This document shows, one piece after another, positions 1 through 56,995 of a stretch of 56,995 bases of DNA. The stretch is from IMG/VR virus record IMGVR_UViG_3300044742_000148. One strand, given 5' to 3'. Source of the stretch: a virus. The position numbers and the translations under genes are program-made. The notes beneath the pieces are model-generated. The model saw only the letters and a list, made by a program, of their open reading frames with translations, ran no database searches and was not told the DNA's origin. How positions within the stretch are numbered: position 1 is the first letter of the stretch; each line of letters begins with the position of its first letter.

Positions 1-127
1 GCCCGGATCGAGGAGGCCCTGGACGCCGGGTACTCCGAGGGCGAGCTCTCCAGGGCTCTGCCGACCATCAAGGCGTTTACCCGCAACGGGTTCGACCTGG
101 CGCTCCGCCAGACCAGGGCGGCCCAAC
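1..127. repeat. Left copy of exact 127-bp terminal direct repeat (identical to 56869..56995)
   Basis: Read base by base: gcccggatcgaggaggccctgg...accagggcggcccaac occurs at both window ends. The unit length of 56868 is divisible by 3 and the crossing CDS stays in frame. Confidence 0.95.
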
Positions 128-189
128 CCCAACATGACGAGACACTGGACGAGGGGCGAGAGCTCCCGTCCGGAGAGGTGCAGCTATGA
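1..189 (+). CDS. C-terminal end of the wrap-around CDS that starts at 56137 (HTH replication-initiator-like protein, 306 aa in total)
   Basis: Frame 1 is open from base 1 (ARIEEALDAGYSEGELSRALPTIKAF...) to TGA 187..189. The stop overlaps the next ATG at 186 (ATGA). It is the same frame as 56137..56995. Confidence 0.75.
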   Translation, partial: ARIEEALDAGYSEGELSRALPTIKAFTRNGFDLALRQTRAAQPQHDETLDEGRELPSGEVQL

Positions 190-836
190 CCCGCACGTAC
201 GACGAGCCCGAGGGGCCCATCGACCGAGACACCATCAACGCCTACGTGGACGAGATCATGCAGGGCTCGTGGGACCTGGCCTGGCAGGCGGCCATCCCTG
301 TCCGCTTCCGCAACGCCAGCCTCGGGGCGCTCCCCCGGGAGGTGCGGGACCCGTGTCACCGCTGGGCGGAGGCGTGGGCGCACGACAGCCCGGAGGCCGG
401 AGCTCTCCTGCTGATCGGCCCCGTGGGCACCGGGAAGACCTACGCCGCCGTGGCGACCGCCCGGGAGTATGAGGTGCCGCTGTTCGTGCCGGTGGTCGAG
501 CTGTTGGACGCCCTCCGCCCGGGGGGCGACCTCGGGACCATCACCCGGCAGGGCGTCACCGTGACGGCCGGGCCCGTCGGCATGCAGCGTTTCGCTGCGG
601 GCGTGGAGACGGGGCTGGTGATCCTCGATGACCTGGGCGCCGAGCGTCCGACGGAGTGGACCGCAGAGCGCCTGTACGCCATCGTCAACCGCCGGTGGAT
701 GGACCAGCAGCCGACCATCGTGACCGCCAACACCACGCCCGAGAAGATGGCCGAGACGTTCGGGCCTCGCATCTACTCCCGCCTGGTGCACAACGCCACC
801 GTGGTCCGGGTCGGCGGAGAGGACCGCCGCCGATGA
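186..836 (+). CDS. DnaC/IstB-like AAA+ ATPase (helicase loader-like)
   Basis: Walker A LLLIGPVGTGKTY, Walker B LVILDDLGAE, TIVTANT. ATGA overlap with the upstream stop. Confidence 0.8.
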   Translation: MTRTYDEPEGPIDRDTINAYVDEIMQGSWDLAWQAAIPVRFRNASLGALPREVRDPCHRWAEAWAHDSPEAGALLLIGPVGTGKTYAAVATAREYEVPLFVPVVELLDALRPGGDLGTITRQGVTVTAGPVGMQRFAAGVETGLVILDDLGAERPTEWTAERLYAIVNRRWMDQQPTIVTANTTPEKMAETFGPRIYSRLVHNATVVRVGGEDRRR

Positions 837-1195
837 CCACCGACCTCCTGACCGACTGCATGGAGTGCGGGGGCCGCTGCCGCTGCCCCCGATGCCACGG
901 GCTCCGCTGGGTGTACGTCACCCCGGCCTACGCCGACCGCTTCGAGCAGCCCGCCCGCCCGGGGCACCGGGCCGCCCTGCTCAACACCATGTACCCGTGC
1001 AAGGACTGCAACGCCGGAGCGTTCTACCGCTGGAGCTCCGGCTGCTTGGAGGCCGACCATGACGCCTTCAACTGCGACCGCTGCCAGGCTGACCACGAGC
1101 GGCCCCGGAGAGGCAACCGGCGGGCCGCCCCTGGGCGACCGCCCCTCCAGGCCGTAGAGGCCGGATACCGGGCAGAAGGGCCCGACCATGACTGA
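833..1195 (+). CDS. Cys-rich zinc-finger-like hypothetical protein
   Basis: ATG 833 in an ATGA overlap. Motifs CMECGGRCRCPRCHG, CKDCN and CDRC. High GC3 frame within ORF 656..1195. Confidence 0.65.
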   Translation: MTTDLLTDCMECGGRCRCPRCHGLRWVYVTPAYADRFEQPARPGHRAALLNTMYPCKDCNAGAFYRWSSGCLEADHDAFNCDRCQADHERPRRGNRRAAPGRPPLQAVEAGYRAEGPDHD

Positions 1196-1460
1196 GACGA
1201 GGGGGCACTGCAAGGGGTGCGGAGGCCCGGTCCTGTGGGTGCGGACGGAGGCGTCGGGGGCGTGGCTGTCCCTCGACCCGGAGCCGGTGGGCGAGGGCAA
1301 CGTGGTGCTCGTGAAGGGCAAGGCCCACGTGCTCACCAAGGCCGAGCTCGCCCCACCGGGCCTGCTCGACAGTCTGCTCCCCGGGTCGCCGCCGCCCGGG
1401 CCCCGGTACGTGCCCCACCGGGCGACGTGCACCAACTGGCCTGCGAGCAACAAGCGATGA
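1188..1460 (+). CDS. Hypothetical protein with N-terminal CxxC zinc-ribbon-like motif
   Basis: ORF 1188..1460. 8-nt overlap with the upstream gene. HCKGCGGPVLWV. Confidence 0.65.
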   Translation: MTETRGHCKGCGGPVLWVRTEASGAWLSLDPEPVGEGNVVLVKGKAHVLTKAELAPPGLLDSLLPGSPPPGPRYVPHRATCTNWPASNKR

Positions 1461-1645
1461 GGGCCGCCGACTACTTCGCCGTCGTGACCTCGACCGCCAA
1501 GGTGACGACCGGCCCGAACGACGGGCAGGGCATGGCGTACTGCGCCTTCTGCCACGGGCCGATCGCCACCGGCACGATCATCCACCGGCTCGTCCCCAAG
1601 CGGGGAGGCAGCCACGTCTACGCCCACCAGGGATGCTGGCCGTGA
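1457..1645 (+). CDS. Hypothetical small protein
   Basis: ATG 1457 in an ATGA overlap. Internal start of ORF 1217..1645 (MRAADYFAVV...). Confidence 0.6.
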   Translation: MRAADYFAVVTSTAKVTTGPNDGQGMAYCAFCHGPIATGTIIHRLVPKRGGSHVYAHQGCWP

Positions 1646-1962
1646 AGCGCCGCACCCCGCTGAGGGCGAGCCTGGAGACAGCCCGGGCGTGGGAACGCCG
1701 GAGCCGACGAGCTCTGCCTGTCCGCCGCAAGGGCCTCGACCCGGCCCTCGCCAGAGCGTGCTACGTCCGGGACGGGGGCTGCAAGGTCCGCCCGGAGCTG
1801 TACGGCGTGAAGTGCTGGGGCGTCAACGACCCGCACCACGTCCTGCCGAGAGGCCGGGGCGGGCCCGACGCCCTCGACAACCTGGTCACGCTCTGCCGGG
1901 GCCACCACGACTGGGTGCACGCCCACCCGGAGCTGTCCAAGCCGCTGGGGCTCCTCCGATGA
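1633..1962 (+). CDS. HNH endonuclease
   Basis: DPHHVLPRGRGGPDALDNLVTLCRGHHDWVH (H-N-H core). An alternative start is GTG 1642, in a GTGA overlap with the upstream stop. Confidence 0.85.
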   Translation: MLAVKRRTPLRASLETARAWERRSRRALPVRRKGLDPALARACYVRDGGCKVRPELYGVKCWGVNDPHHVLPRGRGGPDALDNLVTLCRGHHDWVHAHPELSKPLGLLR

Positions 1963-2126
1963 CCGCCCCCGACTTCGACCGGCAGTGCCTCGCCACCACC
2001 GATGACACCGAGATTGACGGCGCCATCGAGTTCGGCCACTGGTGCCGCCTGTACGAGGGCCACCTGACCGAGGGCATCCCGCACGCCTGCGGGGCCTGCA
2101 AGGCCACCTGGGGGATCGAGGAATGA
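1959..2126 (+). CDS. Hypothetical small protein
   Basis: ATG 1959 in an ATGA overlap. 55 aa, coding-like frame (MTAPDFDRQCLATTDD...). Confidence 0.55.
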   Translation: MTAPDFDRQCLATTDDTEIDGAIEFGHWCRLYEGHLTEGIPHACGACKATWGIEE

Positions 2127-2506
2127 CCGGCCTCCCGATCAGCCACGTGGACCTCCAGGCGACCGTGACCGAGGCCCTGCACGTCCTCGGCTGGCGCCAC
2201 CTCCACGTCCGCCGCTCCATCGGGAAGGGCCGCAAGTGGACTACGGCGACGAACGTGGACGGCTGGCCTGACCTGTTCTGCTGGCATCCCGTCGCCCGCC
2301 GACAGTTGGCCATCGAGCTGAAGGTGCCCCCCGACCGCCTCACCCTCGGCCAGTGGCAGGTGCTCCACGACCTCGACGCCGCCGGGGTGGAGACGGCCGT
2401 GCTCGACCCGTCAGACCTGACGTGGCTGGGAGCTCTCCTGGCGCCGAAAGGCCCCCGGCTGGAGCTCCGGATGCTGGAGGCGTTCGCCCCCAAGAACCCG
2501 GGCTAA
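2123..2506 (+). CDS. VRR-NUC domain nuclease
   Basis: ATG 2123 in an ATGA overlap. GWPDLFCWH...LAIELKV (D...ExK restriction-fold core typical of VRR-NUC). Confidence 0.75.
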   Translation: MTGLPISHVDLQATVTEALHVLGWRHLHVRRSIGKGRKWTTATNVDGWPDLFCWHPVARRQLAIELKVPPDRLTLGQWQVLHDLDAAGVETAVLDPSDLTWLGALLAPKGPRLELRMLEAFAPKNPG

Positions 2507-2526
2507 CCGGGCTATGGTTCAGACGC
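2502..2526 (+). promoter_or_regulatory. Degenerate copy of the phage promoter motif (GCTAACCGGGCTATGGT)
   Basis: GCTAAC at 2502..2507 and a -10-like TATGGT at 2513..2518, 8 nt before ATG 2527. There is no RBS in between, so the mRNA is possibly leaderless. Confidence 0.35.
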
Positions 2527-2931
2527 ATGGCAGTCATCAACAACTTGGGGCTGGGCGACCTCGATGGTGAGGCGTTCACCCACACGACCATCAAGCTGAC
2601 CAACGCCGGGGACGGCCTGTCCGACTCGATGCGAGTCGAGCCGTGCTGGCTCAAGACGGGCGACGAGGTATTCGTCATCGTGAAGGCCCACGTGAGCCAG
2701 GTGACCGGCAAGCCGTGGGTCGGCAAGGGCGGAGAGACGGGCCTGGAGCGCATCGTGACCTTGAAGGCGGAGGCCGCCGGGCTCGCCGCCGAGGACCTGG
2801 TCGGCCCGGTCATCGCCGAGATGCAGGTGCGGCTGCGAGAGCTCCGAGACGCCGAGGCCGGTCAGGGGAGCCTGGCGGACCGGATGGGCGACAACGTCAC
2901 CCCCGTCAAGCCCGAGGAGGGCAGCGAATGA
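2527..2931 (+). CDS. Hypothetical protein
   Basis: ATG 2527 is an internal start of ORF 2353..2931 (MAVINNLGLGDLDGEAF...). The upstream part of the ORF is R/P-rich and non-coding-like. Confidence 0.65.
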   Translation: MAVINNLGLGDLDGEAFTHTTIKLTNAGDGLSDSMRVEPCWLKTGDEVFVIVKAHVSQVTGKPWVGKGGETGLERIVTLKAEAAGLAAEDLVGPVIAEMQVRLRELRDAEAGQGSLADRMGDNVTPVKPEEGSE

Positions 2932-3227
2932 GCCAGCGCCAGACCAAGACTCGGAACCCGTCGGTGCAGACCGTCAACGTCGCCGAGGCCATCGCCGAGC
3001 GGGGAGGGTCCGAGGGGCTGCTCGACGCCCTGGCCGACCTCGCCCCGCAGATCGACACGGCCAACAGCGAGCTCCAGCTGCTCTACGACCGGCGCCTGGC
3101 GCTGTGGCGTGAGGGTCGGGAGAGGGCCATCACCCACAAGGTGCTGGCAGCCGCCTCGGGCGTGACGGACGCCCTCGTCGTGCAGACCTTGAAGCGTGCC
3201 GACAAGGCATTGGCCGCAACGGGGTAG
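2928..3227 (+). CDS. Hypothetical protein
   Basis: ATG 2928 in an ATGA overlap. MSQRQTKTRNPSVQ... ends at TAG 3225..3227. Confidence 0.65.
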   Translation: MSQRQTKTRNPSVQTVNVAEAIAERGGSEGLLDALADLAPQIDTANSELQLLYDRRLALWREGRERAITHKVLAAASGVTDALVVQTLKRADKALAATG

Positions 3228-3251
3228 ACGGGCTAACCCGGGTTAGTCTAT
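3224..3251 (+). promoter_or_regulatory. Phage promoter/operator motif copy A
   Basis: Perfect 14-bp palindrome CTAACCCGGGTTAG at 3233..3246 overlaps a -10-like TAGTCT at 3244..3249. GTAGAC lies at 3224..3229, closer than in the other copies. Confidence 0.55.
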
Positions 3252-3297
3252 GCTGGGGGCTCCCAACCAAGCACCACGCCCAAGGAGGCACCCAGTC

Positions 3298-3474
3298 ATG
3301 ACCCGCACCGATTCAGCCCTCGCCCAGCGCCTGCTCAACGCAGTCGGTATCTGCACCATCGACATCAGCACCGTTCCCGGCCAGCCCGCCCGCTCGCTGT
3401 GGGCCAAGTCCGGCGCCCGCTGGGACAACCTCGATCAGGTCTACGAGACGCTGACCGTCGCCTGCGGGTCATGA
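3298..3474 (+). CDS. Hypothetical small protein
   Basis: RBS aaggagg lies upstream of ATG 3298 (internal start of ORF 3250..3474). Confidence 0.6.
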   Translation: MTRTDSALAQRLLNAVGICTIDISTVPGQPARSLWAKSGARWDNLDQVYETLTVACGS

Positions 3475-3895
3475 CCGACCTGTGGGTTCCCCGGGAGGTC
3501 GTCGCCGACCCGGAACGCCGCCAGGGCGACTGCTTCGCCGCCGCCGCCAAGCTCGTGCTCAGCGACCCGTCGTTCACCCTCGTGCACGCCAAGGTAACCA
3601 CCCCCGACAGGGAGACGCCCAGGCGCCCCGACCAGCCCCGTCCCGGGGAGCGCCACGACCACGCCTGGGCCGAGAAGCGGGCCCCCGTGCGGCTGGAGGA
3701 CGGCAAGATGCGCAACACCGTCGTTTGCGTGGACCTGTCCTCCGGCCGCCACGTGGCCGCCCCCCGGGAGCTCTACTACCGGCTCGGCACTACCGGCTCG
3801 GCAAGATCGGCAAGACGTTCCGGTACTCGATGGCCCAGGTGCACCAGCTGGTGACCGAGCACGAGCACTGGGGCCCGTGGAGGGAGCTCCCGTGA
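3471..3895 (+). pseudogene. Hypothetical protein gene interrupted by a 14-bp tandem duplication (frame 0 ends at 3854, the restored frame ends at 3895)
   Basis: ATG 3471 in an ATGA overlap. After 3790 the coding-looking sequence (KIGKTFRYSMAQVHQLVTEHEHWGPW) continues in the frame of ORF 3482..3895. Removing one 14-nt unit joins the two frames. Confidence 0.55.
3777..3804 (+). repeat. 14-bp tandem duplication taccggctcggcac / taccggctcggcaa
   Basis: The two adjacent units are read directly and match at 13 of 14 positions. Confidence 0.9.
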
Positions 3896-4254
3896 CCGAC
3901 CGCCCGAAGCTCCGCCGCCTCACCGAGGCCCACGGGGAGGACCCGCTCGACTCGACGTGGGAGGTCATCCTCCCGTGGGACGTCATCGGCTGCGTCTCCG
4001 CTCCCCGAGACGGGACGGCCGACAAGCCCCGGGAGTGGGCGTGCTGGTCGTACCGGCCCGACCCTGACGACCCGGTAGACGCCCTCGCCGACGACGCAGA
4101 GCTCGCCGACCTCGGCACCAGCCCGGCCGAGATGGACGACCCGGAGATGGCCGCCCGCATCAGGGCTGGCCGGGCCCGCTTCCTGTTCGGGGGCTTCACG
4201 ACCCGCCGGGCCGCCGTCACGTACCTCGTCGCCCACGAGCTCGGCATCACGTGA
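3892..4254 (+). CDS. Hypothetical acidic protein
   Basis: GTG 3892 forms a GTGA overlap with the stop of the restored upstream frame (3893..3895). ATG 3877 is an alternative start. Confidence 0.6.
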   Translation: MTDRPKLRRLTEAHGEDPLDSTWEVILPWDVIGCVSAPRDGTADKPREWACWSYRPDPDDPVDALADDAELADLGTSPAEMDDPEMAARIRAGRARFLFGGFTTRRAAVTYLVAHELGIT

Positions 4255-4439
4255 GCCTCACTCACGGCGTGGCCCTCGTCTGCAACCTGTGTGGCGCCAC
4301 GACGCCGTTTACCGTCTACGACGGCGTGCGCCAGAGGACCAACGCCGTCCACCTTGCCCGGGCTGTCGCCGAGAGCAAAGGCTGGAAGGCCAACCCCGTC
4401 GCCGACATCTGCTCCGTCTGCACGGAGGCTCGGCGATGA
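4251..4439 (+). CDS. Hypothetical zinc-ribbon-like small protein
   Basis: GTG 4251 in a GTGA overlap. Motifs CNLCG and CSVC. Confidence 0.6.
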   Translation: MSLTHGVALVCNLCGATTPFTVYDGVRQRTNAVHLARAVAESKGWKANPVADICSVCTEARR

Positions 4440-6154
4440 CCCGGCTGGCGCTCCGCCCGTACCAGGAGGAGGCCCTTGACGCCGTAGCCAAGGCGGAGGC
4501 TGAGGGCTGCCGCCGACAGCTCCTCGTGGCCGCCACCGGCCTCGGCAAGACGGTCATCTTCGCCCACCTCGCCGAACGACGGCAAGGCCGAGCTCTCATC
4601 ATCGCCCACCGGGACGAGCTCGTGTCGCAGGCCGCCGCCAAGGTCGCCGCCCAGTGGCCTGAGCTCGGCATCACCCCCGCCTGCGCCCAGCTTCTCGCCG
4701 ACGCCAAGGAGCCCGAGGTCCGTCTGATGGCCGCCTCCGCCCAGGTGCGCCGGGGAGGCATCGGCATCGTCAAGGCGGAGGCCGACGACACCGACGCCCA
4801 GGTGGTGGTCGCCTCCATCCAGACTCTGGCGAGGGCCCGCAGGAGGGACCGCCTCGCCGCCTCTCCGCCCTTCGACCTCGTGGTCGTGGACGAGGCCCAC
4901 CACGCCGCCGCCGACAGCTACGGAGCGGCCCTCGCCGCCGTCCGAGCCGGGGAGCCCGACGGGCCCCTCCTCATCGGCGTGACCGCCACCCCCGACCGGG
5001 GCGACGGCAAGGGCCTGGACGACCTGTTCGACCAGATCGTGGCGTCCTTCGACATCCTGTGGGGCATCCGAGCCGGGTACCTGTGCGACGTCCGAGGGCT
5101 CCGCATCGTGGTCGAGCACCTCGACCTGTCGGGCGTGAAGGTCCGCCGGGGCGACTACGACCAAGGCCAGGCCGGTCAGGCGATGGAGGACGCCGGAGCC
5201 CCCGAGCAGATCGTTCGGGCTTGGCTCGAGCACGCCCCCGGGAGACGGACTCTCGTGTTCACGCCGACCGTCGCCCTCGCCCATCAGGTGGCGGACGAGT
5301 TCAACCTGTCCGGGGTGCACGCCCAGGCCATCGACGCCTCAACGCCGCTGGGCGACCGCCGCCGAGCTCTCGCCGCCTACGCCACGGGCGAGATCGAGGT
5401 GCTGGCCAACTGCGGTGTCCTCACGGAGGGCTACGACGAGCCCCGCACCGACTGCATCGTGGTCGCCCGCCCCACCAAGAGTCGGGCCCTCTACGCCCAG
5501 ATGATCGGCCGGGGCACCCGCAAGCACCCCGACAAGGGCGACCTCCTCGTGCTCGACACGGTGGGCGCCACCCGCATGCACAGCCTCGTCACCGTCCCGT
5601 CGCTGATGGGCCTCGGGGAGACGGAGTGGGCCGGGCTGATGGAGACGGGCTCGGGCCTCCTGTCGCAGGTCATGCAGGACCACGACGACGAGCTCGTGCG
5701 TCTCGGCCGCCTCAGGGCGGAGGAGGCAGACCTGTTCCGCCAGCTCACGTCCAGCGCCGTGCGGATCGCCTGGGCGCCCGTGGACAGCCCCGAGCCGGGC
5801 CTCCGCCGGTATGCCCGCCCGATGGGCCCGGGGGAGCCGACCGTCATCCTCGCCCAGCGTGCCGAGGGGGACGTGTGGACGGCCGGGCTGCTCTGGCCCG
5901 ACGGCCGCAAGGAGGCGCTGATGGCCCTCCAGCCCCTGGCCGCCTGCCAGGGCGTGGCCGAGGACTTCGTGCGAGCCGGGCGCTCCGTCGTGCTGACCCT
6001 GGCCGACGCCCCGTGGCGGGCCCGGGCCGCCTCAGCGAAGCAGAAGGGCTACGCCCGAGCCCTGGGCGTGGAGGTGCCGAAGGGCGTGACGGCCGGGGAG
6101 CTCTCCGACCTGATCGCCGCCGCACAGCTCCGCAACGGAGAGGTGAGCCAATGA
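4436..6154 (+). CDS. Superfamily-2 DEAD/DEAH-box DNA helicase
   Basis: ATG 4436 in an ATGA overlap. LRPYQEEA, motif I VAATGLGKT, motif II VVVDEAHH, TATPDR and QMIGRGTR. Confidence 0.85.
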   Translation: MTRLALRPYQEEALDAVAKAEAEGCRRQLLVAATGLGKTVIFAHLAERRQGRALIIAHRDELVSQAAAKVAAQWPELGITPACAQLLADAKEPEVRLMAASAQVRRGGIGIVKAEADDTDAQVVVASIQTLARARRRDRLAASPPFDLVVVDEAHHAAADSYGAALAAVRAGEPDGPLLIGVTATPDRGDGKGLDDLFDQIVASFDILWGIRAGYLCDVRGLRIVVEHLDLSGVKVRRGDYDQGQAGQAMEDAGAPEQIVRAWLEHAPGRRTLVFTPTVALAHQVADEFNLSGVHAQAIDASTPLGDRRRALAAYATGEIEVLANCGVLTEGYDEPRTDCIVVARPTKSRALYAQMIGRGTRKHPDKGDLLVLDTVGATRMHSLVTVPSLMGLGETEWAGLMETGSGLLSQVMQDHDDELVRLGRLRAEEADLFRQLTSSAVRIAWAPVDSPEPGLRRYARPMGPGEPTVILAQRAEGDVWTAGLLWPDGRKEALMALQPLAACQGVAEDFVRAGRSVVLTLADAPWRARAASAKQKGYARALGVEVPKGVTAGELSDLIAAAQLRNGEVSQ

Positions 6155-6423
6155 GCCTCGACGTGGGAGGCCTGTACTCAGGCGTGGTCCTCACCGACGC
6201 CGCCGACATCGTGGAGGGCCTGCTGGCGCCCGACGTGACCCCCGACCGCATCAGCGACCTCCTGGAGCACGCCGCCGACGACGCCGACCGAGCCCACGCC
6301 GTCATGTTCTACCTGGTGCTCCGCTGCCGAGGCATCCCCTATGGCCACCCCATCGCTGACGGCCTGACGGCCCCCCACGTCCACGGGGCCCAACTGATCC
6401 TCCCCCCGGGGGTGCAGACGTGA
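6151..6423 (+). CDS. Hypothetical protein
   Basis: ATG 6151 in an ATGA overlap. Only the last 90 codons of ORF 5059..6423 look coding. Confidence 0.6.
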   Translation: MSLDVGGLYSGVVLTDAADIVEGLLAPDVTPDRISDLLEHAADDADRAHAVMFYLVLRCRGIPYGHPIADGLTAPHVHGAQLILPPGVQT

Positions 6424-6611
6424 CCTGCCCGGCCCAGTGGCGGACGTTCGCCATCCACGACTGCAAGCGCAAGGAGGGGCACGCCGGGTTCCACCTATGC
6501 CCCTGTGGGTCGGCCTGCGCCCACGCCGACCTCGGCAAGTACAGCCTGAGTGAGGCTGGCCGGGTGGGCGACCTCCGGTACGTCCGGTACAGCCCGCCGC
6601 CCCCCGCATAG
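6420..6611 (+). CDS. Hypothetical Cys/His-rich small protein
   Basis: GTG 6420 in a GTGA overlap. ORF 6420..6611. Confidence 0.55.
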   Translation: MTCPAQWRTFAIHDCKRKEGHAGFHLCPCGSACAHADLGKYSLSEAGRVGDLRYVRYSPPPPA

Positions 6612-6620
6612 GCTCGCCCC

Positions 6621-7391
6621 ATGCCTGCCTCCAAGAGCCCCGCCGTCCCCGGTCAACGCCGCCTGGAGTACCTGCCGCTCCGCCAGATCATGAGCGCCCC
6701 CCGGAACCCCAACGGCCACGACCTGCCCGCCATCGCCGCCTCCATCCGCCGGCACGGCTTCGTGGAGCCGGTGGTGGTGGACGAGCGGACCGGGTTCCTC
6801 GTGGGAGGCCACGGCCGCCTGGAGGTGCTCGCCGAGATGCGAGACGCCGGAGAGCAGCCCCCCGAGGGCATCGTGGAGCAGGAGCGAGCCGAGAACGACG
6901 TGGCCGCCGAGCCGGAGTGGCTGGCGCCGACCATCCTGGGCTGGGCGTCCCGCTCAGACGCCGAGGCCGAGGCGCTTCTGCTCGCCATGATGAAGCTCCC
7001 CAAGACGGCCGTCGCCTCGATGGACCTCCTCGCCACGATGCTGGACGAGCTCTCGCAGGGCACCGAGCTCGCCCTCGCCGGGACCGGGTACAGCCCCGAC
7101 GACCTCGATGACATCTTGGCTGGCCTGTCCGAGAGCGCACCCCTGACCGAGCTGGAGTACGGGGACAGTCGCAAGAGCGCCTACCCCGAGCCGTCGTACG
7201 GGGAACGCACCGACAACTACCGCAACAAGCAGGTGCGGGCGATGGTGTTCGACTACCCGCTGGACGATTACGCCCTGGTCGCCGAGATGGCCGCCCGGGC
7301 CCGGGGCGCCTTCGGTGTGCAGTCCAACGCCGAGCTGTTCCAGCGGATGCTGGAGGCGTGGTGCATGCAGAACCCCGAGACGCCCGCATGA
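6621..7391 (+). CDS. ParB/Srx-like N-terminal domain protein
   Basis: LEYLPLRQIMSAPRNPNGH...IRRHGFVEPVVVDERTGFLVGGHGRLEVL matches the ParB N-terminal (ParBc) pattern. Confidence 0.75.
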   Translation: MPASKSPAVPGQRRLEYLPLRQIMSAPRNPNGHDLPAIAASIRRHGFVEPVVVDERTGFLVGGHGRLEVLAEMRDAGEQPPEGIVEQERAENDVAAEPEWLAPTILGWASRSDAEAEALLLAMMKLPKTAVASMDLLATMLDELSQGTELALAGTGYSPDDLDDILAGLSESAPLTELEYGDSRKSAYPEPSYGERTDNYRNKQVRAMVFDYPLDDYALVAEMAARARGAFGVQSNAELFQRMLEAWCMQNPETPA

Positions 7392-8317
7392 GCGACACCG
7401 AGCTCGCCCCCGCCGTCACGGTCCGTCTTGCCCCGCTCGACCCGGAGGCCCGCAAGGCCGCACTCGACCTCCTCGGCAAGGGCGCCGCCCTGGAGCCCCC
7501 CGGGGCGATGATCAAGGCGCCGTGCCTCGTGCGAGCCGGAGACGAGCTCGTGGCAGTCGTTCTCAGGATGCCGCCGGGCCCGCTGGCCTGGGTCCGCAAG
7601 GCGCTTCTCGGCTGGCCGTTCGACACGACCACGTACCGTTCGGCTGGCATCAAGAACAACGCCCGGACGTTCGGCTACCTGGCCCGCAACACGCTCCTGC
7701 AGCGTGACGGCTGCCGGGCCTGCCAGGGCTCCCGGCTGGCGCCCGAGGCCCACCACGGCATCGTGGCCCAGGCAGAGCTCCTGTCCGCCATGCTGGCCGA
7801 GGCCGCCCCAGAGCTCGCCGCCCGGGACCGGGCCGCCGCCGAGGCCGTCTCGCCGGAGTGGCGCATGGGCGACAGCCAGTGGACCTCCGGGGTGGCGAAC
7901 AGCACCTCCGTCCTGCCCTACCACTTCGACCGCAACAACCTGGAGCCCGTCTGGTCAGCGATGATCGTGGTGCGGAGGGGCGTGCGGGGCGGCTACCTCC
8001 ACGTGCCCGAGCTCGGCGCCTCGTTCCACTGCCGAGACGGAGACGTGGTGTGCTTCCCGGGCTGGCGCTTCGTGCATGGCGTCACCCCGGTCAAGATCGT
8101 GGAGCCCGACGGCTACCGCATCTCCGCCGTGTACTACTGCGTGGAGCAGATGCGGGCGTGCGGCACCGGAGCCGAGGAGATGGCCCGGGCACAGCTCGCC
8201 CGCACCAACCGGGAGGCCGACACCAGGCCCACCGTGGACCGCATCCCGGCTGCGATCGCCCGCCGAGATGCCGCTTCCAAGCCCACGGTTGAGGACGACG
8301 AGAGTGACGAGCTGTGA
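7388..8317 (+). CDS. 2OG-Fe(II) dioxygenase acting on nucleic-acid bases (TET/JBP-like; AlkB-like is the alternative)
   Basis: ATGA overlap. H-F-D at 7922..7930, a distal His at 8075..8077 (FVHGVTP), then YRISAVYY. The ligand spacing is 51 and 14 residues. Confidence 0.65.
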   Translation: MSDTELAPAVTVRLAPLDPEARKAALDLLGKGAALEPPGAMIKAPCLVRAGDELVAVVLRMPPGPLAWVRKALLGWPFDTTTYRSAGIKNNARTFGYLARNTLLQRDGCRACQGSRLAPEAHHGIVAQAELLSAMLAEAAPELAARDRAAAEAVSPEWRMGDSQWTSGVANSTSVLPYHFDRNNLEPVWSAMIVVRRGVRGGYLHVPELGASFHCRDGDVVCFPGWRFVHGVTPVKIVEPDGYRISAVYYCVEQMRACGTGAEEMARAQLARTNREADTRPTVDRIPAAIARRDAASKPTVEDDESDEL

Positions 8318-9252
8318 CCCTGAACCCCGACATGGGCGCCCTCGATGACCTCGCCACCTTCGCCCGCATCGAGGTGGAGAGCCGAGACGTGGAGCCGTGG
8401 GCCGACCTCCTCCGCCACCTGTACATGGAGGACGGGGCGCTGAGCCTGGAGGCCGCCCTGTGGCTGGTGGCGCTCTACAACACGTACGACAGCCTGGGCT
8501 CCGCCTGCTCAGTGTTCGCCCGCTGGCCGAGCCCGCACGAGCTCCTGACGGCCGCCGACTTCCCCGACAGCGCCCAGTACGAGTGCACCCAGGAGCGCCG
8601 CAACCTCAGGGGCGGCCTCGTGCTGACCCGCCACGCCTCCTACGGAGCTCTCGTGATGGGCGGAGACGGCACCCAGGCCTACTGGCTCGGCCAGGGCATC
8701 CCCCAGCCCGACGTGACGACTGACTGCTGCGACACCGGAGGCGCCGAGGCCGCCTGGGAGCCGATGACCCGCCACCTCCGCCGAGTGTGGGGCGTGGGCC
8801 GCCAGGCCGCCTTCGAGTGGGCCGAGTTCCTCGCCAAGGTGGTTGGGATGCGGCTGACCGCCCCCCACGCCCAGCTGTGGGAGAGCGAGGGCCCGAGACG
8901 GAGCCTGCAGCGCCTCTACGGCAACCCCGACCCGGACCGGGCGTGGCTGGACGAGGCCGCCCTGGAGTGCCGGGCGTGGCTGCTCTCGCAGGGCATCGAC
9001 CTCTCGTGGGAGGACTTCGAGACGATCATCTGCGACTTCAACGTGATGCGGGACGGCCGCTACTACCCGGGCCGCCACCTGGCCGCCCTCCGGGAGGAGA
9101 TCGACGGCGTGGCCGAGTCGGCGCTCCGGGCCGCCCTGGAGCACGCATGGGAGCAGGTCGTGCCGCCCGAGTGGCAGTGCATTGACCCGGGCATCGACAA
9201 GGCCAAGCTGCCCGTCTACCGGGACTCCGGCCTGATCAGGAGCTCTGCATGA
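8314..9252 (+). CDS. Hypothetical helical protein (function unknown; candidate base-transferase by context only)
   Basis: GTG 8314 in a GTGA overlap. 312 aa. I can name no motif. It sits between the two oxygenase genes. Confidence 0.7.
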   Translation: MTLNPDMGALDDLATFARIEVESRDVEPWADLLRHLYMEDGALSLEAALWLVALYNTYDSLGSACSVFARWPSPHELLTAADFPDSAQYECTQERRNLRGGLVLTRHASYGALVMGGDGTQAYWLGQGIPQPDVTTDCCDTGGAEAAWEPMTRHLRRVWGVGRQAAFEWAEFLAKVVGMRLTAPHAQLWESEGPRRSLQRLYGNPDPDRAWLDEAALECRAWLLSQGIDLSWEDFETIICDFNVMRDGRYYPGRHLAALREEIDGVAESALRAALEHAWEQVVPPEWQCIDPGIDKAKLPVYRDSGLIRSSA

Positions 9253-10316
9253 CGCCCGAGGAGACGGCCCGCTTCCTCAACGGCTACGCCCGCCGCCACG
9301 CCGCCGGGGCGTTCGCCACGCCCCTTGCTCGAGAGTTGAACGACGGCAACGTCCGCATCTGGAAGAACCCGCTCGGCCGCACTGTCGCCGTGACCAAGCG
9401 GCTGACCCGGGACAGCGTCCGCACCGACTGGCTCGGCCAGCCGTACACGCTTCCCCGGGGCGCCACCATCGTGACGCACCTCGGCCGGGAGACGGGCTCC
9501 CCCATCCCAGCCGACCTGGACGAGTACCACGCCATCTACGCCTACGCCGACGACCTGGAGCTGACCGCCGGGCTGGGCCGCCTCGGCCGGGAGGTCACAG
9601 CCACGAGGATCAGCGCCGCCTCCGAGATGATCCACTGCTGGGGGTGGCCGGGCACCGCCCGCCCGACGCCCCTCCTCGACGGCCTGACCGTGGTGCCGGT
9701 CGCCACGCACTCGGGCGACCTCCTCAACGCCTGCCGCCGAGAGCTCGCCCGGGCGACGGGGTGGGCCGATGACTACCCGTTCTACTCAGACGGCTCCTGG
9801 TCGGCGCTGTCCCTCCGGGGCTTCGACCCGGACCCGGCCTGGGGGGTGAAGCCCGCCGAGATGGGCCGCAAGTGGAACGACGCCCACCCGGGGGCTCTCC
9901 GCCGGACGTGCGTCTGGACCGACCTCGCCGACCGCTGCCCCACCCTCGTGCAGATCGCCTCGCAGCTGCCCGGGGCCGGGCTGGAACGGGTCCGCCTGAT
10001 GCGCATGAAGCAGGGGAAGCTCGCCCGCCACACCGACATCACCGACAAGGCCAGCGGCCTCCGGGACGGGCAGATCGCCCGCTTCCACCTGCCCCTGATC
10101 ACCAGCGAGCTCGTCGCCCTCCACGTCTGGGAGCTGTCCGGGGAGCTCCACAACTGGCACCTCGACGTGGGCGTCTGGTACTACCTCGACGCCCGCAAGC
10201 CGCACGCCGTCACCCAGGGCGACCCTGACCTCGACCGCATCCACCTCGTCGCCGACGTCATCTGCGACGAGTCCACCCGCTCCTACCTGGAGGCTTCATG
10301 CTCGGCTGCTACCTGA
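9249..10316 (+). CDS. Two-domain protein with a C-terminal Asp/Asn beta-hydroxylase-type (cupin) 2OG-Fe(II) oxygenase domain
   Basis: ATGA overlap. KLARHTDITD (His at 10029..10031), IARFHLPLIT, YYLDARKPHAV. The N-terminal ~170 aa are unassigned. Confidence 0.65.
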   Translation: MTPEETARFLNGYARRHAAGAFATPLARELNDGNVRIWKNPLGRTVAVTKRLTRDSVRTDWLGQPYTLPRGATIVTHLGRETGSPIPADLDEYHAIYAYADDLELTAGLGRLGREVTATRISAASEMIHCWGWPGTARPTPLLDGLTVVPVATHSGDLLNACRRELARATGWADDYPFYSDGSWSALSLRGFDPDPAWGVKPAEMGRKWNDAHPGALRRTCVWTDLADRCPTLVQIASQLPGAGLERVRLMRMKQGKLARHTDITDKASGLRDGQIARFHLPLITSELVALHVWELSGELHNWHLDVGVWYYLDARKPHAVTQGDPDLDRIHLVADVICDESTRSYLEASCSAAT

Positions 10317-10861
10317 TCGGCCAACCTGGCGCCGGCAAGTCCACCCTGTTCCGGGAGGTGACCCAAGGCATTCCGAGCTACGAGAGCTCCCAGCCGTTCG
10401 CCCACACCGTGTACCTGCCCGAGCCGTCGGGGGGCCGCCCGATCGGCGCTCAGCTGGGCCGCCACCACGAGACGTTCCCGGGTACCGACCGCCTCAGCAT
10501 GGCCGTCCAGCCCGACGCCGAGGCGTGGGTGCGCTCCGCCCCCTACCCCGTCATCATCGGCGAGGGCGACCGTCTCGCCACGCTCGGCTTCCTCACAGCA
10601 CTGACGGAGGCGTGCGACGAGGGCTGCACCATCCTGTGGCTGGACACGCCCCAGTTGACCGCCAGGGCCCGGGCGACCCGCCGGGGCTCAGCCCAGACGG
10701 AGGCGTGGGTGAAGGGCCGCCGCTCCAAGGTCAACCGGCTGACCGACCTCCTGCCGGTGGTCCGGCTCGACGGCACCCTCAGCCCGGAGCTTCTCGCCGT
10801 GCAGGCCATCGGGGCGTCCCCCGCCTTGCAGGCGCTCCACGCCCTGGTGCCCGGCCTCTGA
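10298..10861 (+). CDS. Small P-loop kinase/NTPase
   Basis: RBS ggagg before ATG 10298. Walker A LIGQPGAGKSTL. 187 aa. 19-nt overlap with the upstream gene. Confidence 0.7.
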   Translation: MLGCYLIGQPGAGKSTLFREVTQGIPSYESSQPFAHTVYLPEPSGGRPIGAQLGRHHETFPGTDRLSMAVQPDAEAWVRSAPYPVIIGEGDRLATLGFLTALTEACDEGCTILWLDTPQLTARARATRRGSAQTEAWVKGRRSKVNRLTDLLPVVRLDGTLSPELLAVQAIGASPALQALHALVPGL

Positions 10862-10875
10862 CCAGGCTCGTCCCG

Positions 10876-10908
10876 GTAGACGCCCCAGGCTAACCCGTGT
10901 TAGCCTGG
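10876..10908 (+). promoter_or_regulatory. Phage promoter/operator motif copy B
   Basis: GTAGAC-N7-GCTAACCCGTGTTAGCCTGG. The arms GCTAAC and GTTAGC are perfectly complementary. It lies 50 nt upstream of ATG 10959. Confidence 0.6.
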
Positions 10909-10958
10909 GTAGGCCCCCAACCGGGGGGCGTCACACACAGCCCAAGGAGAGCCCCAAC

Positions 10959-12011
10959 ATGCCCGACTACTTCGAATCAGGCTTCGCCGTCCGAGATGTC
11001 TCCTGGCACGGCAAAGAGACGCTGCTGCAAGAGCACCCCGAGAACTGGGCGGCAGCCCGCATCCTCGCTGGCCTCGACTGGGAGCCCGAGTACCAGGACC
11101 TCTACGTCCCCGAGGTCATCCCCGCCGGGGAGAGCGCCCCCGAGGGCTCCATCCATATCAAGGCGATGGGCAACGACAGCGCCGACCTGTGGCACGTCCC
11201 GGTCAACGGCCACCAGGCCATCATCCGCAGCGACAACCGGAAGGTGCTCGCCACCCCCAAGGACTCGTTCCGGCTGATCAGCAACACCGAGATGGGCGAC
11301 CTCCTGGAGGCGTACAGCGAGGCGTGGCGCAAGGCCGGAGCCAAGGTGCTGTTCGACACCGCCGGGTCCGTCTACGAGGGCCGGTGGGTGTACGCCACGC
11401 TCCTGCTGGACGAGCCCTACACCATCCCCGGCGACCCCAGCCCCATCCTCCCGTACGCAGCGTTCCTCAACGCCCACGACGGCACGGCCGCCTGCAAGGT
11501 CGTCAACACTCAGGTCCGGGTCGTCTGCGCCAACACGTGGAAGATGGCCGACGTGGAGGGCGAGCGCTCTGGCCGCCAGATCGTCATCCGCCACACGTCC
11601 GGTGCGACGGAGCGCCTGGAGGAGGCCAAGGCCGCCCTCGCCAGCGTCCGTGACGAGGTGGCGAACTACCAGATGCTCGCCACCGAGCTTGCCTCGATCA
11701 ACGTCTCAGACGCCCTCGTCAAGACGTTCCTCAGCGAGTTCATCCCGGTGCCGGAGAACAGCTCCGAGCGCACCCGGACGGCCCGCCTGGAGCGCCAAGG
11801 CATGTTCATGGCGCTGTACGCCTCGTCGCCCACGACCGACGGCATCCGGGGCACCGCCTACGGCCTCGTGCAGACGGCCGGGGAGTACCTGGACCACCTG
11901 CGCCCCGTCCGGAACAGCGACACCTACCTGGCCCGCACCCTGTTCAACAGCGAGCCCATCAAGGGCAACGCCGTCCGCCTCGTCCGAGAGCTCGTGCAGG
12001 AGGGCGTGTGA
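10959..12011 (+). CDS. DUF932-like phage/plasmid protein
   Basis: RBS aaggaga. N-terminus MPDYFESGFAVRDVSWHGKETLL...AGLDWEPE. The size (350 aa) is typical of the DUF932 family. Confidence 0.7.
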   Translation: MPDYFESGFAVRDVSWHGKETLLQEHPENWAAARILAGLDWEPEYQDLYVPEVIPAGESAPEGSIHIKAMGNDSADLWHVPVNGHQAIIRSDNRKVLATPKDSFRLISNTEMGDLLEAYSEAWRKAGAKVLFDTAGSVYEGRWVYATLLLDEPYTIPGDPSPILPYAAFLNAHDGTAACKVVNTQVRVVCANTWKMADVEGERSGRQIVIRHTSGATERLEEAKAALASVRDEVANYQMLATELASINVSDALVKTFLSEFIPVPENSSERTRTARLERQGMFMALYASSPTTDGIRGTAYGLVQTAGEYLDHLRPVRNSDTYLARTLFNSEPIKGNAVRLVRELVQEGV

Positions 12012-12529
12012 TGGCCGCCCCGTCCCTGCCCCGAGTGTCCGTCACCCCTCCCCCCCTTGCGGGGGGAGAGGTGCGCTCGGGCTCCCTTTCGCTCAACGCC
12101 GTGGCGGCCTGGAACACGGGCGTCTACGCCGGGGAGCTCCTGCGCTTCGGCTTCGACGTGGAGCTCCGGGACTACCACGCCCGGGGCCTCACCCAAGGCC
12201 TCCTGTGGGTCGGGCGTCCCGGCCTGGAGCCCGGCATGGTCCGGGTGGAGCTCGACCCGGAGAGCAACAGCCTCCGGGGCGTCTGGGACCGCTGCGTGGT
12301 GGTCCTGTACGGCAGCCAGCTGAACGCCCTTTCGGGCATGGTGCGCCGGAACCTTCGCCGCCTCAGGGAGCACGGCTCCGGCCGCCCCCCCGAGACGGTG
12401 GCGACCCAGGAGGCTTTCCTGGTGCGTCTGCTTGAAGCGCTGGCGGAAGCCGGGGCCAACAACCGATACGACGCAAGCGCCCGCCCCGAGCGAGCTCTGA
12501 CCGTCGTGCCTGACTACGAGGAGAACTGA
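12011..12529 (+). CDS. Hypothetical protein
   Basis: ATG 12011 in a TGATG overlap (GTG 12008 is an alternative start). ORF runs to 12529. Confidence 0.6.
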   Translation: MAAPSLPRVSVTPPPLAGGEVRSGSLSLNAVAAWNTGVYAGELLRFGFDVELRDYHARGLTQGLLWVGRPGLEPGMVRVELDPESNSLRGVWDRCVVVLYGSQLNALSGMVRRNLRRLREHGSGRPPETVATQEAFLVRLLEALAEAGANNRYDASARPERALTVVPDYEEN

Positions 12530-13086
12530 TGCACAGACTCATCCGCACGGCCGCCGCTGCGGCCCTCGGCCTCTCCGCCCTGTGGCTGACAACCACAGTC
12601 CCGGCTGGGGCCACCAACCCGCCTCCCGTGTGCGAGAACAACGGGCGTGAGTTCACCTACAACCCGTCGACCACCCAGTGCACGCCCCCGACCACGGGGG
12701 CTACGACGACAGGGGCGACCACCACGGCCGCCACGACCACGACAGCCACCACCCTCCCGCCGACCACCACCGTGCCGCCGACCACCACCACCGTGTTCAA
12801 CTGCGGCCTGTGTGCAGGCCAGTTCGGCACGACCACCACGACCGCCCAGGCCACGACGACCGTTGCCCCTCCGGTGACGACAGCGCCCCCTACGACGCAA
12901 CCTGCGCCGCCGCCGCCCGACACAACGCCTGAGCACGTGACCGTCCCCGACGCCCCCGCCACCACAGCTCCGCCGGAGCTTCCCGTGACCGGCAGCCTGT
13001 CGGGCCCGATGGTCGCATGGGCTCTCGCCGCCGGTGCCGTCGGCCTCGCCCTCGTGGCGTTCGCCAAGGCTGTCCGCCGGGCATGA
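12529..13086 (+). CDS. Secreted Thr/Pro-rich LPXTG cell-wall-anchor protein
   Basis: Signal peptide MHRLIRTAAAAALGLSALWLTTTVPAGA, long T/P tracts, then C-terminal LPVTG, a hydrophobic helix and KAVRRA. Confidence 0.8.
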   Translation: MHRLIRTAAAAALGLSALWLTTTVPAGATNPPPVCENNGREFTYNPSTTQCTPPTTGATTTGATTTAATTTTATTLPPTTTVPPTTTTVFNCGLCAGQFGTTTTTAQATTTVAPPVTTAPPTTQPAPPPPDTTPEHVTVPDAPATTAPPELPVTGSLSGPMVAWALAAGAVGLALVAFAKAVRRA

Positions 13087-13214
13087 ACGGAGGCCTGACC
13101 GCCCTGACGCTCCCGCTGTGGGGCGTCTGGGCGGTCGCCTTCGCAGCGATGTTCCTCGCCCTCCTACTCGAGGAGCGAGTCCACGAGTGGCGGAGACGCC
13201 GGAGGCACCGATGA
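13083..13214 (+). CDS. Small membrane protein (43 aa)
   Basis: ATG 13083 in an ATGA overlap. One TM helix LPLWGVWAVAFAAMFLALLL followed by an R-rich tail. Confidence 0.55.
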   Translation: MNGGLTALTLPLWGVWAVAFAAMFLALLLEERVHEWRRRRRHR

Positions 13215-13327
13215 CCACGACCAAGCCCTACGGCTGCATGAGTTTCCTGTTCGACCTGCTGATGGTCATGCTCACGGGTGGGCTCTGGCTCATCTGGATA
13301 TTCGTGCGGGAGATGCGCAAGCGATGA
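13211..13327 (+). CDS. Small membrane protein (38 aa)
   Basis: ATG 13211 in an ATGA overlap. FLFDLLMVMLTGGLWLIWIFV. Confidence 0.55.
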   Translation: MTTTKPYGCMSFLFDLLMVMLTGGLWLIWIFVREMRKR

Positions 13328-13527
13328 CCCGCCGGGCGAGAGAGCTCCTGCTGCTCGCCCTCGTCGGCGCCCTCTACCTCTGGGTGGGGGGCGCTTTGGC
13401 GTGGGGCGCCCTGACGGCCCCGGAGGAGCCCCCTCGGACCCGCAGGTGGGCCGGGGTGGAGTACAGCCCCGAGGCCTGCTACGTGAACGACGCCGGGGCT
13501 CTCCTGTGCGTCTCGGGGCTCGCATGA
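13324..13527 (+). CDS. Small membrane/secreted protein
   Basis: ATG 13324 in an ATGA overlap. N-terminal TM helix LLLLALVGALYLWVGGALAWGAL. Confidence 0.6.
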   Translation: MTRRARELLLLALVGALYLWVGGALAWGALTAPEEPPRTRRWAGVEYSPEACYVNDAGALLCVSGLA

Positions 13528-13730
13528 CCCTCCTGGCCGGAGCTCACCTCCACGTCGCCACGGACGCCTTCGGCACCCTCCGCCTGACGGCTACCCGCCG
13601 GGGCGTCTGGACCACTATCGCCATCCCCAACATGCCCTACCGGGCCGACGCCCAGGGCGTCCTCGACGTCACTCTGGCGATGCTCGACGCCCGCCTCGCC
13701 GAGGAGGAACAGGCAGGCTCCGGGGCGTAG
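13524..13730 (+). CDS. Hypothetical small protein
   Basis: ATG 13524 in an ATGA overlap. Ends at TAG 13728..13730, inside the next promoter motif. Confidence 0.55.
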   Translation: MTLLAGAHLHVATDAFGTLRLTATRRGVWTTIAIPNMPYRADAQGVLDVTLAMLDARLAEEEQAGSGA

Positions 13731-13759
13731 ACCACCGGGGCTAACCCGTGTTAGTCTGG
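13727..13759 (+). promoter_or_regulatory. Phage promoter/operator motif copy C (leaderless configuration)
   Basis: GTAGAC 13727..13732, GCTAAC 13740..13745, TAGTCT 13752..13757. Only 6 nt separate the -10 element from ATG 13764 and there is no RBS. Confidence 0.6.
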
Positions 13760-13763
13760 GGCT

Positions 13764-13964
13764 ATGACAACCACCCAGCCCAAGAGGCACCCGCTGGTCG
13801 GCTGCAAGATCACCGACAACGGCATCGTTGGCGGCCTGACCGGCCGCATCGTCCACGTCTTCCCCGACGCCATCTCCGTCAGCTGGAACGGCAGCGAGCA
13901 GGCGTCCCAGATCAGCCTCGCCCGCATCAAGGCCGGGCAGTTCAGCGTGGAGGTGGCAGCATGA
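13764..13964 (+). CDS. Hypothetical small protein
   Basis: ORF 13764..13964 starts immediately after promoter copy C. Confidence 0.6.
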   Translation: MTTTQPKRHPLVGCKITDNGIVGGLTGRIVHVFPDAISVSWNGSEQASQISLARIKAGQFSVEVAA

Positions 13965-14197
13965 CCGACGAGATGCGCACCCCCGGCTTCGCCCGAGGCC
14001 CGATCAACTACGCCCTCCAGACCTGCCCCGAGGGGTACTGCCCCGAGTGCAGCGAGCCCGACGACGAGTGCGAGTGCGTCCGGCTCCCCAAGCCCCCGGC
14101 CCGCACCCCCGTCCAGGCTGAGGCCCTCCTCGCCCGCCAGATCAACACCGAACGCAAGGTCGCCGAGTCGATGGCGTACTGGGCCGCCCGCCGGTAG
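13961..14197 (+). CDS. Hypothetical Cys-rich small protein
   Basis: ATG 13961 in an ATGA overlap. CPEGYCPECSEPDDECEC. Confidence 0.55.
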   Translation: MTDEMRTPGFARGPINYALQTCPEGYCPECSEPDDECECVRLPKPPARTPVQAEALLARQINTERKVAESMAYWAARR

Positions 14198-14213
14198 ACG
14201 CCCCAGCAGAGCT

Positions 14214-14284
14214 CCCCCGGGTTCCGCCCCCGGGGGCGTAGGGGCCCCTCGACCATCCGCCCGGTCGGGGGGCCCCGCCTGTTT
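14214..14284 (+). terminator. Two tandem GC-rich hairpins, candidate intrinsic terminator
   Basis: Hairpin 1 is cccccggg/cccggggg (14214..14236). Hairpin 2 has a 14-bp stem with one mismatch, ggggcccctcgacc/ggtcggggggcccc (14241..14276), followed by gcctgttt. Confidence 0.5.
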
Positions 14285-14300
14285 GGGCAGGCTCCCCCAC

Positions 14301-14333
14301 GTAGACGCCCCCGGCTAACCCGTGTTAGTCTGG
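14301..14333 (+). promoter_or_regulatory. Phage promoter/operator motif copy D
   Basis: GTAGAC-N7-GCTAACCCGTGTTAGTCTGG, followed by RBS aggagg and ATG 14365. Confidence 0.6.
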
Positions 14334-14364
14334 AGTCATCACCAACAGCCCACAGGAGGCCGTC

Positions 14365-14658
14365 ATGCCCAACCCCCGTCTCGCTCTCGACCACGGAGAC
14401 GTCGCCGTCTACCGCAACGAGCGTGGCACCGTCGTCATCGACGTGGATGCCCCGTTCCGGGCGCTCGCCCGTCTGCCCGAGCCCGCCACCACCGGCTGGC
14501 AGGGCGGCTACAACGCCGACGCCCAGCTCATGCTGCACCCGGCCCAGGCCGTCGCCCTGTTGAAGGCGCTCATGGAGAGCCAGGAGCTCCGCATCGCAGC
14601 CGGGTTCGGCGAGGCCGACGAGGTCGCCCACGTCGCCACCAACGGTCTCGCCCGATGA
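14365..14658 (+). CDS. Hypothetical protein
   Basis: RBS caggagg 6 nt before ATG 14365. ORF 14365..14658. Confidence 0.65.
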   Translation: MPNPRLALDHGDVAVYRNERGTVVIDVDAPFRALARLPEPATTGWQGGYNADAQLMLHPAQAVALLKALMESQELRIAAGFGEADEVAHVATNGLAR

Positions 14659-14945
14659 CCGGCATCCCCTACGCCCGGGCCTCCGTGCTGCCTGTCCGCT
14701 ACGGCCAGACCGACGGGTCAGAGCTCGTCATCAACGCCTACTTCGTGCACTGCCCGATCTGCGGCGAGCAGTTCATGGGCGACGACCCGTCCATCGCCGG
14801 GCCCAAGGACACCGACCTGACCGGCGAGGAGCGTCTCCGCCCCCGCACCCCCGAGGACCAGATCACCAAGTCAGCCGCCCGCAAGTACGGCCGCCACTGG
14901 GAGAAGGTCCACGCCGAACCCCAACCCCAACTGGAGCTCTCATGA
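14655..14945 (+). CDS. Hypothetical protein (CxxC motif)
   Basis: ATG 14655 in an ATGA overlap. HCPICGEQF. Confidence 0.6.
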   Translation: MTGIPYARASVLPVRYGQTDGSELVINAYFVHCPICGEQFMGDDPSIAGPKDTDLTGEERLRPRTPEDQITKSAARKYGRHWEKVHAEPQPQLELS

Positions 14946-15106
14946 CCAGCCTCAAAGCACCCCCTCCCCCGTCCACCCCACAGCCCGCCCACACGGGCGC
15001 CTGCCAGGCCCTCGGAAGCTCCGAGGGCTGCCCCGGCTGCGCCTGGGAGGCCCACGAGGCCCAAGCCCTGGCGGAGTACCTGGACGCCAACTACGAGGAC
15101 GCCTGA
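14942..15106 (+). CDS. Hypothetical small protein (54 aa, below the ORF-track cut-off)
   Basis: Translated by hand: ATG 14942 in an ATGA overlap, MTSLKAPPPPSTPQPAHTGACQALGSSEGCPGCAWEAHEAQALAEYLDANYEDA, TGA 15104..15106. Confidence 0.45.
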   Translation: MTSLKAPPPPSTPQPAHTGACQALGSSEGCPGCAWEAHEAQALAEYLDANYEDA

Positions 15107-15107
15107 G

Positions 15108-15386
15108 ATGGGCCGGTACGAGCGGATGGAGGCCGCCTCGATCACCTACCGTCCCCGGGCCCGTGTCTGGTGGATTCAGGTCACCGACCCGTCGGGCGAG
15201 GCTGTCCCCGACAGCGTCCTCGCCGCCGCCAGCAGCGCCGACCTCGCCAAGACCATCGGCCGGGAGATGGCCGAAGCCCTCGGCTGGGTCGAGCTCGGCC
15301 GGTGGCGGTCCAACGGCGCCGACTGGGAGCTCATGGGCGGCTGGTACGAGAAGGCCTACAACGAGGAGACGGAGACGTGGGAATGA
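15108..15386 (+). CDS. Hypothetical protein
   Basis: ORF 15108..15386, high GC3, starts 1 nt after the upstream stop. Confidence 0.6.
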   Translation: MGRYERMEAASITYRPRARVWWIQVTDPSGEAVPDSVLAAASSADLAKTIGREMAEALGWVELGRWRSNGADWELMGGWYEKAYNEETETWE

Positions 15387-15679
15387 GCAACGACTGGACG
15401 GAGAGCCAACTGGCCCGAGCGTGGGCGCCCAAAGACCCAGAGCTCCCGGGCCCGGCTCCCGAGGCCGGGCCCGCCAAGGGCCACCGCACCCGCAAGCCCA
15501 CGGTGCGCCGCACCAAGGAGCACCCCTACGTCGATGGCTGGTGCGACCAGTGCGACTGGCGCTCCGCCTACATCACCCCGGCCGCCTGCGGCCTCGACTG
15601 CAAGGAGCACGCCGAGGCGAACCCGGGCCACACCGCCCGCTGGCGCAGGGTCGAGCACGTCTCCTACGAGGCGTCATGA
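15383..15679 (+). CDS. Hypothetical protein
   Basis: ATG 15383 in an ATGA overlap. MSNDWTESQLARAW... Confidence 0.6.
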   Translation: MSNDWTESQLARAWAPKDPELPGPAPEAGPAKGHRTRKPTVRRTKEHPYVDGWCDQCDWRSAYITPAACGLDCKEHAEANPGHTARWRRVEHVSYEAS

Positions 15680-16065
15680 CCGACTACAGCCTGATCCCGA
15701 CGGGGGGCGCCGGAGGCGTCCGTGACGCCGCCGTGGAGGTCGTCGCCGCCGCCCTCGTCATCGACTACGACGAGGTGCTGGGCGGCCTGATGTGCTACCA
15801 GGGCGACAGGTGCGCCACCGCTGACGAGCAGCAGGAGGTCAACCTCGTCATCGAGCAGGTCGAACGCCTCCGGGGAGCCGTCGCCGCCCTCGTGCTCGCC
15901 CGAGAGCCGGGCCCCGACCCGCTCTGCGACGTGCCCCACCTCGACCTCGGCCTTCGCTGCACCCTCCCCCCCGGCCACGACGGCCGCCACCAGGCCCGAG
16001 ACATTGGCGTCCGGGGCCGCCTGGTCCACTGGACGGCCCCCGAGTTCGACCGCAAGAGCTCGTGA
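15676..16065 (+). CDS. Hypothetical protein
   Basis: ATG 15676 in an ATGA overlap. MTDYSLIPTGGAGG... Confidence 0.6.
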   Translation: MTDYSLIPTGGAGGVRDAAVEVVAAALVIDYDEVLGGLMCYQGDRCATADEQQEVNLVIEQVERLRGAVAALVLAREPGPDPLCDVPHLDLGLRCTLPPGHDGRHQARDIGVRGRLVHWTAPEFDRKSS

Positions 16066-16274
16066 TGCCCGCTTACCGGGTCGCCCTCGACCTCCGCTGC
16101 CAACAGGAGCGCTGCCCCCGCACCGCCACCCAGGAGGTCCGCAACACCGTCAACGCCTTCATCGGCCGCTACTGCATGGCCCACGCCGAGCAGATGGTGA
16201 CCCGCCTCAACGACGGCTGCCGCCCCGAGCCGACCAGCCCGCCCGCCTGGGCCCAACGCCAGAGGGAGCTGTGA
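16062..16274 (+). CDS. Hypothetical small protein
   Basis: GTG 16062 (GTGA overlap) or ATG 16065 (TGATG overlap). ORF runs to 16274. Confidence 0.55.
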   Translation: MMPAYRVALDLRCQQERCPRTATQEVRNTVNAFIGRYCMAHAEQMVTRLNDGCRPEPTSPPAWAQRQREL

Positions 16275-16456
16275 TGGCGTCCTGGCCACCCGAGTACCCG
16301 CCTCTCGAGCATTGGCCGCAGCGTCTCCGCTTCTGCCCGTGCGGGCTCGCCATGTTCGTCGTGGCGCCCGCCGACGGGGGCCCTGACGAGTGGATCTACG
16401 CCTGCGACGACTGCGACCCGCACCTGTTCCCCCCACGCCCCGAGGAGACACCGTGA
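16274..16456 (+). CDS. Hypothetical small protein
   Basis: ATG 16274 in a TGATG overlap (GTG 16271 is an alternative start). MASWPPEYPPLEHW... Confidence 0.5.
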   Translation: MASWPPEYPPLEHWPQRLRFCPCGLAMFVVAPADGGPDEWIYACDDCDPHLFPPRPEETP

Positions 16457-16917
16457 CCGCCCGCAACGCCTTCCTGGCCGGAGCTCTGCTCGGCCTGACC
16501 CCCTGGCTCGTCCACCGCCTCGACCGCTACCTCCGGGAGCCGTGGAACGACTCCGGGCCCATCGAGGAGTGGTGGCGGACCCAGACTTGGAAGCAGCGCC
16601 GCTGGGTCACCGACCTCCCCGAGAAGGCCGGAGGCTGGATCGTGGCCCGCCCCCCAGCGCACCCCATCCTCGCCACCCGCCGCTTCCGGGTCGAGTACGA
16701 GTGCCACTGCATCCACGGGCCCGAGTTCGGCTGGGCCCCGTACAAGGTCGGCGAGTCATGGCACTGGACGTTGAAGGGCGCCGAGTTCAAGCGCCGCCAC
16801 CGCCCGCCCAGGCGCACGTACATGCGGGCCGTCGGGCTCGGCTCCGGGCTGATGGTCACCAAGATCGACCGCCGCACAGCGTCGGGCTGGCTGCCCCAGG
16901 GAGAGCCCCGTGACTGA
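16453..16917 (+). CDS. Hypothetical protein with N-terminal TM helix
   Basis: GTG 16453 in a GTGA overlap. AFLAGALLGLTPWLV. Confidence 0.55.
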   Translation: MTARNAFLAGALLGLTPWLVHRLDRYLREPWNDSGPIEEWWRTQTWKQRRWVTDLPEKAGGWIVARPPAHPILATRRFRVEYECHCIHGPEFGWAPYKVGESWHWTLKGAEFKRRHRPPRRTYMRAVGLGSGLMVTKIDRRTASGWLPQGEPRD

Positions 16918-17051
16918 CTGTTCGGCCCGCCTGCCCCGTGCAGCGTTGTTCGGGGGCCTCATCGACTGCACGTGCCGCCTCCCCTCGGCCACCCGGTCCT
17001 CTGCCCGGGGGCTCTCCTGCGTCTCCACCCCCCAGGCGTACACTCCCCCGC

Positions 17052-17690
17052 ATGGCACGCCCCCGCAACAGCTCCCTCCCCGACGAGGGCGGGCAGCCCT
17101 CCCGCATCAGCGAAGTCGTCCGCTACCGGGAAGCCACCGACGCCGACGGCGTGACCAACATGGTCCCCTTCACCCTCGGCGAACAGATAGTCGAACGGGT
17201 CCGCACCGGCCTCGACCTCACCGACGCCGCCGCCTCCGCCAACATCACCAAGCAGACCATCTGGAACTGGCGCCGAAGGGGAGCCCTCAACCGGGCCCTC
17301 CTCGCCCAAGGCAAACCCCTCGCCACCGACGACGGAGACGCCTACGTCAAGTTCGTTGATGCACTGGAAAGAGCCGAAGCCGAGGCAGAGCTCGTCCGCC
17401 TCGCCATCATCCAGAGGGCCGCCGAAGGGGGCTTCAAGACAACCCGGGAGACGATCAAGTACGACGCCGCCGGGGACGTCCTGGAGCGCACCGTCGTGAC
17501 GGAGGTCAGCCTGCCGCAGTGGACGGCAGCCGCCTGGTATCTGGAGCGCCGCCACGCCCGCAAGTACGGCCGCAAGAGCCAGCTCGCCGCCGAGGCGCTG
17601 TCGGGCCTCCTCCACGCCCACGACGACGGAGACGACGAGGCGCTGCGCACGGAGGCGCTGATCGCCATGGCCCAGGAGTTCGGCACGTAG
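17052..17690 (+). CDS. Terminase small subunit (putative)
   Basis: Lies immediately upstream of the large terminase. HTH-like ANITKQTIWNWRRRGAL. Internal ATG of ORF 16938..17690. Confidence 0.6.
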   Translation: MARPRNSSLPDEGGQPSRISEVVRYREATDADGVTNMVPFTLGEQIVERVRTGLDLTDAAASANITKQTIWNWRRRGALNRALLAQGKPLATDDGDAYVKFVDALERAEAEAELVRLAIIQRAAEGGFKTTRETIKYDAAGDVLERTVVTEVSLPQWTAAAWYLERRHARKYGRKSQLAAEALSGLLHAHDDGDDEALRTEALIAMAQEFGT

Positions 17691-17701
17691 GCTCCCCGCT
17701 C

Positions 17702-19432
17702 ATGGCAGCCCGGGCGCCCAACCGAGACGCCCAGGCCGCCGAGCTGTTGGCGGTCATCCACGGCATGAAGCCCGCCCGCCGGGCCCTGTTCCTCAGCGCC
17801 CTCCCCGTGGAGGACAAGGCGCTGGTGGAGCGGGCCTACGCCCTCCACCAGCAGACAGGCTGGCGGGCCCACCCGGCCGCCATGTGGGCTCACCTCGACG
17901 GCCGGGAGCTCTGGCCGTACGTGGTGCTCCTGTCCGAGACGTTCGCCCGGGCGCTCATGGGCCTCGGCCCCACCAAGGTGATCGAGAACCTGCCCAGCCA
18001 GATGGGTAAGACGACGGGCCTGATGGACGACGCCCTCTGGGCGCTCGACTTCGACCCTCGCCTCCGGGTCATGTACGTCACCTACGACGTCAACAAGGCG
18101 GAGGAGCTCGGGGGCGACTGCCGTGACCTCGCCGAGGTCCACAGCGCCGACCTCCGCTTCCGCCTCCGCAAGGACCGGAGCGCCAAGGGCCAGTGGAAAA
18201 CGGACCAGGGCGGAGGCATGTACTGCACCGGCATCAACGGTGCGATCACCGGCTACCCGGCCGACGTGCTCCTGTTGGACGACCTGTTCAAGGGCTGGGA
18301 GACGGCCCACAGCGAGACGCAACGTGAGCACGCCTGGGCCATCTACCGCTCGCAGTGCCGCCTCCGCATCCAGGGGCCACACTGCCCGGTCATCAACGCC
18401 GGTACCCGCTGGCACCGGGACGACATCACAGGGAAGCTCCTCGACGCCGCTCTCGCCGACCCGGCCGCCGACCAGTGGCACCACATCCGTCTCCCCGCCA
18501 TCGCAGAGGCCCCCGACCCGCTGAACGTGGACCCGTCGTTGCGCACCCCCGACCCGCTCGGCCGGGCCCCCGGAGAGCTCCTGGAGGCCCGACGCTTCCC
18601 CGAGGAGGAGGTCAAGGCCCGCCAGGTGGTGCTCGGCTCGTACCTGTGGGCTGCGATGGAGCAGCAGCGGCCCGCCCCCGAAGAGGGCAACATCGTCAAG
18701 CGGGCCTGGTTCCGACTGGAGGCACAGCTCCCCCCGCACGCAGACGAGTGGATCAGCAGCTGGGACTTGAAGCTGAAGGACAAGGAGGAGGGCGACTTCG
18801 TGGTCGGGCAAGTGTGGGCCCGCACGGGGGGCGACATGTGGCTGTGCGACCAGCTGCGAGGCAAGTGGGGCCAGGAAAAGACGATCCTCGCCATCGCCCT
18901 CCTCCAGGTCCGCTGGCCGCAGGTGAACGCCCACCACGTGGAGTGGGCTGGCAACGCCCCCGAGGTCATGAAGGCCCTCCGCCAGGCCGCCCCCGCCTAC
19001 GTGGTGTCCGACGACGACGCCGACGAGCTCGGCATGACCCAGACGGAGCGAGCTCTCGTGCAGGAGCTCCGCCGGCACGGCCTCCCCGGCCTGTTGGGGA
19101 ACCCGGTCAAGGGCGACAAGGCGGTGCGCCTCCGAGCGCAGGTGCCGTACATCGAAGCGGGCAACGTCCACGTGCTCGAGACGGCCTCGTGGCTGCCCGG
19201 GTACCTGGACGAGATGGCCGCCTTCCCGAACGGGTCGCACGCCGATCAGGTGGATGCGACGAGCCAGGCGCTGCTGAAGCTCGCCAAGGGCCCGGCCACT
19301 GCGGGCCCGCCTCCGGCAGGGCCGTTGCCCAACCGGCCGCACACGGGCCCTGGGTTGGCCGCTGCGCCCTCGTTGCGTGGGGGTGGGGCGTTGGGCAGCC
19401 CGGCCCGTAGCGGCCCCAGGAGGGTCAGGTAG
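17702..19432 (+). CDS. Terminase large subunit
   Basis: Walker A-like NLPSQMGKTTG, Walker B VLLLDDLF, C-terminal nuclease-like GSHADQVDATSQAL. Internal ATG of ORF 17519..19432. Low-complexity 50-aa tail. Confidence 0.8.
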   Translation: MAARAPNRDAQAAELLAVIHGMKPARRALFLSALPVEDKALVERAYALHQQTGWRAHPAAMWAHLDGRELWPYVVLLSETFARALMGLGPTKVIENLPSQMGKTTGLMDDALWALDFDPRLRVMYVTYDVNKAEELGGDCRDLAEVHSADLRFRLRKDRSAKGQWKTDQGGGMYCTGINGAITGYPADVLLLDDLFKGWETAHSETQREHAWAIYRSQCRLRIQGPHCPVINAGTRWHRDDITGKLLDAALADPAADQWHHIRLPAIAEAPDPLNVDPSLRTPDPLGRAPGELLEARRFPEEEVKARQVVLGSYLWAAMEQQRPAPEEGNIVKRAWFRLEAQLPPHADEWISSWDLKLKDKEEGDFVVGQVWARTGGDMWLCDQLRGKWGQEKTILAIALLQVRWPQVNAHHVEWAGNAPEVMKALRQAAPAYVVSDDDADELGMTQTERALVQELRRHGLPGLLGNPVKGDKAVRLRAQVPYIEAGNVHVLETASWLPGYLDEMAAFPNGSHADQVDATSQALLKLAKGPATAGPPPAGPLPNRPHTGPGLAAAPSLRGGGALGSPARSGPRRVR

Positions 19433-19643
19433 CCACGCTGATGACGGCCCACAGGAGGGCCGAGAGGATCAGCCACCCTCCGGCCACGATGGCGATGACG
19501 ATCGCCCACGCCCGGAAGTGGTTCCGCCAGGGGATGGGCGGCCCCGTGTCGGCCACCCTCCGGCCGCCGACCTCGTAGATGCCCGGGTTGCGAGGCGCCC
19601 CGGCCCTTGGCTGAGGCTCGACCTTGGGCTCACCCCAGCCCAT
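19425..19643 (-). CDS. Small membrane protein (72 aa)
   Basis: ATG 19643 shares its A with the upstream TGA (TGATG). C-terminal TM helix AWAIVIAIVAGGWLILSALLWAVI. Confidence 0.6.
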   Translation of the reverse strand: MGWGEPKVEPQPRAGAPRNPGIYEVGGRRVADTGPPIPWRNHFRAWAIVIAIVAGGWLILSALLWAVISVAT

Positions 19644-19903
19644 CAGCGACAGCTCCGGCACCCGGTCCGGTCCTGCACCGCCGTGTAGGCGCCCTCCGCC
19701 GTGGTGATGCGCCACGTCCTGTTCCCCACCTTCGAGACGGACAGGACGCCCTCGACCTCCTCGTTGACGGTGCCGTCTGCGGACCGGAGCGCCAGCTTGC
19801 CTCCACGAGTGAGGAGCTGGACCTTGCCCCAGGACCGTTGCGGCCCGCCGTTCAACGGGTCGAACGTGACGGATGATGCCCTGAAAGCAGCGGTGGCGGC
19901 CAT
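19643..19903 (-). CDS. Hypothetical protein (86 aa)
   Basis: ORF 19643..19903 on the minus strand with coding-like composition (MAATAAFRASSVTFDPLNGG...). Confidence 0.6.
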   Translation of the reverse strand: MAATAAFRASSVTFDPLNGGPQRSWGKVQLLTRGGKLALRSADGTVNEEVEGVLSVSKVGNRTWRITTAEGAYTAVQDRTGCRSCR

Positions 19904-19946
19904 GGCCAGCCACGCTACCCCGGGGAGCTCTCCCGGGCCGGGTTGG

Positions 19947-20222
19947 TCAGGCCGGGTCGCCGACCCGCCGGATCGTGATGAAGCACAGCATCGTGTGCGG
20001 CGTGCGATTCTCCATGAACAGGGTGCCGTCGCCGTTGACCGTCTGGTGCTTCCCGTCGCCGACGCAGTTGATCGCCGTCTCCGTCCGCCCGACCTTGGCG
20101 TCGATGGAGATGCCGACCGACACCTTGGGTGTGGGCGCCTGGCGTGGAGCGGCAGCCACGACGTTCACCCAGAGGCCGACCGGCCAGACTGCGATGCAGG
20201 CGACGAGCAGGACACGGCGCAT
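19947..20222 (-). CDS. Secreted or lipoprotein-like small protein (91 aa)
   Basis: Internal ATG 20222 in a TGATG overlap with the MerR-like gene. MRRVLLVACIAVWPVGLWVNVVAAAP is signal-like, with a possible LVAC lipobox. Confidence 0.6.
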   Translation of the reverse strand: MRRVLLVACIAVWPVGLWVNVVAAAPRQAPTPKVSVGISIDAKVGRTETAINCVGDGKHQTVNGDGTLFMENRTPHTMLCFITIRRVGDPA

Positions 20223-20608
20223 CAGGCGAGGGCGAGCTCGTGCTGCCCGGCCCGGTCCCAGCACCAGCCGAGGTCGATGACCCAACCGGCGCCCTCGCTC
20301 AGGTGCGGAGTGTCGCCGAGCTCTCGCCGGGCGCCAGCCGGGTCGGGCGTGACCACCAGCACCCCAGCCCACGGGCCCGGAAGCTCCATCGCCCACTCCG
20401 CCATCGAGGCGAGCGTGGAGTAGTCCGCCCCGAGCCGGAACAGGCAGCCCCACAGCGCCGTGACGGCCACGTGCCGAGGGTGCCACTCTCGGGAGACACC
20501 AGAGCCGGGGCGTGCGGGGACGTCCGGGTAGAGGCCCATGCGGTGCCAGTAGTCCAGCTGCCGGTAGGTGACGCCCGCCTGGCGGCAGACGTCTGCTGAT
20601 GTCAACAC
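20222..20608 (-). CDS. MerR-family HTH DNA-binding protein
   Basis: RBS gaggagg 7 nt before GTG 20608. VLTSADVCRQAGVTYRQLDYWHRMGL is a MerR-type HTH. Confidence 0.7.
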   Translation of the reverse strand: MLTSADVCRQAGVTYRQLDYWHRMGLYPDVPARPGSGVSREWHPRHVAVTALWGCLFRLGADYSTLASMAEWAMELPGPWAGVLVVTPDPAGARRELGDTPHLSEGAGWVIDLGWCWDRAGQHELALA

Positions 20609-20683
20609 GGGCTCACCTCCTCGTCCACGGCGCACACCTTCGAGCGTATCCACAGCCTGGGGACTGCGCTGGTGATACCCCGA

Positions 20684-20693
20684 CGAACGTTCG
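20684..20693. promoter_or_regulatory. 10-bp perfect palindrome CGAACGTTCG in the divergent intergenic region
   Basis: Read directly. It lies 76 nt upstream of the minus-strand MerR-like start and 23 nt before promoter copy E. Confidence 0.3.
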
Positions 20694-20715
20694 GTAAACG
20701 GGCAGGCTCCGCCGG

Positions 20716-20748
20716 GTAGACGCCGGGGGCTAACCCGGGTTAGTCTGG
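20716..20748 (+). promoter_or_regulatory. Phage promoter/operator motif copy E
   Basis: GTAGAC-N7-GCTAACCCGGGTTAGTCTGG with the perfect palindrome CTAACCCGGGTTAG at 20730..20743, followed by RBS aggagg and ATG 20777. Confidence 0.6.
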
Positions 20749-20776
20749 AGGGACCACAGAGCCCCAGGAGGCCGCA

Positions 20777-21646
20777 ATGACGATCGCCGAGTACCCCGAG
20801 AACAGCCTGCAGACGCTGATCGACCTGTACGCCGAGGTCTACGGCCTCACCGACCCGTGCCACATCATGGACTCCCTCCACGCCGCCGGGATGCTCAACG
20901 AGGCCGGGCTGTTCGAGGACACGGTCCGGGTCGCCACCGGCAAGGGTCGCCCGGTCGCCCTCCCGCTCGACGGGCGTGAGGTGCCCCGCCGGGAGCGCCA
21001 GGTCAAGTCCACCGTCGCCCACAGCGGCAAGGTCCACGAGGGCCCGGCCCGCCGTCAGGGCTCCCAGTGGGGCACCAAGGCCGCCACCCCGGCCCCCAAG
21101 CCCGAGACGCCCACGGTCACCACGGTCACCTACCGCAAGCACCAGGACGTCTGGGCGCTCCAGGTGACGGGCCCCGTCCCCGCCGAGGGCACCGAGGTCA
21201 CGGTCGCCAAGCGTGACGGCACCACCAAGGTCGAGACGGCCGGAGCTGTCCTCGCCCGCTTCGCCGAGGCCACCATCGTCGCCATCGCCAAGACGGCTCG
21301 CAGCACCGGCACCCCGGCCGCCCCGACCGTCCCCGCAGGCCACTACGCCACCCCTTCCCGGACCGGCAACAACGACCTGGACTTCTGGGCCGTAGACGTC
21401 CCGACCGACGGCAAGTGGGCCGGGTACACCTTCGTCAGCCGGGTCATCGGCGGGCACGAGGACACCAGGGTCCGGGGGGCCGAAGCCCGCCAGGCCCTCG
21501 ACGCCATCGCCGCCTTCGGCCCCCAGGACGCAGCGAAGGCCTACGGACGGGCCATCGGCCGCTGTGGCCGCTGCAACCGGCACCTCACCGACGAGACGAG
21601 CCGCACCCTCGGGCTCGGCCCCGAGTGCGCCCAGAAGGGCTGGTGA
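20777..21646 (+). CDS. Hypothetical protein with C-terminal CxxC...C motif (DUF6011-like)
   Basis: ORF 20777..21646. C-terminus IGRCGRCNRHLTDETSRTLGLGPECAQKGW. Confidence 0.65.
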   Translation: MTIAEYPENSLQTLIDLYAEVYGLTDPCHIMDSLHAAGMLNEAGLFEDTVRVATGKGRPVALPLDGREVPRRERQVKSTVAHSGKVHEGPARRQGSQWGTKAATPAPKPETPTVTTVTYRKHQDVWALQVTGPVPAEGTEVTVAKRDGTTKVETAGAVLARFAEATIVAIAKTARSTGTPAAPTVPAGHYATPSRTGNNDLDFWAVDVPTDGKWAGYTFVSRVIGGHEDTRVRGAEARQALDAIAAFGPQDAAKAYGRAIGRCGRCNRHLTDETSRTLGLGPECAQKGW

Positions 21647-21734
21647 TGTTGGCCCGCCCCCAGACGCACCCCAACCCCCAACGCAACCCCAACGACGGCC
21701 CCGGGCGAGAGCTCGGGGCCAAAGGAGACTCCCC

Positions 21735-22103
21735 ATGACCCACGCACGCTGCCTCGTCGTCACGGACGACGGGGACTACGACAGGGCGCTCGCCCCGTTC
21801 GACTTTGAAGGCCCGGGGGCCGAGGCCCACTGGGACTGGTACGTGCTCGGGGGCCGCTACACCGAGCGTGCCCTGGTCACGGCCGACGGCACGATGGTCC
21901 TGCAATGCCGCCGGGCCGAGTTGAACGTGGAGGCGACCGGCCCCTGCTTCGCTGTCCTCACGAGCTCTGGCGAGTGGCACGAGAACCCCGACGCCTGGGG
22001 TGAGGGCCTGCCCGAGGGCAAGACGTGGCCCGAGACGTTCGCCAAGCTCGTGCTCGCCGAGAGCCCCGACGCCATCCTGTCGCTCGTGGACTTCCACTCA
22101 TGA
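21735..22103 (+). CDS. Hypothetical protein
   Basis: RBS aaaggag before ATG 21735 (internal start of ORF 21564..22103). Confidence 0.6.
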   Translation: MTHARCLVVTDDGDYDRALAPFDFEGPGAEAHWDWYVLGGRYTERALVTADGTMVLQCRRAELNVEATGPCFAVLTSSGEWHENPDAWGEGLPEGKTWPETFAKLVLAESPDAILSLVDFHS

Positions 22104-22618
22104 GCCTGACCCCAACCAAGACTTACACCGACCCGGAGGGCCGCCGCTACCGGGTGGGCGACCGCATCCGTCTCGTGTGCTGCACCGACCCGTACACCCA
22201 CCTGGAGCCGGGAGCTCTCGGGACCGTCACGGGCGGCCACGTCTCCGCCGTGTTCCCGATGGCGCTCTACGTCCAGTGGGACTCCGGCAGCACGCTGTCG
22301 CTGTGCCCCGACGCCGGGGACCGCTGGGAGCCCGAGGCGAGGGTGGTAGACACCGCCGCCACCCCGCCGGTAACCTCCCCGGCCGGAGCCCAGACCTTGC
22401 CCCAGTCCACGCTCAGCGCCCCCAGCGCCGACGACGTCGCCCGAGCCTCACGGCTCTGGGATGACGCCCAAGTTCAGGCCCTCGCCCGCCGTGGCGTGGA
22501 GGCCGAGCTTGTGGACGGCCGCATCTGTCTGACCCGCCGGGCTGTAGAGCATCTGATGCTCACCCTCCCGGTCCTGCCAGTCGAGTCCGCCGTGGGCGCA
22601 CGGCAACCGAGCGGCTGA
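22100..22618 (+). CDS. Hypothetical protein (N-terminal DUF4314-like domain)
   Basis: ATG 22100 in an ATGA overlap. YRVGDRIRLVCCTDPYTHLEPGALGTVTG...VQWDSGSTLSL. Confidence 0.6.
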   Translation: MSLTPTKTYTDPEGRRYRVGDRIRLVCCTDPYTHLEPGALGTVTGGHVSAVFPMALYVQWDSGSTLSLCPDAGDRWEPEARVVDTAATPPVTSPAGAQTLPQSTLSAPSADDVARASRLWDDAQVQALARRGVEAELVDGRICLTRRAVEHLMLTLPVLPVESAVGARQPSG

Positions 22619-22650
22619 GGTGGCGCCAGGGCGTCTCCGCCCTCTCTCTG

Positions 22651-23256
22651 ATGCTGTGCGCCGGGCTGGCTGCCTGTCAGCCTGGCCCGGCCGTTCTCCG
22701 GGAGCTTCCCGGGCACGACGCCGACGGCCCTGACCTCGGGACGGCAGAGGCCATCCTGGCCGCCGTCGCCGAGGCCCAGGCCGCCCCTGTCCTCCGGGAG
22801 GAGAGCTCCCAGCCAGAGGCGCAACCTCCGCCGCCTACTGCCACTCCGGCAATCGAGGGGCCCGCTCCGCTTGACCTCCGCTGGATGGCTGACCTCACCC
22901 CCCACCAGCTGATCAAGGTCGCCTTCGCCGAGCTCGGCGCCGCCAACGTGGAGAAGGCCCTGTACGTCGCATGCCGTGAGGGCGGCCTCGACAAGGGGCG
23001 CAGCATGGTGAACGGCAAGCGGGTGGACCCGTGCGATCCCCGCTACCGGCTGGTGGACAGCCAACCCCCCCGGGGCCCGGCCTGCTCGGCCGACAACCCC
23101 ACCAGCACCGCCTCAGGCCTGTTCCAGTACCTTCGGGGCTGGGCCGGATGGGGAGGGTACTCGTGGGCCGACATCGTGGGACCGGACTGTCTGACGGACG
23201 TGCTGATGACAGTGGCCGTGGTCAGGGGCCCGAGCGGCTGGGGCCCCTGGGAGTAG
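22651..23256 (+). CDS. Lytic transglycosylase-like (lysozyme-fold) secreted protein
   Basis: MLCAGLAAC is lipobox-like. C-terminal YVACREGG...NPTSTASGLFQYLRGWAGWGGY resembles the SLT/transglycosylase-like signature. Confidence 0.5.
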   Translation: MLCAGLAACQPGPAVLRELPGHDADGPDLGTAEAILAAVAEAQAAPVLREESSQPEAQPPPPTATPAIEGPAPLDLRWMADLTPHQLIKVAFAELGAANVEKALYVACREGGLDKGRSMVNGKRVDPCDPRYRLVDSQPPRGPACSADNPTSTASGLFQYLRGWAGWGGYSWADIVGPDCLTDVLMTVAVVRGPSGWGPWE

Positions 23257-23348
23257 ACGGGTGGCGGCAGGGCTACGCCACCTTCGACCTCGGCCGCCGA
23301 GCTCGGGCCGGGGCCGCCAGTCGCAAGATCGACCGTCTCGGCACCCGG

Positions 23349-23450
23349 GTGGACGGCCTCCTCGACCTGCTGCTGGCGTTGACCATCGGCGCCTGCGTCG
23401 GGGAGCTGTTGGCCGTCGCCCTGTTCGTCGCACTGGCGCTGTGGGGATGA
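23349..23450 (+). CDS. Possible very small membrane protein (33 aa)
   Basis: GTG 23349. LLDLLLALTIGACVGELLAVALFVALALWG. The stop overlaps the next ATG (ATGA). No clear RBS, so the start is uncertain. Confidence 0.3.
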   Translation: MDGLLDLLLALTIGACVGELLAVALFVALALWG

Positions 23451-23803
23451 CACCGGAGGGAGAGCTCGCCACGGACGCCCTGGCCATCGCCCGGCTGACC
23501 CGCCTCGTCACCCACGACGTCATCTCCCAGGGCCCACGCCAGGCCGTCATCCGCTGGGCCTACGCCCGAGACGGACGTGCCGGCGACTTGGCCGAGCTCG
23601 AGGAGTGGGGCGGCCCGGAGGAGGCTGTGGAGACGGACCGGAACCCGCCCAAGCTCGCTCGGCTGATCACGTGCCCGTGGTGTGCGGGCATGTGGGTCGC
23701 CCTCGGGGTGGTGGCGGCGAGACGAGTCGCACCTGGGCTGTGGCGTCCGCTGGCACGAGCTCTCGCCGCTTCGCAGGTCGCCGGGCTGGTGGCGAACCTG
23801 TGA
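23447..23803 (+). CDS. DUF1360-like membrane protein
   Basis: ATG 23447 in an ATGA overlap. IARLTRLVTHDVIS...LITCPWCAGMWVAL. Confidence 0.6.
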   Translation: MTPEGELATDALAIARLTRLVTHDVISQGPRQAVIRWAYARDGRAGDLAELEEWGGPEEAVETDRNPPKLARLITCPWCAGMWVALGVVAARRVAPGLWRPLARALAASQVAGLVANL

Positions 23804-24060
23804 GCGGCCCCGAGACGCCCGAGGTGGGCTCGGGGTGGGGGGCGCTCAACCAGGCCGCCCTTGACCGCATGGCCGCCGTCCGAGGGTGGCTGGACGAGTG
23901 CCTGTTCGGGGCTCGCACCCCGACGCCGGGGGAGCTGTCCCGCTGTGCAGGGCAGCTGCTCTACGCCGCCGGGGCTCTGCTGGACGCCTCCGCACTAGGC
24001 TCGCCTCCGGGGCCCGACGAGGCCCCAGACGCCAACCCAACGGAGGATGATCATGAGTGA
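23800..24060 (+). CDS. Hypothetical protein
   Basis: GTG 23800 in a GTGA overlap. Internal start of ORF 23605..24060. Confidence 0.55.
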   Translation: MSGPETPEVGSGWGALNQAALDRMAAVRGWLDECLFGARTPTPGELSRCAGQLLYAAGALLDASALGSPPGPDEAPDANPTEDDHE

Positions 24061-24487
24061 TACCGACCCGTTCTGCACGGGGCAGTACAGCTACTACGCC
24101 AACGCCAAGCTGCAGCCGGGCGCCGACATCGCCGGGCTGTTCCCGGCCGCCGCCGACGGCACGCCGTGGCCGGGCCGGGACACGGGCGAGACGCAGTGGG
24201 GCACCCTGTACCGCAACGCCGTGGAGGGCTTGTGGCTGCCGGTCTACATCCCCGAGGGATGCGACGGGTACGTGGCGGCAGTCGATCCGGTCACGGGCGA
24301 CAAGCTCCCGAGCGTGGTGCTGTACGCCAACACGAACCACAGCGCCGTCGCCAACCGGCTCTCCCCGCACGGGGAGGCGCACAGCTCCCCCGAGGTCGAT
24401 GCGGCACGCTTCGAGGAGGCGTGTGCGATCGGCCTGGAGTCGTGCACCTACACCTCCGGCTCGCCGTACGTGAAGGAGCTCGGGTGA
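24053..24487 (+). CDS. Hypothetical protein
   Basis: RBS cggagg 6 nt before ATG 24053 (ATG 24047 is an alternative start). Confidence 0.6.
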   Translation: MSDTDPFCTGQYSYYANAKLQPGADIAGLFPAAADGTPWPGRDTGETQWGTLYRNAVEGLWLPVYIPEGCDGYVAAVDPVTGDKLPSVVLYANTNHSAVANRLSPHGEAHSSPEVDAARFEEACAIGLESCTYTSGSPYVKELG

Positions 24488-24894
24488 GCACCTACCCGCA
24501 CGTCTCGCTTGGCGACGCCTACGACGAGCGCCAGGACGCCCGCCAGCAGGCCCCCGAGTACCGGGAGCACCGGGGCGTCTCCCCCGAGGCCCAGGAGCCA
24601 TCGGTGCACCAACAGCTCCGCCGCCTCGGCGACCTCGTGGACGAGGCCGAGAAGGGCATGGTGGGCCTCCTCGACGCCCGGGCCGGGCTGGAGAGTCGCA
24701 TCGGCCCCGTCCTCAGCCAGGTCGAGCCGATCAACGGCACCGGCATGATCGGCACCCGGGTCGCCACCGTGGGGCCCCGATGCGGCCTCGCCGCCGAGAT
24801 AGACCGGCAGTGCCTCAGGCTGGAGAGTCTGATCCAGGGCATGGACGTGGAGCAGCTACAGCTCCGGGGGCTCGCCCAGCGGGTAGAGGTCTGA
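24484..24894 (+). CDS. Hypothetical protein
   Basis: GTG 24484 in a GTGA overlap. Internal start of ORF 24166..24894. Confidence 0.55.
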   Translation: MSTYPHVSLGDAYDERQDARQQAPEYREHRGVSPEAQEPSVHQQLRRLGDLVDEAEKGMVGLLDARAGLESRIGPVLSQVEPINGTGMIGTRVATVGPRCGLAAEIDRQCLRLESLIQGMDVEQLQLRGLAQRVEV

Positions 24895-24915
24895 CAGTGG
24901 CTACGGTGGGGGCTC

Positions 24916-25254
24916 GTGGCCGGGCCCTCACCGTTGCTCGTCCGACACGACGTGCCTGGGGCCCCGGGTCAACCCCTGGGCCGCCTCCACTCCACCCGAG
25001 CTCTCGACGCCTCATGCTGGTGCAGCCCGTGCTGGGAGGGCATCTGGGTCGTGCACCACGAGACGTGCCCGGGCTGTCGTGGCTACGGCCTCCACGAGGA
25101 GCGTGGCCTTGTGTTCGACAAGCCGTGCCGGGAGTGCCGGGGGGTAGGGTTCTTCCCATGCGCCTCGCCCAAGGGTTCGCCTTCCTCGCCGCCGTCGTCG
25201 GTTACCTCGTGCTGTACCGGGCCCGAGCCCGAACGGGCAGGTAGCGGGGCGTAG
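24916..25254 (+). CDS. DnaJ-type zinc-finger (CxxCxGxG x2) small protein
   Basis: CPGCRGYG and CRECRGVG. GTG 24916 follows ggtggggg. The 3' end is uncertain (see 25158..25244). Confidence 0.5.
   Translation: MAGPSPLLVRHDVPGAPGQPLGRLHSTRALDASCWCSPCWEGIWVVHHETCPGCRGYGLHEERGLVFDKPCRECRGVGFFPCASPKGSPSSPPSSVTSCCTGPEPERAGSGA
25158..25244 (+). CDS. Possible 28-aa TM peptide in the -1 frame, overlapping the zinc-finger gene tail
   Basis: MRLAQGFAFLAAVVGYLVLYRARARTGR. Its GC3 is clearly higher than that of the overlapping frame. Confidence 0.3.
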   Translation: MRLAQGFAFLAAVVGYLVLYRARARTGR

Positions 25255-25283
25255 ACGCCCGGGGCTAACCCGTGTTAGCCTGA
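25251..25283 (+). promoter_or_regulatory. Phage promoter/operator motif copy F (leaderless configuration)
   Basis: GTAGAC 25251..25256, GCTAAC 25264..25269, TAGCCT 25276..25281. 6 nt separate the -10 element from ATG 25288 and there is no RBS. Confidence 0.6.
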
Positions 25284-25287
25284 GGTC

Positions 25288-25518
25288 ATGACACCTCAGC
25301 CCACAGCGGCCCCCGCCTGGTACGCCGCCGAGTTCCGCACGTTCGCCGTCCGCATCGGCCGCAACCACCGCCACTACCTGTCGGTCAAGCAACTGGTCGA
25401 GAACCTGGGCGGCCACCGCTCGCCCGGCTCTGGCGGCTACTTCACGGTCACCTGCCACCCCGGCCACGTTGGCACCTTCGAGGCTTGCGGCGCCCGGGTC
25501 ACCGAGGCCGCCCGATGA
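25288..25518 (+). CDS. Hypothetical small protein
   Basis: ORF 25288..25518 starts directly after promoter copy F. Confidence 0.6.
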   Translation: MTPQPTAAPAWYAAEFRTFAVRIGRNHRHYLSVKQLVENLGGHRSPGSGGYFTVTCHPGHVGTFEACGARVTEAAR

Positions 25519-25883
25519 CTACGCACCTGCTCCCGCACGACGAGGCCCGAGAGGCCCGCATCGCCGCCCGTGTCGCCGCCCGAGCCGACCGGCCCACCCC
25601 CACCGGCCCCCGCACAGCTCCGTCCTGGCGGGCCATGCTGACCCTGGTCCGCACGCACGCCGGGCTCAACCCCCTCAACGCCTTCGCCCTCAGCGACAAG
25701 GCGTTCGCCGAGGCGCTGTGGACCGCTGGCGTCGGCCCCGAGCAGTGGAACACCATCGGCTACCTCGACCAGCAGGCCGCCATCGACGCCGAGTGCGAGA
25801 CGGTCGCAGACGCCCTGATCGCAGCCGGGTACCGCATCACGCAGGGCCCCCGGGGCGGGCTCCGCTTCGAGCGCCGTGGCTGA
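25515..25883 (+). CDS. Hypothetical protein
   Basis: ATG 25515 in an ATGA overlap. Internal start of ORF 25485..25883. Confidence 0.6.
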   Translation: MTTHLLPHDEAREARIAARVAARADRPTPTGPRTAPSWRAMLTLVRTHAGLNPLNAFALSDKAFAEALWTAGVGPEQWNTIGYLDQQAAIDAECETVADALIAAGYRITQGPRGGLRFERRG

Positions 25884-26220
25884 CGGGCTGCCCGGCCGCC
25901 CACGAGCTCTCCCCAACCCGCTCCCCCCGTCTCGCAACGACTGGTGGAAGGCCGGGGCCTGTGCGAACCACCGGCACCCGGAGTGGTTTACGGGCCCGTG
26001 CCACAACCCGGGCGGCCAGGGAGGCCGGGGCCCCCTCACCCGCAACGCCAACATGGCCCTCGTGGTTTGCGCCGCCTGCACGCAGCGCCGCCCGTGCCTC
26101 GCCGAGGCGCTGGAGTTCACCGAGCAGGTGGGCGTCTGGGGCGGCCTGACCGACCAGGAGCGCCGCCTGTACGAGCACGAGCGGGCCGTCATCCTCCGGG
26201 AGCGCTTCGGCTCTGCGTAA
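25876..26220 (+). CDS. whiB: WhiB-family transcriptional regulator
   Basis: Four Cys including CAACTQRRPC (CxxCx5C), plus the GVWGGLT turn motif. Confidence 0.85.
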   Translation: MADGLPGRPRALPNPLPPSRNDWWKAGACANHRHPEWFTGPCHNPGGQGGRGPLTRNANMALVVCAACTQRRPCLAEALEFTEQVGVWGGLTDQERRLYEHERAVILRERFGSA

Positions 26221-26231
26221 GATGCCGCCCG

Positions 26232-29200
26232 GTGGCACGGACCCGGGGGAAGCAGCAGCGTGACTTCGGCATCGTCGCCGCCGCTCAACGCATCAACCTC
26301 GCCGACAGGGCCGCCGCCCATAGGGCCGCCGCCGTCGCCCAACCCTGGCAGGCGGAGGCGTGGGAGGCGTATAACGAGGTCCCCGAGATCGGCGAGAGCC
26401 TGACCTACCGGGGCGACCTGATGGCGCAGCTGATCCTGTTCCCCGCTGTGGCCGACCCGGAGAACCCGGATGGCGACCCCATCCCCCTCGCCGACGAGAA
26501 GGTGGCCTGCCCCCCCGCCGTGCTCGAAGCGGCCACGGCAGAGCTCGCCCGTCTCCGCACGTGGGCTGGCGGCCAGGCCGAGATTCTGCGCCTCTACGAG
26601 ATCAACATGCAGGTCGCCGGGGAGCTGTACCTGGTCGGCTACGCCCCCGACGGAGACGAGCCCGAGGAGTACTGGGCGGTCGCCTCGACGCAGGAGGTGA
26701 AGGAGCAGGACGGGGAGTACACGGTCCTGGCGAAGCCGGGCGACACCGAGGGCCGCAAGCTGACCGCCAACGACTACATCGAACGGTACTGGACCCGTCA
26801 CCCGCAGTGGGCCGCTCTCCCCGACAGCCCGCTCCGCCGCCTCCGCACCGACACTCGGGCCGCCATCACCCTCAACGAGCAGGTGATCACCGAGGCGCTG
26901 TCGACGCTGCCAGCGGGCATGCTCCTCATCCCCAACGAGATTCAGTTCGAGTGGCCCGCCGGGTACACGCCGTCCGACAAGGACGCCGAGCGGAACCCGT
27001 TCGACGTCATGCTCGAGATGGCGATTCAGGACGGCATGGTGCCGGGGAGCTTCGCCAGCCAGTACCCGCTGACCGTCCACGGCGCCGCCGAGTTCTTGAA
27101 GGAGATCAGACGGGTCAGCCTCGCCCGTGAGGCCGACACCACCACGGAGGCCCGTCTCGCCGCCCGAGTGGACCGCATCGCCCGGGGCCTGCCGCTGCCT
27201 GTGGAGAAGGTCATGGGCCACCAGCAGACCACGTTCGCCAACGCCAAGCAGGTCGATCAGGACACCTTCGACGACTACCTGCGCCCGTCGGCCGTGTCGA
27301 TGGTGACGGCCATCACCTACTGCTTCTACCAGCCGCACCTGATCGAGAACCCGGCCATCCCGGAGGACTGGCAGAAGCGCATCGTGGCGTGGTTCAACCC
27401 GTCTGCCCTGATCGCCGACCCGGACCCGGAGGAGAGCGCCGACTTCGGCGTGACCGAGGGCCTCGTGAAGGCGGCCAGCTGGCGAGCGAAGCGTGGCTGG
27501 ACGGAGGAGGACGCCCCCGACGCCGAGGAGCTTCTGTTGCGGATGGCGTACCGCCGGGGTGCCATCGACCCGGGCCTGACCGCACAGCTCCTCCGTGACC
27601 TGGCCGCCGAGGTGGGCGTGGAGCTGAGCGTGGCCGAGACGCAGACGATCGCCGAGCAGAGCCCGCAGCAGGCCGCCGCTCTCCTGTTGAAGTGGCACCA
27701 GGCGAAGGCCCGTGGCGAGCCGCCCCCACATCTGACGCCCCGGCAGCCGCTGGCGCTGACGGCCGGGGCCACGACAGCGCCAAGGGTGATCGACGGAGGG
27801 CGAGAGCTCCTGGCGATTGACCAAGAGCTCCGGGTGCGGTGGCGGGCCGCCATGGACGCCGCCTTGGACCGGGAGCTGGAGCGGACAGCGAACAAGCTCC
27901 GCAACACCGCCCGCAAGCTCGGGGTGCTCAGCGCTCTGCAGGCTCGCCCCGAGGACGTCGCTCCTCTGCTCGGGCGAGCGGTGGTGGCCGCCGCCGGAGT
28001 GGAGTACGACTGGAGCCGTCTCCGACTCTCGTTCATGGGGCTTGGCCGCCGGGCCCAGGATCAGGCCGTGGATGCCGCTGGGCGCATCGCTGGGGGCTTC
28101 TCGACGGCCCAGCGGCAGACGCTGAAGCTGCGCCAGGCCGACGACCTCGGCACGGCGTGGAAGTGGGTCCAGCAGGCGATGACGGGCCTCGCCGATCTGC
28201 GCCTGTACGACCCGTCCACCGGCCAGTACACGGGGGTGGGCGAGAGCGACCCCACGAGCTTCATCCCGGCCGGGATGGTCCGCCAGGCGATGAACGTCGC
28301 CGGGGGGAGCCCGGTCCGGGTGCTCACCGACGAGACACTCCGGAACGGGGAGGCGTGGATCAGTGTCGGGGACCGGGTGGAGGGCATCGGCGTCGGGGAG
28401 CGCATCCGGGACGCCCTCGCCTCGGAGGGCGTGGAGGTCGTCCGGTACAGGTGGATCTACGGGCCCGCCATCCGCATGCACCCCTTCGAGCCCCACCAGC
28501 GCCTCGATGGCCTCGTGTTCGAGTCGTTCGAGGACGACCGCCTCGCCAACACCTACGGGTGGCCTGTCCGCTCGCACTTCCTCCCGGGCGACCACGGGGG
28601 CTGCGTCTGCGACGTGGAGCCGATCTTGGGCGCCCCACCCCCGGTCGAGGAGCCGCCCCCGCCGCCGCCCGTGCTCGGCAAGGAGACGGGCAAGGCCGTC
28701 CGAGGGTTCGACACGCCCCTGGAGGAGAAGCTCGCTCGCCGCTTCGCCGGGTGGCGCCGCCTCCGCAGCGTCGATCAGGAGCAGCTGGACGAGCTCAACG
28801 TGGCGTACAACGCCATTCGTCGCCACCCCAACTTCTCCGTGGCGAGCCCGACGGTGGAGACGGTCGCCAAGACGTTCCGGGGCCAGTTCAAGACGTTGCA
28901 GCTGACCAAGACTCGGGCCAAGACGCTCCTCACGACGACGCCCGAGAACCTGAACCCAACCCAGCTGGACGGCATCCTGGGAGACGCCACCCGCCTCGGC
29001 CTCGACCCGCAGGACATCGCCGACCAGGGGCTGGTGGTCGTAGCCAAGGTCGGCGACCGGGAGGTCGTAGCGTTCGGCTCCGAGCACCTGTGGGCCGCTC
29101 TCGAGCGTGGCGCCGCCGAGGAGTTCTACCCCAAGGTCCTGTACTGGAACGCCAAGATCGACGTGCCGCCGGGCGCTGACCTGGAGCGCCTGTTCCACGC

Positions 29201-30068
29201 CGACGACCTGACCCGTGTCCGCCAGGCCGCCGCCCGTGAGGCGAAGGCGACCCGTCTCGCCCTCGGCCTGGACGAGCCCACAGGCAAGGCCACGCCGGGC
29301 GCCAAGACGTCGGGCCTGGCAGCTCTCCCCCCGGCCGACCGGCCCGCCGCCGCCGCCGAACAGTTCGCCAAGCGCTGGGGCCGGGGTGGCGTCGGGGGCA
29401 CCAACGTGGACACCAAGGGCGCCTTCACGGGCATGTCGACCCGGGTCGCCAACGACGTCACCGACGAGCTCGACCGGATGATGCGAGCCCACCCCGTGAC
29501 CGCCGGCAAGCTCCGCTCCGTCCACACCGTCAAGCTCGGGAGCAACACGCACGCCCAGGCCAATCAGGCCACCCGGGAGCTCACGTTCAACAGCCAGTTC
29601 TACGGCTACGGCAAGGAGAAGCGTTTCCAGGAGACGTGGGAGGCGTGGAACCACCAGCCGGGCTCGGGGTGGAGCGCCTACGTGGAGGGCGCCGCCGAGC
29701 GCAAGATCACCCACGCCCGGTACACGACCACCCACGAGTTCGGCCATCACATCGACTACACCGCCCGAGACAAGCTCGGCGAGGACGCCTGGGATCAGCT
29801 CGTGCAGGACACCATCGAGGCCGACTGGCGCCGGGTGCGGGGCACCAAGGGCAAGCTCCGCCGGACCCAGGAGCGGAGCAGGGGCCGGGCGAAGCTGCCG
29901 CCGGAGATGGCCGCCCACGTCAAGGAGCATCTGTCCACGTACGCCACGACTAACCTCCGGGAGGTCATGGCTGAGGTCGTCGCCGAGGCGACCCTGTCCC
30001 TCAACCCCCGGCCTCTCGCCACCGCCCTGTACAAGCTCCTGTTGAAGCACGCAGAAGGAATCGCATGA
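26232..30068 (+). CDS. Portal protein fused to a MuF-like (SPP1 gp7) domain and a C-terminal HExxH domain (1278 aa)
   Basis: GTG 26232 is the first in-frame start after whiB. The N-terminus is portal-like. MuF signature [16 protein letters not shown] near 28584..28613. HEFGH at 29733..29747. Confidence 0.75.
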
Positions 30069-30334
30069 CGAGTCTCGGCCCGCCGATCTGCATGAGCTGC
30101 GCCCGGATGGCCCGGGGACCTAATGCCGCCGTCGGGACGTGCGAGGCGTTCCCGGAGGGCATCCCCGACGACATCTGGCTCGGGGGCTACGACCATCGGC
30201 TGCCGTACCCGGGCGACGAGGGCGTCCTGTTCTCGCTGGCCCTCAGCCCCGACGCCGCCGCCGGGCTGGAGGCCTACGACGACTCGGGCCGGGCCGGGTC
30301 CGCCCAGATCGGCTACAAGGTCCCTCCCTCCTGA
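30065..30334 (+). CDS. Hypothetical small protein
   Basis: ATG 30065 in an ATGA overlap. CMSCARM...[19 protein letters not shown]. Confidence 0.6.
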
Positions 30335-30348
30335 CCGACGCCGGGCGT

Positions 30349-31944
30349 ATGCTCCCGGTCATGCCTCCGCAGCTTGCCCCTGCCCCGTTCCCTCTCGTCC
30401 GTCAGGCTGGCGCCGCCTGGGAGGTGCACGCAGGCGACGACGTCCTCGCCGTGCGAGACACCTACCCGGAGGCTGTCGCCTTCCTGGCTGACCTGGCCGC
30501 CGACGAGGGCGCCCCAACACCGAGCTCTGACGGCCTGTTGCCGGAGACGTGGACGGGCGAGGTGGCCATCGCCTACAACGAGCAGCCCGACCCGGAACGT
30601 GACTTCACGAACGTCAAGTGGGGGTGGCGTGACCCGGAGGCGAGCCTGGTCCCGCTCATGTTGCAGACCAGCACCGAGATGGGCCACTTCGGCGCCGAGC
30701 TCGCCGGGTTCATCCAGTCGTTCGAGCTGACCGGGACGGGCGAGCCGAACGCCACCGGCCGCTTCTACGACACCGAGGCTGGGCGCACCGCCCGGGGCCT
30801 GTTGCTCGGGGGCCGCAAGTTCGGCGTGAGCGTGGACCCGGACAGCGACACGACCGCCGACTACATGTGCATCGAGGAGGACGACGACGGGTTCTGCCAG
30901 GCGGCCATGTGGAGCTTCACGTACTACAGCATCGCCGGGCTGACCATGACGCCGTTCCCGGCCTTCGCCCGAGCCAACATCGTTCTGGCCGGGGCCGAGA
31001 CGGCCGACAGCTCCGCCCCTGAGGACACCGTGGAGGCCGCTCTGGAGGGCCTCGTTGCTGCGAGTGCAGCCCGCCCGGACCGGCGTGCCCGACCGCCCAA
31101 GGCGTGGTTCACGATGCCGGAGCCTGAGTTCGGCGACCCGCTCCTCGTGCAACAGGACCTCGCTGGGGAGCGGTGGGGCGTGCCCCTGACCATCACCGAG
31201 GAGGGCCACGTCTTCGGCCACCTGGCGCTGTGGGGCGAGTGCCTGCGGGTAGGCCGGGAGGACGTCTGCATCCAGCCGCCCGACAGCGCCCGGGCTTACG
31301 CCGAGTTCATGGTCTGCTCGACCCGCACCGCCGAGGGAGAGCTCGTGGCGACGGGCGCCATGGTGGTCGGCTGCCCGCACTACCCCGTCTCGGGCGTGGA
31401 CCGCTCCCACCCGTCCGTCGTGCGTGACTACTACGCCGAGGCCGGGCTGGGCTGGGCTGACGTGCGAGCGAGCTCTGGGGCGTTCGGCCCGTGGATCACC
31501 GGCCGGGTCCGCCCCGACGTGACCCTGGCGCAGCTGTCCGTCTTGCAGAGCGTCCCGCCCTCAGGCGACTGGTCGTTCTCCCCGGAGGACGGGGGCCTGG
31601 AGCTGTGCGCCATCCTGTCCGTCAACAAGCCCGGCTACCCGGTCCGCCGTGAGGCCATCGCCGCCGCCGCTCTCCCCGCTGACAGCCTCGCCGACGGCGC
31701 CTCCGTCGCAGCGCACCTGGTCGGCCGGACGGTCATGGCGCTGACCGGCGCCAACAGGGTGCGTCCGTGCCCCGAGTGCAACCAGAGGCACGCCGCTGCC
31801 CAGACGGCCACCAGCCGGGAGCTCGCCGCTCTCGCACGCATCGAGGCCCTCCTCCGGACCATCGACCGGCGCACCCTCCACTTGAACGGCGCCGCCATGC
31901 AGACGGCCCGGGCCCGTCTCTTTCCCCCGACCATCCGTGACTGA
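30349..31944 (+). CDS. Capsid maturation protease (putative, by position)
   Basis: Lies between the portal-MuF gene and the capsid gene. 531 aa. Internal ATG of ORF 30139..31944 (ATG 30361 is an alternative start). No catalytic residues identified with confidence. Confidence 0.5.
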   Translation: MLPVMPPQLAPAPFPLVRQAGAAWEVHAGDDVLAVRDTYPEAVAFLADLAADEGAPTPSSDGLLPETWTGEVAIAYNEQPDPERDFTNVKWGWRDPEASLVPLMLQTSTEMGHFGAELAGFIQSFELTGTGEPNATGRFYDTEAGRTARGLLLGGRKFGVSVDPDSDTTADYMCIEEDDDGFCQAAMWSFTYYSIAGLTMTPFPAFARANIVLAGAETADSSAPEDTVEAALEGLVAASAARPDRRARPPKAWFTMPEPEFGDPLLVQQDLAGERWGVPLTITEEGHVFGHLALWGECLRVGREDVCIQPPDSARAYAEFMVCSTRTAEGELVATGAMVVGCPHYPVSGVDRSHPSVVRDYYAEAGLGWADVRASSGAFGPWITGRVRPDVTLAQLSVLQSVPPSGDWSFSPEDGGLELCAILSVNKPGYPVRREAIAAAALPADSLADGASVAAHLVGRTVMALTGANRVRPCPECNQRHAAAQTATSRELAALARIEALLRTIDRRTLHLNGAAMQTARARLFPPTIRD

Positions 31945-31984
31945 CCGCTCCGGCATGGTGTACCTTCCCCGCTGACACCGAGCA

Positions 31985-32006
31985 GGGGGGCGCATAGACG
32001 CCCCCC
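31985..32006 (+). terminator. GC hairpin ggggggcg-cataga-cgcccccc between the protease and capsid genes (attenuator or terminator candidate)
   Basis: 8-bp perfect stem read directly. No U-tract follows. Confidence 0.3.
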
Positions 32007-32090
32007 AGCCGAGCGCCGGGCAGCACAGCTCCCGGGACTCCTGCTCCGTTCGCCGTCTCAACCGACCGCTGACGCAAACAGGAGATTCCC

Positions 32091-33836
32091 ATGCAGGTGC
32101 TGACCGAGCTTCTGGCCCGTGTGGCCCAGGGCCTCACCGAACTGACCGACGAGGAGCTGGCGCTCCTCCTGGACGAGGTTGTCTCCGAGGCTCTGGCCCT
32201 CGCCGAGACGGACGACAGCGACGAGGCGTTGACGCTGGTGCAGCAGGCCGTGGAGGCCCGCACTGCGATCGTCGCCGAGCAGACGCAGCGTGCAGCTGAC
32301 GCCGACGGCCGGGCGACCCGGGCCGCCGACCTCATCGCCGCCCTCAACGCCGGGCCCGACGACGACCCGGAGCCCGAGCCGGAGCCGGAGCCGGAGGAGC
32401 CCGAGGCCGAGGCGGCCGAGGCCACCGAGGCGGAGATCGCCGAGGTCGTCGCAGAAGCCGAGGAGGTCGTGCAGGAGGCCCTGGAGCCTGTTGCGGCGAG
32501 CTCTGCCCCTGTGGTGTCCCGTGTGGCAGCCCGCCGCCCGGCCAGCCGGGCCGTCTCCCGTGCGCAGGCCCGCCCGGCCCGCCAGGTCGGCTCCGTCGCA
32601 GAGTGGGGCCTCGTGGCCTCCGCCAACGCCCCCGGCACGGTCAACGCCGGAGCGCCTGTCCGCACCGAGGTGGAGCTCGCCGACATGTTCCTGGAGGCTT
32701 GGGCCGCCAGCGAGAGCTACCGGGGCCCGTCCACCTACATCAAGCTCGCCCGTGCAGGCCAGCTCGCCTCTCCCCGCACGTTCGGGGCGGCCCGCTTCCT
32801 CGACCGGGACGAGACGGGCAACGGCCGCAAGATCAGGGACGTGACCAGCGCCGAGGCCATCACGGCCGCCGGGGGCATCTGCGCCCCGGTCGAGGTGCGC
32901 TACGACATCCCGTTCGTCGGCTCGACCGAGCGCCCCGTCAGGGACGCCCTCGTCCGCTTCGGCGCTGACCGTGGTGGTGTCCGCACCATCCCGCCGGCAG
33001 TCATGAGCGAGTTCGAGGCTGGCGTGGACCTGTGGACCGAGGCGAACGACGTCAACCCCACCGACCCGACGGTCAAGCCGTGCCTCGTGATGACCTGCCC
33101 CGAGGAGGAGGAGACGGTCGTTGACGCCATCACCAAGTGCTTGGAGATCGGCAACTTCCGGGCCCGGTACTTCCCCGAGCAGGTCGCCGAGTGGACCCAG
33201 ATGCTGTCCGTCTGGCAGGCCCGCTTCGCCGAGCAGAACCTGATCACCCAGATCGCCGCTGGCTCCACCGACATCTCCGTCGGCCAGGTGCTCGGCACGG
33301 TCCGGACGATCCTGGCCTCGCTCGCCCGGGAGATCGCCGCCGTGCGGTACCGCTACCGGATGCCTCGGAGCTTCCCCCTGCGCCTCCTGTTCCCGGAGTG
33401 GATCTACGAGAACATGAAGGCCGACCTGATCCGGCAGATGCCGGTCGGGACGCTCGAGGAGACGCTGGCCGTCGCCGACAGCACGCTGGATCGGTTCTTC
33501 GCCGCCCTCAACATCCGCATCACCCTCATGAAGGAGGGCGAGACGGGCCAGGGCTTCGGAGCGCAGGGCGACGGGACGCTCAACCCGTGGCCGTCCACGG
33601 TCATCGGCTACATCTTCCCCGAGGGCACGTGGCTGTTCCTCGACGGGGGCACGCTGGACCTGGGCATCTACCGGGACAGCGGCCTGATCGAGACGAACGA
33701 TTACCGCATGTTCTCGGAGACGTTCGAGGCCGCCCACTTCCACGGGCAGTTCTCCCACCGCTTCATCTTCGACATCTGCCCGGACGGCTCGGCGTCGGCT
33801 CTGATCGACATCGACCCGTGCACGCTGGGTAGCTGA
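32091..33836 (+). CDS. Major capsid protein with an N-terminal acidic coiled-coil (scaffold/delta-like) domain
   Basis: RBS aggag before ATG 32091. 581 aa. The acidic PEPEPE/EAEA region is followed by an HK97-like body (AAGGICAPVEVRYDIPF). Position follows the protease. Confidence 0.75.
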   Translation: MQVLTELLARVAQGLTELTDEELALLLDEVVSEALALAETDDSDEALTLVQQAVEARTAIVAEQTQRAADADGRATRAADLIAALNAGPDDDPEPEPEPEPEEPEAEAAEATEAEIAEVVAEAEEVVQEALEPVAASSAPVVSRVAARRPASRAVSRAQARPARQVGSVAEWGLVASANAPGTVNAGAPVRTEVELADMFLEAWAASESYRGPSTYIKLARAGQLASPRTFGAARFLDRDETGNGRKIRDVTSAEAITAAGGICAPVEVRYDIPFVGSTERPVRDALVRFGADRGGVRTIPPAVMSEFEAGVDLWTEANDVNPTDPTVKPCLVMTCPEEEETVVDAITKCLEIGNFRARYFPEQVAEWTQMLSVWQARFAEQNLITQIAAGSTDISVGQVLGTVRTILASLAREIAAVRYRYRMPRSFPLRLLFPEWIYENMKADLIRQMPVGTLEETLAVADSTLDRFFAALNIRITLMKEGETGQGFGAQGDGTLNPWPSTVIGYIFPEGTWLFLDGGTLDLGIYRDSGLIETNDYRMFSETFEAAHFHGQFSHRFIFDICPDGSASALIDIDPCTLGS

Positions 33837-33848
33837 CCCAAGGCGAGA

Positions 33849-33890
33849 CGGCCCCGGGGGACCAGAGCTGGAGGGCTCCCCCCCGGGGCC
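33849..33890 (+). terminator. 12-bp GC stem-loop just after the capsid gene
   Basis: cggccccggggg (33849..33860) pairs with cccccggggccg (33879..33890) across an 18-nt loop. No U-tract follows. Confidence 0.45.
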
Positions 33891-33922
33891 GACCCGTACC
33901 CGCCGACCGCCAGGAGGCCTGA

Positions 33923-34804
33923 GTGGCGCAGTCGCAGACCAACATCACTGCCATCCCCGCCGACCCGCCCCGATACGGCCTGATCCAACAGCTCCTCCGT
34001 GACACCCCCGACGAGCTCCGGGACCGCTTCGTGCAGGGCTGGACGTTCCTGCCGGAGGGCTGCGACCCGTCTGGCGCCGAGCCGGTCATCTGCGCCACCT
34101 CGACGGCTGAGGTGGACGGTGGAGACGGCCCGGCCGTCATCGCCGGGCAGCCCGTTTGGCTGTGGGCGGAGGACAGCTGCTCCACGTTCGGCTTCATGAG
34201 CCGAGACTGGAACGGCCGGGTCCGCCGGGCTCTCGACGCCAAGCAGTCGTACGACCTCGCCCGGGAGCTCTGGGAGGGCGTCGCCAGCCAGATCGGCGGG
34301 CTGGGCAACATGTACCTGAGCGCCCCGGACGCCAACATCGTCACGTCAGGCGCCTTCGCTGTGGCCAAGGGCGTCGGCTGCCTGGAGGCCGCCCTCGCCA
34401 CCGGCCTCGCCGGGCAGCCCGGCCTCATCCACATCACGCCCCAGGCGCTCATGCACCTCGTCACCATGAACGCTGTCCGCTTCGACTCCGGCACGTGGCG
34501 CACCCCGCTCGGGACGGCCGTCATCGCCGACGCCGGGTACTCGGGCGCCGGGCCCGGCAACGAGCCCGCCGGGGACACGCAGTGGGCCTACGCCACGCCG
34601 ATGATCCGGGTGCACCTCGCCGAGGTCATCGTCCGCCCGAGCTCGACCGACGACCGGGAGCAGCTGGCCGCCGCCATGAACATCGGCACGAACCTGATCA
34701 CCGTGCGGGCTGGGCGTCTCGCACAGCTCGTGTGGGCGTCCGAGTGCGTCCACGCCGCCGCCGAGCTCGACCTGCCGGTGTGCGGCTACGGGACGGGCTC
34801 GTGA
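33923..34804 (+). CDS. Virion structural protein, possibly a second capsid-fold protein
   Basis: RBS aggagg before GTG 33923. 293 aa. Position directly follows the capsid gene. The fold assignment is only an impression. Confidence 0.55.
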   Translation: MAQSQTNITAIPADPPRYGLIQQLLRDTPDELRDRFVQGWTFLPEGCDPSGAEPVICATSTAEVDGGDGPAVIAGQPVWLWAEDSCSTFGFMSRDWNGRVRRALDAKQSYDLARELWEGVASQIGGLGNMYLSAPDANIVTSGAFAVAKGVGCLEAALATGLAGQPGLIHITPQALMHLVTMNAVRFDSGTWRTPLGTAVIADAGYSGAGPGNEPAGDTQWAYATPMIRVHLAEVIVRPSSTDDREQLAAAMNIGTNLITVRAGRLAQLVWASECVHAAAELDLPVCGYGTGS

Positions 34805-35814
34805 GCGACGTCTCCGCCAGCGACCTGTCCTCCACCGACCGTGGGGGCGTGCTCGAGAACGACCTCACCATGGACGAGCAGGGTGGGGGCGGAGGGGGCT
34901 GCCCGCCGGGGGAGGAGTGTCTGCCCGACGACTTCATTGACCCTGACGACTGCCCGGGCTGCCCTGATGGGGAGGAGTGCCTCCCGTCCAACTTCGTGGA
35001 GCCCTGCCCCGAGGGCCAGGAGTGCCTGCCGTCAGACTTCATCGACCCGGACGACTGCCCGGGCTGCGTGGGCGACTACGTGCCTTTCTGTCTCAACGAG
35101 AACGCCGACGACGTTGACACGCTGATCCTGGCGCTGACCCCGTTCGCCTACTACCCCATGGACGACGCCTCGGGGCTGATCCAGGACGCCTCGGGCAACG
35201 GCAACCACGCCACGGCCGCCCAGGGGACCGCCGCCTACGCCCAGGCGCCGATCACCTCCAAGGTCGGCAACTCGATCCGCTTCGACGGGCAGGGCTTCAC
35301 GATCCCCAAGCCTCAGGCGACGCTGGGCGGTGGGGCCGCCTGGTCGTTCATCTGGCTCCAGCTCATCACCGTATGGCACGGCACCGGCTCGACAGCCGAG
35401 GCGCCCGTCCCCTTCGGCGTATCTCAGTCCTCCAACAGTGACGCCCTCACGCTCATCCTCGCCGGGGGCGACCTGTACGTGATCTTCGCCCAGGATGGCG
35501 CTCAGAACTACGCCAGCTACTTCCCCGAGGCCGACCTCGTCGGACGTGTGGCAGTGATCGCCCTCGTGTGCAACGGGGACAACCAGCCGCAGATGTACGT
35601 CGATGGCGTCCGCTGGGGTGCCACTCAGACAGCGGGCGCAGGCTCGGGAAACGATCTTCGCATCGGCTCTATGAGCGACGGCTTCTGGGGCCACTCCGAT
35701 ATGCGGATGTCGAACCTCGCCTCGTTCGACCGGGGGCTCACCCACGCCGAGGTTCTGTCCATCACCGAGGCCCTGCACGACGCCGCCTCCCTGGCGGCCT
35801 GCCTAGTCCCCTGA
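34801..35814 (+). CDS. LamG/ConA-like lectin-domain protein with N-terminal Cys-rich repeats
   Basis: GTG 34801 in a GTGA overlap. Three C-P-x-G-E/Q-E-C-L-P-x-x-F repeats. C-terminal PMDDASGLIQDASGNGNHAT...SIRFDGQG is LamG_3-like. Confidence 0.65.
   Translation: MSDVSASDLSSTDRGGVLENDLTMDEQGGGGGGCPPGEECLPDDFIDPDDCPGCPDGEECLPSNFVEPCPEGQECLPSDFIDPDDCPGCVGDYVPFCLNENADDVDTLILALTPFAYYPMDDASGLIQDASGNGNHATAAQGTAAYAQAPITSKVGNSIRFDGQGFTIPKPQATLGGGAAWSFIWLQLITVWHGTGSTAEAPVPFGVSQSSNSDALTLILAGGDLYVIFAQDGAQNYASYFPEADLVGRVAVIALVCNGDNQPQMYVDGVRWGATQTAGAGSGNDLRIGSMSDGFWGHSDMRMSNLASFDRGLTHAEVLSITEALHDAASLAACLVP
34900..35067 (+). repeat. Three coding repeats of a ~15-aa Cys-rich module (CPxGEECLPxxF[IV][DE]P), two followed by DDCPGC
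   Basis: Read from the translation of 34801..35814 (Cys34 to Cys89). Confidence 0.8.
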
Positions 35815-35899
35815 CCGCCTACCGACCACCCAACGTGACGGCCCGCCCGCCACGTGCCATAGTCCCGAAACCACCAAACACGCCATCAAGGAGTGACCT

Positions 35900-36541
35900 G
35901 TGCCCGAACATTGCTTGCCCCAGGTCCAAGCCATTGCGATGCGGGTGACTGCGCTCGACCTGTCGGGCGTCCCGCTTCCGGGCACGGACACCATGATCGT
36001 CAGCAACGCCCTGTCGTCGCTGGCCGTCTCGCCCGTCTACACCGACGGTGACGAGATCGAGGAGAAGGGCGCCAACGGTGGCGTCTGCGTGAACTACCGG
36101 AGCGCCGACACCTTCAAGCGCCTCGACCTCACCCTCACCCTGTGCACCCCTGACCCGTACCTGGAGGCCGCCATCTCCGGCGGAGACGTCCTGGAGGCCG
36201 GGGGCCTCGTGGGCTTCGCCGCCCCGCCGCTGGGCATCGTGACGGGTGCCGGTGTGAGCATCGAGCTCTGGGCTCTCCGCATCGACAACGGCGCCCTGGA
36301 CGTGGACTCCCCGTACGCCTGGCACGTCTACCCGAGGGTGCAGAACCTGCGCCTCGGCGACTACACCCATCAGAACGGCGCCCTGCTGCCCGTGTTCTCG
36401 GGGCAGGCCGTGGAGAACCCCAACTGGTTCGACGGCCCGGGCAACGACTGGCCCGCCACCAGCGACCGGGTGCACCAGTGGATCGAGACTGCGAGCTACC
36501 CGACGCCTGTCTGCGGGTACACCGAGCTCGTCGCCAGCTAG
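35900..36541 (+). CDS. Abundant virion structural protein (major tail tube-like; assignment uncertain)
   Basis: RBS aaggag before GTG 35900. 213 aa. A 15-bp perfect hairpin follows. RVTALDLSGVP...GVCVNY resembles actinophage major tail proteins from memory. Confidence 0.5.
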   Translation: MPEHCLPQVQAIAMRVTALDLSGVPLPGTDTMIVSNALSSLAVSPVYTDGDEIEEKGANGGVCVNYRSADTFKRLDLTLTLCTPDPYLEAAISGGDVLEAGGLVGFAAPPLGIVTGAGVSIELWALRIDNGALDVDSPYAWHVYPRVQNLRLGDYTHQNGALLPVFSGQAVENPNWFDGPGNDWPATSDRVHQWIETASYPTPVCGYTELVAS

Positions 36542-36551
36542 ACCTGTCCCA

Positions 36552-36592
36552 GAGCTCCGGCCCGGGCCCAAACGCCTCCCGGGCCGGAGCTC
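36552..36592 (+). terminator. 15-bp perfect inverted repeat hairpin
   Basis: gagctccggcccggg (36552..36566), an 11-nt loop, then cccgggccggagctc (36578..36592). No U-tract follows. Confidence 0.55.
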
Positions 36593-36614
36593 GTGACCGT
36601 GGGAGACTGAGACG

Positions 36615-37400
36615 ATGCCGGGCACCTGCGCACCCTGGGCGACCCTCGCCGACGTCTGCTCGCCCTGCGACGACTACGAGTTCGACGCCGGGCTGCTCGG
36701 CGACACACTCCAGTGGGCCAGCGACATCCTGTTCAACCTGACCAAGCGCCGCTGGTCCGGGAGCTGTGAGCAGACGGTCCGCCCGTGCACGGGCCTCGAC
36801 CGCTACCGCTGGGCGCCGACCGGCCAGTACTTCTGCGGTTGTTCCACGTGGAACAGCTGCGGGTGCTCGACTTGGAGCGAGCTGATCCTGCCCGTGTACC
36901 CCGTCACCGAGGTCACGGCCATGATCGACGGCGTGGCCGTGGACGCCGCCCGCATGCGGATCGATGACGGCTTCAAGCTCGTGTGGCTGCCCGACGAGAC
37001 GGACCCGGGCTCCCGGCAGGGGTGGCCGTGCTGCCAGCGGGTAGACGCCCCCCCGACGGAGGAGGGCACGTACGAGCTGACGATCACCTACGGCGAGGAG
37101 CCGCCCATCGGGGGCGTCATGAGCGCCGCCATCCTCGGCTGCCAGCTCGCCCTCGGCTGCCAGCCCGAGACGATCGGGGCGTGCCGCCTCCCCAAGCGGG
37201 TGACCGCCATCACCCGCCAGGGCGTGACGGTGGCCGCCGTGCTCGACCCTCTGGAGCTGTTCGCCAAGGGCCTGACGGGGCTCCCCGAGGTGGACCTGTG
37301 GGTGCAGTCCGAGAACCTGGGGCAGGCGTCCAGGGGGGCGACGATCTTCCAGCCCGGCCAGCGGACCCGACAGTCGTACCGGCGCCCGGGGAGCTTCTGA
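36615..37400 (+). CDS. Head-to-tail adaptor (putative)
   Basis: MPGTCAPWATLADVCSPCDDYEFD...TVRPCTG...PVYPVTEVTAMIDGV matches the actinophage adaptor pattern as I remember it. Confidence 0.55.
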   Translation: MPGTCAPWATLADVCSPCDDYEFDAGLLGDTLQWASDILFNLTKRRWSGSCEQTVRPCTGLDRYRWAPTGQYFCGCSTWNSCGCSTWSELILPVYPVTEVTAMIDGVAVDAARMRIDDGFKLVWLPDETDPGSRQGWPCCQRVDAPPTEEGTYELTITYGEEPPIGGVMSAAILGCQLALGCQPETIGACRLPKRVTAITRQGVTVAAVLDPLELFAKGLTGLPEVDLWVQSENLGQASRGATIFQPGQRTRQSYRRPGSF

Positions 37401-37436
37401 CCGGGAAAGTTTCCGCATCTGGGCAGGTTCGGGGGC

Positions 37437-37468
37437 GTAGACGGAGCGGCTAATCGCTGTTAGTCTGG
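37437..37468 (+). promoter_or_regulatory. Phage promoter/operator motif copy G
   Basis: GTAGAC-N6-GCTAATCGCTGTTAGTCTGG (one-base-shorter spacer, variant centre). Confidence 0.55.
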
Positions 37469-37660
37469 ACCTGTCGCAAAGAGCTCCCGCCCCCGGCCCG
37501 TAACGGAGGCCGAGGCACCACCCGGTCGGTAACGCAGACCGGGAAGGGGGCTCCGAGCGGCCCGACCCCGAGGGGCGGCAGGGACGCCGGATGCAAACTG
37601 CCTGCGTGACCCGCCCCGGGGGGCCGGACCCCAACCCAGCACGAGGCCAGGAGGCCCACC
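37469..37660 (+). promoter_or_regulatory. ~190-nt structured 5' leader with twin hairpins that display GTAACG loops
   Basis: Hairpins are cggcc-cgtaacgga-ggccg (37494..37512) and cccggtc-ggtaacgca-gaccggg (37521..37543). RBS aggagg precedes ATG 37661. Confidence 0.4.
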
Positions 37661-38134
37661 ATGAGCAAGACCCAGCCCACCCTCACCATCACCGTCCCCG
37701 GCCGCTTCCTCATGGCGGAGGCCCCCAAGGGCGCCAAGGTCGTCAAGCCCGGCACCCGCCAGTCCACGGTCGAGTTCACCTCGGCGCAGCTGATCGAGTT
37801 CATGGCGAAGGCGGCCCACTTCGCCAACCACAAGAACTTCAGCCCGGTCCCGGCCGACCTGTGGCCGGTCATCGACTCGGCCCGCAACACGGTCAAGGCG
37901 CTCGACGCCAACGCCGCTGTGGCGGAGTTCCTCGGCATCCAGGGCCCCGTCGTTCCCCGGACGGCCCCGGCCCCCGAGGTCATCGAGGTCCCCGAGTCGA
38001 TCACCATCGTGGTCGAGACGCCGGACCCGGCCCCCGAGGTTGGCGACATCGACCCGGTCGCAGTGAAGCGGGCTGCCCGCAACGCCGCAGCCCGTGAGCG
38101 CCGTGCAGCCAAGAAGGCGAAGGCGAACGCCTGA
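37661..38134 (+). CDS. Hypothetical protein with a basic Ala/Lys-rich C-terminus
   Basis: ORF 37661..38134. RBS caggagg. Confidence 0.65.
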   Translation: MSKTQPTLTITVPGRFLMAEAPKGAKVVKPGTRQSTVEFTSAQLIEFMAKAAHFANHKNFSPVPADLWPVIDSARNTVKALDANAAVAEFLGIQGPVVPRTAPAPEVIEVPESITIVVETPDPAPEVGDIDPVAVKRAARNAAARERRAAKKAKANA

Positions 38135-38210
38135 CCCTCAGGGGGGGAGACCTCGCCGGGTGCGGGAAACGCCCCGGGGCAGGAAGGCTCCCCCCCACCT
38201 GGTCCAAGCA

Positions 38211-38254
38211 GCGCCCCCCGTCCACACCAGGGCCGGGGGGCGCTCTGCGTTCTC
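38211..38254 (+). terminator. Intrinsic terminator candidate
   Basis: 10-bp stem gcgccccccg/cggggggcgc (38211..38243) followed by tctgcgttctc. Confidence 0.5.
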
Positions 38255-38260
38255 GGGGCC

Positions 38261-38281
38261 GCTAACCCCGGTAACGTCTGG
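38261..38281 (+). promoter_or_regulatory. Degenerate promoter motif copy I (leaderless configuration)
   Basis: GCTAACCCCGGTAACGTCTGG. The -10-like ACGTCT at 38274..38279 lies 6 nt before ATG 38286. Confidence 0.4.
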
Positions 38282-38285
38282 CGCC

Positions 38286-40052
38286 ATGCGCATCGCCTAC
38301 ATCGGCAACTTCACCCGCCCCTGGTGCACCGAGGTCCACGTGGCCGCCGCCCTCACCGAGCTCGGCCACAGCGTGGTCCGTCTCCAGGAGAACCGCACCC
38401 AGCTCGACCAGCAGACCAAGGCCCTGCTCCACGGGGGCAACCGGCCGGGCCGCCTCGGGCAGGCGCCCCCGGACCTGTTCATCTGGACTCGCACGTGGGG
38501 CGTGCCGCCCGCCCAGGCGAACGGGATGCTGGAACAGCTGCGGGCCGCCGGGGTGCCCATCGTGTCGTTCCACCTGGACCGCTACCTCGGCATCGAGCGT
38601 GAGGGGATGGTGGACTCGGAGCCGTTCTTCCGGACGGACCTCCTGTTCACGCCCGACTCGGGCGACTGGGCCGCCCACGGTGTGCGGGCCCACTGGATGC
38701 CGCCGGGGGTGGACCGGGCCGAGGCCAACGCCGTGTACCGGCCGAACCCCAAGCGGTGGCCGTGGAAGGTGGTCATGGTCGGGAGCTTCCCGTACCCGCA
38801 CCCCGACTGGCACCCGGTACGAGCGGAGGTCGTCTCTCATCTGAGAGCCCGTTACGGAGACGCCTTCGCCGTGCTGCCCGCCGATCAGGGGGGCCGACCG
38901 ATCCGCAACGCCGACCTGGGGGAGCTCTACGCCACCGTGCCGGTGGTGGTGGGCGACAGCTGCTGGGCCGGGATGGCCGACGACCCGGGCGGCTACTGGT
39001 CCGACAGGGTGACCGAGACGCTGGGCCGGGGCGGCTACCTCATCCACCCGCACAGCGCCAAGCTCGCCGAGATGTACCCCGACCTCGCCCTCTACAGCCT
39101 GGGCAACATGGACGAGCTCGGCACGCTGATTGACGAGGTGCTGGAGCCCCCGAACGACCTGATCGCTGCCGCTGTGGCGAGGGCCCGGGTCCGCAACAGG
39201 GAGCTCGTGCTCGGCCGGGACACCTACGCCCACCGCATGGAGGAGCTTCTGGTCACAGCGATGGACGCCGCCCAGATCAGGGAAGCGTCCCGGCCTGTGC
39301 CGCCAGCCCCTCCGCCGAGGGCCCTGAGGAGGGCCCCTCGTGTGCCGGAGAGCCCCGAGGTCGCCGCCGCTGCCCAGACGGTCACTGGCACCTACCGGCC
39401 CCGCAGGCTGCGTCATACGTTCCGCTGGGCTGAGGGCGTCTCCGACAGCCACGCCGTCAAGGAGGTGTGGGACAACGACGACTACGGGATGGCCGGGCTT
39501 CCGCTGGCCGGGGCGACCGTCATCGACGTCGGCGCCAACCTGGGCGCCTTCTCCGTGCTGGCGGCCATGCTCGGCGCCCGAGACGTGCACGCCTACGAGC
39601 CTCACCCGGAGACGTTCGCCTGCCTGCTCGAGAACGTGGCGGCCTGCAGGGTGGCGAACAGGATCACGTGCCACAACCACGCCGTGGGGGGCTGGGCCCG
39701 GGTGGATGCGCTGGTGGGCTCTGGGGGTGGCGCTCACATCGGGGCCGGGGTGGACGGGCCCGAGGTGGCTGTGCTCGACATCTCGGCCGTGCTGGAGCCG
39801 GTCCAGGGGGAGGTCGTTCTGAAGCTGGACTGCGAGGGCTCCGAGTACGAGATCATCGACGGGCTGGCCGACGCTGACTGGGCGAAGGTCAAGGCGGTGG
39901 TGATGGAGTGGCACGGGCCCGGCATGCCCCACCTGGCCCACATCGACCTCGACCGCTGGGGGCCGATGGTCCAGCGTCTGGCCGACCACGGGGCGTTGAC
40001 GATCAAGGGCCACCCGCATCTGGGTGGGCTTCTGTGGTGCAGGAGGTACTGA
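38286..40052 (+). CDS. Fusion of a CgeB-like glycosyltransferase domain and an FkbM-family methyltransferase domain
   Basis: Internal ATG 38286 of ORF 38094..40052. The N-terminal part ends ...DRVTETLGRGGYLIHP...RDTYAHRMEELL. The C-terminal part has VIDVGANLGAFSV...MEWHG. Confidence 0.7.
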   Translation: MRIAYIGNFTRPWCTEVHVAAALTELGHSVVRLQENRTQLDQQTKALLHGGNRPGRLGQAPPDLFIWTRTWGVPPAQANGMLEQLRAAGVPIVSFHLDRYLGIEREGMVDSEPFFRTDLLFTPDSGDWAAHGVRAHWMPPGVDRAEANAVYRPNPKRWPWKVVMVGSFPYPHPDWHPVRAEVVSHLRARYGDAFAVLPADQGGRPIRNADLGELYATVPVVVGDSCWAGMADDPGGYWSDRVTETLGRGGYLIHPHSAKLAEMYPDLALYSLGNMDELGTLIDEVLEPPNDLIAAAVARARVRNRELVLGRDTYAHRMEELLVTAMDAAQIREASRPVPPAPPPRALRRAPRVPESPEVAAAAQTVTGTYRPRRLRHTFRWAEGVSDSHAVKEVWDNDDYGMAGLPLAGATVIDVGANLGAFSVLAAMLGARDVHAYEPHPETFACLLENVAACRVANRITCHNHAVGGWARVDALVGSGGGAHIGAGVDGPEVAVLDISAVLEPVQGEVVLKLDCEGSEYEIIDGLADADWAKVKAVVMEWHGPGMPHLAHIDLDRWGPMVQRLADHGALTIKGHPHLGGLLWCRRY

Positions 40053-40324
40053 TGCTGGGGCGTGTGGCGCTGGTGAAGGTGCGGGCGACCGCCGAGAGCG
40101 TGGATCCGGAGACGGGGGTGCGCCGCTTCTGGCGGATCGAGTCTCGCCGGGCGCACCTGGAGGAGACCATGGTGGGGCAGATGGGCGGTTGGCCCGAGAT
40201 GGTGCTCTCCCTGGGCGTGGCCAGCTTCTACCAGGCCTCGGGCGTTACGCCCGACTGCACGTTCGCCTGGGCGGAGGACGAGGCCACCTTGGCCGAGCAC
40301 TTCCCCTGGCACGAGGAGGGCTGA
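40052..40324 (+). CDS. Hypothetical protein
   Basis: ATG 40052 in a TGATG overlap. Internal start of ORF 39908..40324. Confidence 0.55.
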   Translation: MLGRVALVKVRATAESVDPETGVRRFWRIESRRAHLEETMVGQMGGWPEMVLSLGVASFYQASGVTPDCTFAWAEDEATLAEHFPWHEEG

Positions 40325-40345
40325 TGATGCCTGTACTGATGGAGC

Positions 40346-40501
40346 GTGACCGACGAGGAGCTCCAGGCGATGGGCGACTACTGCATGGCGCTGCTGGAGG
40401 AGGGAGGCCGGGTCGAGGAGGTCTACTGGCTGCTGGTGGAGGCCCGGGAGAGGGGGAGCTGGCGTGGACCCTCTGATGATCGTGAGCCCCCACCTGGATG
40501 A
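40346..40501 (+). CDS. Possible small protein (below the ORF-track cut-off)
   Basis: Hand translation: VTDEELQAMGDYCMALLEEGGRVEEVYWLLVEARERGSW... GC3 is high up to about 40460. ATG 40370 is an alternative start, preceded by gaggag. Confidence 0.35.
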   Translation: MTDEELQAMGDYCMALLEEGGRVEEVYWLLVEARERGSWRGPSDDREPPPG

Positions 40502-41138
40502 CGCCGTGCTGTCCTGCGGGCAGCTGATGGCCGGAAGGCCCGACTGCGTGGTGGTGACCGTGTTCGCCGGGGCGCCGCTCAACGTGCAGACCACCCCCTA
40601 CGACGAGGCGTGCGGCTTCCGGGACAGCGACGAGGCGCTGACGCTCCGCCGGGACGAGGACGCCGAGGCGTGCGCCCGTCTCGGGGCGACACCGATCCAT
40701 CTGGACTTCCCTGACGGCCAGTACGAGCCCAAGCAAGAGCTCCTGTTCCACATCACCGACAAGCTCCTGCGGACGTGGGAGGCGCTGGGGCGCCCCCCAG
40801 TGCTCGGCCCGGCCGGGCTGATGCACCCCGACCACGAGCAGGTCGCCGCCGCCTGCATCAGGGCGTTCGGCTGGCAGGCCCGCTGCCCGGAGCTGTACGT
40901 CTACGAGGAGCTTCCCGCCCGGGTGCTGTGGCCGGAGAGCGTGGAGCCCGCTCTGACCCGCTGGGAAGTGGGCACGGTGCACCATTACGCCCCGGGCTTC
41001 CTCGGCACCGGGTCCAAGGTCCGCAAGGCGGCCGCCATCAGGGCCTACCGTAGCCAGATGCCTCAGATCGCCCCGCTGGGGGATGGCGCCGGGCGGACGT
41101 GCCTGTTCGTTCCCGAGCGCTACTGGAGGCCGTCATGA
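40476..41138 (+). CDS. PIG-L/LmbE-family deacetylase
   Basis: MIVSPHLDDAVLSCG (PHxDD), RRDEDAEACARLG and HPDHEQV. GTG 40464 is an alternative start. Confidence 0.8.
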   Translation: MIVSPHLDDAVLSCGQLMAGRPDCVVVTVFAGAPLNVQTTPYDEACGFRDSDEALTLRRDEDAEACARLGATPIHLDFPDGQYEPKQELLFHITDKLLRTWEALGRPPVLGPAGLMHPDHEQVAAACIRAFGWQARCPELYVYEELPARVLWPESVEPALTRWEVGTVHHYAPGFLGTGSKVRKAAAIRAYRSQMPQIAPLGDGAGRTCLFVPERYWRPS

Positions 41139-41686
41139 TCCGGCTCAACGTGGGCTGCGGGCTCGACGTGCGAGACGGCTGGGTCAATGTCGATCTTGGC
41201 TCGTGGGACTACGACCCGGAGGGGCCCGACGCCGACCTGGGGCCCCGGCTCGTGCTGCCGCCCGGGGTGCTCTACGCCGACGCCGCCGAGGACCTCGGGG
41301 AGTGGCACGGCCGGTGCGAGACGGTCCTGCTCAACCACGTCCTCCACATGCTCCCCTACGACCAGGCCGACGTGGCGCTCGACCAGTGCGCCCGATGCCT
41401 GGCGCCGGGGGGCGAGCTCGTCATCGTGGAGGCAGACGTCCTGGGCGTCATCGGTGGGCCGAGGGCCAACTGGCCTGTCGCCGAGCTCGTCGCCGACGAC
41501 GTGGAGCCGACGGTGCAGGGCAAGTTGCTCCGGTGGGCCGTCTGGCACGGCACCCGCCGCTCGCTGTGGAGCGTGGAGAGCCTGATCGAGCGGCTGACCC
41601 GCCGGGGCCTGGAGGCCGACGAGACGGAGGCCATCTGGGGCCGGGAGGCCGAGTCGTTCGCCGTGTTCGGGGCCCGGCCCGAGTGA
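41135..41686 (+). CDS. Class I SAM-dependent methyltransferase
   Basis: ATG 41135 in an ATGA overlap. Motif I LNVGCGLD. Post-I/II region LAPGGELVIVE. Confidence 0.65.
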   Translation: MIRLNVGCGLDVRDGWVNVDLGSWDYDPEGPDADLGPRLVLPPGVLYADAAEDLGEWHGRCETVLLNHVLHMLPYDQADVALDQCARCLAPGGELVIVEADVLGVIGGPRANWPVAELVADDVEPTVQGKLLRWAVWHGTRRSLWSVESLIERLTRRGLEADETEAIWGREAESFAVFGARPE

Positions 41687-42726
41687 AGGTCGGGCTCGTC
41701 GTCCGGGCGGACAACCGAGGCCTCGGGAACGTGACGTGGGAGGCCGCCCGCCACCTCGACGTAGACCGCATCCTCATCGTTCGCATGGGGGGCTCCCAGG
41801 CGTTCGGGGGCTGGCACCCGGAGCGGTACGAGGGGCTGGCCCGCTGGGTGATCACGCTGCCGTTCGACGGCCACCAGCTCGACAAGCGCCACGTGGTCAA
41901 CTGGCTGGACGGCCTCGACGTGGCGTACAGCGCCGAGACGTTCTACGACTGGCGGATGGTCGAGTGGGCCCGAGAGCTCGGCGTGGGGACCGTCTGCCAC
42001 GTGATGCCCGAGTTCTTCAAGCACCACCGGCAGAAGGACTTGCCGCCACCGACGGCGTGGTGGGCGCCGACGCCGTGGCGTCTCGACCAGCTGCCGAACA
42101 GCACCCGGCTGGTGCCGGTGCCGGTGGCGCTGGACCGCTTCCCCGACGCCTACGAGCCGTACACGGGCGGAGAGCTCCGGGTGCTCCACCCGGCCGGGAA
42201 GCTCGCCATGGCCGACCGGAACGGCACCCGTCTCCTGCTGATGACGCTGCGCCGAGCGAAGCGCCCGATGACCGTGACGGTCCTGAGCCAGGACGGGCAG
42301 GTGCCCGCCTACCGGCAGGTCACCCGGCACATCACCCTCGACGTGGTGAAGGGCGACCGGCCGCACTACTGGGACGGCTACTACGGCCACCACCTGTGCG
42401 TCATTCCCCGCCAGTACGGAGGGCTGTGCCTGCCCGCCCAGGAGGCCGCCGCCGCCGGGCTGCCGCTGATGATGACGGACTGCTCGCCGAACGACTGGTA
42501 CCCGGCCGAGCTCCTACCGGCCACGCTGACCGGAGCTGTGGGCGCCCCCTGTGGGCCGCTGGCCACGTACCGGCCCGACCCCATGAAGCTCGCCGCCCGT
42601 CTCGACGCCATCACCGCCGACGAGCTCGGGGACCTCGCATGGCAGTCGTTCGCCTGGGCCCAGGCCCACTCGTGGGAGGCGCTGCACGAGCTCTGGCTCG
42701 CCGAGCTCGCTCTGGCCGCCGGGTGA
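41683..42726 (+). CDS. GT-B fold glycosyltransferase (GT4-like)
   Basis: GTG 41683 in a GTGA overlap. GGLCLPAQEAAAAGLPLMMTD resembles the GT1/GT4 donor-binding region. Confidence 0.6.
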   Translation: MKVGLVVRADNRGLGNVTWEAARHLDVDRILIVRMGGSQAFGGWHPERYEGLARWVITLPFDGHQLDKRHVVNWLDGLDVAYSAETFYDWRMVEWARELGVGTVCHVMPEFFKHHRQKDLPPPTAWWAPTPWRLDQLPNSTRLVPVPVALDRFPDAYEPYTGGELRVLHPAGKLAMADRNGTRLLLMTLRRAKRPMTVTVLSQDGQVPAYRQVTRHITLDVVKGDRPHYWDGYYGHHLCVIPRQYGGLCLPAQEAAAAGLPLMMTDCSPNDWYPAELLPATLTGAVGAPCGPLATYRPDPMKLAARLDAITADELGDLAWQSFAWAQAHSWEALHELWLAELALAAG

Positions 42727-43688
42727 TCGACGCCTTCGCCAGCCTGCCGCACTACGCAGAGCACCTGCTGCCCGTCTGGGAGGCGCTCCCGGAGGGGGCC
42801 CGAGGGACGTTCTGGAAGGCCGGGCCGTACATGGCTGACCAACCGGGCAGCAACCTCCCCAACGGCCGTCTCCGGGCAGTGGGGGCCGCCACTCCGGGCA
42901 ACCTCGTGATGGTGGCCTCCGCCGGGGACACCCAACAGCTCCCCGGCCGCCGCTTCGTGCTCGTGGAGCACGGCGCCGGGCAGACCTACGAGGGCATCCG
43001 GTCCCGGTCGTACTCCGGCTCCCACGGGTGGGACGACGCCGTCCTGTTCCTCACGCCCAACGAGACGGTCGCCGGCAGATGGCGAGCCCGCTACCCGGCC
43101 GCCCGGGCTGTCGCCGTGGGCTGCCCCCGTCTCGACTTCTGGCACCGCAACCGGGCCGCCCGGCCGATGACGGTCGCCGTCACGTTCCACTGGGACAACC
43201 CGCTGCTGCCCGAGACGAGGTGGGCGTTCCCGCACTTCAAGGCCGGGCTGGAACAGCTCCGGGACGACTGCGCCGCCCTCGGCTACGAGTTGATCGGCCA
43301 CGGCCACCCTCGGGCGTGGGGCATGCTGTCCCGCTGGTGGGGGGCGTTCGGCATCACCCCAGCCGAGAGGTGGCACATGATCGCCGGGTGCGAGGCGCTG
43401 ATCGGCGATAACACCAGCGCCCTCCCCGAGTTCGCCTCCCTCGGCAAGCCCGTCGTTTGGATGAACAGCCCCAAGTACCGCCGGGACGTGCACCACGGGG
43501 GCCGCTTCTGGGAGTGGCCCGCCGGTCAGCCCCAAGCGGACGGGCCGGGAGAGCTCCGGGGAGCTCTGGTGCGGGCCCTGTACGGGGAGGGGGAGGAGAG
43601 CCGACGGCGCATGGTGCGGAGCATCTACTGTGCGACGGACGGGCACGCCGCCGAGCGTGCCGCAGCCGCCATCCTGGAGGTCCTGTGA
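42723..43688 (+). CDS. TagB/TagF-like glycerophosphotransferase or glycosyltransferase
   Basis: GTG 42723 in a GTGA overlap. VLVEHGAGQTY, VGCPRLD, TFHWD and LIGDNTSALPEFASLGKPVVW. Confidence 0.45.
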   Translation: MIDAFASLPHYAEHLLPVWEALPEGARGTFWKAGPYMADQPGSNLPNGRLRAVGAATPGNLVMVASAGDTQQLPGRRFVLVEHGAGQTYEGIRSRSYSGSHGWDDAVLFLTPNETVAGRWRARYPAARAVAVGCPRLDFWHRNRAARPMTVAVTFHWDNPLLPETRWAFPHFKAGLEQLRDDCAALGYELIGHGHPRAWGMLSRWWGAFGITPAERWHMIAGCEALIGDNTSALPEFASLGKPVVWMNSPKYRRDVHHGGRFWEWPAGQPQADGPGELRGALVRALYGEGEESRRRMVRSIYCATDGHAAERAAAAILEVL

Positions 43689-43945
43689 ACCCGTACGCCA
43701 GCCGCCCCGACCAGGCCCCCCGGATGTCCGTCCCCGAGACGGAGAGCAAGATGGACCAGCTGCAGCGCCGCCTCCGGCAGCTGGGCGCCACCGGGGAGGA
43801 GTCGCTGGCGCTCCTCGAGCACTGGTATCAGGACACCGACGACTGGGGCGACGAGGACCGGGCCCGCATCATGCGCTCGTCGGACACGGCTCTCCGGGCG
43901 ATGATCGTGCAGGTGCGGAAGGAGTGGGCTGATGCAACCGGGTGA
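43685..43945 (+). CDS. Hypothetical protein
   Basis: GTG 43685 in a GTGA overlap. Internal start of ORF 43457..43945. Confidence 0.55.
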   Translation: MNPYASRPDQAPRMSVPETESKMDQLQRRLRQLGATGEESLALLEHWYQDTDDWGDEDRARIMRSSDTALRAMIVQVRKEWADATG

Positions 43946-44465
43946 CCGCCTGTTCGCCTGGTGCCAGGCGGTCATGGACGCCTTGGAGGCGTGGGAGATC
44001 GCCAACACCGAGGGGTGGCTGCTCCCGGCCCGCCGGGTGATCAGCCACGGGGCGCCCGCCTGGGACTGCGAGCTTGTCGCCGTGTGGGCCGAGGGGACCA
44101 TCGGCTACGAGGGCGACGTGAGCCTCCCGACGTCAGGCCCGCTGTCGCCGTCGGCGCCTCGCTCGATGCGGGTAGCCACGCTGGGCGTCACCATCGTCCG
44201 CTGCGACCTCAGCGCCGCCGAGCTCGACCTGCGAGGAGGGGAGGCGGAGCTCCCGTCGGCCGCTTCCGTGACGAACACGGCCCAGCTGACCTACCAGGAC
44301 CAGGCGCACGTGATGAACGCCCTCCTGGCGAAGGATCAGAGCGCTGGCCGCCCGTTCGGCGTGCACCAGTGGTCGCCGAACGGGTGGGCGCCCGAGGGCC
44401 CCGACGGGGGGCTCGCCGGGTCCACGCTCCGCATCAACGTGGCTCTGGTGATCCCGGTCGCCTGA
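43932..44465 (+). CDS. Head-tail connector / tail completion protein (putative, by position)
   Basis: ORF 43932..44465. 14-nt overlap with the upstream gene. Lies upstream of the HK97 gp10-like gene. Confidence 0.5.
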   Translation: MQPGDRLFAWCQAVMDALEAWEIANTEGWLLPARRVISHGAPAWDCELVAVWAEGTIGYEGDVSLPTSGPLSPSAPRSMRVATLGVTIVRCDLSAAELDLRGGEAELPSAASVTNTAQLTYQDQAHVMNALLAKDQSAGRPFGVHQWSPNGWAPEGPDGGLAGSTLRINVALVIPVA

Positions 44466-44932
44466 TGGCGCTCAAGGGGAGCTTCGCCGGGCACGTCGTC
44501 ATCGACAACCGGGCGCTGAACCAGGTGCTCCACGGCGCCTCCGGCCCGGTGGCGAAGGCGCTCCTCGTGGCGGGGGACATCGTGAAGGCCGGGGCCCGAC
44601 GCCGGGTGGGCGTCTACAAGCGTGCGCCGGGCGACCCGCTTCCCCGCTCGGGAGGCCGCCGACCGGGCACCCTCCGGGACAGCATCGTGAAGCGCCTCGT
44701 CGTCGGCGGGCCCGAGGGCGTCAAGGTGCTGGTGGGCTCTGAGGACCCCATCGCCCTCCTCCACCACGAGGGGACCATCCCCCACAGGATCACCGCCCGC
44801 CGCAAGCCGTTCCTCGTGTTCTACTGGCCCGCCGCCGGGAAGGTCATCCGCATCAGGTCCGTGAACCACCCGGGCACCCAACCCAACCGCTACCTGGCCG
44901 ACAGCCTCCCCGACTTGCGGGCCCGCTTCTGA
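44465..44932 (+). CDS. HK97 gp10-like head-tail joining protein
   Basis: ATG 44465 in a TGATG overlap. LLHHEGTIPHRI...VNHPGTQPNRYL. Confidence 0.65.
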   Translation: MALKGSFAGHVVIDNRALNQVLHGASGPVAKALLVAGDIVKAGARRRVGVYKRAPGDPLPRSGGRRPGTLRDSIVKRLVVGGPEGVKVLVGSEDPIALLHHEGTIPHRITARRKPFLVFYWPAAGKVIRIRSVNHPGTQPNRYLADSLPDLRARF

Positions 44933-44948
44933 TCTAGGCTCCGGCGCC

Positions 44949-45380
44949 GTGACCCGTCATCGTGACTTCGCCGTCATCTCCGCTGAGCCCGAGCCTCTGT
45001 CTTTCACCGTGTCCGGTATCCGGGTTAGCACCGGGGAGCCCTGGTCCGAGACGTTCAAGTGCTGGCCTCGCATCGCACCCCAGGCGATGGCCGACCTTGC
45101 CCTGGCGATGCGGGTGACGCCGGAGGGCGAGCGCATCTGGAACGCCGGGGCTGTGATTGGGTTCGTGCGCCGGGCGCTGATGGACGTGGAGCCGGTCGCC
45201 GTCAACGGGGAGACGCCCCCGTTCGACCCGACCCAGATGGCCAAGTCTCAGCGTGGCCGCTGGCAGGCGCTCGTGAACGACTCCGACCGGGCCCTCAACA
45301 TGCAGGACGACCTCGGGCCGATCCTCCTGTGGCTGGCGGAGGAGTACACGGGCCGCCCTACCGAACCGCCCTCCACCTGA
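44949..45380 (+). CDS. Tail assembly chaperone (G-like)
   Basis: First of two overlapping ORFs directly upstream of the tape measure gene. GTG 44949. Confidence 0.6.
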   Translation: MTRHRDFAVISAEPEPLSFTVSGIRVSTGEPWSETFKCWPRIAPQAMADLALAMRVTPEGERIWNAGAVIGFVRRALMDVEPVAVNGETPPFDPTQMAKSQRGRWQALVNDSDRALNMQDDLGPILLWLAEEYTGRPTEPPST

Positions 45381-45715
45381 CGGCTTGGGCGGTCACGAAC
45401 AGCAGCTACTGCAACGCCAAGCTGACCACCCTCGGGGTGGACCGAGAAGCGCTGACCCTCGACTCGCTGTGCGACCTGATCCACATGCTGATGGTCGAGA
45501 CGGCCCACCTTCCTCACAACCGGGTGGCAGAGCTCGTGGACCAGCCGTTCTGGATCGAGCGGGACACGTGGGGGCAGGGTCCGGTGTCCGAGGCCGCCCA
45601 CCGTGCAATGATGGCGCTGACCGGGGGCCCAGCCCCCCTGCGTGACCCGTCAGCCCAGCGCCCCCGGCCCGTCGGGACGGTGGTGCCCGAGACGCCCCAG
45701 GAGAGCCCGGCATGA
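45377..45715 (+). CDS. Tail assembly chaperone -1 frame extension (T-like; no start of its own)
   Basis: The -1 frame is open from 45059. There is no ATG or GTG near 45377. The stop overlaps the tape measure ATG (ATGA). I could not pinpoint a slippery site. Confidence 0.45.
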   Translation: MTAWAVTNSSYCNAKLTTLGVDREALTLDSLCDLIHMLMVETAHLPHNRVAELVDQPFWIERDTWGQGPVSEAAHRAMMALTGGPAPLRDPSAQRPRPVGTVVPETPQESPA

Positions 45716-48700
45716 CCGTGGTTGGCGAGGCCTTCGTCGTCATCCGCCCCGACGACGACAAGTTCGTCCAGGAGCTCTCCCAGATCAACCTCAGCAAGGC
45801 CGGGCAGAAGATGTCCCAGCAGCTGAGCAACGCCCTGGAGACGGTCGGCGCCGACCTCCGCCGGGAGATCGAGCAGGAGCTCGGGGCTGTCCCCGACACA
45901 CTCGACGTGGACGTCCGGGTGGACGCCAACACCGCCCAGGCGAGCTCCGCCATCCGCAGCCTGGAGGCCCAGGGCGAGGGCCTGGACATCAACGTGCCGA
46001 TTGACGCCGACGCCGACCCGCTCCTGGCGGACATCAAGCGCATCCAGCGTGAGGCGGAGATCGCCGAGGACCGCCTGGTCCGCATCGGCCGGGCCGGGGA
46101 CACCTTCGTGTCCGCCGGGCAGAAACTGAGCGTCGGGCTGACCCTCCCGCTGATCCTCCTCGGCAAGCAGGCCATCGGCATCGCCACAGACGTGGAGACG
46201 ACCCTCGCCCAGACCATCGGCCTCGCCGGGGGCACCGCCGAGCAGGTCGAGCAGGCCAACGTCGTCATCCGGAGCCTGGCCGGGGAGACGGGCAAGAGCC
46301 TGACCGACCTGTCCGAGGCGCTGCTGGCCATCTTCTCCGCCGGGTTCACCGGCCAGCAAGCCTTCGACGTCCTCGACGCCTCAGCCCGGGCCGCCGCCGC
46401 CGGGCTGGGCGACACCAGGGACGTAGCGAACGCCATCACCGGAGCTGTCGCCGCCTACGGGCCCGAGGTGCTGAACGCCGCCCAGGCGACGGACATCCTC
46501 GTCAACACCGTGAAGGAAGGCAAGGCCGAGGCGTCCCAGCTGGCCCCCCAGTTCGGCCGTCTCCTCCCTCTCGCCGCCGAGCTCGGAGTGGGGTTCGATG
46601 ACGTGGGCGCCGCCCTGGCGTTCCTGACCCGTGAGTCGGGGGACGCCTCCCAGTCGGCCACCGCCGTTGCGGGCATCCTCCAGAAGCTCGTCAAGCCGAC
46701 CCAGCAGGGAGCCGAGGCCCTGTTGGCCGCCGGGTTCTCGAGCGAGAGCCTCCGGGAGAGCCTGGCCGACCAGGGGCTGCTCGGCACCCTCCGGGACGTC
46801 CGCAAGGGCCTGGAGGAGACGGGCGGCTCGCTGGGCGAAGTGTTCGAGGACGCCGAGGGGTTCGTCGGGGTGCTGTCCCTCACCCGGGAGGAGGGCGCCG
46901 CCGTCGATGCCGTGTTCAACAACCTGAGCAACAGCGCCGGCACCCTGGACTCCGCCTTCGGGGCGTTCGATGCGACCAAGGCCGCCGAGCTCGCCAAGGC
47001 CTCCGCCACCGCCCAGACGGCCCTCGCTGACATCGGCAACGTCGCCTTGCCCGTGCTCGCCGAGGTGCTGAGCCTGTTCGCCAAGGGCGCCGCCCTGTTC
47101 TCCGCCCTGCCAGCGCCGCTGCAGACGGCCGCCGTGGGAGCTCTGGCGCTGGCCGCCGCCCTGGGGCCGGTCATGATCATCGGCGGGAAGATCCTCCAGA
47201 ACTTCGGCACGATCCAGACGGCCGCCGGGAAGCTCGGCAACAAGCTCGATGATGTCTTCGGGGCCGGGTCGGGCGCCAAGTTCGCTCGGGCCGCCGGGGG
47301 CCTCGCCGCCATCGCTGTCGGCGTGGAGGTCATCCAGAACCGCATCCAGTCGGACCAGGGCGACACCGAGGACTTCCTGGGGGGCATCGTTGACGACGTG
47401 AATGCCGCCATCTCCAGTGGGAACTTCGACACGCTGGCCGCCAAGTTCACTGCGGTGGCCGACGCCCGGAACGAGCTCGCCGAGGACGCCAACCGGGCCA
47501 TCGACCCGTTCAAGCGGAAGCAGCTGACCGAGGCCGTCACTGGGCTCGACTCGATCCTGGCGGCCATGAACGAGACGTCCATCGGCGCCGACGACCTCGC
47601 CGTGCAGCTCGGCATCACCAAGGACGAGGCGCTGGCGCTCGGCTTCCAGGGGGCCGACGCCATCGCCGCCTTCAAGGCCCAACAGACGGACCTCGGCATC
47701 CAGGTCGATCCGATCGTGGCGGCCCGCACAGCGCTGGACGAGCTGACCCTTGCGTTCCTCCGGGGGACGGACACCGAGCAGCAGTTCGCCGAGGTGTCGG
47801 CGCTGACCAACATCCCGGTCGAGGACCTGCACGAGAACCTGGGCAAGCTCGCCGACAAGGCCCGGGAGCTCGGGGACGCCTTCGTGGAGGGGCTGGGGGG
47901 CGTGCAGGACGCCTTCGCCACCACGTTCGGCGACGAGGCCAAGGACACGGTCGATGCCTTCCTGACCAACTACGCCAAGCAGGTCACCGACGCCGCCTCG
48001 TTCACGGTCAACCTGCAGAAGCTGATCGCCCGGGGCGCCACCGACCTCGCCCAGACGTTCGCCGAGCAGGGGGTGGGGAGCGCCGGGCTCGCCGCCGAGG
48101 CCGCCGCCGCCTCAGACGTCGCCCTGGCCGACATGGAGACGAGGTTCGACTTCATCTCCCTGCAGGAGGACACCGCTGAGGCCCGCCAACGGGCGTTCGC
48201 CACCCGCATCACCGACGGGACGCTCCGTCTCGTGGAGGAGGCCAACCAGACCGCTGAGGGCCTGTTCGGCCCGGAGGTCGCCGAGACGATCGGGCCTCGC
48301 CTCGCTGCCGCTCTGGAGCAGGGGGACGAGGCGTTCTTCGCCGAGCTGGACGCCATCGCCGCAGAGGCCAAGCTGCGCTCCATCGCCATCGGCGAAGGGG
48401 TGGGGGAGGGCACGGCCGAGGGGCTGGCGAACAGCATCGCCGCCATCAAGGTCGCCGCCCAGGCGGTCATCGACGCCACGCTGGGAGTGTTCGGCGCCGG
48501 GTTCCAGCTGGGCAGTCCGAGCCGGGTGATGATGCGCATCGGCGGAGACGTGGCTGAGGGCTTCAACATCGGCCTGAACGAGGGACTGTCGGCCCCGGAC
48601 CTGACCGAGTTCACGAACGCACTCCCGAGCGCCGCTACGAGCGCCGCCCAGGCGCTCTCCCTGGGAGCGAGCTTCGGCGCCTCTCCGGCAAACCTCGGGG

Positions 48701-48834
48701 CCTCTCCGGGGGCGACTGAGGTCACGTTCACCGGGGACATCGTCGTGCCGGTGCCGCCGGGGGCGTCCCCGGGCGAGCAGGCCGACCTCGTGGGCCGCCA
48801 GATCGCCTTCCGGGTGCAGGGGGCTGTCGGTTGA
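45712..48834 (+). CDS. Tape measure protein
   Basis: 1040 aa, Ala/Gly/Leu-rich and helical. Lies after the chaperone pair and before the minor tail genes. Confidence 0.85.
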   Translation: MTVVGEAFVVIRPDDDKFVQELSQINLSKAGQKMSQQLSNALETVGADLRREIEQELGAVPDTLDVDVRVDANTAQASSAIRSLEAQGEGLDINVPIDADADPLLADIKRIQREAEIAEDRLVRIGRAGDTFVSAGQKLSVGLTLPLILLGKQAIGIATDVETTLAQTIGLAGGTAEQVEQANVVIRSLAGETGKSLTDLSEALLAIFSAGFTGQQAFDVLDASARAAAAGLGDTRDVANAITGAVAAYGPEVLNAAQATDILVNTVKEGKAEASQLAPQFGRLLPLAAELGVGFDDVGAALAFLTRESGDASQSATAVAGILQKLVKPTQQGAEALLAAGFSSESLRESLADQGLLGTLRDVRKGLEETGGSLGEVFEDAEGFVGVLSLTREEGAAVDAVFNNLSNSAGTLDSAFGAFDATKAAELAKASATAQTALADIGNVALPVLAEVLSLFAKGAALFSALPAPLQTAAVGALALAAALGPVMIIGGKILQNFGTIQTAAGKLGNKLDDVFGAGSGAKFARAAGGLAAIAVGVEVIQNRIQSDQGDTEDFLGGIVDDVNAAISSGNFDTLAAKFTAVADARNELAEDANRAIDPFKRKQLTEAVTGLDSILAAMNETSIGADDLAVQLGITKDEALALGFQGADAIAAFKAQQTDLGIQVDPIVAARTALDELTLAFLRGTDTEQQFAEVSALTNIPVEDLHENLGKLADKARELGDAFVEGLGGVQDAFATTFGDEAKDTVDAFLTNYAKQVTDAASFTVNLQKLIARGATDLAQTFAEQGVGSAGLAAEAAAASDVALADMETRFDFISLQEDTAEARQRAFATRITDGTLRLVEEANQTAEGLFGPEVAETIGPRLAAALEQGDEAFFAELDAIAAEAKLRSIAIGEGVGEGTAEGLANSIAAIKVAAQAVIDATLGVFGAGFQLGSPSRVMMRIGGDVAEGFNIGLNEGLSAPDLTEFTNALPSAATSAAQALSLGASFGASPANLGASPGATEVTFTGDIVVPVPPGASPGEQADLVGRQIAFRVQGAVG

Positions 48835-49283
48835 GCGCCGACGGAGTGACGGCCGCCATCGCCTCCCGGACCATCTCGTTCGGCGACGGGACCGTGTACT
48901 GCTGGGGGCAGCAGGGCATCGTCGGGCTCGGCGAGCCTCCCGTGCGGAACAACGACGTGAACCAGGGCAACGATGACGGCGCCATCGGCCAGCGTGACTA
49001 CCGGGACGTCCGCCACCTCGGCTTTGACCTGACCATCGGCCCCGGGCTGGGTGACGTGGAGACGGACGGCGCCGACGTCTGGGCGCTGTGGGAAGTCCTC
49101 CGGGTCGCCTGGGCGCCATCCATGGCCGACCTGACGTTGACCATCGACTTCTTCGGCTCGAGCACGCTGACGTTCTTGGGCCGCCCCGACGGAGCTGTGC
49201 TCGACACCAGCCCCATGTTGAAGGGCCTCCGAGCTCTGCGGGTGATGCTCGACTTCCGCTGCCCCGACCCGACGCAGTACTGA
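48831..49283 (+). CDS. Minor tail protein (distal-tail-like, by position)
   Basis: TTG 48831 in a TTGA overlap. ORF runs to 49283. Confidence 0.55.
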   Translation: MSADGVTAAIASRTISFGDGTVYCWGQQGIVGLGEPPVRNNDVNQGNDDGAIGQRDYRDVRHLGFDLTIGPGLGDVETDGADVWALWEVLRVAWAPSMADLTLTIDFFGSSTLTFLGRPDGAVLDTSPMLKGLRALRVMLDFRCPDPTQY

Positions 49284-49284
49284 C

Positions 49285-50886
49285 GTGCCGCCGCCTACGC
49301 CGCTTCCGGCGCCCGAGGCCTGGTCGTGCACCGTGGTGGAGCCGGACGGCACGAGCCACGGCGCCATCAGGGCTTACCCCGTGTCGCTCGGCTGGGAGCT
49401 GAACGGCATCGGCCAGAACGAGGCGTACATGGCCGCCCTCGACCCGACCGCCGCCCTGTTCTTCGCTGGGGGCGAGTTCCTGGACGGGCGAGAGCTCGCT
49501 GTGTTCTACGGCGTGGACTTCGTAAAGACGATCCTGCCCTCGCCCCGGCAGAAGCCCGCCCCGACCACCCTCACCCTCTCCGGGTTCGGCTTCGGCTACG
49601 CCTTGAAGCGCCGGTACGTGGGCCGTCTCAACGCCCACCCCAACCTCGTCACGATCAACCCGGACTTCGTGACGGACCTGGCCGGGTGGGCGACGTTCGG
49701 GGGCGCCACGGGCACGTGGGACGCCGGGCCCGGCCCAGACGGAGCTTCGGGGGTGGCCGAGGTCAGCATCTCCGCCGTTCAGAACAACACTGGCCTGCAG
49801 AACGTGACGCTGATCCCCGTGGGAGGCCAGCCGTTCGACACTTTCCTGTGGATCACCGTCTGGGTCAACGTCAACAGCACCGTGGCGGACTACATGGTCC
49901 CGCCCGACGGCGCCGCTCTCCGCATCGAGCTCCTCGACGGCTCCAGCAACCTCCTGTGGGAGCAGCTGGCCGCCCCGGACTGGCGCATCAAGGGCGCCTG
50001 GCAGCTGGTCCGCATGAAGGTGTACGTCCCGGGCGGCCTCGGCACGGTCAACCTCCGGGTACAGCTCCGGGCCCCAGAGTCGGGGGCCCTGTTCGACAAG
50101 GTGCTGGTGCGGCAGGAGGAGCGCCTGTACGCCTCGGGCGACCCGGGCACGATCATCACCCTGCTGGTGGCCCACGCCCAGGACACCGGCATCGGCAAGA
50201 CGGACCTGTTCATCGGCATGAACGTGCAGGACGGGGGTGGCGCCCAGCTGACCCGGGCCTACAAGTACTCCGGCCGCCAGAACATCTTGGCCGCCATGCG
50301 GGAGATGGAGACGCTGGACGGGGGCGTGGACTGGCTGCCCGAGCAGCCCGCCCTCAACACCAGGGAGATCGCCGTGTACTCCCCGCTCGGCTACGAGCCC
50401 CCCGGGGGCCGTCTGCAGGCGACGTGGGCTGACGGGAGCTCTGGCGGGAACATCAGCGACTACGAGTGGCTGTGGGCGACGGACGAGCACGCTGACCGGG
50501 TGATCGTGATGGGCCGAGGCGACGGGTTCGAGCTGGACGAGGGCGTCTGGGTGGATCAGCTGAGTCCCGACCTCGGCTGGGAGTCAGTGTTCCCCGCCAA
50601 GATCGAGGGCTTCCAGGACGTCAAGACGCAGGCCGACGGTCGGGGCCGCCAGATGCGCCGGGCCCACGTGCTGCGTCTCACCATCCAGCGGACCGCCGTG
50701 TTCGACCCGGCCGAGGAGGTCATCGGCGACGGGGCTCTCCTGCCCGGCCGCCTCCTCGACGTGGACCTGCAGGATGGCGAGGTGGACATCTTCGAGGGCA
50801 TGAAGATCATCAAGACGGTCCTGGCCTGCGAGCCCCACACGGCCACGGTGGACTGCGTGATGGTGTCCGAGCTGGACGCCTCCTGA
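49285..50886 (+). CDS. Minor tail protein (tail-tip/Tal-like, by position)
   Basis: GTG 49285, 1 nt after the upstream stop. 533 aa. Confidence 0.6.
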   Translation: MPPPTPLPAPEAWSCTVVEPDGTSHGAIRAYPVSLGWELNGIGQNEAYMAALDPTAALFFAGGEFLDGRELAVFYGVDFVKTILPSPRQKPAPTTLTLSGFGFGYALKRRYVGRLNAHPNLVTINPDFVTDLAGWATFGGATGTWDAGPGPDGASGVAEVSISAVQNNTGLQNVTLIPVGGQPFDTFLWITVWVNVNSTVADYMVPPDGAALRIELLDGSSNLLWEQLAAPDWRIKGAWQLVRMKVYVPGGLGTVNLRVQLRAPESGALFDKVLVRQEERLYASGDPGTIITLLVAHAQDTGIGKTDLFIGMNVQDGGGAQLTRAYKYSGRQNILAAMREMETLDGGVDWLPEQPALNTREIAVYSPLGYEPPGGRLQATWADGSSGGNISDYEWLWATDEHADRVIVMGRGDGFELDEGVWVDQLSPDLGWESVFPAKIEGFQDVKTQADGRGRQMRRAHVLRLTIQRTAVFDPAEEVIGDGALLPGRLLDVDLQDGEVDIFEGMKIIKTVLACEPHTATVDCVMVSELDAS

Positions 50887-51425
50887 TGCTCCGCTACCCG
50901 GACGACATGGAGAACATGCTGGCGAACTACGACGCCCGCTTGAAGGAGCTGGAGCGCCGCCTGCCCGCCCTCAACGACGACCCGCCCGGCCCGACGCTCG
51001 ACTGTTGCGACACCTTCTGCGCCTTCCAAACGGGCACGGAGGAGTTCAGCGTCGGGGAGAACCAGACTCTCCTGACGGTCACGGTGCCCCGGCCCGCCGC
51101 CGGGCGCATCGTGGTGACCGGAGGCTTCACCGGGGAGCTGTCCGTGGGCGGAGACTTCTACCTCCGCTCCCAGATCAGCATCTCGGGCACCCGCTACCAC
51201 CCGATCCGCTTCCACCGGGTGCAGGGCTCGACCGCTGGCGACCAGATGTCCCTGTACCCACGCCTCGTGTTCGACTTCCAAGCCGGAGCCGACCTGACCG
51301 TGGGCCTCTACATCATCAACCTCTCGTCCCAGGCCGTCGTGGTGGGGGAGGGCGAGCTGGACGTGCTCATGCGAGGCCGGGGCGGCAGCGACGGCTGCAA
51401 CCCCGTCTCGTCGGGCACCGGGTGA
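50886..51425 (+). CDS. Minor tail / fibre-like protein
   Basis: ATG 50886 in a TGATG overlap. N-terminal coiled coil ENMLANYDARLKELERRL. Confidence 0.5.
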   Translation: MLRYPDDMENMLANYDARLKELERRLPALNDDPPGPTLDCCDTFCAFQTGTEEFSVGENQTLLTVTVPRPAAGRIVVTGGFTGELSVGGDFYLRSQISISGTRYHPIRFHRVQGSTAGDQMSLYPRLVFDFQAGADLTVGLYIINLSSQAVVVGEGELDVLMRGRGGSDGCNPVSSGTG

Positions 51426-52207
51426 TCGCCTGGCTCGCCGACTCGGGCAGCTGGGGGCCCCTCACTCGGGCCATCGCCGTCCTGCGCCACACGCCCGGCT
51501 TCGTGGTCGGCTACCGGGCTCCTCGAGATTGGGAGCCGTGCGACCGAGAAGGCATCGGCCACGTCTCGTTCGACTGCTGCGGCGTGCCGGCGGCCCGGCA
51601 GCTCGCAGAGCTCCCCGCTGATCTGCTGGTGGCCGACCCGTCGTGGTGGGAGGTCGCTGTGGCTGACGGTCGACCTTGCGTCAGGCTGGGGTGGGCGAGC
51701 TCGGGGGCGCCCGACTGGGACCTCGACGCCGGGCCGATCCACCCGTGGGCTGACGGGCTCCCGCTGACCCGGGGCGCCGTCCGGGAGCTGTGGGGCGTCG
51801 GGCCCGAGACGCCGGTGGTCGCCACGCTGAGCAACCGGCGGTATCGCAACATCATCGAGAACCGGGTGGCAGACTCCGTCCCGGAGGGGGCCAGGCTGGT
51901 CTCCCTGTCCGGGTGGGGGGCAGCCGAAAGGATGGTTGGCGCCGACCTGGTTGTGGCGACGGCCGGATGGGCATCATCAGTGGAGTGCCGATGGACCGGA
52001 GTGCCACATTGCCTGCTCGACGTGGGCGGCCCCGACGGGTGGCCGAGAGTCACCCACACCGTGGACGAGGCGAGGAGAGCGGTCGCAGCCGTCTCGCCAT
52101 GGCCGTCGCCGTCCGACTGGGCCGGAACGCCCGACCGGAGGCCGCTGACCGAGTTCCTGGCGTTGGCCGAGAGGAGCGCCCTCCGCCACGTACAGTGGTC
52201 AAGGTGA
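51422..52207 (+). CDS. Hypothetical protein with weak GT28/MurG-like C-terminal resemblance
   Basis: GTG 51422 in a GTGA overlap. GADLVVATAGWASSVECRWTGVPHCLL resembles the GT-B C-terminal motif. Confidence 0.4.
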   Translation: MIAWLADSGSWGPLTRAIAVLRHTPGFVVGYRAPRDWEPCDREGIGHVSFDCCGVPAARQLAELPADLLVADPSWWEVAVADGRPCVRLGWASSGAPDWDLDAGPIHPWADGLPLTRGAVRELWGVGPETPVVATLSNRRYRNIIENRVADSVPEGARLVSLSGWGAAERMVGADLVVATAGWASSVECRWTGVPHCLLDVGGPDGWPRVTHTVDEARRAVAAVSPWPSPSDWAGTPDRRPLTEFLALAERSALRHVQWSR

Positions 52208-52593
52208 GCAAGGTCGTGGCGGGCATGCTCGTGTTCGTCCTGGCGGTCAACTGGGACCCGATCGTGACGGGCGTCCTCCTCGCCGTGGGCACGCTCGTGT
52301 CCGTCGCCGTGGTGAAGTTCGGGGGCGCCTGGCTCCTCCGGTCCGCCAAGGAGGACTTCCAGGACAGCATCCGGCAGGTCGTCAGGGCCGAGATGCGCTC
52401 GTCCGGGAAGCGTCTCGCCCCGACGTTCGAGAAGGCCGCCAAGGACATCGCCTGGTGCAAGGAGGAGCTCTCCGAGCACAACGGGGAGACGATGAAGGAC
52501 GCCATCGTGCGGACCGAGTACCGGGTGGCCCGCAACACCAAGGTGCTGAAAGAGGTCGCCGACAGGGTGGGGCTGGAGCTGGACTTTGACTAA
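52204..52593 (+). CDS. Membrane protein, holin-like (two N-terminal TM helices)
   Basis: GTG 52204 in a GTGA overlap. VVAGMLVFVLAVNWDPIVTGVLLAVGTLVSVAVV. Lies directly upstream of the amidase gene. Confidence 0.5.
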   Translation: MSKVVAGMLVFVLAVNWDPIVTGVLLAVGTLVSVAVVKFGGAWLLRSAKEDFQDSIRQVVRAEMRSSGKRLAPTFEKAAKDIAWCKEELSEHNGETMKDAIVRTEYRVARNTKVLKEVADRVGLELDFD

Positions 52594-53359
52594 CTACCCG
52601 TACGTGCCCGCCCGGCTGGCGTGGCCCCGCCCGGCCGCCTGCTGGCCGCCATCGTTGGGCGTGGTGCACGACATGGAGGCCCCTGAGGGCCCGCTGACCG
52701 CCGAGAACTGCGCCCGGTACTTCCAGAGCTCCGCCGCCCAGGGCTCGACGCACCTGTGCTGCGACGAGGACAGCACCGTGCGGTGCGTGCGGGACACCGA
52801 GAAGTCAGCCGGGGCGAAGGGCTACCCGTACCGGGGGCGCTCCGTCAACGACTGGGCCCTGCAGATCGAGCACGCCGGGTACGCACGCCAAAGCCGAGCG
52901 GAGTGGCTGGACCGCAGCTCCCGTCGGACGATGGAGCAGGGCGCCCGGGCGTTCGCCCGCTGGTCGGACCTGTACGTGATCCCGCCGTTCCGCCTGACGG
53001 ACGCCGAGATCAGGTCGGGCATGCACGGGCTGTGTGGGCATGGCGACATCACCCGTGCGCTGAAGGTCGGGGGCGGCCACACCGACCCGGGCTTCGGCTT
53101 CCCGTGGGACGTTTACCTGGAGATGATCCGGACCTTCAAGGAGGATGAAGTGTGGACGCCTGAGGAGAAGGCCCGGCTGCTCGCCGGGGCCGACGCCAGC
53201 GTGCGGATGGACCAGCGGTGGAACGCCGACGCCCGCACCAAGCTGGAGGAGGTGTGGACGAACCTGATGGACCGGGACGACCCCGACCCCGGCTTCCGCA
53301 AGGGGACGGTGGGGGCGATGGTGCAGCGCATCCTCTACCCCGAGCCGACCGAGCCGTAG
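52586..53359 (+). CDS. Endolysin, N-acetylmuramoyl-L-alanine amidase (Amidase_2/PGRP fold)
   Basis: VVHDMEAPEG, LQIEHAGY and GHGDITR...GGHTDPGFGFPWD. The start is uncertain (TTG 52586 or GTG 52604). Confidence 0.8.
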   Translation: MTNYPYVPARLAWPRPAACWPPSLGVVHDMEAPEGPLTAENCARYFQSSAAQGSTHLCCDEDSTVRCVRDTEKSAGAKGYPYRGRSVNDWALQIEHAGYARQSRAEWLDRSSRRTMEQGARAFARWSDLYVIPPFRLTDAEIRSGMHGLCGHGDITRALKVGGGHTDPGFGFPWDVYLEMIRTFKEDEVWTPEEKARLLAGADASVRMDQRWNADARTKLEEVWTNLMDRDDPDPGFRKGTVGAMVQRILYPEPTEP

Positions 53360-53369
53360 GCTGCCCGCC

Positions 53370-53699
53370 ATGCGACTCATTGCACGACTCCAGGCCTCGG
53401 GGCGCCTCGCTGGGGACGCCGGGGCCATCACTGACAACTGGCCCGACTGGCTGCGTGCGGCCTCCCGGACTGCCGTGCAGACGTTCGTGGGCATGTTCGG
53501 CCTGTCCCTCGTCGGCTGGCTGGCCGATGTGGGCGCCTGGGCCGGAAGCTCCGAGGGGACGTTCCCGTCCGTCTCGCCGCTCGGCAAGGCCGCCGTCGCC
53601 GCTCTCGTGGCAGCCGCCTCGGGCGTCGTGGCCGCCCTCATGAACGTCTTCGGGAAGCGCTCTGCGACCTATCCAACGCCCCCGCCTGCTGGGGGGTAG
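53370..53699 (+). CDS. Holin (r1t-like)
   Basis: AASRTAVQTFVGMFGLSLVGWL plus a second TM helix AAVAALVAAASGVVAAL. Lies after the endolysin gene. Confidence 0.55.
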   Translation: MRLIARLQASGRLAGDAGAITDNWPDWLRAASRTAVQTFVGMFGLSLVGWLADVGAWAGSSEGTFPSVSPLGKAAVAALVAAASGVVAALMNVFGKRSATYPTPPPAGG

Positions 53700-53720
53700 G
53701 CTCTCGGGCGTTGGGGCTGG

Positions 53721-53802
53721 GCGACCGGCCACCTGCACCAGAAGGGCTCCAGTTGGGTTCGCACCTCTCGGAGCTCGGGGCTGGCGCTGGGTGGCCGGTC
53801 GC
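53721..53802. repeat. 13-bp perfect inverted repeat GCGACCGGCCACC / GGTGGCCGGTCGC with a 56-nt spacer
   Basis: Arms at 53721..53733 and 53790..53802, read directly. There is an inner 5-bp pairing gctcc/ggagc. Confidence 0.85.
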
Positions 53803-53818
53803 AGTCCGTTCTGCCCCA

Positions 53819-53850
53819 GTAGCCTCGCCCGCTAACCCGGGTTAGACTGG
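53819..53850 (+). promoter_or_regulatory. Phage promoter/operator motif copy H
   Basis: GTAGCC-N6-GCTAACCCGGGTTAGACTGG with the perfect palindrome at 53832..53845, followed by RBS aggagg and ATG 53877. Confidence 0.55.
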
Positions 53851-53876
53851 CGGCCTCCACCCCAACAGGAGGCCCC

Positions 53877-54623
53877 ATGCCCGACCTCATCCCGGCGGAG
53901 CTGATGCCCGCCGCCCCGTTCGACCCTGACCTGATCCCGCCCGACGTCGCAGACGACCAGGACTTGGAGCCGCTGCCCCCCGAGATTGAGCGGTGGGAGC
54001 CGACCACCCAGGACGAGGCCGAGTGGGCCATGCGCCTGTTGGCCGCCTACCAGGCCGAGGCCGCCGCCATCAGCGACCAGGCCGCCCTGTGGCGTGAACC
54101 CATCGACGTCTGGGAGGCCGCCGAGCTCCGTCGCATCGTCCGCAAGGCCGAGTTCTTCACCGGCCACCTGGAGCGCTTCGCTCTCGCCTGGCGCCAGCGG
54201 ACCGACCGTGCGACCCTGGCCCTCCCGTCTGGGAAGGTGACGACCACCAAGCAGCCTCGCCGCATCTACGTGGGCGACGAGGCCGCCGTGTGGGAGTGGC
54301 TGGCCGCCCGGGACGCCGTGGACGACCTGGAGGCCCGGGACGCCTTCACCAAGCAGGAGCTCTCCCTGTCGGGCATCCAGGCCGCCTGCCAGATCGAGGA
54401 CCGGCCGCTCGCCGTGGACGTGTACCGGAGCTGTGGCTGCATCTACCGGGCCCCCGGCTGGGACGACCGCACGCCGGGCGTCTGCCCCGAGTGCGCCACT
54501 GGCAGCGAGGTCACTCAGGTGCTCGTGGTGGACTCAGAGCTCGTGGCGACGTTCCGGGGCGACCGGGTGCCTGGGCTCGACGTGACGCCCGAGAGGATCA
54601 AGCCCAAGGTCAAGCCCGCATGA
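53877..54623 (+). CDS. Gam-like host-nuclease inhibitor (putative)
   Basis: DEAEWAMRLLAAYQAEAAAISDQAALWREPIDVW...AEFFTGHLERFA resembles Mu Gam-like proteins. It is the first gene of the recombination module. Confidence 0.45.
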   Translation: MPDLIPAELMPAAPFDPDLIPPDVADDQDLEPLPPEIERWEPTTQDEAEWAMRLLAAYQAEAAAISDQAALWREPIDVWEAAELRRIVRKAEFFTGHLERFALAWRQRTDRATLALPSGKVTTTKQPRRIYVGDEAAVWEWLAARDAVDDLEARDAFTKQELSLSGIQAACQIEDRPLAVDVYRSCGCIYRAPGWDDRTPGVCPECATGSEVTQVLVVDSELVATFRGDRVPGLDVTPERIKPKVKPA

Positions 54624-54949
54624 GCCTCATCCCCGGGCCCCTGCCCCCGGCCACCACCCAGCAGCGGGTGGACTACGACGCCATCGCCCGGGAGGTGCGG
54701 GCGACCCCCGGCCAGTGGTTCCGGCTGGAGGTCGTTCCCGCTCTGGGGAACAACGCCGCCTACGCCCGAGGCAAGCAGTTCATGAAGCGCCGCCTGACCG
54801 TGGCCTACCGGGCCCCCCAACAGAACCCCCCGAGCGCCCTGACCGGGAGCTTCGGCGCCGAGACGGACGAGGCCCACAAGTGGCGCCTCGACCACAAGGA
54901 CGTCTGGCTCTGCTACCAGCCCCCAACCCCAACTGAGGAGACACCATGA
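54620..54949 (+). CDS. Hypothetical protein
   Basis: ATG 54620 in an ATGA overlap. Internal start of ORF 54290..54949. Confidence 0.6.
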   Translation: MSLIPGPLPPATTQQRVDYDAIAREVRATPGQWFRLEVVPALGNNAAYARGKQFMKRRLTVAYRAPQQNPPSALTGSFGAETDEAHKWRLDHKDVWLCYQPPTPTEETP

Positions 54950-56076
54950 CCCATGACACCACCACAGGCACCGCCCGCTCCCGCCTCTCCCAGGGCCACC
55001 CCGGGCAACGCACCGCCACCAAGGCCCGCCTCGCCATCTCCGGCGCCTCCGGTGCGGGCAAGACGTGGACGGCCCTCTCCGTCGCCGAGGTGCTCGCCCC
55101 ATCCGGGCCCACCGTCATCATCGACACCGAGCCGTCCGACCAGGACACCGGGGCCGCCGAGCTGTACGCCGACCGCTTCCGCTTCGACACCATCAGGTGG
55201 GCCCCTCCGTTTGACCCTCGTGACCTCGCCCTCACCATCCAGGAGCTCGGCGCCAAGCGTGTGCCCGGGTCGCTGTGGCAGGGGGAGGGCGGCTACGACG
55301 TGATCGTGGTGGACTCCGCCTCGCACTTCTGGCGGGGAGAGGGCGGCACGCTCGACATCGCCGACGGCAAGTTCGGCGGCTGGAAGGAGGCCACCCCCAT
55401 CCAGGACCGCATGGTGGACTCCATCCTCCGCAGCCCCGCCCACGTCATCGTGTGCACCCGGGCCCGCATGAGCTACGCCCAGGAGCCCGACGCCGGTGGC
55501 AAGCAGAAGGTCGTCAAGCTCGGCATGGCGCCCGTCCAGCGGGACGACCTCGAGTACGAGTTCCAGGTCGTGGTCCAGATGGACCAGGCGCACACCATCG
55601 AGATCGGCAAGACCCGCTGCGCCACCCTGGCCGGGATGCAGTTTCGCCAGAACGATCAGGCCCGCTTCGCTGGCATCTTGAAGGAGTGGCTGGACGGAGG
55701 CGTGGAGCTGATCACCCAGACGCAGGTGGACGAGCTTGTGGACGCCTTCAACGCCCTGGAGGGCCCGCCCAAGGTGGCCGCCAAGACGGCCTTCGTGGAC
55801 GTCTTCGGTGCCCCCGGGGCTCTGCCGGCGGAACGTCTCGCCGAGGCTGAGGCGTGGATCGCCGCCCGAGTGGCGACGGACCTTGCCAGCCCCCCCGCTA
55901 CGGCCCCGGAGGAGGCCCCTCCTGTTGACGAGGAGCCGGGCAACGACCCGGAGGCCCCCACTGGGCACCCAGAGCCTCCTGCGAGCTCTGAGGACGCTAA
56001 GGCCGCCGCCGACGAGAAGGCGGACAGCGCCATCGCCCGGGCCAAGGCCAAGGCGAAGGCGTCCACAGCGTCGTGA
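54946..56076 (+). CDS. AAA_24/RecA-like ATPase (Sak4-like recombination protein)
   Basis: ATG 54946 in an ATGA overlap. Walker A ISGASGAGKTWTA, Walker B DVIVVDSASHFW. Confidence 0.75.
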   Translation: MTHDTTTGTARSRLSQGHPGQRTATKARLAISGASGAGKTWTALSVAEVLAPSGPTVIIDTEPSDQDTGAAELYADRFRFDTIRWAPPFDPRDLALTIQELGAKRVPGSLWQGEGGYDVIVVDSASHFWRGEGGTLDIADGKFGGWKEATPIQDRMVDSILRSPAHVIVCTRARMSYAQEPDAGGKQKVVKLGMAPVQRDDLEYEFQVVVQMDQAHTIEIGKTRCATLAGMQFRQNDQARFAGILKEWLDGGVELITQTQVDELVDAFNALEGPPKVAAKTAFVDVFGAPGALPAERLAEAEAWIAARVATDLASPPATAPEEAPPVDEEPGNDPEAPTGHPEPPASSEDAKAAADEKADSAIARAKAKAKASTAS

Positions 56077-56136
56077 CCGCCGGGTGGGATAGACCTACCC
56101 GGCCCCAACCGCCTCTCCCTCACCCCGAGGAGGCCC

Positions 56137-56995
56137 ATGAGTGTCGCCGCCCTTGACTGGGTGCTGAACCACAGTCGCACGACTGGCGCCGAGCGCATGG
56201 TGCTCGTCAGCCTCGCCAACCACGCCGGGGGCGAGCCCGTAGGCGACCCGCCCGCATGGGAGTCCTGGCCGGGCGTCTCGCTCATCGGGACCGAGGCCGG
56301 GCTGCGCCGGGACCGCACCACGTCCGACGTGCTCAGCCGTCTCGTGGAGGTGGGCGCCATCGAGCGCCTGGTCAACAGCGCCCCCGACCCCCGCCTCGCC
56401 GCCAACCGCCGCACCAACCTGTACCGCATCCTGATCCGGGCCGGGGAGTCATGCGGGCGTCTCAGGTGCTCGTGGTGCGGCCCCGAGAGGCCCGTCGCCG
56501 AGCGACCCCCCAAGCACGCCGGTAGGGGGGCGACCGCCACCAGGGGCAATGCGACACCGGAAGCTCCTGACCTGGGCGGACAGCCTGTTCTGGGGGGCGC
56601 CCGGGAGGGACGCCGCCGGGCGACGGACAAACCAACTACTACAACCACAACCCATAACCCCATAACCCCTGGCCCCGTCCCGGGGCCTGGGGGGAGCCCA
56701 GACGCCCCCCAGGTTGACCTCGTGCTGGCCAACCCAACCCCTGCACGAAAGCAGAAGGCTCCTGCCCAGCCGGAGGCCCGCCCTCACAGCTCCGTGGCGG
56801 ACAGGCTCGCCCGGGCTGAATGGGAGAGACTCCCCACCAAGCCGGTAGCCGGGTTCCTCGCATTGCGGGCCCGGATCGAGGAGGCCCTGGACGCCGGGTA
56901 CTCCGAGGGCGAGCTCTCCAGGGCTCTGCCGACCATCAAGGCGTTTACCCGCAACGGGTTCGACCTGGCGCTCCGCCAGACCAGGGCGGCCCAAC
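56137..56995 (+). CDS. Winged-helix/HTH replication-initiator-like protein, N-terminal part (continues at 128..189 across the circular junction)
   Basis: RBS gaggagg before ATG 56137. MSVAALDWVLNHSRTTGAERMVLVSLANHAGG... There is no in-frame stop before the window end, and the ORF is absent from the ORF track because it is open-ended. Confidence 0.7.
   Translation, partial: MSVAALDWVLNHSRTTGAERMVLVSLANHAGGEPVGDPPAWESWPGVSLIGTEAGLRRDRTTSDVLSRLVEVGAIERLVNSAPDPRLAANRRTNLYRILIRAGESCGRLRCSWCGPERPVAERPPKHAGRGATATRGNATPEAPDLGGQPVLGGAREGRRRATDKPTTTTTTHNPITPGPVPGPGGSPDAPQVDLVLANPTPARKQKAPAQPEARPHSSVADRLARAEWERLPTKPVAGFLALRARIEEALDAGYSEGELSRALPTIKAFTRNGFDLALRQTRAAQ
56869..56995. repeat. Right copy of the exact 127-bp terminal direct repeat
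   Basis: Identical to 1..127. Confidence 0.95.

Follow-up and report, generated by a model that had tools for sequence, protein, structure and literature searches.

One of the questions raised by the window analysed here, a stretch of 56,995 nucleotides that represents a complete circular 56.9-kb phage genome (metagenome-assembled, 71% GC) whose host is an actinobacterium, is why eight near-identical elements, each combining promoter-like hexamers with a palindrome, recur ahead of its genes. The account preferred here, and held as a whole with moderate confidence, is that the elements are sigma-A promoters, that the palindrome is an operator, and that a LacI-type protein of the host is the candidate binder; these parts are not equally secure and are weighed separately below.

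The family of elements

A preliminary description had listed eight strong copies and two degenerate ones. The eight strong copies lie where they had been placed, on the + strand, and two scans agree on them. The pattern GCTAACCCGKGTTAGYCTGG, scanned with up to three mismatches, gave 12 matches (the eight sites together with palindrome mirror images) and none in 100 shuffles, and a 22-nt PWM built from the eight copies separated them cleanly, at 30.1-39.4 bits, from every other + strand position (8 bits or less), the null maximum averaging 10.4 bits. The supposed degenerate copies at 2502-2526 and 38261-38281 scored below 8 bits, the orthologous positions in relatives are without the motif, and both were rejected as members of the family.

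Every copy is, as had been described, intergenic or overlaps the stop of the gene before it, ahead of + strand genes; the TAG within GTAGAC is itself the stop codon at 3225-3227 and 13728-13730. The shared + orientation is real but says little, because all but four genes lie on that strand. The 19-nt spacing reported between GTAGAC and TAGNCT holds in five of the eight copies, copy 1 (3224) being short by 5 bp and copies 7 (37437) and 8 (53819) by 1 bp each, while the perfect 14-bp palindromes reported for copies 1, 5 and 8 were confirmed. The element is also longer than first described, as the block GCAGGCTCC lies exactly 14 nt 5' of GTAGAC in six of the eight copies (Table 1). Immediately 5' of copy 4 there is a GC hairpin together with TGTTTG.

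Table 1. Predicted promoter copies and the MerR-like gene in the window
Feature	Position	Strand	Support	Upstream block	-35	Palindrome	-10	Start codon	Remarks
Copy 1	3224..3251	+	PWM 34.1 bits, geometry		none aligned; 5-bp deletion displaces GTAGAC	CTAACCCGGGTTAG, 3233-3246, perfect	TAGTCT 3244-3249	ATG 3298	predicted TSS ~3256; ortholog in L004/L010 has full spacing
Copy 2	10862..10908	+	PWM, geometry, upstream block, conservation	CCAGGCTCG at 10862	TAGACG 10877-10882; spacer 18 bp	10890-10903; alone among copies, arms lengthen to 10+10 inverted repeat	TAGCCT 10901-10906, TGT-extended	ATG 10959, DUF932 gene	identical in L003; conserved in L001/L009
Copy 3	13713..13766	+	PWM, geometry, conservation	GCAGGCTCC at 13713	TAGACC 13728-13733	13741-13754	TAGTCT 13752-13757	ATG 13764, 6 nt past -10	leaderless mRNA predicted; L001 and L009 keep ATG distance, ORF 78-81% identical from residue 1
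Copy 4	14287..14333	+	PWM, geometry, upstream block	at 14287	TAGACG 14302-14307	14315-14328	TAGTCT 14326-14331	ATG 14365, preceded by AGGAGG	
Copy 5	20702..20748	+	PWM, geometry, upstream block, conserved in L007	at 20702	TAGACG 20717-20722	20730-20743, perfect	TAGTCT 20741-20746	ATG 20777, DUF6011 protein	divergent from four minus-strand genes
Copy 6	25237..25290	+	PWM, geometry, L007 conservation	GCAGGTAGC at 25237	TAGACG 25252-25257	25265-25278	TAGCCT 25276-25281	ATG 25288, 6 nt past -10	leaderless mRNA predicted; same ATG distance in L007; heads WhiB-portal-capsid block
Copy 7	37423..37468	+	PWM 33.3 bits, geometry; most deviant		TAGACG 37438-37443; spacer 17 bp	CTAATCGCTGTTAG, 37450-37463, degenerate	TAGTCT 37461-37466	ATG 37661	leader ~190 nt; ortholog in L005 has consensus palindrome CTAACCCGGGTTAG
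Copy 8	53819..53850	+	PWM 30.1 bits, geometry, conserved in L010		TAGCCT 53820-53825 (3/5 matches); spacer 17 bp	53832-53845, perfect	TAGACT 53843-53848	ATG 53877, Gam-like gene	opens replication/recombination block
MerR-like HTH protein	20222..20608	-	Pfam MerR_1, E=6e-5						128 aa

Probable promoters for the host polymerase

The eight elements are very probably promoters for the housekeeping sigma-A of the host, and would constitute the main phage promoters, read by host sigma-A (HrdB-type) RNA polymerase. Their -35 element would be TAGACN, with one mismatch to TTGAC, separated by an 18-bp spacer from a -10 element TAGNNT, which TGT (an extended -10) precedes in half of the copies. Transcription would be expected to start 6-7 nt 3' of the -10, so that two of the promoters would yield leaderless mRNAs with the A of the ATG as first base and the remainder leaders of 21-190 nt that carry AGGAGG as ribosome site.

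The promoter claim of the preliminary description is well backed, by the invariant TAGNNT, by TTGACC at -35 in relatives, and by leaderless ATGs at +1. The -10 elements of 42 distinct sites, drawn from two phage lineages, are invariant at positions 1, 2, 3 and 6 and vary freely at positions 4-5 (TCT, ACT, CCT, GGT, GCT, TGT, TAT, CAT), a pattern that matches the TANNNT signature carried by -10 elements in Streptomyces (PMC8780764). In a 101-kb relative, where the spacer is likewise 18 bp, the position of TAGACN is taken by TTGACC or TTGACA at nine of 23 sites, by TCGACA at three and by TAGACN itself at three, with two further sites reading CTAGAC at the aligned position. An ATG lies 6-8 nt past the -10 at 21 of these 23 sites; in copies 3 and 6 of the window (13727 and 25251) the distance is exactly 6 nt, GC3-supported ORFs begin there, and orthologs keep the distance. 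Such short distances fit the predicted leaderless mRNAs. A counterpoint to a uniform promoter reading is copy 1, which is without an aligned -35.

If the elements served an RNA polymerase or sigma factor of the phage itself, this would account for the near identity of the copies, which over ~45 bp recall T7-type promoters, and a sigma factor is encoded by some Microbacterium phages whose virion genes are similarly ordered (PMC7302621). However, PHROGs and/or Pfam scans of ~60 window ORFs turned up neither an RNA polymerase nor a sigma factor, the hexamers, spacing and start distance are all canonical for sigma-A, and a bacterial chromosomal promoter is built on the same design; this explanation is regarded as highly improbable.

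A palindrome within the promoter

The palindrome CTAACC-CG-KGTTAG (K = G/T) spans -23 to -10 and is confined in the window to the promoters. It is probably an operator, to judge from its pattern of conservation: CTAAC and GTTAG are near-invariant in both phage lineages, whose helicases share only 44% identity, whereas the 7-8 nt that separate the -35 from the palindrome vary, and constancy of the one beside variability of the other points to an operator. The -10 takes its opening three bases from the right arm, and a dimeric helix-turn-helix protein seated on the palindrome would mask the -10 and close the promoter; one such protein could gate every phage operon. A search of related phages found the palindrome kept in close relatives and in the 101-kb relative, and groundwater-metagenome relatives of the latter contig keep the arms, their four central bases varying (CCCG, CACG, ACCG, CGGG) and the central CpG being often shifted or lost. 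The degenerate palindrome of copy 7 (CTAAT, centre GC) counts against the operator account.

Alternatively, there might be no dedicated binder. The conserved spacer would then belong to a promoter cassette of unusual strength, in which the right arm serves as extended -10 while the left arm is a spacer or RNA-polymerase contact, or the copies would be homogenised by recombination among themselves. The right arm does overlap the -10, the G at -14 and the TGT ahead of the -10 agree with actinobacterial extended -10 regions, and the conserved cassette of the 101-kb relative reaches into the first codons (ATGAGCAC). The left arm (CTAAC, -23 to -19) is not known to take part in sigma-A recognition. 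The quite low probability given to the cassette reading reflects three points: the left arm is as invariant as the -10 while adjacent spacer bases vary, gene conversion is unable to account for identity between separate lineages, and host genomes (see below) carry a second palindrome downstream of the promoter, outside any -35/-10 context, that is predicted to be an operator.

The location of the copies at operon boundaries could also suggest an RNA hairpin in read-through transcripts, acting as terminator, processing site or stabiliser, and copy 2 (10876) folds into an 11-bp stem (-20.2 kcal/mol, z = -4.5). Against this, the other seven copies fold like shuffles or modestly better (z -0.03 to -2.2), the shared stem has 5 bp, is A/U-rich against a genomic GC of 71% and is without a U tract, the 42 sites display no complementarity or covariation past the 14-bp core, the predicted transcription start lies downstream of the hairpin, and there is no Rfam match. 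A function as RNA hairpin is accordingly given very little credence.

Phage-encoded candidate binders

If the palindrome is an operator, the question becomes which protein would occupy it. The preliminary description had named the MerR-like protein, WhiB and the HTH protein at 56137, the last of which resembles a replication-initiator O-like protein (RepO-like). A phage-encoded dimeric regulator, MerR-like or a small protein of unassigned fold, would be a classical design for a phage, silencing or activating the promoters as part of a temporal programme or in a carrier state; the gene for a MerR-like HTH protein is divergent beside copy 5 (20716), its product 80% identical in the close relative L007, and about half of the scanned ORFs are without a family assignment, many small ones having no detectable fold. 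None of the three named proteins is supported, however: no homologue of any was detected in the examined 87% of the 101-kb relative, where the identical 14-mer is retained. For operators of phage-encoded repressors, fast divergence is the norm, whereas this 14-mer is constant across the two lineages, at 44% helicase identity. No obvious sequence-specific binder is present among the proteins seen in both lineages, the ParB-like protein aligning over its N-terminal GHGR domain only, and the ~60 ORFs scanned yielded neither an integrase nor a repressor gene, nor did 185,579 genomes yield a prophage copy. A phage-encoded binder is considered unlikely.

In MerR-type promoters the palindrome sits mid-spacer between -35 and -10, and the spacer is overlong at 19-20 bp. 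The window elements share a palindrome between -35 and -10, and one copy a divergent MerR-like gene, but their spacer is 18 bp in the TTGACC alignment and the dyad centre, at about -16.5, overlaps the -10 rather than lying mid-spacer. Visual inspection of the MerR-like protein showed no obvious long coiled-coil helix beyond its HTH. As binder of the palindrome it is unsupported, given this geometry and its non-detection in the examined part of the relative; its action may be local, on the inverted repeat GTATCCAC...GGTGATAC at 20646-20678.

Comparison with other phage systems

The preliminary description had likened the elements to the conserved inverted repeats of phiC31 and the stoperators of cluster A phages. 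phiC31 is temperate and encodes the repressor that binds its 17-bp conserved inverted repeats, and its early promoters are not sigma-A-like. This comparison is the closer in logic, with many copies of one inverted repeat at lytic promoters and one controlling protein, but neither a repressor nor an integrase gene turned up among the ~60 window ORFs scanned, nor a prophage copy in the genomes searched. Stoperators are asymmetric 13-mers, mostly within or between genes, oriented to transcription and bound by the phage repressor in lysogens. The likeness here is loose: many copies of one short site would permit genome-wide silencing by one protein in both cases, but stoperators are mostly off-promoter, in contrast to a palindrome inside promoters.

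Cluster O mycobacteriophages have eight to nine strongly predicted SigA-like promoters per genome, several of them leaderless, no integrase, no obvious temperate character, and dyad-symmetric repeats predicted to bind a dimeric protein (PMC4351075). The window resembles them in the number of host-type promoters, the leaderless predictions, the dyad repeats and the absence of an integrase among scanned ORFs; it differs in that TGTTCGGNNNCCGAACA, the 17-bp palindrome of Cluster O, is present in more than 30 copies, most of them off promoters. Microbacterium phages of clusters EC, EG, EI and EF carry 5-12 same-orientation motifs in short intergenic gaps 5' of starts (PMC7302621), and are thus like the window copies in being repeated, co-oriented, intergenic and ahead of start codons. 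The 18-bp inverted repeat of Cluster EG, GATCAACCNNGGTTGATC, has the core AACCNNGGTT in common with the window palindrome (PMC7302621), although these motifs are otherwise of different sequence, were not interpreted as promoters and, in EG, lie 14-22 bp from starts. The virion-gene order of the window resembles that of the Cluster EI phage MementoMori, from which the palindrome is absent. Finally, the PeSLs of T4-like phages are composite promoter and stem-loop repeats proposed to mediate modular shuffling (PMC4122927); they share with the window a conserved promoter-bearing cassette repeated between gene modules, but in the window the stem-loop belongs to the promoter itself.

A LacI-family regulator of the host as candidate binder

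The best candidate binder, put forward tentatively, is a conserved LacI-family repressor of the host rather than a phage protein, no LacI-type HTH being encoded among the phage ORFs. It would repress an operon for oligosaccharide ABC transport. This LacI-family regulator is conserved among actinobacteria, Microbacterium and Streptomyces included, and has, at most loci inspected, a promoter of its own in which TTGACN is followed after 6-8 nt by CTAAC-N-CG-N-GTTAG overlapping a TAGCAT -10, a register partly imposed by the search pattern, as the host locus was retrieved with the phage motif as query. In M. oleivorans, TTGACG-N7-CTAACCCGGGTTAGCAT, which contains the exact phage 14-mer, lies directly 5' of the LacI-family gene, with a second palindrome TTAACCCGGGTTAG 32 bp downstream of the first; one metagenome contig has the same arrangement. 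Orthologs of the regulator in Microbacterium, Streptomyces, Luteimicrobium, Terrabacter and Nonomuraea are 67-89% identical, and with one mismatch allowed at least one match to CTAAC-N-CG-N-GTTAG was found 5' of the orthologous gene at seven of eight further loci, the Nonomuraea locus giving no match. The link, drawn from M. oleivorans and other actinobacteria, presupposes that the phage's own host carries the regulator.

The host promoter thus shares with the phage copies its TTGACN -35, its 14-bp palindrome and a right arm that opens the -10. It differs in its second operator ~30 bp downstream, which the phage copies are without, and in operator centres that are mostly GCGC or TCGC as against CCGG or CCGT in the phage. 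The LacI gene is followed by an SBP_bac_5 ABC transporter, often beside a GH32 gene. Binding of the regulator to either palindrome is a prediction from these sequences, and no publication was found on its autoregulated promoter. LacI-type hinge helices normally require a central CpG, and the shifted or lost CpG of the groundwater relatives counts against a LacI-type binder.

A repressor present at a few copies per cell would be titrated fast by 8-24 operators per replicating genome, so that the real effect may be something other than simple on/off gating. If the host link is true, the sugar metabolism of the host may gate the entire phage programme.

The phage and its relatives

The two ends of the window are identical over 127 bases, which indicates a circular assembly of about 56,868 bp, and its GC content is 71% throughout. 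Gene calling based on GC3 places nearly all genes on the plus strand, four small genes being the exception. Recognisable genes encode a DnaC-like loader, a helicase, a ParB-like protein, TerS, TerL, WhiB, a portal, the major head and major tail proteins, a head-tail adaptor and an endolysin, as well as a Gam-like protein, a Sak4-like protein and an O-like replication initiator; a 1040-aa ORF lies where, judged by position, the tape-measure protein is expected. Among the approximately 60 ORFs scanned there was no RNA polymerase, sigma factor, integrase or repressor, and Rfam and tRNA scans of the window were empty. Since GenBank phages include no close or near-identical relative, the terminase and capsid match actinobacteriophages only (29-45% identity), and an identical terminase is encoded on contigs of 56.8-57.0 kb with differing start points in many metagenome assemblies, the window represents, judging from these matches, an uncultivated actinobacterial phage with a wide distribution among the sampled metagenomes.

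A run of four genes for DNA base hypermodification lies upstream of the second promoter copy; the phage DNA is probably hypermodified, and modification of thymidine, if it occurs, could alter the recognition of A/T-containing promoter and operator bases. The arrangement of the head genes is unusual, in that a long portal-like ORF with portal homology over only part of its length is accompanied by a second ORF matching portal, protease and virion-protein families, and the terminase genes are located some 7 kb away from the portal, with the minus-strand genes in between. Two tandem CATAACCCC units, possible origin iterons, lie in a 268-bp gap that follows the gene for the O-like replication initiator. 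Base composition predicts about 18 copies of the hexamer GAGCTC, and the genome has 136; 92 of these occurrences are in-frame Glu-Leu codon pairs and 12 more fall within the approximately 3.7 kb of intergenic DNA, often within or adjoining GC-rich hairpins such as CCCCGGGGAGCTCTCCCGGG. Being mostly Glu-Leu codon pairs, this excess was set aside as a lead.

Features of the phage genome, with positions in the window
Feature	Position	Remarks
Terminal identity	1-127 and 56869-56995	
Promoter copy 3224	3224	5 bp lost, so no aligned -35
Promoter copy 10876	10876	upstream block at 10862
Promoter copy 13727	13727	upstream block at 13713; ATG at 13764
Promoter copy 14301	14301	upstream block at 14287
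Promoter copy 20716	20716	upstream block at 20702
Promoter copy 25251	25251	upstream block at 25237; ATG at 25288
Promoter copy 37437	37437	upstream block at 37423; palindrome poor
Promoter copy 53819	53819	-35 reads TAGCCT
Hypermodification gene run	7388-10861	
TGT/DpdA-like transglycosylase	7388-8317	
Amino acid:DNA transferase	8314-9252	PF18724
Asp/Arg-hydroxylase-like protein	9249-10316	
P-loop nucleotide kinase 3	10298-10861	PF18751
Terminase genes	17052-19432	
Four small genes	19425-20608	minus strand
Inverted repeat upstream of MerR-like gene	20646-20678	
Portal-like ORF	26232-30068	1278 aa; portal homology confined to residues 8-563
Second head-gene ORF	30424-31944	
Hairpin and TAACGT element	38211-38288	ATG at 38286
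Tandem CATAACCCC	56653-56669	
Intergenic GAGCTC (examples)	14209, 19925, 21709, 36552, 36587, 37481	

A search for the motif in related phages, as proposed in the preliminary description, was productive. Relatives were recovered by pattern scans and a helicase-based search and fall into three sets. Group A (L001-L005 and L007-L010) is syntenic with the window, shares about 50-100% amino-acid identity with it (most genes about 70-90%), and carries the motif at the same positions. Group B, a 101-kb contig (IMGVR_UViG_3300006846_000001), has a helicase 44% identical to that of the window and a handful of other shared proteins; within the 87% of this contig that our searches and counts cover, it has 23 distinct copies, all on the same strand. 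The metagenome scan added a third set of groundwater contigs related to group B. Among 185,579 genomes (one per species) there was no prophage or multi-copy locus, only scattered single matches, and admitting any base at palindrome positions 6 and 9 returned the same phages plus one new contig, with no further multi-copy phage group having a GCGC centre.

Eight copies form a bounded family

The eight strong copies of the preliminary description are real. A 22-nt weight matrix scores them at 30.1-39.4 bits and every other plus-strand position at 8 bits or less, where the maximum for random sequence averages about 10 bits, and this gap sharply bounds the family at eight. Two supposed degenerate members, at 2502 and 38261, both fall under the 8-bit threshold and are dropped; at the place orthologous to 38261, the relative L005 has unrelated sequence. 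The right-hand consensus, at up to three mismatches, gives 12 matches in the window against none in shuffles, and these comprise the eight sites and mirror matches of the palindrome on the reverse strand. There are exactly five instances of GTAGAC-N7-GCTAAC, and eight of the only nine plus-strand occurrences of TTAG are inside the motif. There are no orphan palindromes, as all eight sites sit within promoter-like elements. It also holds that the copies are intergenic or overlap a stop codon and point into genes: for seven of them the gap measures 40 bp or more, copy 13727 runs over the preceding stop codon in a 33-bp gap, and each of the eight is directed towards a gene that follows it.

The element is longer than had been described. 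In six copies the block GCAGGCTCC, with variants GCAGGTAGC, GCAGGTTCG and CCAGGCTCG, is found exactly 14 nt upstream of GTAGAC, spanning about -51 to -43; it is present in most group A relatives and absent from group B. The block co-occurs with the gene for the MerR-like protein, itself detected in group A only.

The discarded site at 38261 lies in a region where a GC-rich hairpin (GCGCCCCCCG...CGGGGGGCGC) carries a T-rich tail and TAACGT comes next, 8 nt ahead of an ATG; L005 has TAAGGT 7 nt ahead of the equivalent ATG. This region is probably a terminator followed by an unrelated leaderless-type promoter for a glycosyltransferase/methyltransferase gene.

A probable actinobacterial promoter

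The suggestion that the copies are sigma-70-type promoters gains strong support from comparison of the -10, -35, spacer and ATG with those of relatives. All eight window copies have TAGNNT as the -10, as does every one of the 42 distinct sites in the two lineages, with positions 4-5 varying: TAGTCT, TAGACT, TAGCCT, TAGGGT and TAGGCT are found in group A, and TAGTGT, TAGTAT, TAGGGT, TAGCAT, TAGGAT and TAGCGT in group B. Invariance of T1, A2 and T6 around a free middle is the actinobacterial signature TANNNT, which genome-wide start-site mapping in Streptomyces avermitilis paired with a -35 of BTGACN (PMC8780764). Six window copies have TAGACN at -35 with a spacer of 17-18 bp, inside the 16-19 bp typical of this promoter class, and one has TAGCCT. 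At the aligned position, 9 of the 23 group B sites read TTGACC or TTGACA, three read TCGACA and three TAGACN, with CTAGAC in the region of the aligned hexamer at two further sites, and the distance to the -10 is 18 bp; the alignment with TTGACC/TTGACA identifies GTAGAC of the window as a -35 with one mismatch. The 19-nt spacing reported previously reflects a hexamer set one base off; the spacer itself is a normal 18 bp. In 10 of the 19 group A sites, T replaces G at palindrome position 10, which creates an extended -10 (TGT-TAGNNT) at the expense of perfect symmetry.

The position of the start codon also bears on this reading. Promoters of this type start transcription 6-8 nt downstream of the -10. 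At 21 of the 23 group B sites an ATG stands at that distance, and in the window two GC3-supported ORFs, behind copies 13727 and 25251, begin exactly 6 nt past the -10, a distance kept in the relatives L001, L009 and L007. From this geometry, transcripts are predicted to be leaderless and to start at the A of the ATG; in S. avermitilis 22% of mRNAs are leaderless, and leaderless messages prefer AUG (PMC8780764). The remaining six copies have leaders of about 21-190 nt ending in AGGAGG-type ribosome sites. These separate sites, and a motif-to-start distance ranging from 6 to 194 nt, are at odds with start-associated sequences (SAS/ESAS), which occupy the place of the ribosome-binding site, a few bp ahead of the start codon. 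A scan requiring at least 9 of the 12 bases of the E. coli promoter hexamers TTGACA/TATAAT recovered none of the copies and, together with a terminator scan, nothing else of note; such a scanner is expected to miss high-GC actinobacterial promoters, and we do not regard this as a defining failure. On the sequence comparisons, it is very probable that all eight copies function as promoters.

In group B (L006, L095-L097, L099-L104) the conserved cassette runs into the coding sequence. Most of its 21 leaderless genes begin with ATGAGCAC (Met-Ser-Thr), so that about 20 unrelated proteins have the same first three residues.

The palindrome as a separate element

The 14-mer occupies -23 to -10 relative to the predicted +1. 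Its right arm, GTTAG, contributes G-14 and the TAG of the -10, and for the left arm, CTAAC, we know of no role in sigma-A recognition. CTAAC is nevertheless as invariant as the -10 in group A, group B and the groundwater contigs (one site has CTAAT), while the 7-8 nt between the -35 and the left arm vary freely. The palindrome is constant across lineages whose helicases share 44% identity, and its dyad symmetry is conserved independently of the promoter hexamers.

One could ask whether the symmetry extends further, or whether it acts in RNA. Pairing of the flanks outside the 14 bp is no better than in shuffles in 15 of 16 tests, the exception (P = 0.0055) failing multiple-testing correction, and an extended palindrome is rejected. 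An RNA structure or intrinsic terminator is likewise disfavoured by folding z-scores of -0.03 to -2.2 in seven of the eight copies, with no covariation outside the core and no Rfam match for the element; copy 10876 alone folds markedly better than shuffles. The simplest reading would be a DNA-level dyad recognised by a dimeric protein, and it is rather likely that the palindrome is a protein-bound operator. A dimer seated on -23 to -10 would occlude the -10, and so would be expected to repress.

Candidate binders

The MerR-like protein, WhiB and the protein encoded at 56137 had been named as possible binders. All three are disfavoured, as tblastn and phmmer detected no homologue of them in the searched 87% of group B, where the palindrome is conserved; the 56137 protein is the O-like replication initiator. 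Within group A, conservation of the MerR-like protein is 80%. A MerR-type promoter would have an overlong spacer of 19-20 bp, as against 18 bp here when counted from the aligned TTGACC, and a dyad centred in that spacer, as against one centred at -16.5. The ParB-like protein is common to groups A and B, with alignment limited to the N-terminal GHGR domain. Searches of the PDB by sequence gave no match for the MerR-like, ParB-like or DUF6011 proteins, and an HMM of the LacI helix-turn-helix region found no such domain when the window and the 101-kb relative were searched as six-frame ORFs. Ahead of the MerR-like gene, in the divergent region, there is an inverted repeat, GTATCCAC...GGTGATAC, kept in L007 as GTATCC-N21-GGATAC beside a minus-strand TACGCT/TACGGT that is likewise conserved; the MerR-like protein may have its own operator and promoter here.

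Among the 23 scattered single matches of the genome scan, Microbacterium oleivorans NBRC 103075 stood out (L115, NZ_BCRG01000011.1). Here TTGACG-N7-CTAACCCGGGTTAGCAT and, 32 bp further on, a second TTAACCCGGGTTAG immediately precede the genes for a LacI-family regulator of 338 aa and an SBP_bac_5 ABC transporter; the candidate operator is identical to the phage 14-mer. A bioreactor metagenome contig is arranged in the same way. Orthologs of the regulator, 67-89% identical, occur in Microbacterium, Streptomyces, Luteimicrobium, Terrabacter, Nonomuraea and others, the gene adjoining an SBP_bac_5 ABC transporter and often a GH32 hydrolase. When eight further orthologous loci (L239-L246) were inspected, most had, ahead of the gene, TTGACN and a CTAAC-N-CG-N-GTTAG palindrome that overlaps a -10 of TAGCAT or TAAGGT and is repeated about 30 bp further down, as in the pairs CTAACTCGCGTTAGCAT with CTAACGCGAGTTAGT, CTAACCCGCGTTAGCAT with CTAACACGCGTTAGC, and CTAACGCGCGTAAGGT with TTAACGCGCGTTAGG. 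Only one full copy is evident at the Streptomyces locus, the scan found no match at the Nonomuraea locus, and M. testaceum has two more copies ahead of a GH32 hydrolase gene. The M. oleivorans regulator has an altered hinge (NASAQALA, as against NAGARALA), and it alone has CCGG-centred operators.

The consensus CTAAC-N-CG-N-GTTAG, drawn from nine loci with at least one recognised operator, suggests that a LacI-type repressor conserved among actinobacteria recognises the two arms and a central CpG. All 12 fixed bases of this consensus are present in seven of the eight window copies, placed alike relative to the -35 and -10, part of that shared register being imposed by the search, as the host locus was found with the phage pattern. 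LacI-family operators are palindromes of about 14 bp with a CpG at the centre. Of the 19 group A sites, 18 have N-CG-N there, as do about 18 of the 23 in group B. Among the groundwater relatives these four bases differ from site to site (CCCG, CACG, ACCG, CGGG), and the CpG is often shifted or lost, which sits poorly with a LacI-type hinge helix. Repressors encoded by phages usually have operators that drift, and a conserved host protein as binder would explain why this palindrome does not between very divergent phage lineages. Literature searches found the core of the phage 14-mer in cloning primers only and in no biological context, no publication with the host operator sequence, and nothing relevant on natural phage promoters under a host LacI-type repressor. 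From the similarity of the sites, such a repressor is a possible binder of the palindrome, to be proposed tentatively.

Comparison with known systems

Sets of repeated intergenic motifs have been reported in many actinobacteriophage clusters, usually as being of unknown function. The phiC31 conserved inverted repeats and the Cluster A stoperators, to which the window elements had been likened, belong to temperate phages that encode the repressor, and what they share with the reading proposed for the window is the logic of one protein acting at many sites. Cluster A stoperators are asymmetric and not promoter-bound, and membership in that class (asymmetric 13-bp sites, mostly off promoters) is rejected for the window, where the sites are symmetric and all eight are in promoter-like elements.

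Parallels also exist in Microbacterium phages of clusters EC, EG, EI and EF, which have 5-12 oriented copies of intergenic motifs of unknown function (PMC7302621). The Cluster EG repeat GATCAACCNNGGTTGATC shares the core AACCNNGGTT with the window palindrome (PMC7302621), and in the Cluster EI phage MementoMori the order of the capsid, tail and adaptor genes resembles that of the window, yet its sequence lacks the palindrome. Cluster O mycobacteriophages have 8-9 SigA-like promoters, some of them leaderless, and more than 30 copies of a 17-bp palindrome that are mostly away from promoters (PMC4351075). As repeated promoter-like and palindromic motifs are already known in actinobacteriophages, the window element is a variant rather than a new kind; what is new here is the fusion of the presumed operator to every promoter, its constancy across lineages, and the match to the operator of a host regulator.

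Implications for phage biology

The motif resolves into an ordinary host-type promoter and a separate 14-bp candidate operator, an unusually legible case, and comparison with distant relatives yields a complete predicted transcription map of a widespread uncultivated phage. The cassette offers a compact promoter for high-GC actinobacteria that is probably strong and possibly inducible. It is a further step, and on balance an unlikely one, to suppose that the operator in all the promoters belongs to a conserved LacI-family sugar or oligosaccharide repressor of the host, such that the phage borrows a host metabolic sensor without having an immunity repressor of its own. If this were true, the lytic programme might stay silent until the host senses the inducing carbohydrate. 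Alternatively, replicating phage genomes might titrate the repressor and force the host uptake operon on; if the repressor is scarce, the physiological outcome might be a derepressed host operon and not a silenced phage. Should the operator indeed be that of the host repressor, a phage of virulent appearance would here clearly have all of its promoters wired to a nutrient sensor of its host.

Follow-up and report, generated by a model that had tools for sequence, protein, structure and literature searches.

What would five overlapping genes of an uncultivated high-GC phage do to its DNA, and what would a second oxygenase encoded among them add? The core of thymidine hypermodification is already known, having been predicted in 2013 and partly proven between 2018 and 2026. 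We favor, with moderate confidence, the answer that the five genes form a post-replicative thymidine-hypermodification pathway in which the extra oxygenase oxidises the amino acid carried on thymine. In the window analysed, which is the whole 56,995-nucleotide stretch of phage DNA, the features concerned are as follows.

6621..7391, + strand: ParB-like protein, 256 aa, predicted activator of the adjacent T-dioxygenase (PHROG and profile matches)
7388..8317, + strand: TET/JBP-family Fe(II)/2OG 5-methylpyrimidine dioxygenase, 309 aa (Pfam Tet_JBP)
8314..9252, + strand: amino-acid:DNA transferase (ADDT/AADT, formerly aGPT-Pplase clade 2), 312 aa (Pfam PF18724)
9249..9752, + strand: N-terminal domain of the two-domain oxygenase, residues 1-168, no named family, fold weakly GNAT-like
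9753..10316, + strand: C-terminal Fe(II)/2OG oxygenase domain, residues ~169-355, AspH/proline-hydroxylase/Cpz10 type (Pfam and Foldseek)
10298..10861, + strand: P-loop nucleotide kinase, 187 aa, predicted 5-hmdU DNA kinase (Pfam Ploopntkinase3)
10885..10930, + strand: two adjacent G+C-rich stem-loops 3' of the kinase stop codon, without a T tract

All five + strand ORFs were found within 6621-10861 at the positions given in a first-pass annotation of the sequence, with a strong coding signal (GC3 of 0.91-0.95 versus GC2 of 0.47-0.54), and JGI gene calls on identical contigs share the five start positions. The overlaps reported earlier match exactly: ATGA joins the ParB-like and TET genes at 7388-7391, GTGA the TET and ADDT genes at 8314-8317, and ATGA the ADDT and oxygenase genes at 9249-9252, while the oxygenase and kinase genes share 19 nt at 10298-10316. 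The proposal of one coupled unit beginning after a helicase gene thus stands for the five-gene overlaps but not for the start of the unit, since the helicase (4436-6154) and two small ORFs (6151-6423 and 6420-6611) run in the same direction into the ParB-like gene, making the five genes the tail of a longer array. The helicase stop codon forms an ATGA overlap with the next small ORF, the two small ORFs overlap each other by their coordinates, and a 9-nt gap separates the second from the ParB-like gene. Downstream, the spacer at 10862-10945 folds at -43.2 kcal/mol (z = -3.5, with 0 of 200 shuffles equally stable), and its stem-loops are the probable 3' boundary of the transcription unit; a consensus terminator scan did not call them because the T tract is absent.

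The dioxygenase encoded at 7388..8317 exceeds the Pfam Tet_JBP cut-off by a narrow margin (35.7 versus 34.9 bits), and its profile matches TET2 at 1.7e-6 with the HxD, distal His, and Arg aligned. The DSBH ligands were located where they had been claimed, namely H179-F-D181 from position 7922, distal His230 in FVHGVTP, and R244 in YRISAVYY, with spacings of 51 and 14 residues, and all four residues are invariant across 16 homologs. In 102 records of actinophages and other phages there are homologs with ~40% identity. An AlkB-type identity, previously named as the alternative, was rejected, as profile and Pfam searches gave no AlkB match while Tet_JBP lay above its cut-off. From its family, the enzyme is predicted to make 5-hydroxymethyluracil from thymine within DNA.

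Whether the oxidised 5-methylpyrimidine is T or 5mC had been left undecided in the first-pass annotation. The Pfam-annotated gene calls, which cover ~90% of the genome (~1-19.2 kb and 24-57 kb), include no thymidylate synthase, dUMP hydroxymethylase, C5-methyltransferase, or DNA polymerase, an absence which suggests that replication uses ordinary T and that modification follows. The substrate is very likely T rather than 5mC. Members of other phage TET clades oxidise 5mC (PMC8256090) and sequence alone does not fix the substrate, so we considered a cytosine module in which TET oxidises host-methylated 5mC and the kinase and transferase act on 5hmC. We judge such a module quite improbable given that no C5-methyltransferase is found in the annotated parts of the genome, that T is the substrate of those ParB-associated clade members assayed to date (PMC13229309), and that the homologs of ADDT and of the 5-hmdU kinase with a characterised activity use uracil derivatives (PMC8989533).

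The ParB/Srx-type N-terminal domain noticed earlier in the first protein was borne out by its match to PHROG phrog_620 ('ParB-like', 1.4e-23) and by its family profile, whose matches to Noc/Spo0J/ParB structures are confined to the CTPase domain at the N-terminus (E = 3e-10). The window protein has no Pfam match, and a ParB/Noc-type N-terminal nucleotide-binding domain is present in it without a recognisable HTH DNA-binding domain. Its gene adjoins that of TET in almost every related locus, as it does in the 5mYOX clade C1 clusters of O'Toole et al. (PNAS 2026; PMC13229309), which also have in common with this locus the linkage to a kinase and AADT and the lack of a neighbouring C5-methyltransferase. 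In that study, ParB-associated 5mYOXs, linked to kinases and AADTs, proved to be T-dioxygenases, and the ParB-dioxygenase step was demonstrated experimentally, with other ParB-like proteins of this type activating the dioxygenase. The enzymes tested came from other metavirome contigs, and the partners described are GATases, kinases, and AADTs, an AspH-type oxygenase not being named in the main text.

The last gene encodes a P-loop kinase, as claimed, with 93.7 bits on Pfam Ploopntkinase3 (cut-off 27) and a Walker A motif of GQPGAGKST, and it lies directly 3' of the oxygenase gene in every related locus. Ploopntkinase3 is a Pfam clade other than those of the validated 5-hmdU kinases, and pairwise similarity to the kinase gp49 of Pseudomonas phage PaMx11 is restricted to the P-loop. 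The PHROG label 'terminase small subunit' for this kinase was rejected as a propagated error, since gp49, a proven 5-hmdU DNA kinase, bears the same label in RefSeq (PMC8989533). Taken at face value, the RefSeq and PHROG labels 'ParB-like partition protein' and 'terminase small subunit' would make these two proteins packaging or partition factors rather than base-modification proteins, and the module does abut the large terminase gene in many actinophages. In addition to the mislabelling of gp49, the kinase score, the 6.6 kb that separate the large terminase gene from the five-gene cluster in this genome, and the activation of a dioxygenase by ParBs of this type (PMC13229309) make a packaging role very improbable.

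The transferase that the pathway calls for is encoded at 8314..9252, by the one protein that the first-pass annotation left unnamed. Pfam PF18724 matches it at 31.1 bits (cut-off 26.2) and is found in all but two of its 120 listed homologs, while the family profile matches the solved chain 25qc_A, 'Amino acid:DNA transferase' (E = 5e-5). Aligned by hhalign with PaMx11 gp46 (E = 4.6e-4 over 223 columns), its invariant C240 falls on the catalytic Cys247 of gp46 within a common ETI[IL]C motif (PMC11472151). By homology, this ADDT is predicted to swap the phosphate of 5-phosphomethyl-dU for a nucleophile, either an amine or an alcohol.

AADT, kinase, and tailoring chemistry have been reconstituted for PaMx11, M6, and ViI (PMC8989533, PMC11472151). 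The 5-AcNmdU genes of PaMx11 encode an AADT (gp46), an FAD lyase (gp47), a GNAT (gp48), and the kinase gp49, so that the order transferase, tailoring enzyme(s), kinase is common to both phages, as are the ADDT family and the misannotated kinase. The two differ in the origin of 5-hmdU, which is made by a pre-replicative dUMP hydroxymethylase in PaMx11 but would be made on DNA by TET/JBP here, and in their tailoring enzymes, a flavin lyase in PaMx11 versus an Fe(II)/2OG oxygenase here, where a stand-alone GNAT is absent.

That oxygenase, for which we found no published description, is the new element of the module. The AspH-type cupin proposed for its C-terminal half was recovered by Pfam Asp_Arg_Hydrox (26 bits versus a cut-off of 22.6), and its ARHTD, RFHLPL, and KPHAV motifs are present. 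Its full-length 355-aa AF2 model (pLDDT 93.4, pTM 0.89) matched L-proline cis-4-hydroxylase (4p7w, 1e-10), Cpz10 (7v4f, 6.5e-8), proline 3-hydroxylase (1e5r, 1.6e-7), and AspH (3e-6) in Foldseek. With 4p7w, 1e5r, and Cpz10 it shares the DSBH fold and an HxD...RxH...H...RxH signature at 16-21% identity (PMC9814697). H261, D263, R278, H280, H319, R330, and H332 are invariant in 38 oxygenase sequences; R278/H280/H319/R330/H332 align with R121/H123/H160/R170/H172 of Cpz10, while H261-x-D263 is paired with Cpz10 H115/D117 by motif alone, as this region lies outside the alignment (PMC9814697). Judged by these residues, the catalytic set is intact. The three solved enzymes are single-domain and use free amino acids or a nucleoside-antibiotic intermediate, whereas an additional N-terminal domain is obligate in the phage protein, whose gene lies in a DNA-modification context. 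None of the closest solved relatives acts on DNA, their substrates being free amino acids or other small molecules.

The structure of the N-terminal half, for which a check had been suggested, was modelled confidently (pLDDT 91.5) but had no significant PDB match (best E = 0.06); the weak matches are mostly GNAT acetyltransferases in both libraries. None of 27 members has a credible Pfam match in this domain (three unrelated families hit one member each, E of 0.04-0.12), and it shows no profile similarity to the PaMx11 GNAT gp48. Searched against 1.84 billion representatives, the domain gave 108 matches, nearly all of them N-terminal in AspH-like proteins 350-410 aa long.

The five-gene arrangement is conserved far beyond chance, as the set was found again in 31 IMG/VR loci, in additional metagenome contigs, in a prophage of Kribbella, and in one cultured mycobacteriophage. 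The oxygenase gene lies between the ADDT and kinase genes in every sampled locus long enough to show the order (>35, comprising the 31 IMG/VR loci, three other contigs, phage LilMcDreamy, and this genome). The Pfam family is named for protein Asp/Asn beta-hydroxylases, and stand-alone 2OG oxygenases are known as phage auxiliary genes, so the enzyme might act outside DNA chemistry, as an early-operon passenger that hydroxylates Asp, Asn, or Pro in a host or phage protein, or a metabolite. This seems unlikely to us for a gene placed exactly between ADDT and kinase, with start and stop codons overlapping in the window, in an order that is kept at 38-99% identity across two overall gene orders. 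The TPR substrate-binding domain of AspH is also absent from the phage protein. Furthermore, Acadianvirus-type modules have in the same slot an FAD enzyme that resembles the PaMx11 N-alpha-GlyT lyase (E = 5e-8), and phages with this flavoenzyme lack the oxygenase.

In the pathway that we favor, the ParB-like protein would, judging from its family and context, activate the TET/JBP dioxygenase, which would produce 5-hmdU in the double-stranded phage DNA by hydroxylating selected thymines at the methyl group. The kinase would then phosphorylate the hydroxymethyl group, after which Cys240 of ADDT would attack C6 and expel the phosphate, as shown for the PaMx11, M6, and ViI homologs, leaving an amino acid on the exocyclic methylene with its alpha-carboxylate free (aminoacyl-thymine). 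Up to this point, the scheme agrees with the oxidise-phosphorylate-substitute pathway proposed earlier and with the published one (PMC8989533, PMC13229309). The fourth step is new and the least certain: the two-domain oxygenase would oxidise a C-H bond of the appended amino acid. Side-chain hydroxylation would give a hydroxy-aminoacyl-thymine, a new base, so the end product may be one not yet catalogued; alternatively, C-alpha hydroxylation and hemiaminal collapse could yield the known 5-aminomethyl-dU by a new route, as a 2OG/O2 counterpart of gp47. Such modification presumably protects the DNA from host nucleases.

The oxygenase could instead work before transfer, supplying ADDT with a hydroxylated free amino acid to install on 5-phosphomethyl-dU; C3 or C4 of proline or pipecolate and C-beta of Asp or Asn are examples of positions it might oxidise. 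In structure and by profile it is matched best by cis-4- and cis-3-hydroxylases of free L-proline, neither its net charge nor any other obvious signature points to DNA binding, and synteny with ADDT fits substrate supply equally well. We nevertheless hold this order of events to be a minor, if real, possibility. The characterised tailoring enzymes encoded between AADT and kinase all act on the DNA-bound adduct (PMC8989533), and the substrate of Cpz10, which is structurally close, is an aminoacyl group carried by a uridine nucleoside (PMC9814697). Moreover, the ADDTs that accompany the oxygenase fall into at least two lineages with no pairwise relationship, a pattern more in keeping with a shared adduct on DNA than with a special donor. 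Oxidation of the amino acid once attached to thymine is the most likely reading.

Among actinophages, Acadianvirus (Phelemich, Reprobate), Gordonia phages such as MakoManhole, and Rhodococcus phage Tonitrus (PMC11955845) have the ParB/TET/ADDT/kinase backbone in common with this phage, with TET ~40% and ADDT 27-33% identical. Phelemich encodes an FAD/NAD-Rossmann protein between ADDT and kinase, the Gordonia and Rhodococcus phages encode a ~290-aa protein 3' of the kinase, and all lack the AspH-like gene. Mycobacterium phage LilMcDreamy, the sole cultured phage with the oxygenase in a 50,697-record collection, has the identical five-gene order in its genes 1-5 (NC_051582), the two-domain oxygenase among them (gp4, with 43.5% identity across 92% of the query; gp3, 51% identical). 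It differs in host and genome backbone (Bclasvirinae, 71.5 kb), and its module sits at the left genome end beside the terminase. The annotations of its genes read 'queuine tRNA-ribosyltransferase', 'hypothetical', and 'terminase small subunit', indicating that the system went unrecognised in this phage. Distant members of the two-domain family adjoin MTase-like and PLP enzymes in other phage clusters.

Five consecutive genes on the + strand lie exactly where the first-pass annotation had placed them, and JGI boundaries on identical contigs agree with these calls. The genes are joined as had been described, by ATGA at 7388, GTGA at 8314, ATGA at 9249 and a 19-nt overlap at 10298-10316.

Genes of the operon (ORF calls), preceded by the upstream helicase
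4436-6154, SF2 helicase (ResIII, DEAD and Helicase_C matches)
6621-7391, + strand, ParB-like gene, 256 aa
7388-8317, + strand, TET/JBP dioxygenase gene, 309 aa
8314-9252, + strand, amino-acid:DNA transferase (ADDT) gene, 312 aa
9249-10316, + strand, two-domain oxygenase gene, 355 aa
10298-10861, + strand, P-loop kinase gene, 187 aa

With GC3 values of 0.91-0.95, the five ORFs show the G+C distribution over codon positions that is expected of true coding sequences in such DNA. The coupled array begins upstream of the ParB-like gene, with the helicase, a 90-aa ORF and a 63-aa ORF coming first; the helicase and the 90-aa ORF overlap by ATGA, the gene coordinates of the 90-aa and 63-aa ORFs overlap by four bases, and the 63-aa ORF stops 9 nt before the ParB-like gene. 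The array stops after the kinase, where a 97-nt spacer contains two G+C-rich stem-loops; it folds at -43.2 kcal/mol (z = -3.5), more stably than any of 200 shuffles. A scan for consensus promoters and terminators returned nothing useful in the DNA of the window, which is 72% G+C along its whole length, and NCBIfam gave no informative match to any of the five operon proteins. Directly 3' of the terminal hairpins lies a gene for a DUF932 protein (10959-12011, 144 bits) with its own AAGGAG ribosome-binding site, and the same gene stands after the kinase in each of the three identical-genome contigs compared (L006-L008).

The operon belongs to a ~57 kb genome that has been assembled repeatedly, as near-identical contigs of 56,977 to 57,094 bp in dozens of JGI/ENA metagenomes. 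Since these contigs differ in their start points and the gene order AAA_24, IstB-like gene, VRR_NUC, helicase continues across the window ends in identical-genome contigs, the window is the complete, circularly permuted genome of an uncultivated, high-G+C phage. For one of its proteins the index lists 107 collection blocks, and 46 of these include contigs in the 50-200 kb class. Among 50,697 phage records, a near-identity DNA search with the operon gave no matches, and the isolates in that collection include no close DNA-level relative.

The ParB-like protein matched PHROG ParB-like families at 1e-23, and a profile of 15 orthologues matched only the N-terminal CTP-binding domain of Noc/Spo0J/ParB structures (E = 3e-10), with no match to an HTH domain. 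O'Toole et al. (PNAS 2026) established that phage TET/JBP proteins from such gene neighbourhoods are dioxygenases acting on thymine after replication, and that one subclass requires an adjacent ParB-like protein on double-stranded DNA, this ParB retaining its nucleotide-binding and C-terminal domains without the DNA-binding domain (PMC13229309). The ParB-like and TET/JBP genes of the window adjoin and overlap, and in this respect they fit the ParB-dependent subclass (PMC13229309). For other dioxygenases of this kind (5mYOXs), preferences for NTR and YTY contexts are reported.

The TET/JBP protein itself passed the Pfam Tet_JBP model (PF12851) only marginally, at 35.7 bits against a gathering threshold of 34.9; the precomputed match of the identical JGI protein agrees, and a relative in locus L029 scores 70.9 bits. 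The iron and 2OG ligands read from the sequence in the first-pass annotation were found at their places (H179-F-D181 from base 7922, H230 and R244), and all four residues are invariant in an alignment of 16 orthologues. A profile of these orthologues matched TET2 at E = 1.7e-6, as well as NgTet (Naegleria Tet), CMD1 and CcTet, with the HxD, distal His and Arg motifs aligning with HRD, LHATTP and TRISLVFY of TET2. The same profile gave no match to AlkB, which rules out the alternative of an AlkB-type enzyme and upholds the TET/JBP reading of 7388-8317. Homologs of ~40% identity occur in 102 phage records, mostly from cluster-B mycobacteriophages, together with Microbacterium, Arthrobacter, Gordonia and Rhodococcus phages.

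Precomputed Pfam matches on the called genes of ~1-19.2 kb and 24-57 kb include terminase, tape-measure-like, amidase, Gam and WhiB-like families. Missing from the Pfam matches in these same two intervals are a thymidylate synthase or dUMP hydroxymethylase, a cytosine-C5 methyltransferase and a DNA polymerase. This gene content argues that the phage DNA must be built with ordinary dTTP, so that any modification of its thymine would have to follow replication; because no C5 methyltransferase appears in these intervals, the context also favours thymine as the probable substrate of the TET/JBP enzyme.

The kinase call for 10298-10861 held up: the protein carries the Walker A motif GQPGAGKST and scores 93.7 bits on Ploopntkinase3, and a kinase gene is present in every related locus. 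A BLASTP comparison with gp49 of phage PaMx11, a proven 5-hmdU DNA kinase (PMC8989533), reached E = 0.002 over the P-loop segment only; in Pfam, gp49 matches AAA_33 and, weakly, HMUDK_HMUD1, with no match to Ploopntkinase3. The label "terminase small subunit" that PHROG and RefSeq give such kinases is a propagated error, as the proven gp49 bears the same label in RefSeq. Likewise, TET/JBP genes are mislabelled "queuine tRNA-ribosyltransferase" or "DpdA-like tRNA-guanine transglycosylase" in many actinophage records, and we reject the former label for the window gene, given that both Pfam and the family profile identify a TET. The misannotation is systematic in RefSeq/GenBank actinophage records and touches the TET and kinase genes of dozens of RefSeq genomes; examples among the loci compared are L001 (855-1787 and 3761-4333), L009 and L011 (14218-14787).

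The product of 8314-9252, which the first-pass annotation had left as a helical protein of unknown function, turned out to have transferase similarity. It matched PF18724 (ADDT, formerly aGPT-Pplase clade 2) at 31.1 bits (cut-off 26.2), the match covering the C-terminal part of the model only, and PF18724 was found in all but two of 120 listed homologs. The family profile matched a solved chain named "Amino acid:DNA transferase" (25qc_A, E = 5e-5), and hhalign to PaMx11 gp46, which itself scores 97 bits on PF18724, extended over 223 columns (E = 4.6e-4, probability 33%). Cys240 is invariant in 30 homologs and aligns by hhalign, within an ETI[IL]C motif, with the catalytic Cys247 of gp46, a biochemically and structurally characterised enzyme in which this cysteine attacks C6 (PMC11472151). 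The validated members of the family transfer glycine, serine or putrescine (PMC8989533). Such profiles were required in the PDB searches: single-sequence ones with the TET/JBP, ADDT and oxygenase proteins returned noise only (for example HIV Vif).

Thymidine hypermodification is a source of new DNA chemistry and of sequencing and labelling enzymes, and it gives phages resistance against both restriction and CRISPR. To our knowledge, tailoring has so far been assigned to four kinds of enzyme: PLP decarboxylases, radical-SAM isomerases, flavin lyases and acetyltransferases. Lee et al. demonstrated that a P-loop kinase phosphorylates 5-hmdU in DNA, that AADT, the amino-acid:DNA transferase, swaps the phosphate for glycine, serine or putrescine, and that the adduct is then tailored by PLP, radical-SAM, flavin or acetyltransferase enzymes; they also described metavirome contigs with a TET_JBP gene in place of the dUMP hydroxymethylase (PMC5889632, PMC8989533). 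Published annotation of Rhodococcus phage Tonitrus assigns the same gene set to thymidine hypermodification (PMC11955845). By analogy with this published work, the core assigned to the operon appears correct but already known, a pathway of established type. What is new, and without prior description, is the oxygenase family, together with its private N-domain and the constant position that it takes in the pathway: we found no link between AspH-type hydroxylases and phage hypermodification in the literature searched, which lay outside Iyer et al. 2013, where a passing mention is possible.

Full-length homologs of the 355-aa oxygenase, 350-390 aa long, number at least 379 when counted as clusters at 90% identity. 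Metagenomes are the source of the majority and Kribbella genomes (prophages) of some; a single homolog, gp4 of the Mycobacterium phage LilMcDreamy (43.5% identity), belongs to a cultured phage. Four motifs are invariant in the alignment: H261-x-D263, R278-x-H280, K317-P-H319 and R330-x-H332. The AlphaFold model has two domains (pLDDT 93.4, pTM 0.89), and the C-terminal half forms a double-stranded beta-helix by model and Foldseek. The AspH-type character that had been proposed for this half is confirmed by the fold, by the metal triad and 2OG arginine, and by a score of 26 bits on Asp_Arg_Hydrox (PF05118; cut-off 22.6). Its nearest structural relatives are small-molecule hydroxylases.

Foldseek matches of the oxygenase
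4p7w, L-proline cis-4-hydroxylase, E 1e-10
7v4f, Cpz10, E 6.5e-8
1e5r, proline 3-hydroxylase, E 1.6e-7
5apa, human AspH, E 3e-6

The sequence profile agrees with Foldseek, finding 4p7w at 6.8e-5. Cpz10 is a beta-hydroxylase whose substrate is an aminoacyl group on a uridine nucleoside (PMC9814697). Residues R278, H280, H319, R330 and H332 of the oxygenase align with R121, H123, H160, R170 and H172 of Cpz10, and also with P4H residues, while H261/D263 correspond to Cpz10 H115/D117 by motif, the pair lying outside the HMMER alignment. The TPR domain of AspH proper is absent from the 355-aa protein, whose N-terminal domain falls into no named family. The oxygenase is best described as an enzyme predicted to work like the AspH clan and not as an AspH orthologue.

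For the N-terminal half of 9249-10316, where structure prediction and Foldseek had been recommended, the 168 residues alone gave a confident fold (pLDDT 91.5) but no significant structural neighbour. Among the weak Foldseek matches, GNATs lead in both the PDB and BFVD libraries (E 0.008-0.5, TM 0.3-0.46). Pfam detected a GNAT in none of 27 members of the N-domain family, hhalign gave no profile similarity to the PaMx11 GNAT gp48, and the beta4-alpha3 region reads RxPGAPxP, the acetyl-CoA motif of GNATs being Q/RxxGxG/A. A GNAT identity is thus below significance in four tests (Foldseek against PDB, Foldseek against BFVD, Pfam and hhalign), and we keep it as a possible lead only. A profile search of 1.84 billion representatives matched 108 clusters, in which the N-domain is nearly always N-terminal to an AspH-like protein of 350-410 aa; this confinement indicates that the domain is, as far as its distribution can tell, a private partner of this oxygenase. 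Candidate roles are the holding of DNA or of a base, or a degenerate or unusual acyltransferase activity. One family member, P0338 (624 aa), has an intein-splicing-domain match between the N-domain and the AspH-like domain; P0241 (690 aa) is possibly similar, with no intein match.

The position of the oxygenase gene was compared in 31 IMG/VR loci, three other contigs, LilMcDreamy and the window genome. In every locus the kinase gene directly follows the oxygenase gene, the ADDT gene directly precedes it wherever the contig reaches far enough, and ParB and TET genes are found whenever the contig is long enough, in one of two arrangements, ParB-TET-ADDT-Oxy-kinase or ParB-ADDT-Oxy-kinase-TET. 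In L004 (6226-8004, 592 aa) and L024 (2536-4455) the TET and ADDT proteins are fused, with a Tet_JBP-like N-half and an ADDT C-half, which naturally joins the first and third pathway steps.

The iterative search missed an ADDT in five divergent loci (L029, L037, L032, L035 and L027). Pfam identifies the gap ORF of L029, the only one scanned, as an ADDT (50 bits); L037 has an ORF near-identical to it, the gaps in L032 and L035 are of the same size, and the L027 contig ends too near the oxygenase to show the gene. The L029-type ADDT has no pairwise similarity to that of the window (E = 0.065), and the presence of such dissimilar transferases beside the oxygenase indicates that it probably works with at least two ADDT lineages. 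The window ADDT is 51% identical to that of LilMcDreamy versus 27-33% to others, a difference that pointed to co-evolution of a single ADDT subclade with the oxygenase; the five divergent loci led us to reject this as a general rule.

Sister modules without the oxygenase have a flavoprotein in the same slot. In the Acadianvirus Phelemich, gp4 lies between ADDT and kinase, where the window has its oxygenase, and its FAD/NAD Rossmann N-terminus is 34% identical over 65 residues to PaMx11 gp47 (E = 5e-8). In PaMx11 the gene order is AADT, FAD lyase, GNAT, kinase, and gp47 is the lyase that converts N-alpha-glycinyl-thymine to 5-aminomethyl-dU (PMC8989533). By analogy with these modules, the slot between transferase and kinase appears to be the place of an enzyme that processes the appended amino acid. 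Gordonia/Rhodococcus modules carry a conserved protein of ~290 aa after the kinase (L010 3054-3926, L002 3761-4642), the two copies sharing 47% identity. Its N-terminus is GxGxxG-like, it falls into no Pfam family, and it may represent another tailoring enzyme.

Family membership and the published biochemistry of homologs suggest three initial steps, in which thymine would be oxidised to 5hmU with the help of ParB, the hydroxymethyl group would be phosphorylated, and an amino acid would be transferred via Cys240. We know of no specificity code for the ADDT nucleophile. For the fourth step we infer that the oxygenase would oxidise a C-H bond of the DNA-borne N-alkyl amino acid, whose free alpha-carboxylate it would bind, possibly through R278/H280. 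Oxidation at C-beta or C-gamma would yield a hydroxylated aminoacyl-thymine, a new base, whereas oxidation at C-alpha would yield a hemiaminal and then 5-aminomethyl-dU, the PaMx11 intermediate, which would be reached here via 2OG/O2 and in PaMx11 via flavin. If true, an Fe(II)/2OG oxygenase acting on a base-attached amino acid would be a new enzyme class acting on DNA, and the outcome would be a new natural base, or else a second route to 5-aminomethyl-dU that depends on oxygen. Alternatively, the oxygenase could hydroxylate the free amino acid before transfer, which we consider unlikely. Its nearest solved relatives are free-proline hydroxylases, in keeping with a free substrate. Its net charge gives no hint of DNA binding; net charge and pI of its domains are uninformative on this point, even the ADDT being acidic. 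The family is common, and in LilMcDreamy, which grows on M. smegmatis, it has a cultured, genetically tractable representative in which oxidation of the DNA-borne adduct can be tested directly.

Distant two-domain members of the family score 36-46 bits on Asp_Arg_Hydrox and do not adjoin ADDT, kinase or TET genes.

Distant oxygenase members
L045, 6001-7203
L047, 6001-7158
L048, 1594-2751
L049, 6001-7350

In at least these four other phage contigs, a faint N6_N4_Mtase-like gene lies beside the distant oxygenase. L045 and L049 also encode a PALP (PLP-dependent) enzyme. L047 and L048 have a UDG-fused family-A polymerase (UDG-PolA), and L045 has a UDG-family protein of 415 aa as a separate gene product. 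These neighbours suggest a general tailoring role for the oxygenase family in phage DNA modification, and there may be a second, undescribed type of DNA-modification cluster. As a tentative proposal, possible but on balance doubtful as a whole, the 355-aa protein would found a family of Fe(II)/2OG oxygenases acting on amino-acid adducts of thymine in duplex DNA, with the private N-domain holding either the DNA or a base flipped out of it; the enzyme would make a hydroxylated aminoacyl-thymine uncatalogued among natural bases, and the distant members would mark a second, undescribed hypermodification pathway with the same tailoring chemistry.

Elsewhere in the window, the apparent replication genes are the helicase, a DnaC/IstB-like loader, AAA_24, Gam and VRR_NUC. 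Among the structural genes, 38094-41686 encodes a glycosyltransferase-FkbM methyltransferase fusion (an ORF of 652 aa, called by JGI at 588 aa), a PIG-L de-N-acetylase and a SAM methyltransferase; this cluster may serve virion glycosylation, as in some mycobacteriophages, a sugar on the DNA being less likely. A WhiB-like gene (PF02467, 25876-26220) lies directly upstream of the gene for a 1278-aa protein (26232-30068) with no Pfam match. A separate PhageMin_Tail protein of 1040 aa (45712-48834) has the appearance of a tape measure.

Follow-up and report, generated by a model that had tools for sequence, protein, structure and literature searches.

A two-domain AspH-like oxygenase as the predicted tailoring enzyme of a putative thymidine-hypermodification operon in a phage genome

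The window analysed here, a stretch of 56,995 nucleotides of viral DNA, contains a five-gene operon in which a two-domain protein, predicted to be an Fe(II)/2-oxoglutarate (2OG) oxygenase, is encoded between an amino-acid:DNA transferase (AADT) and a P-loop kinase. Judging from the families of its genes, the operon, which encodes a ParB-like protein, a thymine dioxygenase, the AADT, the oxygenase and a 5-hmdU DNA kinase, is predicted to be a post-replicative thymidine-hypermodification module. We consider it rather probable that the module belongs to actinobacterial phages and that the oxygenase is the tailoring enzyme among the five genes. On balance, we favour a role in the oxidative tailoring, on DNA, of the group installed by the AADT, most probably by C-H hydroxylation of an amino-acid moiety. 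Most likely, the kind of pathway is already known, and what is new is a phage-specific oxygenase with an undescribed N-terminal domain in the tailoring slot.

The operon and its genes

The operon comprises the following genes:

6621..7391, + strand: ParB-like protein, predicted activator of the adjoining thymine dioxygenase (phrog_620/723, E = 1e-23)
7358..8317, + strand: TET/JBP-family 5-methylpyrimidine dioxygenase, predicted to convert T to 5-hmdU in DNA (PF12851, E = 7e-9)
8314..9252, + strand: AADT, window-type subtype (PF18724 ADDT, E = 2e-7, 31.1 bits versus 26.2)
9249..10316, + strand: two-domain oxygenase, 355 aa, in the tailoring slot between AADT and kinase
10298..10861, + strand: P-loop nucleotide kinase 3, predicted 5-hmdU DNA kinase (PF18751 Ploopntkinase3, E = 1e-26, a homology at the family level)

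The ORF at 9249..10316 starts with ATG, and all of the peptide strings quoted from it earlier are found in it exactly. Its GC3 is 0.95 in a window of 71% GC, and because more than 379 full-length homologues (counted as close homologue clusters) exist, it is a real gene. It is joined to the AADT gene by an ATGA overlap (9249-9252) that a caggag site (9237-9242) precedes, and is overlapped by 19 nt by the kinase gene, the ATG of which is at 10298; the translational coupling on both sides that was described in an earlier note on this DNA is thus borne out. A further overlap, GTGA at 8314-8317, lies between the TET/JBP gene and the AADT gene.

The same note had named the neighbours as a base dioxygenase-like gene, an unknown gene and a P-loop kinase. 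The first and the last agree with the Pfam matches listed above, each of which, the kinase match included, exceeds its Pfam cut-off. The dioxygenase scores 35.6 bits against the PF12851 cut-off of 34.9 and is matched at E = 1e-54 by phrog_6059, a family mis-named 'queuine tRNA-ribosyltransferase'; similarly, phrog_800, to which the kinase belongs, is mis-named 'terminase small subunit'. The gene at 8314..9252 is indeed a coupled neighbour, but it is not unknown: PF18724 identifies it as an AADT, and it is because of this identification that the operon is read as a putative thymidine-hypermodification module. Cys240, in the ETxxCDF motif of the AADT, is invariant across two AADT subtypes, and we infer that it is the catalytic cysteine. 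The ParB-like gene is found upstream in most related loci, and no C5-methyltransferase gene is adjacent to the 5-hmdU source genes.

A nucleotide search with the operon against 50,697 phage records gave no match, and the large terminase of the window is at most 33% identical to that of any cultured phage; therefore, a close reference genome is absent. Searches of PHROGs and NCBIfam with the oxygenase protein returned nothing.

The oxygenase domain

The protein encoded at 9249..10316 has the following parts:

9249..9758, + strand: N-terminal domain, aa 1-170, a family-specific alpha/beta fold that is weakly GNAT-like (AF2 pLDDT 93)
9762..9800, + strand: W172-x-DD-x-P-x-YSDGSW184 motif ahead of the beta-helix core, invariant in the AADT-linked clade
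10029..10037, + strand: H261-T-D263, predicted proximal Fe(II) ligands, invariant in both clades and corresponding to Cpz10 H115-x-D117
10203..10205, + strand: H319, predicted distal Fe(II) ligand in an RKPH motif, invariant and aligned with Cpz10 H160
10236..10244, + strand: R330-I-H332, invariant and aligned with Cpz10 R170/H172; R330 is the predicted 2OG C5-carboxylate binder

The two-part architecture proposed earlier is retained, since PF05118 (Asp_Arg_Hydrox) matches the C-terminal half and the N-terminal ~170 aa have no match in Pfam, PHROG, NCBIfam or the PDB sequences. With the full protein, the PF05118 match covers aa 223-337 (E = 9e-6, 26.0 bits against a cut-off of 22.6); with the C-terminal domain alone, the score is 28 bits. 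Residues H261, D263, H319, R330 and H332 are invariant among 50 homologues of 45-74% identity, H261, D263 and H319 are also invariant in 14 distant homologues, and R330-I-H332 is invariant in both clades. A possible loss of the facial triad was checked by alignment, and both the triad and the 2OG-binding Arg are intact. The cupin HxD...H motif that had been recognised in an AspH pattern also fits the experimentally defined triad of Cpz10 and of L-proline cis-4-hydroxylase, in the latter of which the PHS motif is aligned with H319. The correspondence of H261-x-D263 to Cpz10, which lies outside the printed profile alignment, is drawn from the motif itself, the PF05118 match over aa 223-337 and the fold match.

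In the AF2 model of the whole protein (pLDDT 94, pTM 0.90), a double-stranded beta-helix (DSBH) fold is present. A Foldseek search against the PDB gave 240 matches at E <= 0.001, and nearly all of the 50 matches listed are 2OG oxygenases; the E-values are 1.5e-10 for L-Pro cis-4-hydroxylase, 4e-8 for Cpz10 and 2e-6 to 1e-5 for AspH. The best E-value of the profile-versus-PDB comparison, 3e-5, is likewise that of proline hydroxylases. Taken from sequence and model, the C-terminal half is an AspH-like Fe(II)/2OG oxygenase that is predicted to be catalytically competent. The earlier label of AspH type holds as regards PF05118 and the fold, but the free-proline hydroxylases and Cpz10 are its nearer relatives, and AspH itself is more distant.

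Where the AADT-linked clade has the W172-W184 motif, the distant clade described below has QHYSxYNRRxSW, and this clade-specific motif is a candidate substrate-binding lid. One homologue (P0121) carries a probable intein between Y179 and S180; Pfam did not confirm it, and a PDB sequence search gave sub-threshold intein matches only.

The tailoring slot

The kinase gene lies directly 3' of the oxygenase gene in 36 of 36 related loci. Among these loci, the AADT is the best-conserved partner, with a median identity of 51%, compared with 40% for the TET protein, 37% for the kinase and 28% for ParB. The AADT-linked clade is always found in such modules, in agreement with the placement in a DNA-modification operon that the gene had been given, and a survey of co-occurrence with TET/JBP and kinase genes found the linkage, so that its absence is ruled out.

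The pairing with the AADT is subtype-specific. An AADT of the window type is followed by the oxygenase in 21 of 22 viral contigs and an AADT of the other subtype in 0 of 19 (Fisher p = 8e-11); in 11 of these 19 contigs the slot is occupied by an FAD oxidoreductase. The gene order is AADT, two-domain oxygenase, kinase in the window and in Mycobacterium phage LilMcDreamy; AADT, FAD oxidoreductase, kinase in mycobacteriophage Phelemich; and AADT, FAD lyase, GNAT, kinase in PaMx11. In Reprobate, too, an FAD oxidoreductase occupies the slot. LilMcDreamy and Phelemich are closely related (identities of 82% for TerL, 66% for TET and 62% for the kinase) and differ by exactly the pair of AADT, with 27% identity, and tailoring gene, the tailoring genes being non-homologous. 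Thymidine-hypermodification pathways have a fixed core (5-hmdU source, kinase and AADT) and exchangeable tailoring enzymes.

The strict pairing with one AADT subtype would be explained equally well if the oxygenase acted before transfer, hydroxylating a free amino acid (e.g., proline or pipecolate) that is then installed by the cognate AADT subtype. The best structural and sequence matches of the domain, the free L-proline cis-4- and 3-hydroxylases, point in the same direction. However, all of the reconstituted thymidine-hypermodification pathways carry out tailoring after transfer, on DNA (PMC8989533). Moreover, members of the distant clade adjoin or are fused to ParB-DNA methyltransferases, where an amino acid is not involved, and the protein, with its additional N-terminal domain and a rigid two-domain structure that is modelled with confidence (pTM 0.90), is unlike the single-domain hydroxylases of free amino acids. 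We therefore regard action before transfer as unlikely and prefer tailoring on DNA.

The N-terminal domain

The N-terminal part had been said to match nothing recognisable. This remains correct at the sequence level, but by Foldseek the domain bears a weak likeness to the GNAT fold. Its top matches in the PDB and, after the match to its own family, those in BFVD are mostly GNATs, and they are weak (E 0.009-0.4, TM 0.3-0.48). At the sequence level, Pfam at E = 10 gave a spurious MauJ match only and no GNAT, a profile of the domain had zero matches among PDB sequences at E = 10, and hhalign against the GNAT gp48 of PaMx11 gave a probability of 0.1%. The acetyl-CoA motif Q/R-x-x-G-x-G/A is not conserved: in the candidate R80-x-x-G83-x-P85, R is found in 30 of 50 members and G in 33 of 50. 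Membership of the GNAT family, considered for this domain, is not claimed here, given the lack of sequence or profile matches to GNATs.

Every complete representative scanned carries the N-terminal domain together with the oxygenase. The conserved residues are Y13, AGAFAxP at 19-25, R54/S56/R58/D60/G63, Y99/D102, R114, E126 and W131. By these sequence searches, the domain is previously undescribed and without a match outside its own family; it may be non-catalytic. A TPR domain, such as AspH carries, has no Pfam match in the protein, in which the N-terminal domain is alpha/beta and weakly GNAT-like. Net charge and pI of both domains give no clear DNA-binding signal, and the lack of a marked positive charge was counted against tailoring on DNA.

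The GNAT likeness also raises an outcome like that of PaMx11, i.e., cleavage and acylation. The oxygenase would hydroxylate an N-alpha-linked amino acid at the carbon beside its nitrogen, the resulting hemiaminal would collapse to 5-aminomethyl-dU and a keto acid, replacing the FAD-dependent lyase, and the N-terminal domain would acylate the freed amine. N-dealkylation via hydroxylation is established for 2OG oxygenases (AlkB, JmjC), which counts in favour of this scheme. So do the occupation of the PaMx11 slot by a lyase plus a GNAT, the presence in the slot of Phelemich and of the 11 of 19 other-subtype contigs of an FAD oxidoreductase resembling the PaMx11 gp47 lyase, the predominance of GNATs among the top fold matches in two libraries, and the link of the distant clade to N6/N4 methyltransferases, which fits the oxidation of a carbon on an exocyclic nitrogen. 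Against it, the GNAT likeness is weak (E >= 0.009, TM <= 0.48) and is unaccompanied by any similarity, in sequence or profile, to PaMx11 gp48 or a PDB GNAT, an R/QxxGxG/A-like acetyl-CoA motif is found in ~60% of members only, and no N-dealkylase is known among the characterised members of the AspH-like group. In addition, the swap of the AADT along with the tailoring gene (27% identity between the sister phages) suggests that the adduct differs and that the glycine intermediate is not shared. Cleavage and acylation consequently appears improbable, and hydroxylation that leaves the amino acid in place is preferred.

The distant clade

A distant clade of the oxygenase is found in 268 viral contigs. 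In 24 of 80 loci of this clade, a fusion of ParB and an N6/N4 DNA methyltransferase directly precedes the oxygenase gene, and in one (L092) the oxygenase is itself fused to a ParB-DNA methyltransferase. For a putative methyltransferase in another locus (L138), Pfam gave no confirmation and a PDB sequence search was empty. The methyltransferase linkage hints at DNA as the substrate of the wider family.

AADT, TET or kinase neighbours were detected in 0 of the 80 loci, and about 17 of the 80 have a T4-like marine myophage context; the link to thymidine hypermodification is therefore no intrinsic property of the family. On the former count, we rejected a general tie of the family to AADT modules.

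Some of the distant-clade members in T4-like marine phages lie near peptide deformylase, with no DNA-modification genes nearby. This, together with the protein hydroxylases among PF05118 members, would fit an enzyme that acts on something other than a DNA adduct, hydroxylating a phage or host protein as AspH does, or another metabolite, and merely travelling with the module. However, in essentially every locus of the AADT-linked clade the gene is coupled between AADT and kinase, and it is exchanged together with the AADT. AspH uses two His iron ligands and carries a TPR domain, whereas the phage protein has the full HxD...H triad and no TPR domain. We consider such action on a protein or another metabolite, unconnected with the DNA adduct, very unlikely.

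Proposed pathway

As its second option, the earlier note had named the hydroxylation of an amino-acid moiety that DNA carries. Predicted from context, this option is supported and now leads, because the upstream gene is an AADT and because the oxygenase is co-inherited with one AADT subtype (21/22 versus 0/19).

By analogy with homologous systems, from which the first three steps are known, ParB and the TET/JBP dioxygenase would generate 5-hydroxymethyluracil by oxidising thymine in DNA, the P-loop kinase would phosphorylate this base, and the AADT would swap the phosphate for an amino acid or amine. The next step, we infer, is the oxidation of this newly added group, still on the DNA, by the Fe(II)/2OG oxygenase. 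The product would most probably be a hydroxylated aminoacyl-thymine, formed by C-H hydroxylation as in the nearest characterised relatives. The N-terminal domain would act as a module that presents the substrate (DNA or adduct) and not as an independent enzyme. A precedent is Cpz10 (PMC9814697), the enzyme that hydroxylates, at the beta position, an aminoacyl moiety carried by a uridine nucleoside.

The nearest solved relatives, the proline 3-/4-hydroxylases, use free amino acids and not polymers, and the AADT co-inheritance is equally compatible with action before transfer; both were counted against tailoring on DNA.

More tentatively, the two-domain oxygenase may be the founding member of a class of enzymes specific to phages, 'DNA-adduct oxygenases', that oxidise base-appended groups. 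Members of this class would act on a thymine-linked amino acid in actinophages and on the product of the ParB-N6/N4 methyltransferase in the distant clade, with the N-terminal domain presenting the modified base.

Significance

To our knowledge, tailoring on DNA has so far been shown for PLP decarboxylases, a radical-SAM isomerase, a flavin lyase and an acetyltransferase. If the prediction is true, a 2OG oxygenase in the tailoring slot would extend this list by a new class of reaction, and actinobacterial phages would contain a new natural DNA base, namely a hydroxylated aminoacyl-thymine, which has not yet been seen in any genome. The cultured Mycobacterium phage LilMcDreamy is among the predicted carriers of the new base. 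We found no literature joining a beta-hydroxylase with phage hypermodification, ParB or a methyltransferase, and nothing functional on LilMcDreamy or Phelemich.

That the oxygenase pairs strictly with one AADT subtype offers a handle on AADT donor specificity, and the association with ParB-DNA methyltransferases hints that phages more broadly oxidise marks already placed on DNA. With more than 379 close homologue clusters and the 268 contigs of the distant clade, the family is widespread. Enzymes that oxidise defined DNA adducts also have a practical side, being of interest in DNA labelling and in sequencing chemistry.

Comparison with known systems

In the ParB-dependent thymine dioxygenase pathways (5mYOX clade C1; O'Toole et al. 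2026, PMC13229309), ParB lies next to TET/JBP and is linked to a P-loop kinase and an AADT, as in the window. According to the main text of that paper, ParB-dependent phage T-dioxygenases have been shown experimentally, and their partners are GATases, kinases and AADTs; an AspH-like oxygenase is not mentioned in the main text, and a figure or table there may show the gene.

Human AspH has PF05118 in common with the phage protein but is not an orthologue, and the phage side lacks both the TPR domain and the EGF-domain substrate logic. L-proline cis-4-hydroxylase (4P7W) and proline 3-hydroxylase (1E5R) have the RxHL, DxxxPH and RxHLVVD motifs in common with the phage protein; they differ in acting on free amino acids, in having no extra N-terminal domain and in not being phage-encoded, and the W-x-DD-x-P-x-YSDGSW motif is found in the phage clade only. 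The caprazamycin beta-hydroxylase Cpz10 (PDB 7V4F) has the AspH-like Fe/2OG fold in common, with the RxH, H-distal and RxH motifs aligned and HxD in both, and what it modifies is the amino-acid moiety of a uridine-derived nucleoside. However, it is a single-domain protein of ~180 aa that acts on a small molecule in antibiotic biosynthesis, and the identity is ~20%.

The GNAT enzymes that modify phage DNA, PaMx11 gp48 (PMC8989533) and phage Mu Mom (PMC13219725), both act on DNA bases and represent the fold class most matched by the N-terminal domain, although this likeness is weak and at the fold level only, and the cofactor motif is not conserved.

The chemistry of AADT, kinase and tailoring enzymes has been demonstrated for M6, ViI and PaMx11 (PMC8989533). 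In Pseudomonas phage PaMx11, gp46-gp49 are an AADT, an FAD-dependent lyase, a GNAT acetyltransferase and a 5-hmdU DNA kinase (Lee et al. 2021, PMC8989533), so that the order AADT, tailoring, kinase is common to this system and the window. In both, the kinase is mis-annotated as a small terminase, and the tailoring slot contains an oxidative enzyme; a GNAT-like module may be a further feature in common. PaMx11 gp46, a characterised glycine:DNA transferase, belongs to the same Pfam family, PF18724, as the window AADT, but the similarity between the two is marginal (E = 0.011). The systems also differ in the source of 5-hmdU, which is ParB plus a TET/JBP dioxygenase in the window and a dUMP hydroxymethylase in PaMx11, and in the tailoring enzyme, a predicted 2OG oxygenase in the former and a flavoenzyme in the latter.

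Gene and operon structure

The open reading frame at 9249-10316 (+) encodes 355 aa, and all the peptide strings quoted from it in an earlier note, made by a model from the sequence alone, are present exactly. The gene is real. Its GC3 is 0.95 (the GC content of the window, a phage genome segment, is 71%), a caggag site lies 7-12 nt 5' of its ATG, and its homologues in public data form more than 379 full-length clusters. The translational coupling proposed in the earlier note is confirmed by three overlaps: the ATG and the stop of the preceding gene share an ATGA (9249-9252), the final 19 nt are shared with the 5' end of the kinase gene that follows, and a GTGA joins the two genes further upstream. 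The operon contains the following genes:

6621-7391 (+), ParB-like protein (PHROG match)
7358-8317 (+), TET/JBP dioxygenase (TET; PF12851)
8314-9252 (+), amino-acid:DNA transferase (AADT; PF18724 ADDT), the "unknown gene" of the earlier note
9249-10316 (+), two-domain oxygenase (open reading frame and PF05118)
10298-10861 (+), P-loop nucleotide kinase 3 (PF18751)

These genes make up a thymidine-hypermodification module. PF18724 is common to the window AADT and the characterised glycine:DNA transferase gp46 of Pseudomonas phage PaMx11, and the ETxxCDF motif of the window AADT holds an invariant Cys. Phage TET/JBP enzymes of this type have been established as post-replicative thymine dioxygenases; one subclass requires an adjacent ParB for action on double-stranded DNA and has P-loop kinases and AADTs as linked genes (PMC13229309). 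In such systems the kinase phosphorylates 5-hmdU in DNA, the AADT then substitutes an amino acid, and the adduct is afterwards reshaped on the DNA polymer by neighbouring tailoring enzymes (PMC8989533). The passages available from the literature on these modules contain no mention of an AspH-like oxygenase in such clusters.

PHROG and public names for these genes are systematically wrong: the TET/JBP dioxygenase appears as 'queuine tRNA-ribosyltransferase' (phrog_6059) and the 5-hmdU DNA kinase as 'terminase small subunit' (phrog_800), even in the case of the characterised PaMx11 gp49. We saw this misnaming at window 7358-8317 and 10298-10861 and at L001, L037 and L045.

The window also encodes a large terminase, a tape-measure protein, a lysin amidase and a Gam-like protein. 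A nucleotide search of phage records gave no match to the operon, indicating no close cultured relative, and the best identity of the large terminase to any phage record is at most 33%. Three further genes were recorded:

10959-12011 (+), DUF932 gene (PF06067, E 6e-42) just past the kinase; several of the related contigs (L004, L005, L007 and L039) have it close to the module as well
12529-13086 (+), 185-aa open reading frame that has a signal peptide at its N-terminus, is of low complexity and rich in Thr/Pro over a long region, and carries an LPVTG motif at its C-terminus, then a hydrophobic stretch and RRA, the signature of a sortase-anchored cell-wall protein, here phage-encoded
38094-40052 (+), 652-aa protein in which a glycosyltransferase-like domain (PF13524) is joined to an FkbM methyltransferase domain (PF05050), encoded among structural genes, which may be involved in virion glycosylation

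Structure and conservation of the two domains

Pfam assigns aa 223-337 of the oxygenase to PF05118 (Asp_Arg_Hydrox) with a score above the curated cut-off. A full-length AlphaFold2 model built from 50 homologues has a pLDDT of 94 and a pTM of 0.90. Its Foldseek alignments to PDB structures span about 200 columns, corresponding to the C-terminal domain, and the matches are L-proline cis-4-hydroxylase (E 1.5e-10), the caprazamycin beta-hydroxylase Cpz10 (E 4e-8), proline 3-hydroxylase (E 2e-7) and human AspH (E 2e-6 to 1e-5). The family profile reaches L-proline cis-4-hydroxylase from sequence alone (E 3e-5). All of its closest characterised relatives are hydroxylases of amino acids or of amino-acid moieties.

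Cpz10 has the triad H115/D117/H160, the 2-oxoglutarate (2OG)-binding R170, and H172 (PMC9814697). H319 of the window protein aligns directly with H160 in the sequence alignment, and the predicted iron ligands are H261-x-D263 and H319; the first two are assigned by motif, Pfam match and fold, as the printed alignment stops short of HxD. R330 is the predicted 2OG binder, and R278/H280 and H332 are putative conserved second-shell residues. The HxD...H pattern pointed out earlier is present, and all of these residues are invariant in the 50 homologues (45-74% identity) and likewise in a far more distant clade, so the protein is very probably an active Fe(II)/2OG oxygenase. Since it has the full triad and no TPR domain (Pfam), we ruled it out as an AspH orthologue.

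The N-terminal part, for which no recognisable match had been reported, indeed has none at the sequence level: searches of Pfam, PHROGs, NCBIfam and PDB sequences gave no match to aa 1-170. Modelled alone, this region gives a confident fold (pLDDT 93), whose top PDB matches by Foldseek are mostly GNAT acetyltransferases; in the viral database BFVD most named matches, after the homologue in Mycobacterium phage LilMcDreamy, are also GNATs. These matches are weak (E 0.009-0.4, TM 0.3-0.48), a candidate acetyl-CoA motif is conserved in about 60% of members, and profile comparison with the PaMx11 GNAT gp48 gives no similarity. We therefore describe the modelled fold as GNAT-like and claim no GNAT membership.

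A profile search of 1.84 billion representative proteins found 111 with the N-terminal domain, nearly all 350-410 aa long with the domain placed N-terminally. All ten proteins scanned carry it and nine also have PF05118 at the C-terminus, so the pair looks old and is probably obligate; the tenth (P0197), which ends at a contig edge, has no Pfam match. The high full-length pTM suggests that the two domains are held in a fixed mutual orientation.

An acid-rich motif, W172-x-DD-x-P-x-YSDGSW184, is invariant in the clade of the window protein, the distant clade having QHYSxYNRRxSW there; it is a candidate specificity-determining lid. In one homologue (P0121, 690 aa, L039 5265-7337), an insert of about 340-380 aa separates Y and S of DDYPFY|SDGSW. 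With Cys as its first residue, TLAH and DADG motifs inside it and ...FTGN at its end before a Ser, it is probably an intein with a homing endonuclease, although it matches nothing in Pfam and a PDB search gave intein matches below threshold only. An HNH/NUMOD4 gene lies just upstream.

Co-inheritance with the transferase

We surveyed 36 related loci from IMG/VR and metagenome contigs, LilMcDreamy and a Kribbella prophage. The predicted linkage to DNA-modification genes was found throughout: the kinase is directly downstream in 36/36, and the AADT directly upstream wherever the sequence suffices, the most divergent branch included. The AADT is the best-conserved partner, with a median identity to its window counterpart of 51% (oxygenase 46%, TET 40%, kinase 37%, ParB 28%). 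On one divergent contig a GDP-mannose 4,6-dehydratase gene (L023 34-1251; PF16363, E 6e-135) is separated by about 1.2 kb containing small ORFs from the TET-AADT-oxygenase-kinase module downstream of it, and may hint at extra sugar chemistry.

The reverse survey, starting from the AADT, covered 41 viral contigs, which split cleanly into two AADT subtypes. The oxygenase comes next in 21 of 22 contigs with the window-type AADT and in 0 of 19 with the type found in mycobacteriophage Phelemich (Fisher exact p = 8e-11); among the latter the slot holds an FAD oxidoreductase akin to the gp47 lyase of PaMx11 in 11 contigs and a 290-aa protein with a weak, N-terminal Rossmann-type match in 5. The pair that shows this most clearly, LilMcDreamy and Phelemich, both of subfamily Bclasvirinae, are 82% identical in TerL, 75% in RuvC, 66% in TET, 62% in the kinase and 53% in ParB, whereas their AADTs share 27% and their tailoring genes are non-homologous. 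The AADT and the oxygenase are therefore a cassette swapped as a unit within a conserved ParB-TET-[ ]-kinase frame, which is strong evidence that the oxygenase works on, or for, the product of its own AADT subtype. Hydroxylation of an unrelated protein or metabolite is hard to reconcile with this behaviour, and we consider it very unlikely.

In the exceptional window-type contig, a 227-aa protein (L138 4855-5538) with DxFxGxG and DHPY motifs and no match in Pfam or PDB, a putative amino-group methyltransferase, replaces the oxygenase and is followed by an HMUDK_HMUD1-type kinase. In other actinophage modules the tailoring role is filled by the FAD oxidoreductase or by the 290-aa protein, which sits after the kinase (L045 2545-3333, Phelemich gp4; L046 3054-3926, Wooper gp5; L047 3761-4642, Tonitrus gp8). 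The 'hypothetical protein' of the five-gene Tonitrus system is this 290-aa protein and not a homologue of the oxygenase.

That FAD lyase-like genes occupy the same slot, together with the GNAT fold matches, would suit a scheme in which the oxygenase hydroxylates the carbon beside the nitrogen, freeing 5-aminomethyl-dU for acylation by the GNAT-like domain, and so recreates the PaMx11 lyase-plus-GNAT pair in a single polypeptide in place of the flavin lyase. We regard this as improbable, given the weakness of the GNAT evidence and the different AADT. The swapping of the AADT along with the oxygenase suggests a donor amino acid other than the glycine of PaMx11-type systems.

Distant relatives

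Profile searches found the distant clade (380-410 aa, same two domains) on 268 IMG/VR contigs. We detected no AADT, TET or kinase in any of 80 sampled loci. A ParB_N-N6/N4 DNA methyltransferase fusion ends where the oxygenase gene starts in 24 of them (L054, L073, L081, L089, L091, L109 and others), and in L092 (4432-7188) all three are in one 918-aa ORF; a second DNA-modification system, so far undescribed, may be represented here. About 17 of the 80 have peptide deformylase nearby, in a T4-like marine myophage context. The family is thus not confined to thymidine hypermodification, and its recurrence beside enzymes adding groups to DNA bases favours DNA-borne substrates family-wide. Close homologues occur in 4 of 185,579 cellular species genomes, all Actinomycetota; the one examined closely, in Kribbella, is a prophage.

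This link to DNA bears on the idea, prompted by the likeness to proline hydroxylases, that the enzyme hydroxylates a free amino acid whose product the cognate AADT then installs. The extra N-terminal domain and the precedent of tailoring on DNA also speak against it, and we judge it unlikely.

Proposed function and comparison with known systems

By homology to characterised enzymes, T is converted to 5-hmdU, phosphorylated 5-hmdU and then an amino-acid adduct. As the inferred next step, the oxygenase would oxidise this adduct on DNA. The favoured chemistry is C-H hydroxylation of the amino-acid moiety, because every characterised close relative performs it, Cpz10 doing so on an aminoacyl group borne by a uridine nucleoside (PMC9814697). 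The earlier interpretation of the gene was essentially right. The oxygenase predicts an uncharacterised DNA base, and the cultured phage LilMcDreamy makes this prediction directly testable. The kinase/AADT thymidine-hypermodification pathway in which it sits is already known; the oxygenase represents a previously undescribed class of tailoring enzyme, namely a 2OG oxygenase whose N-terminal domain is new and whose chemistry is predicted.
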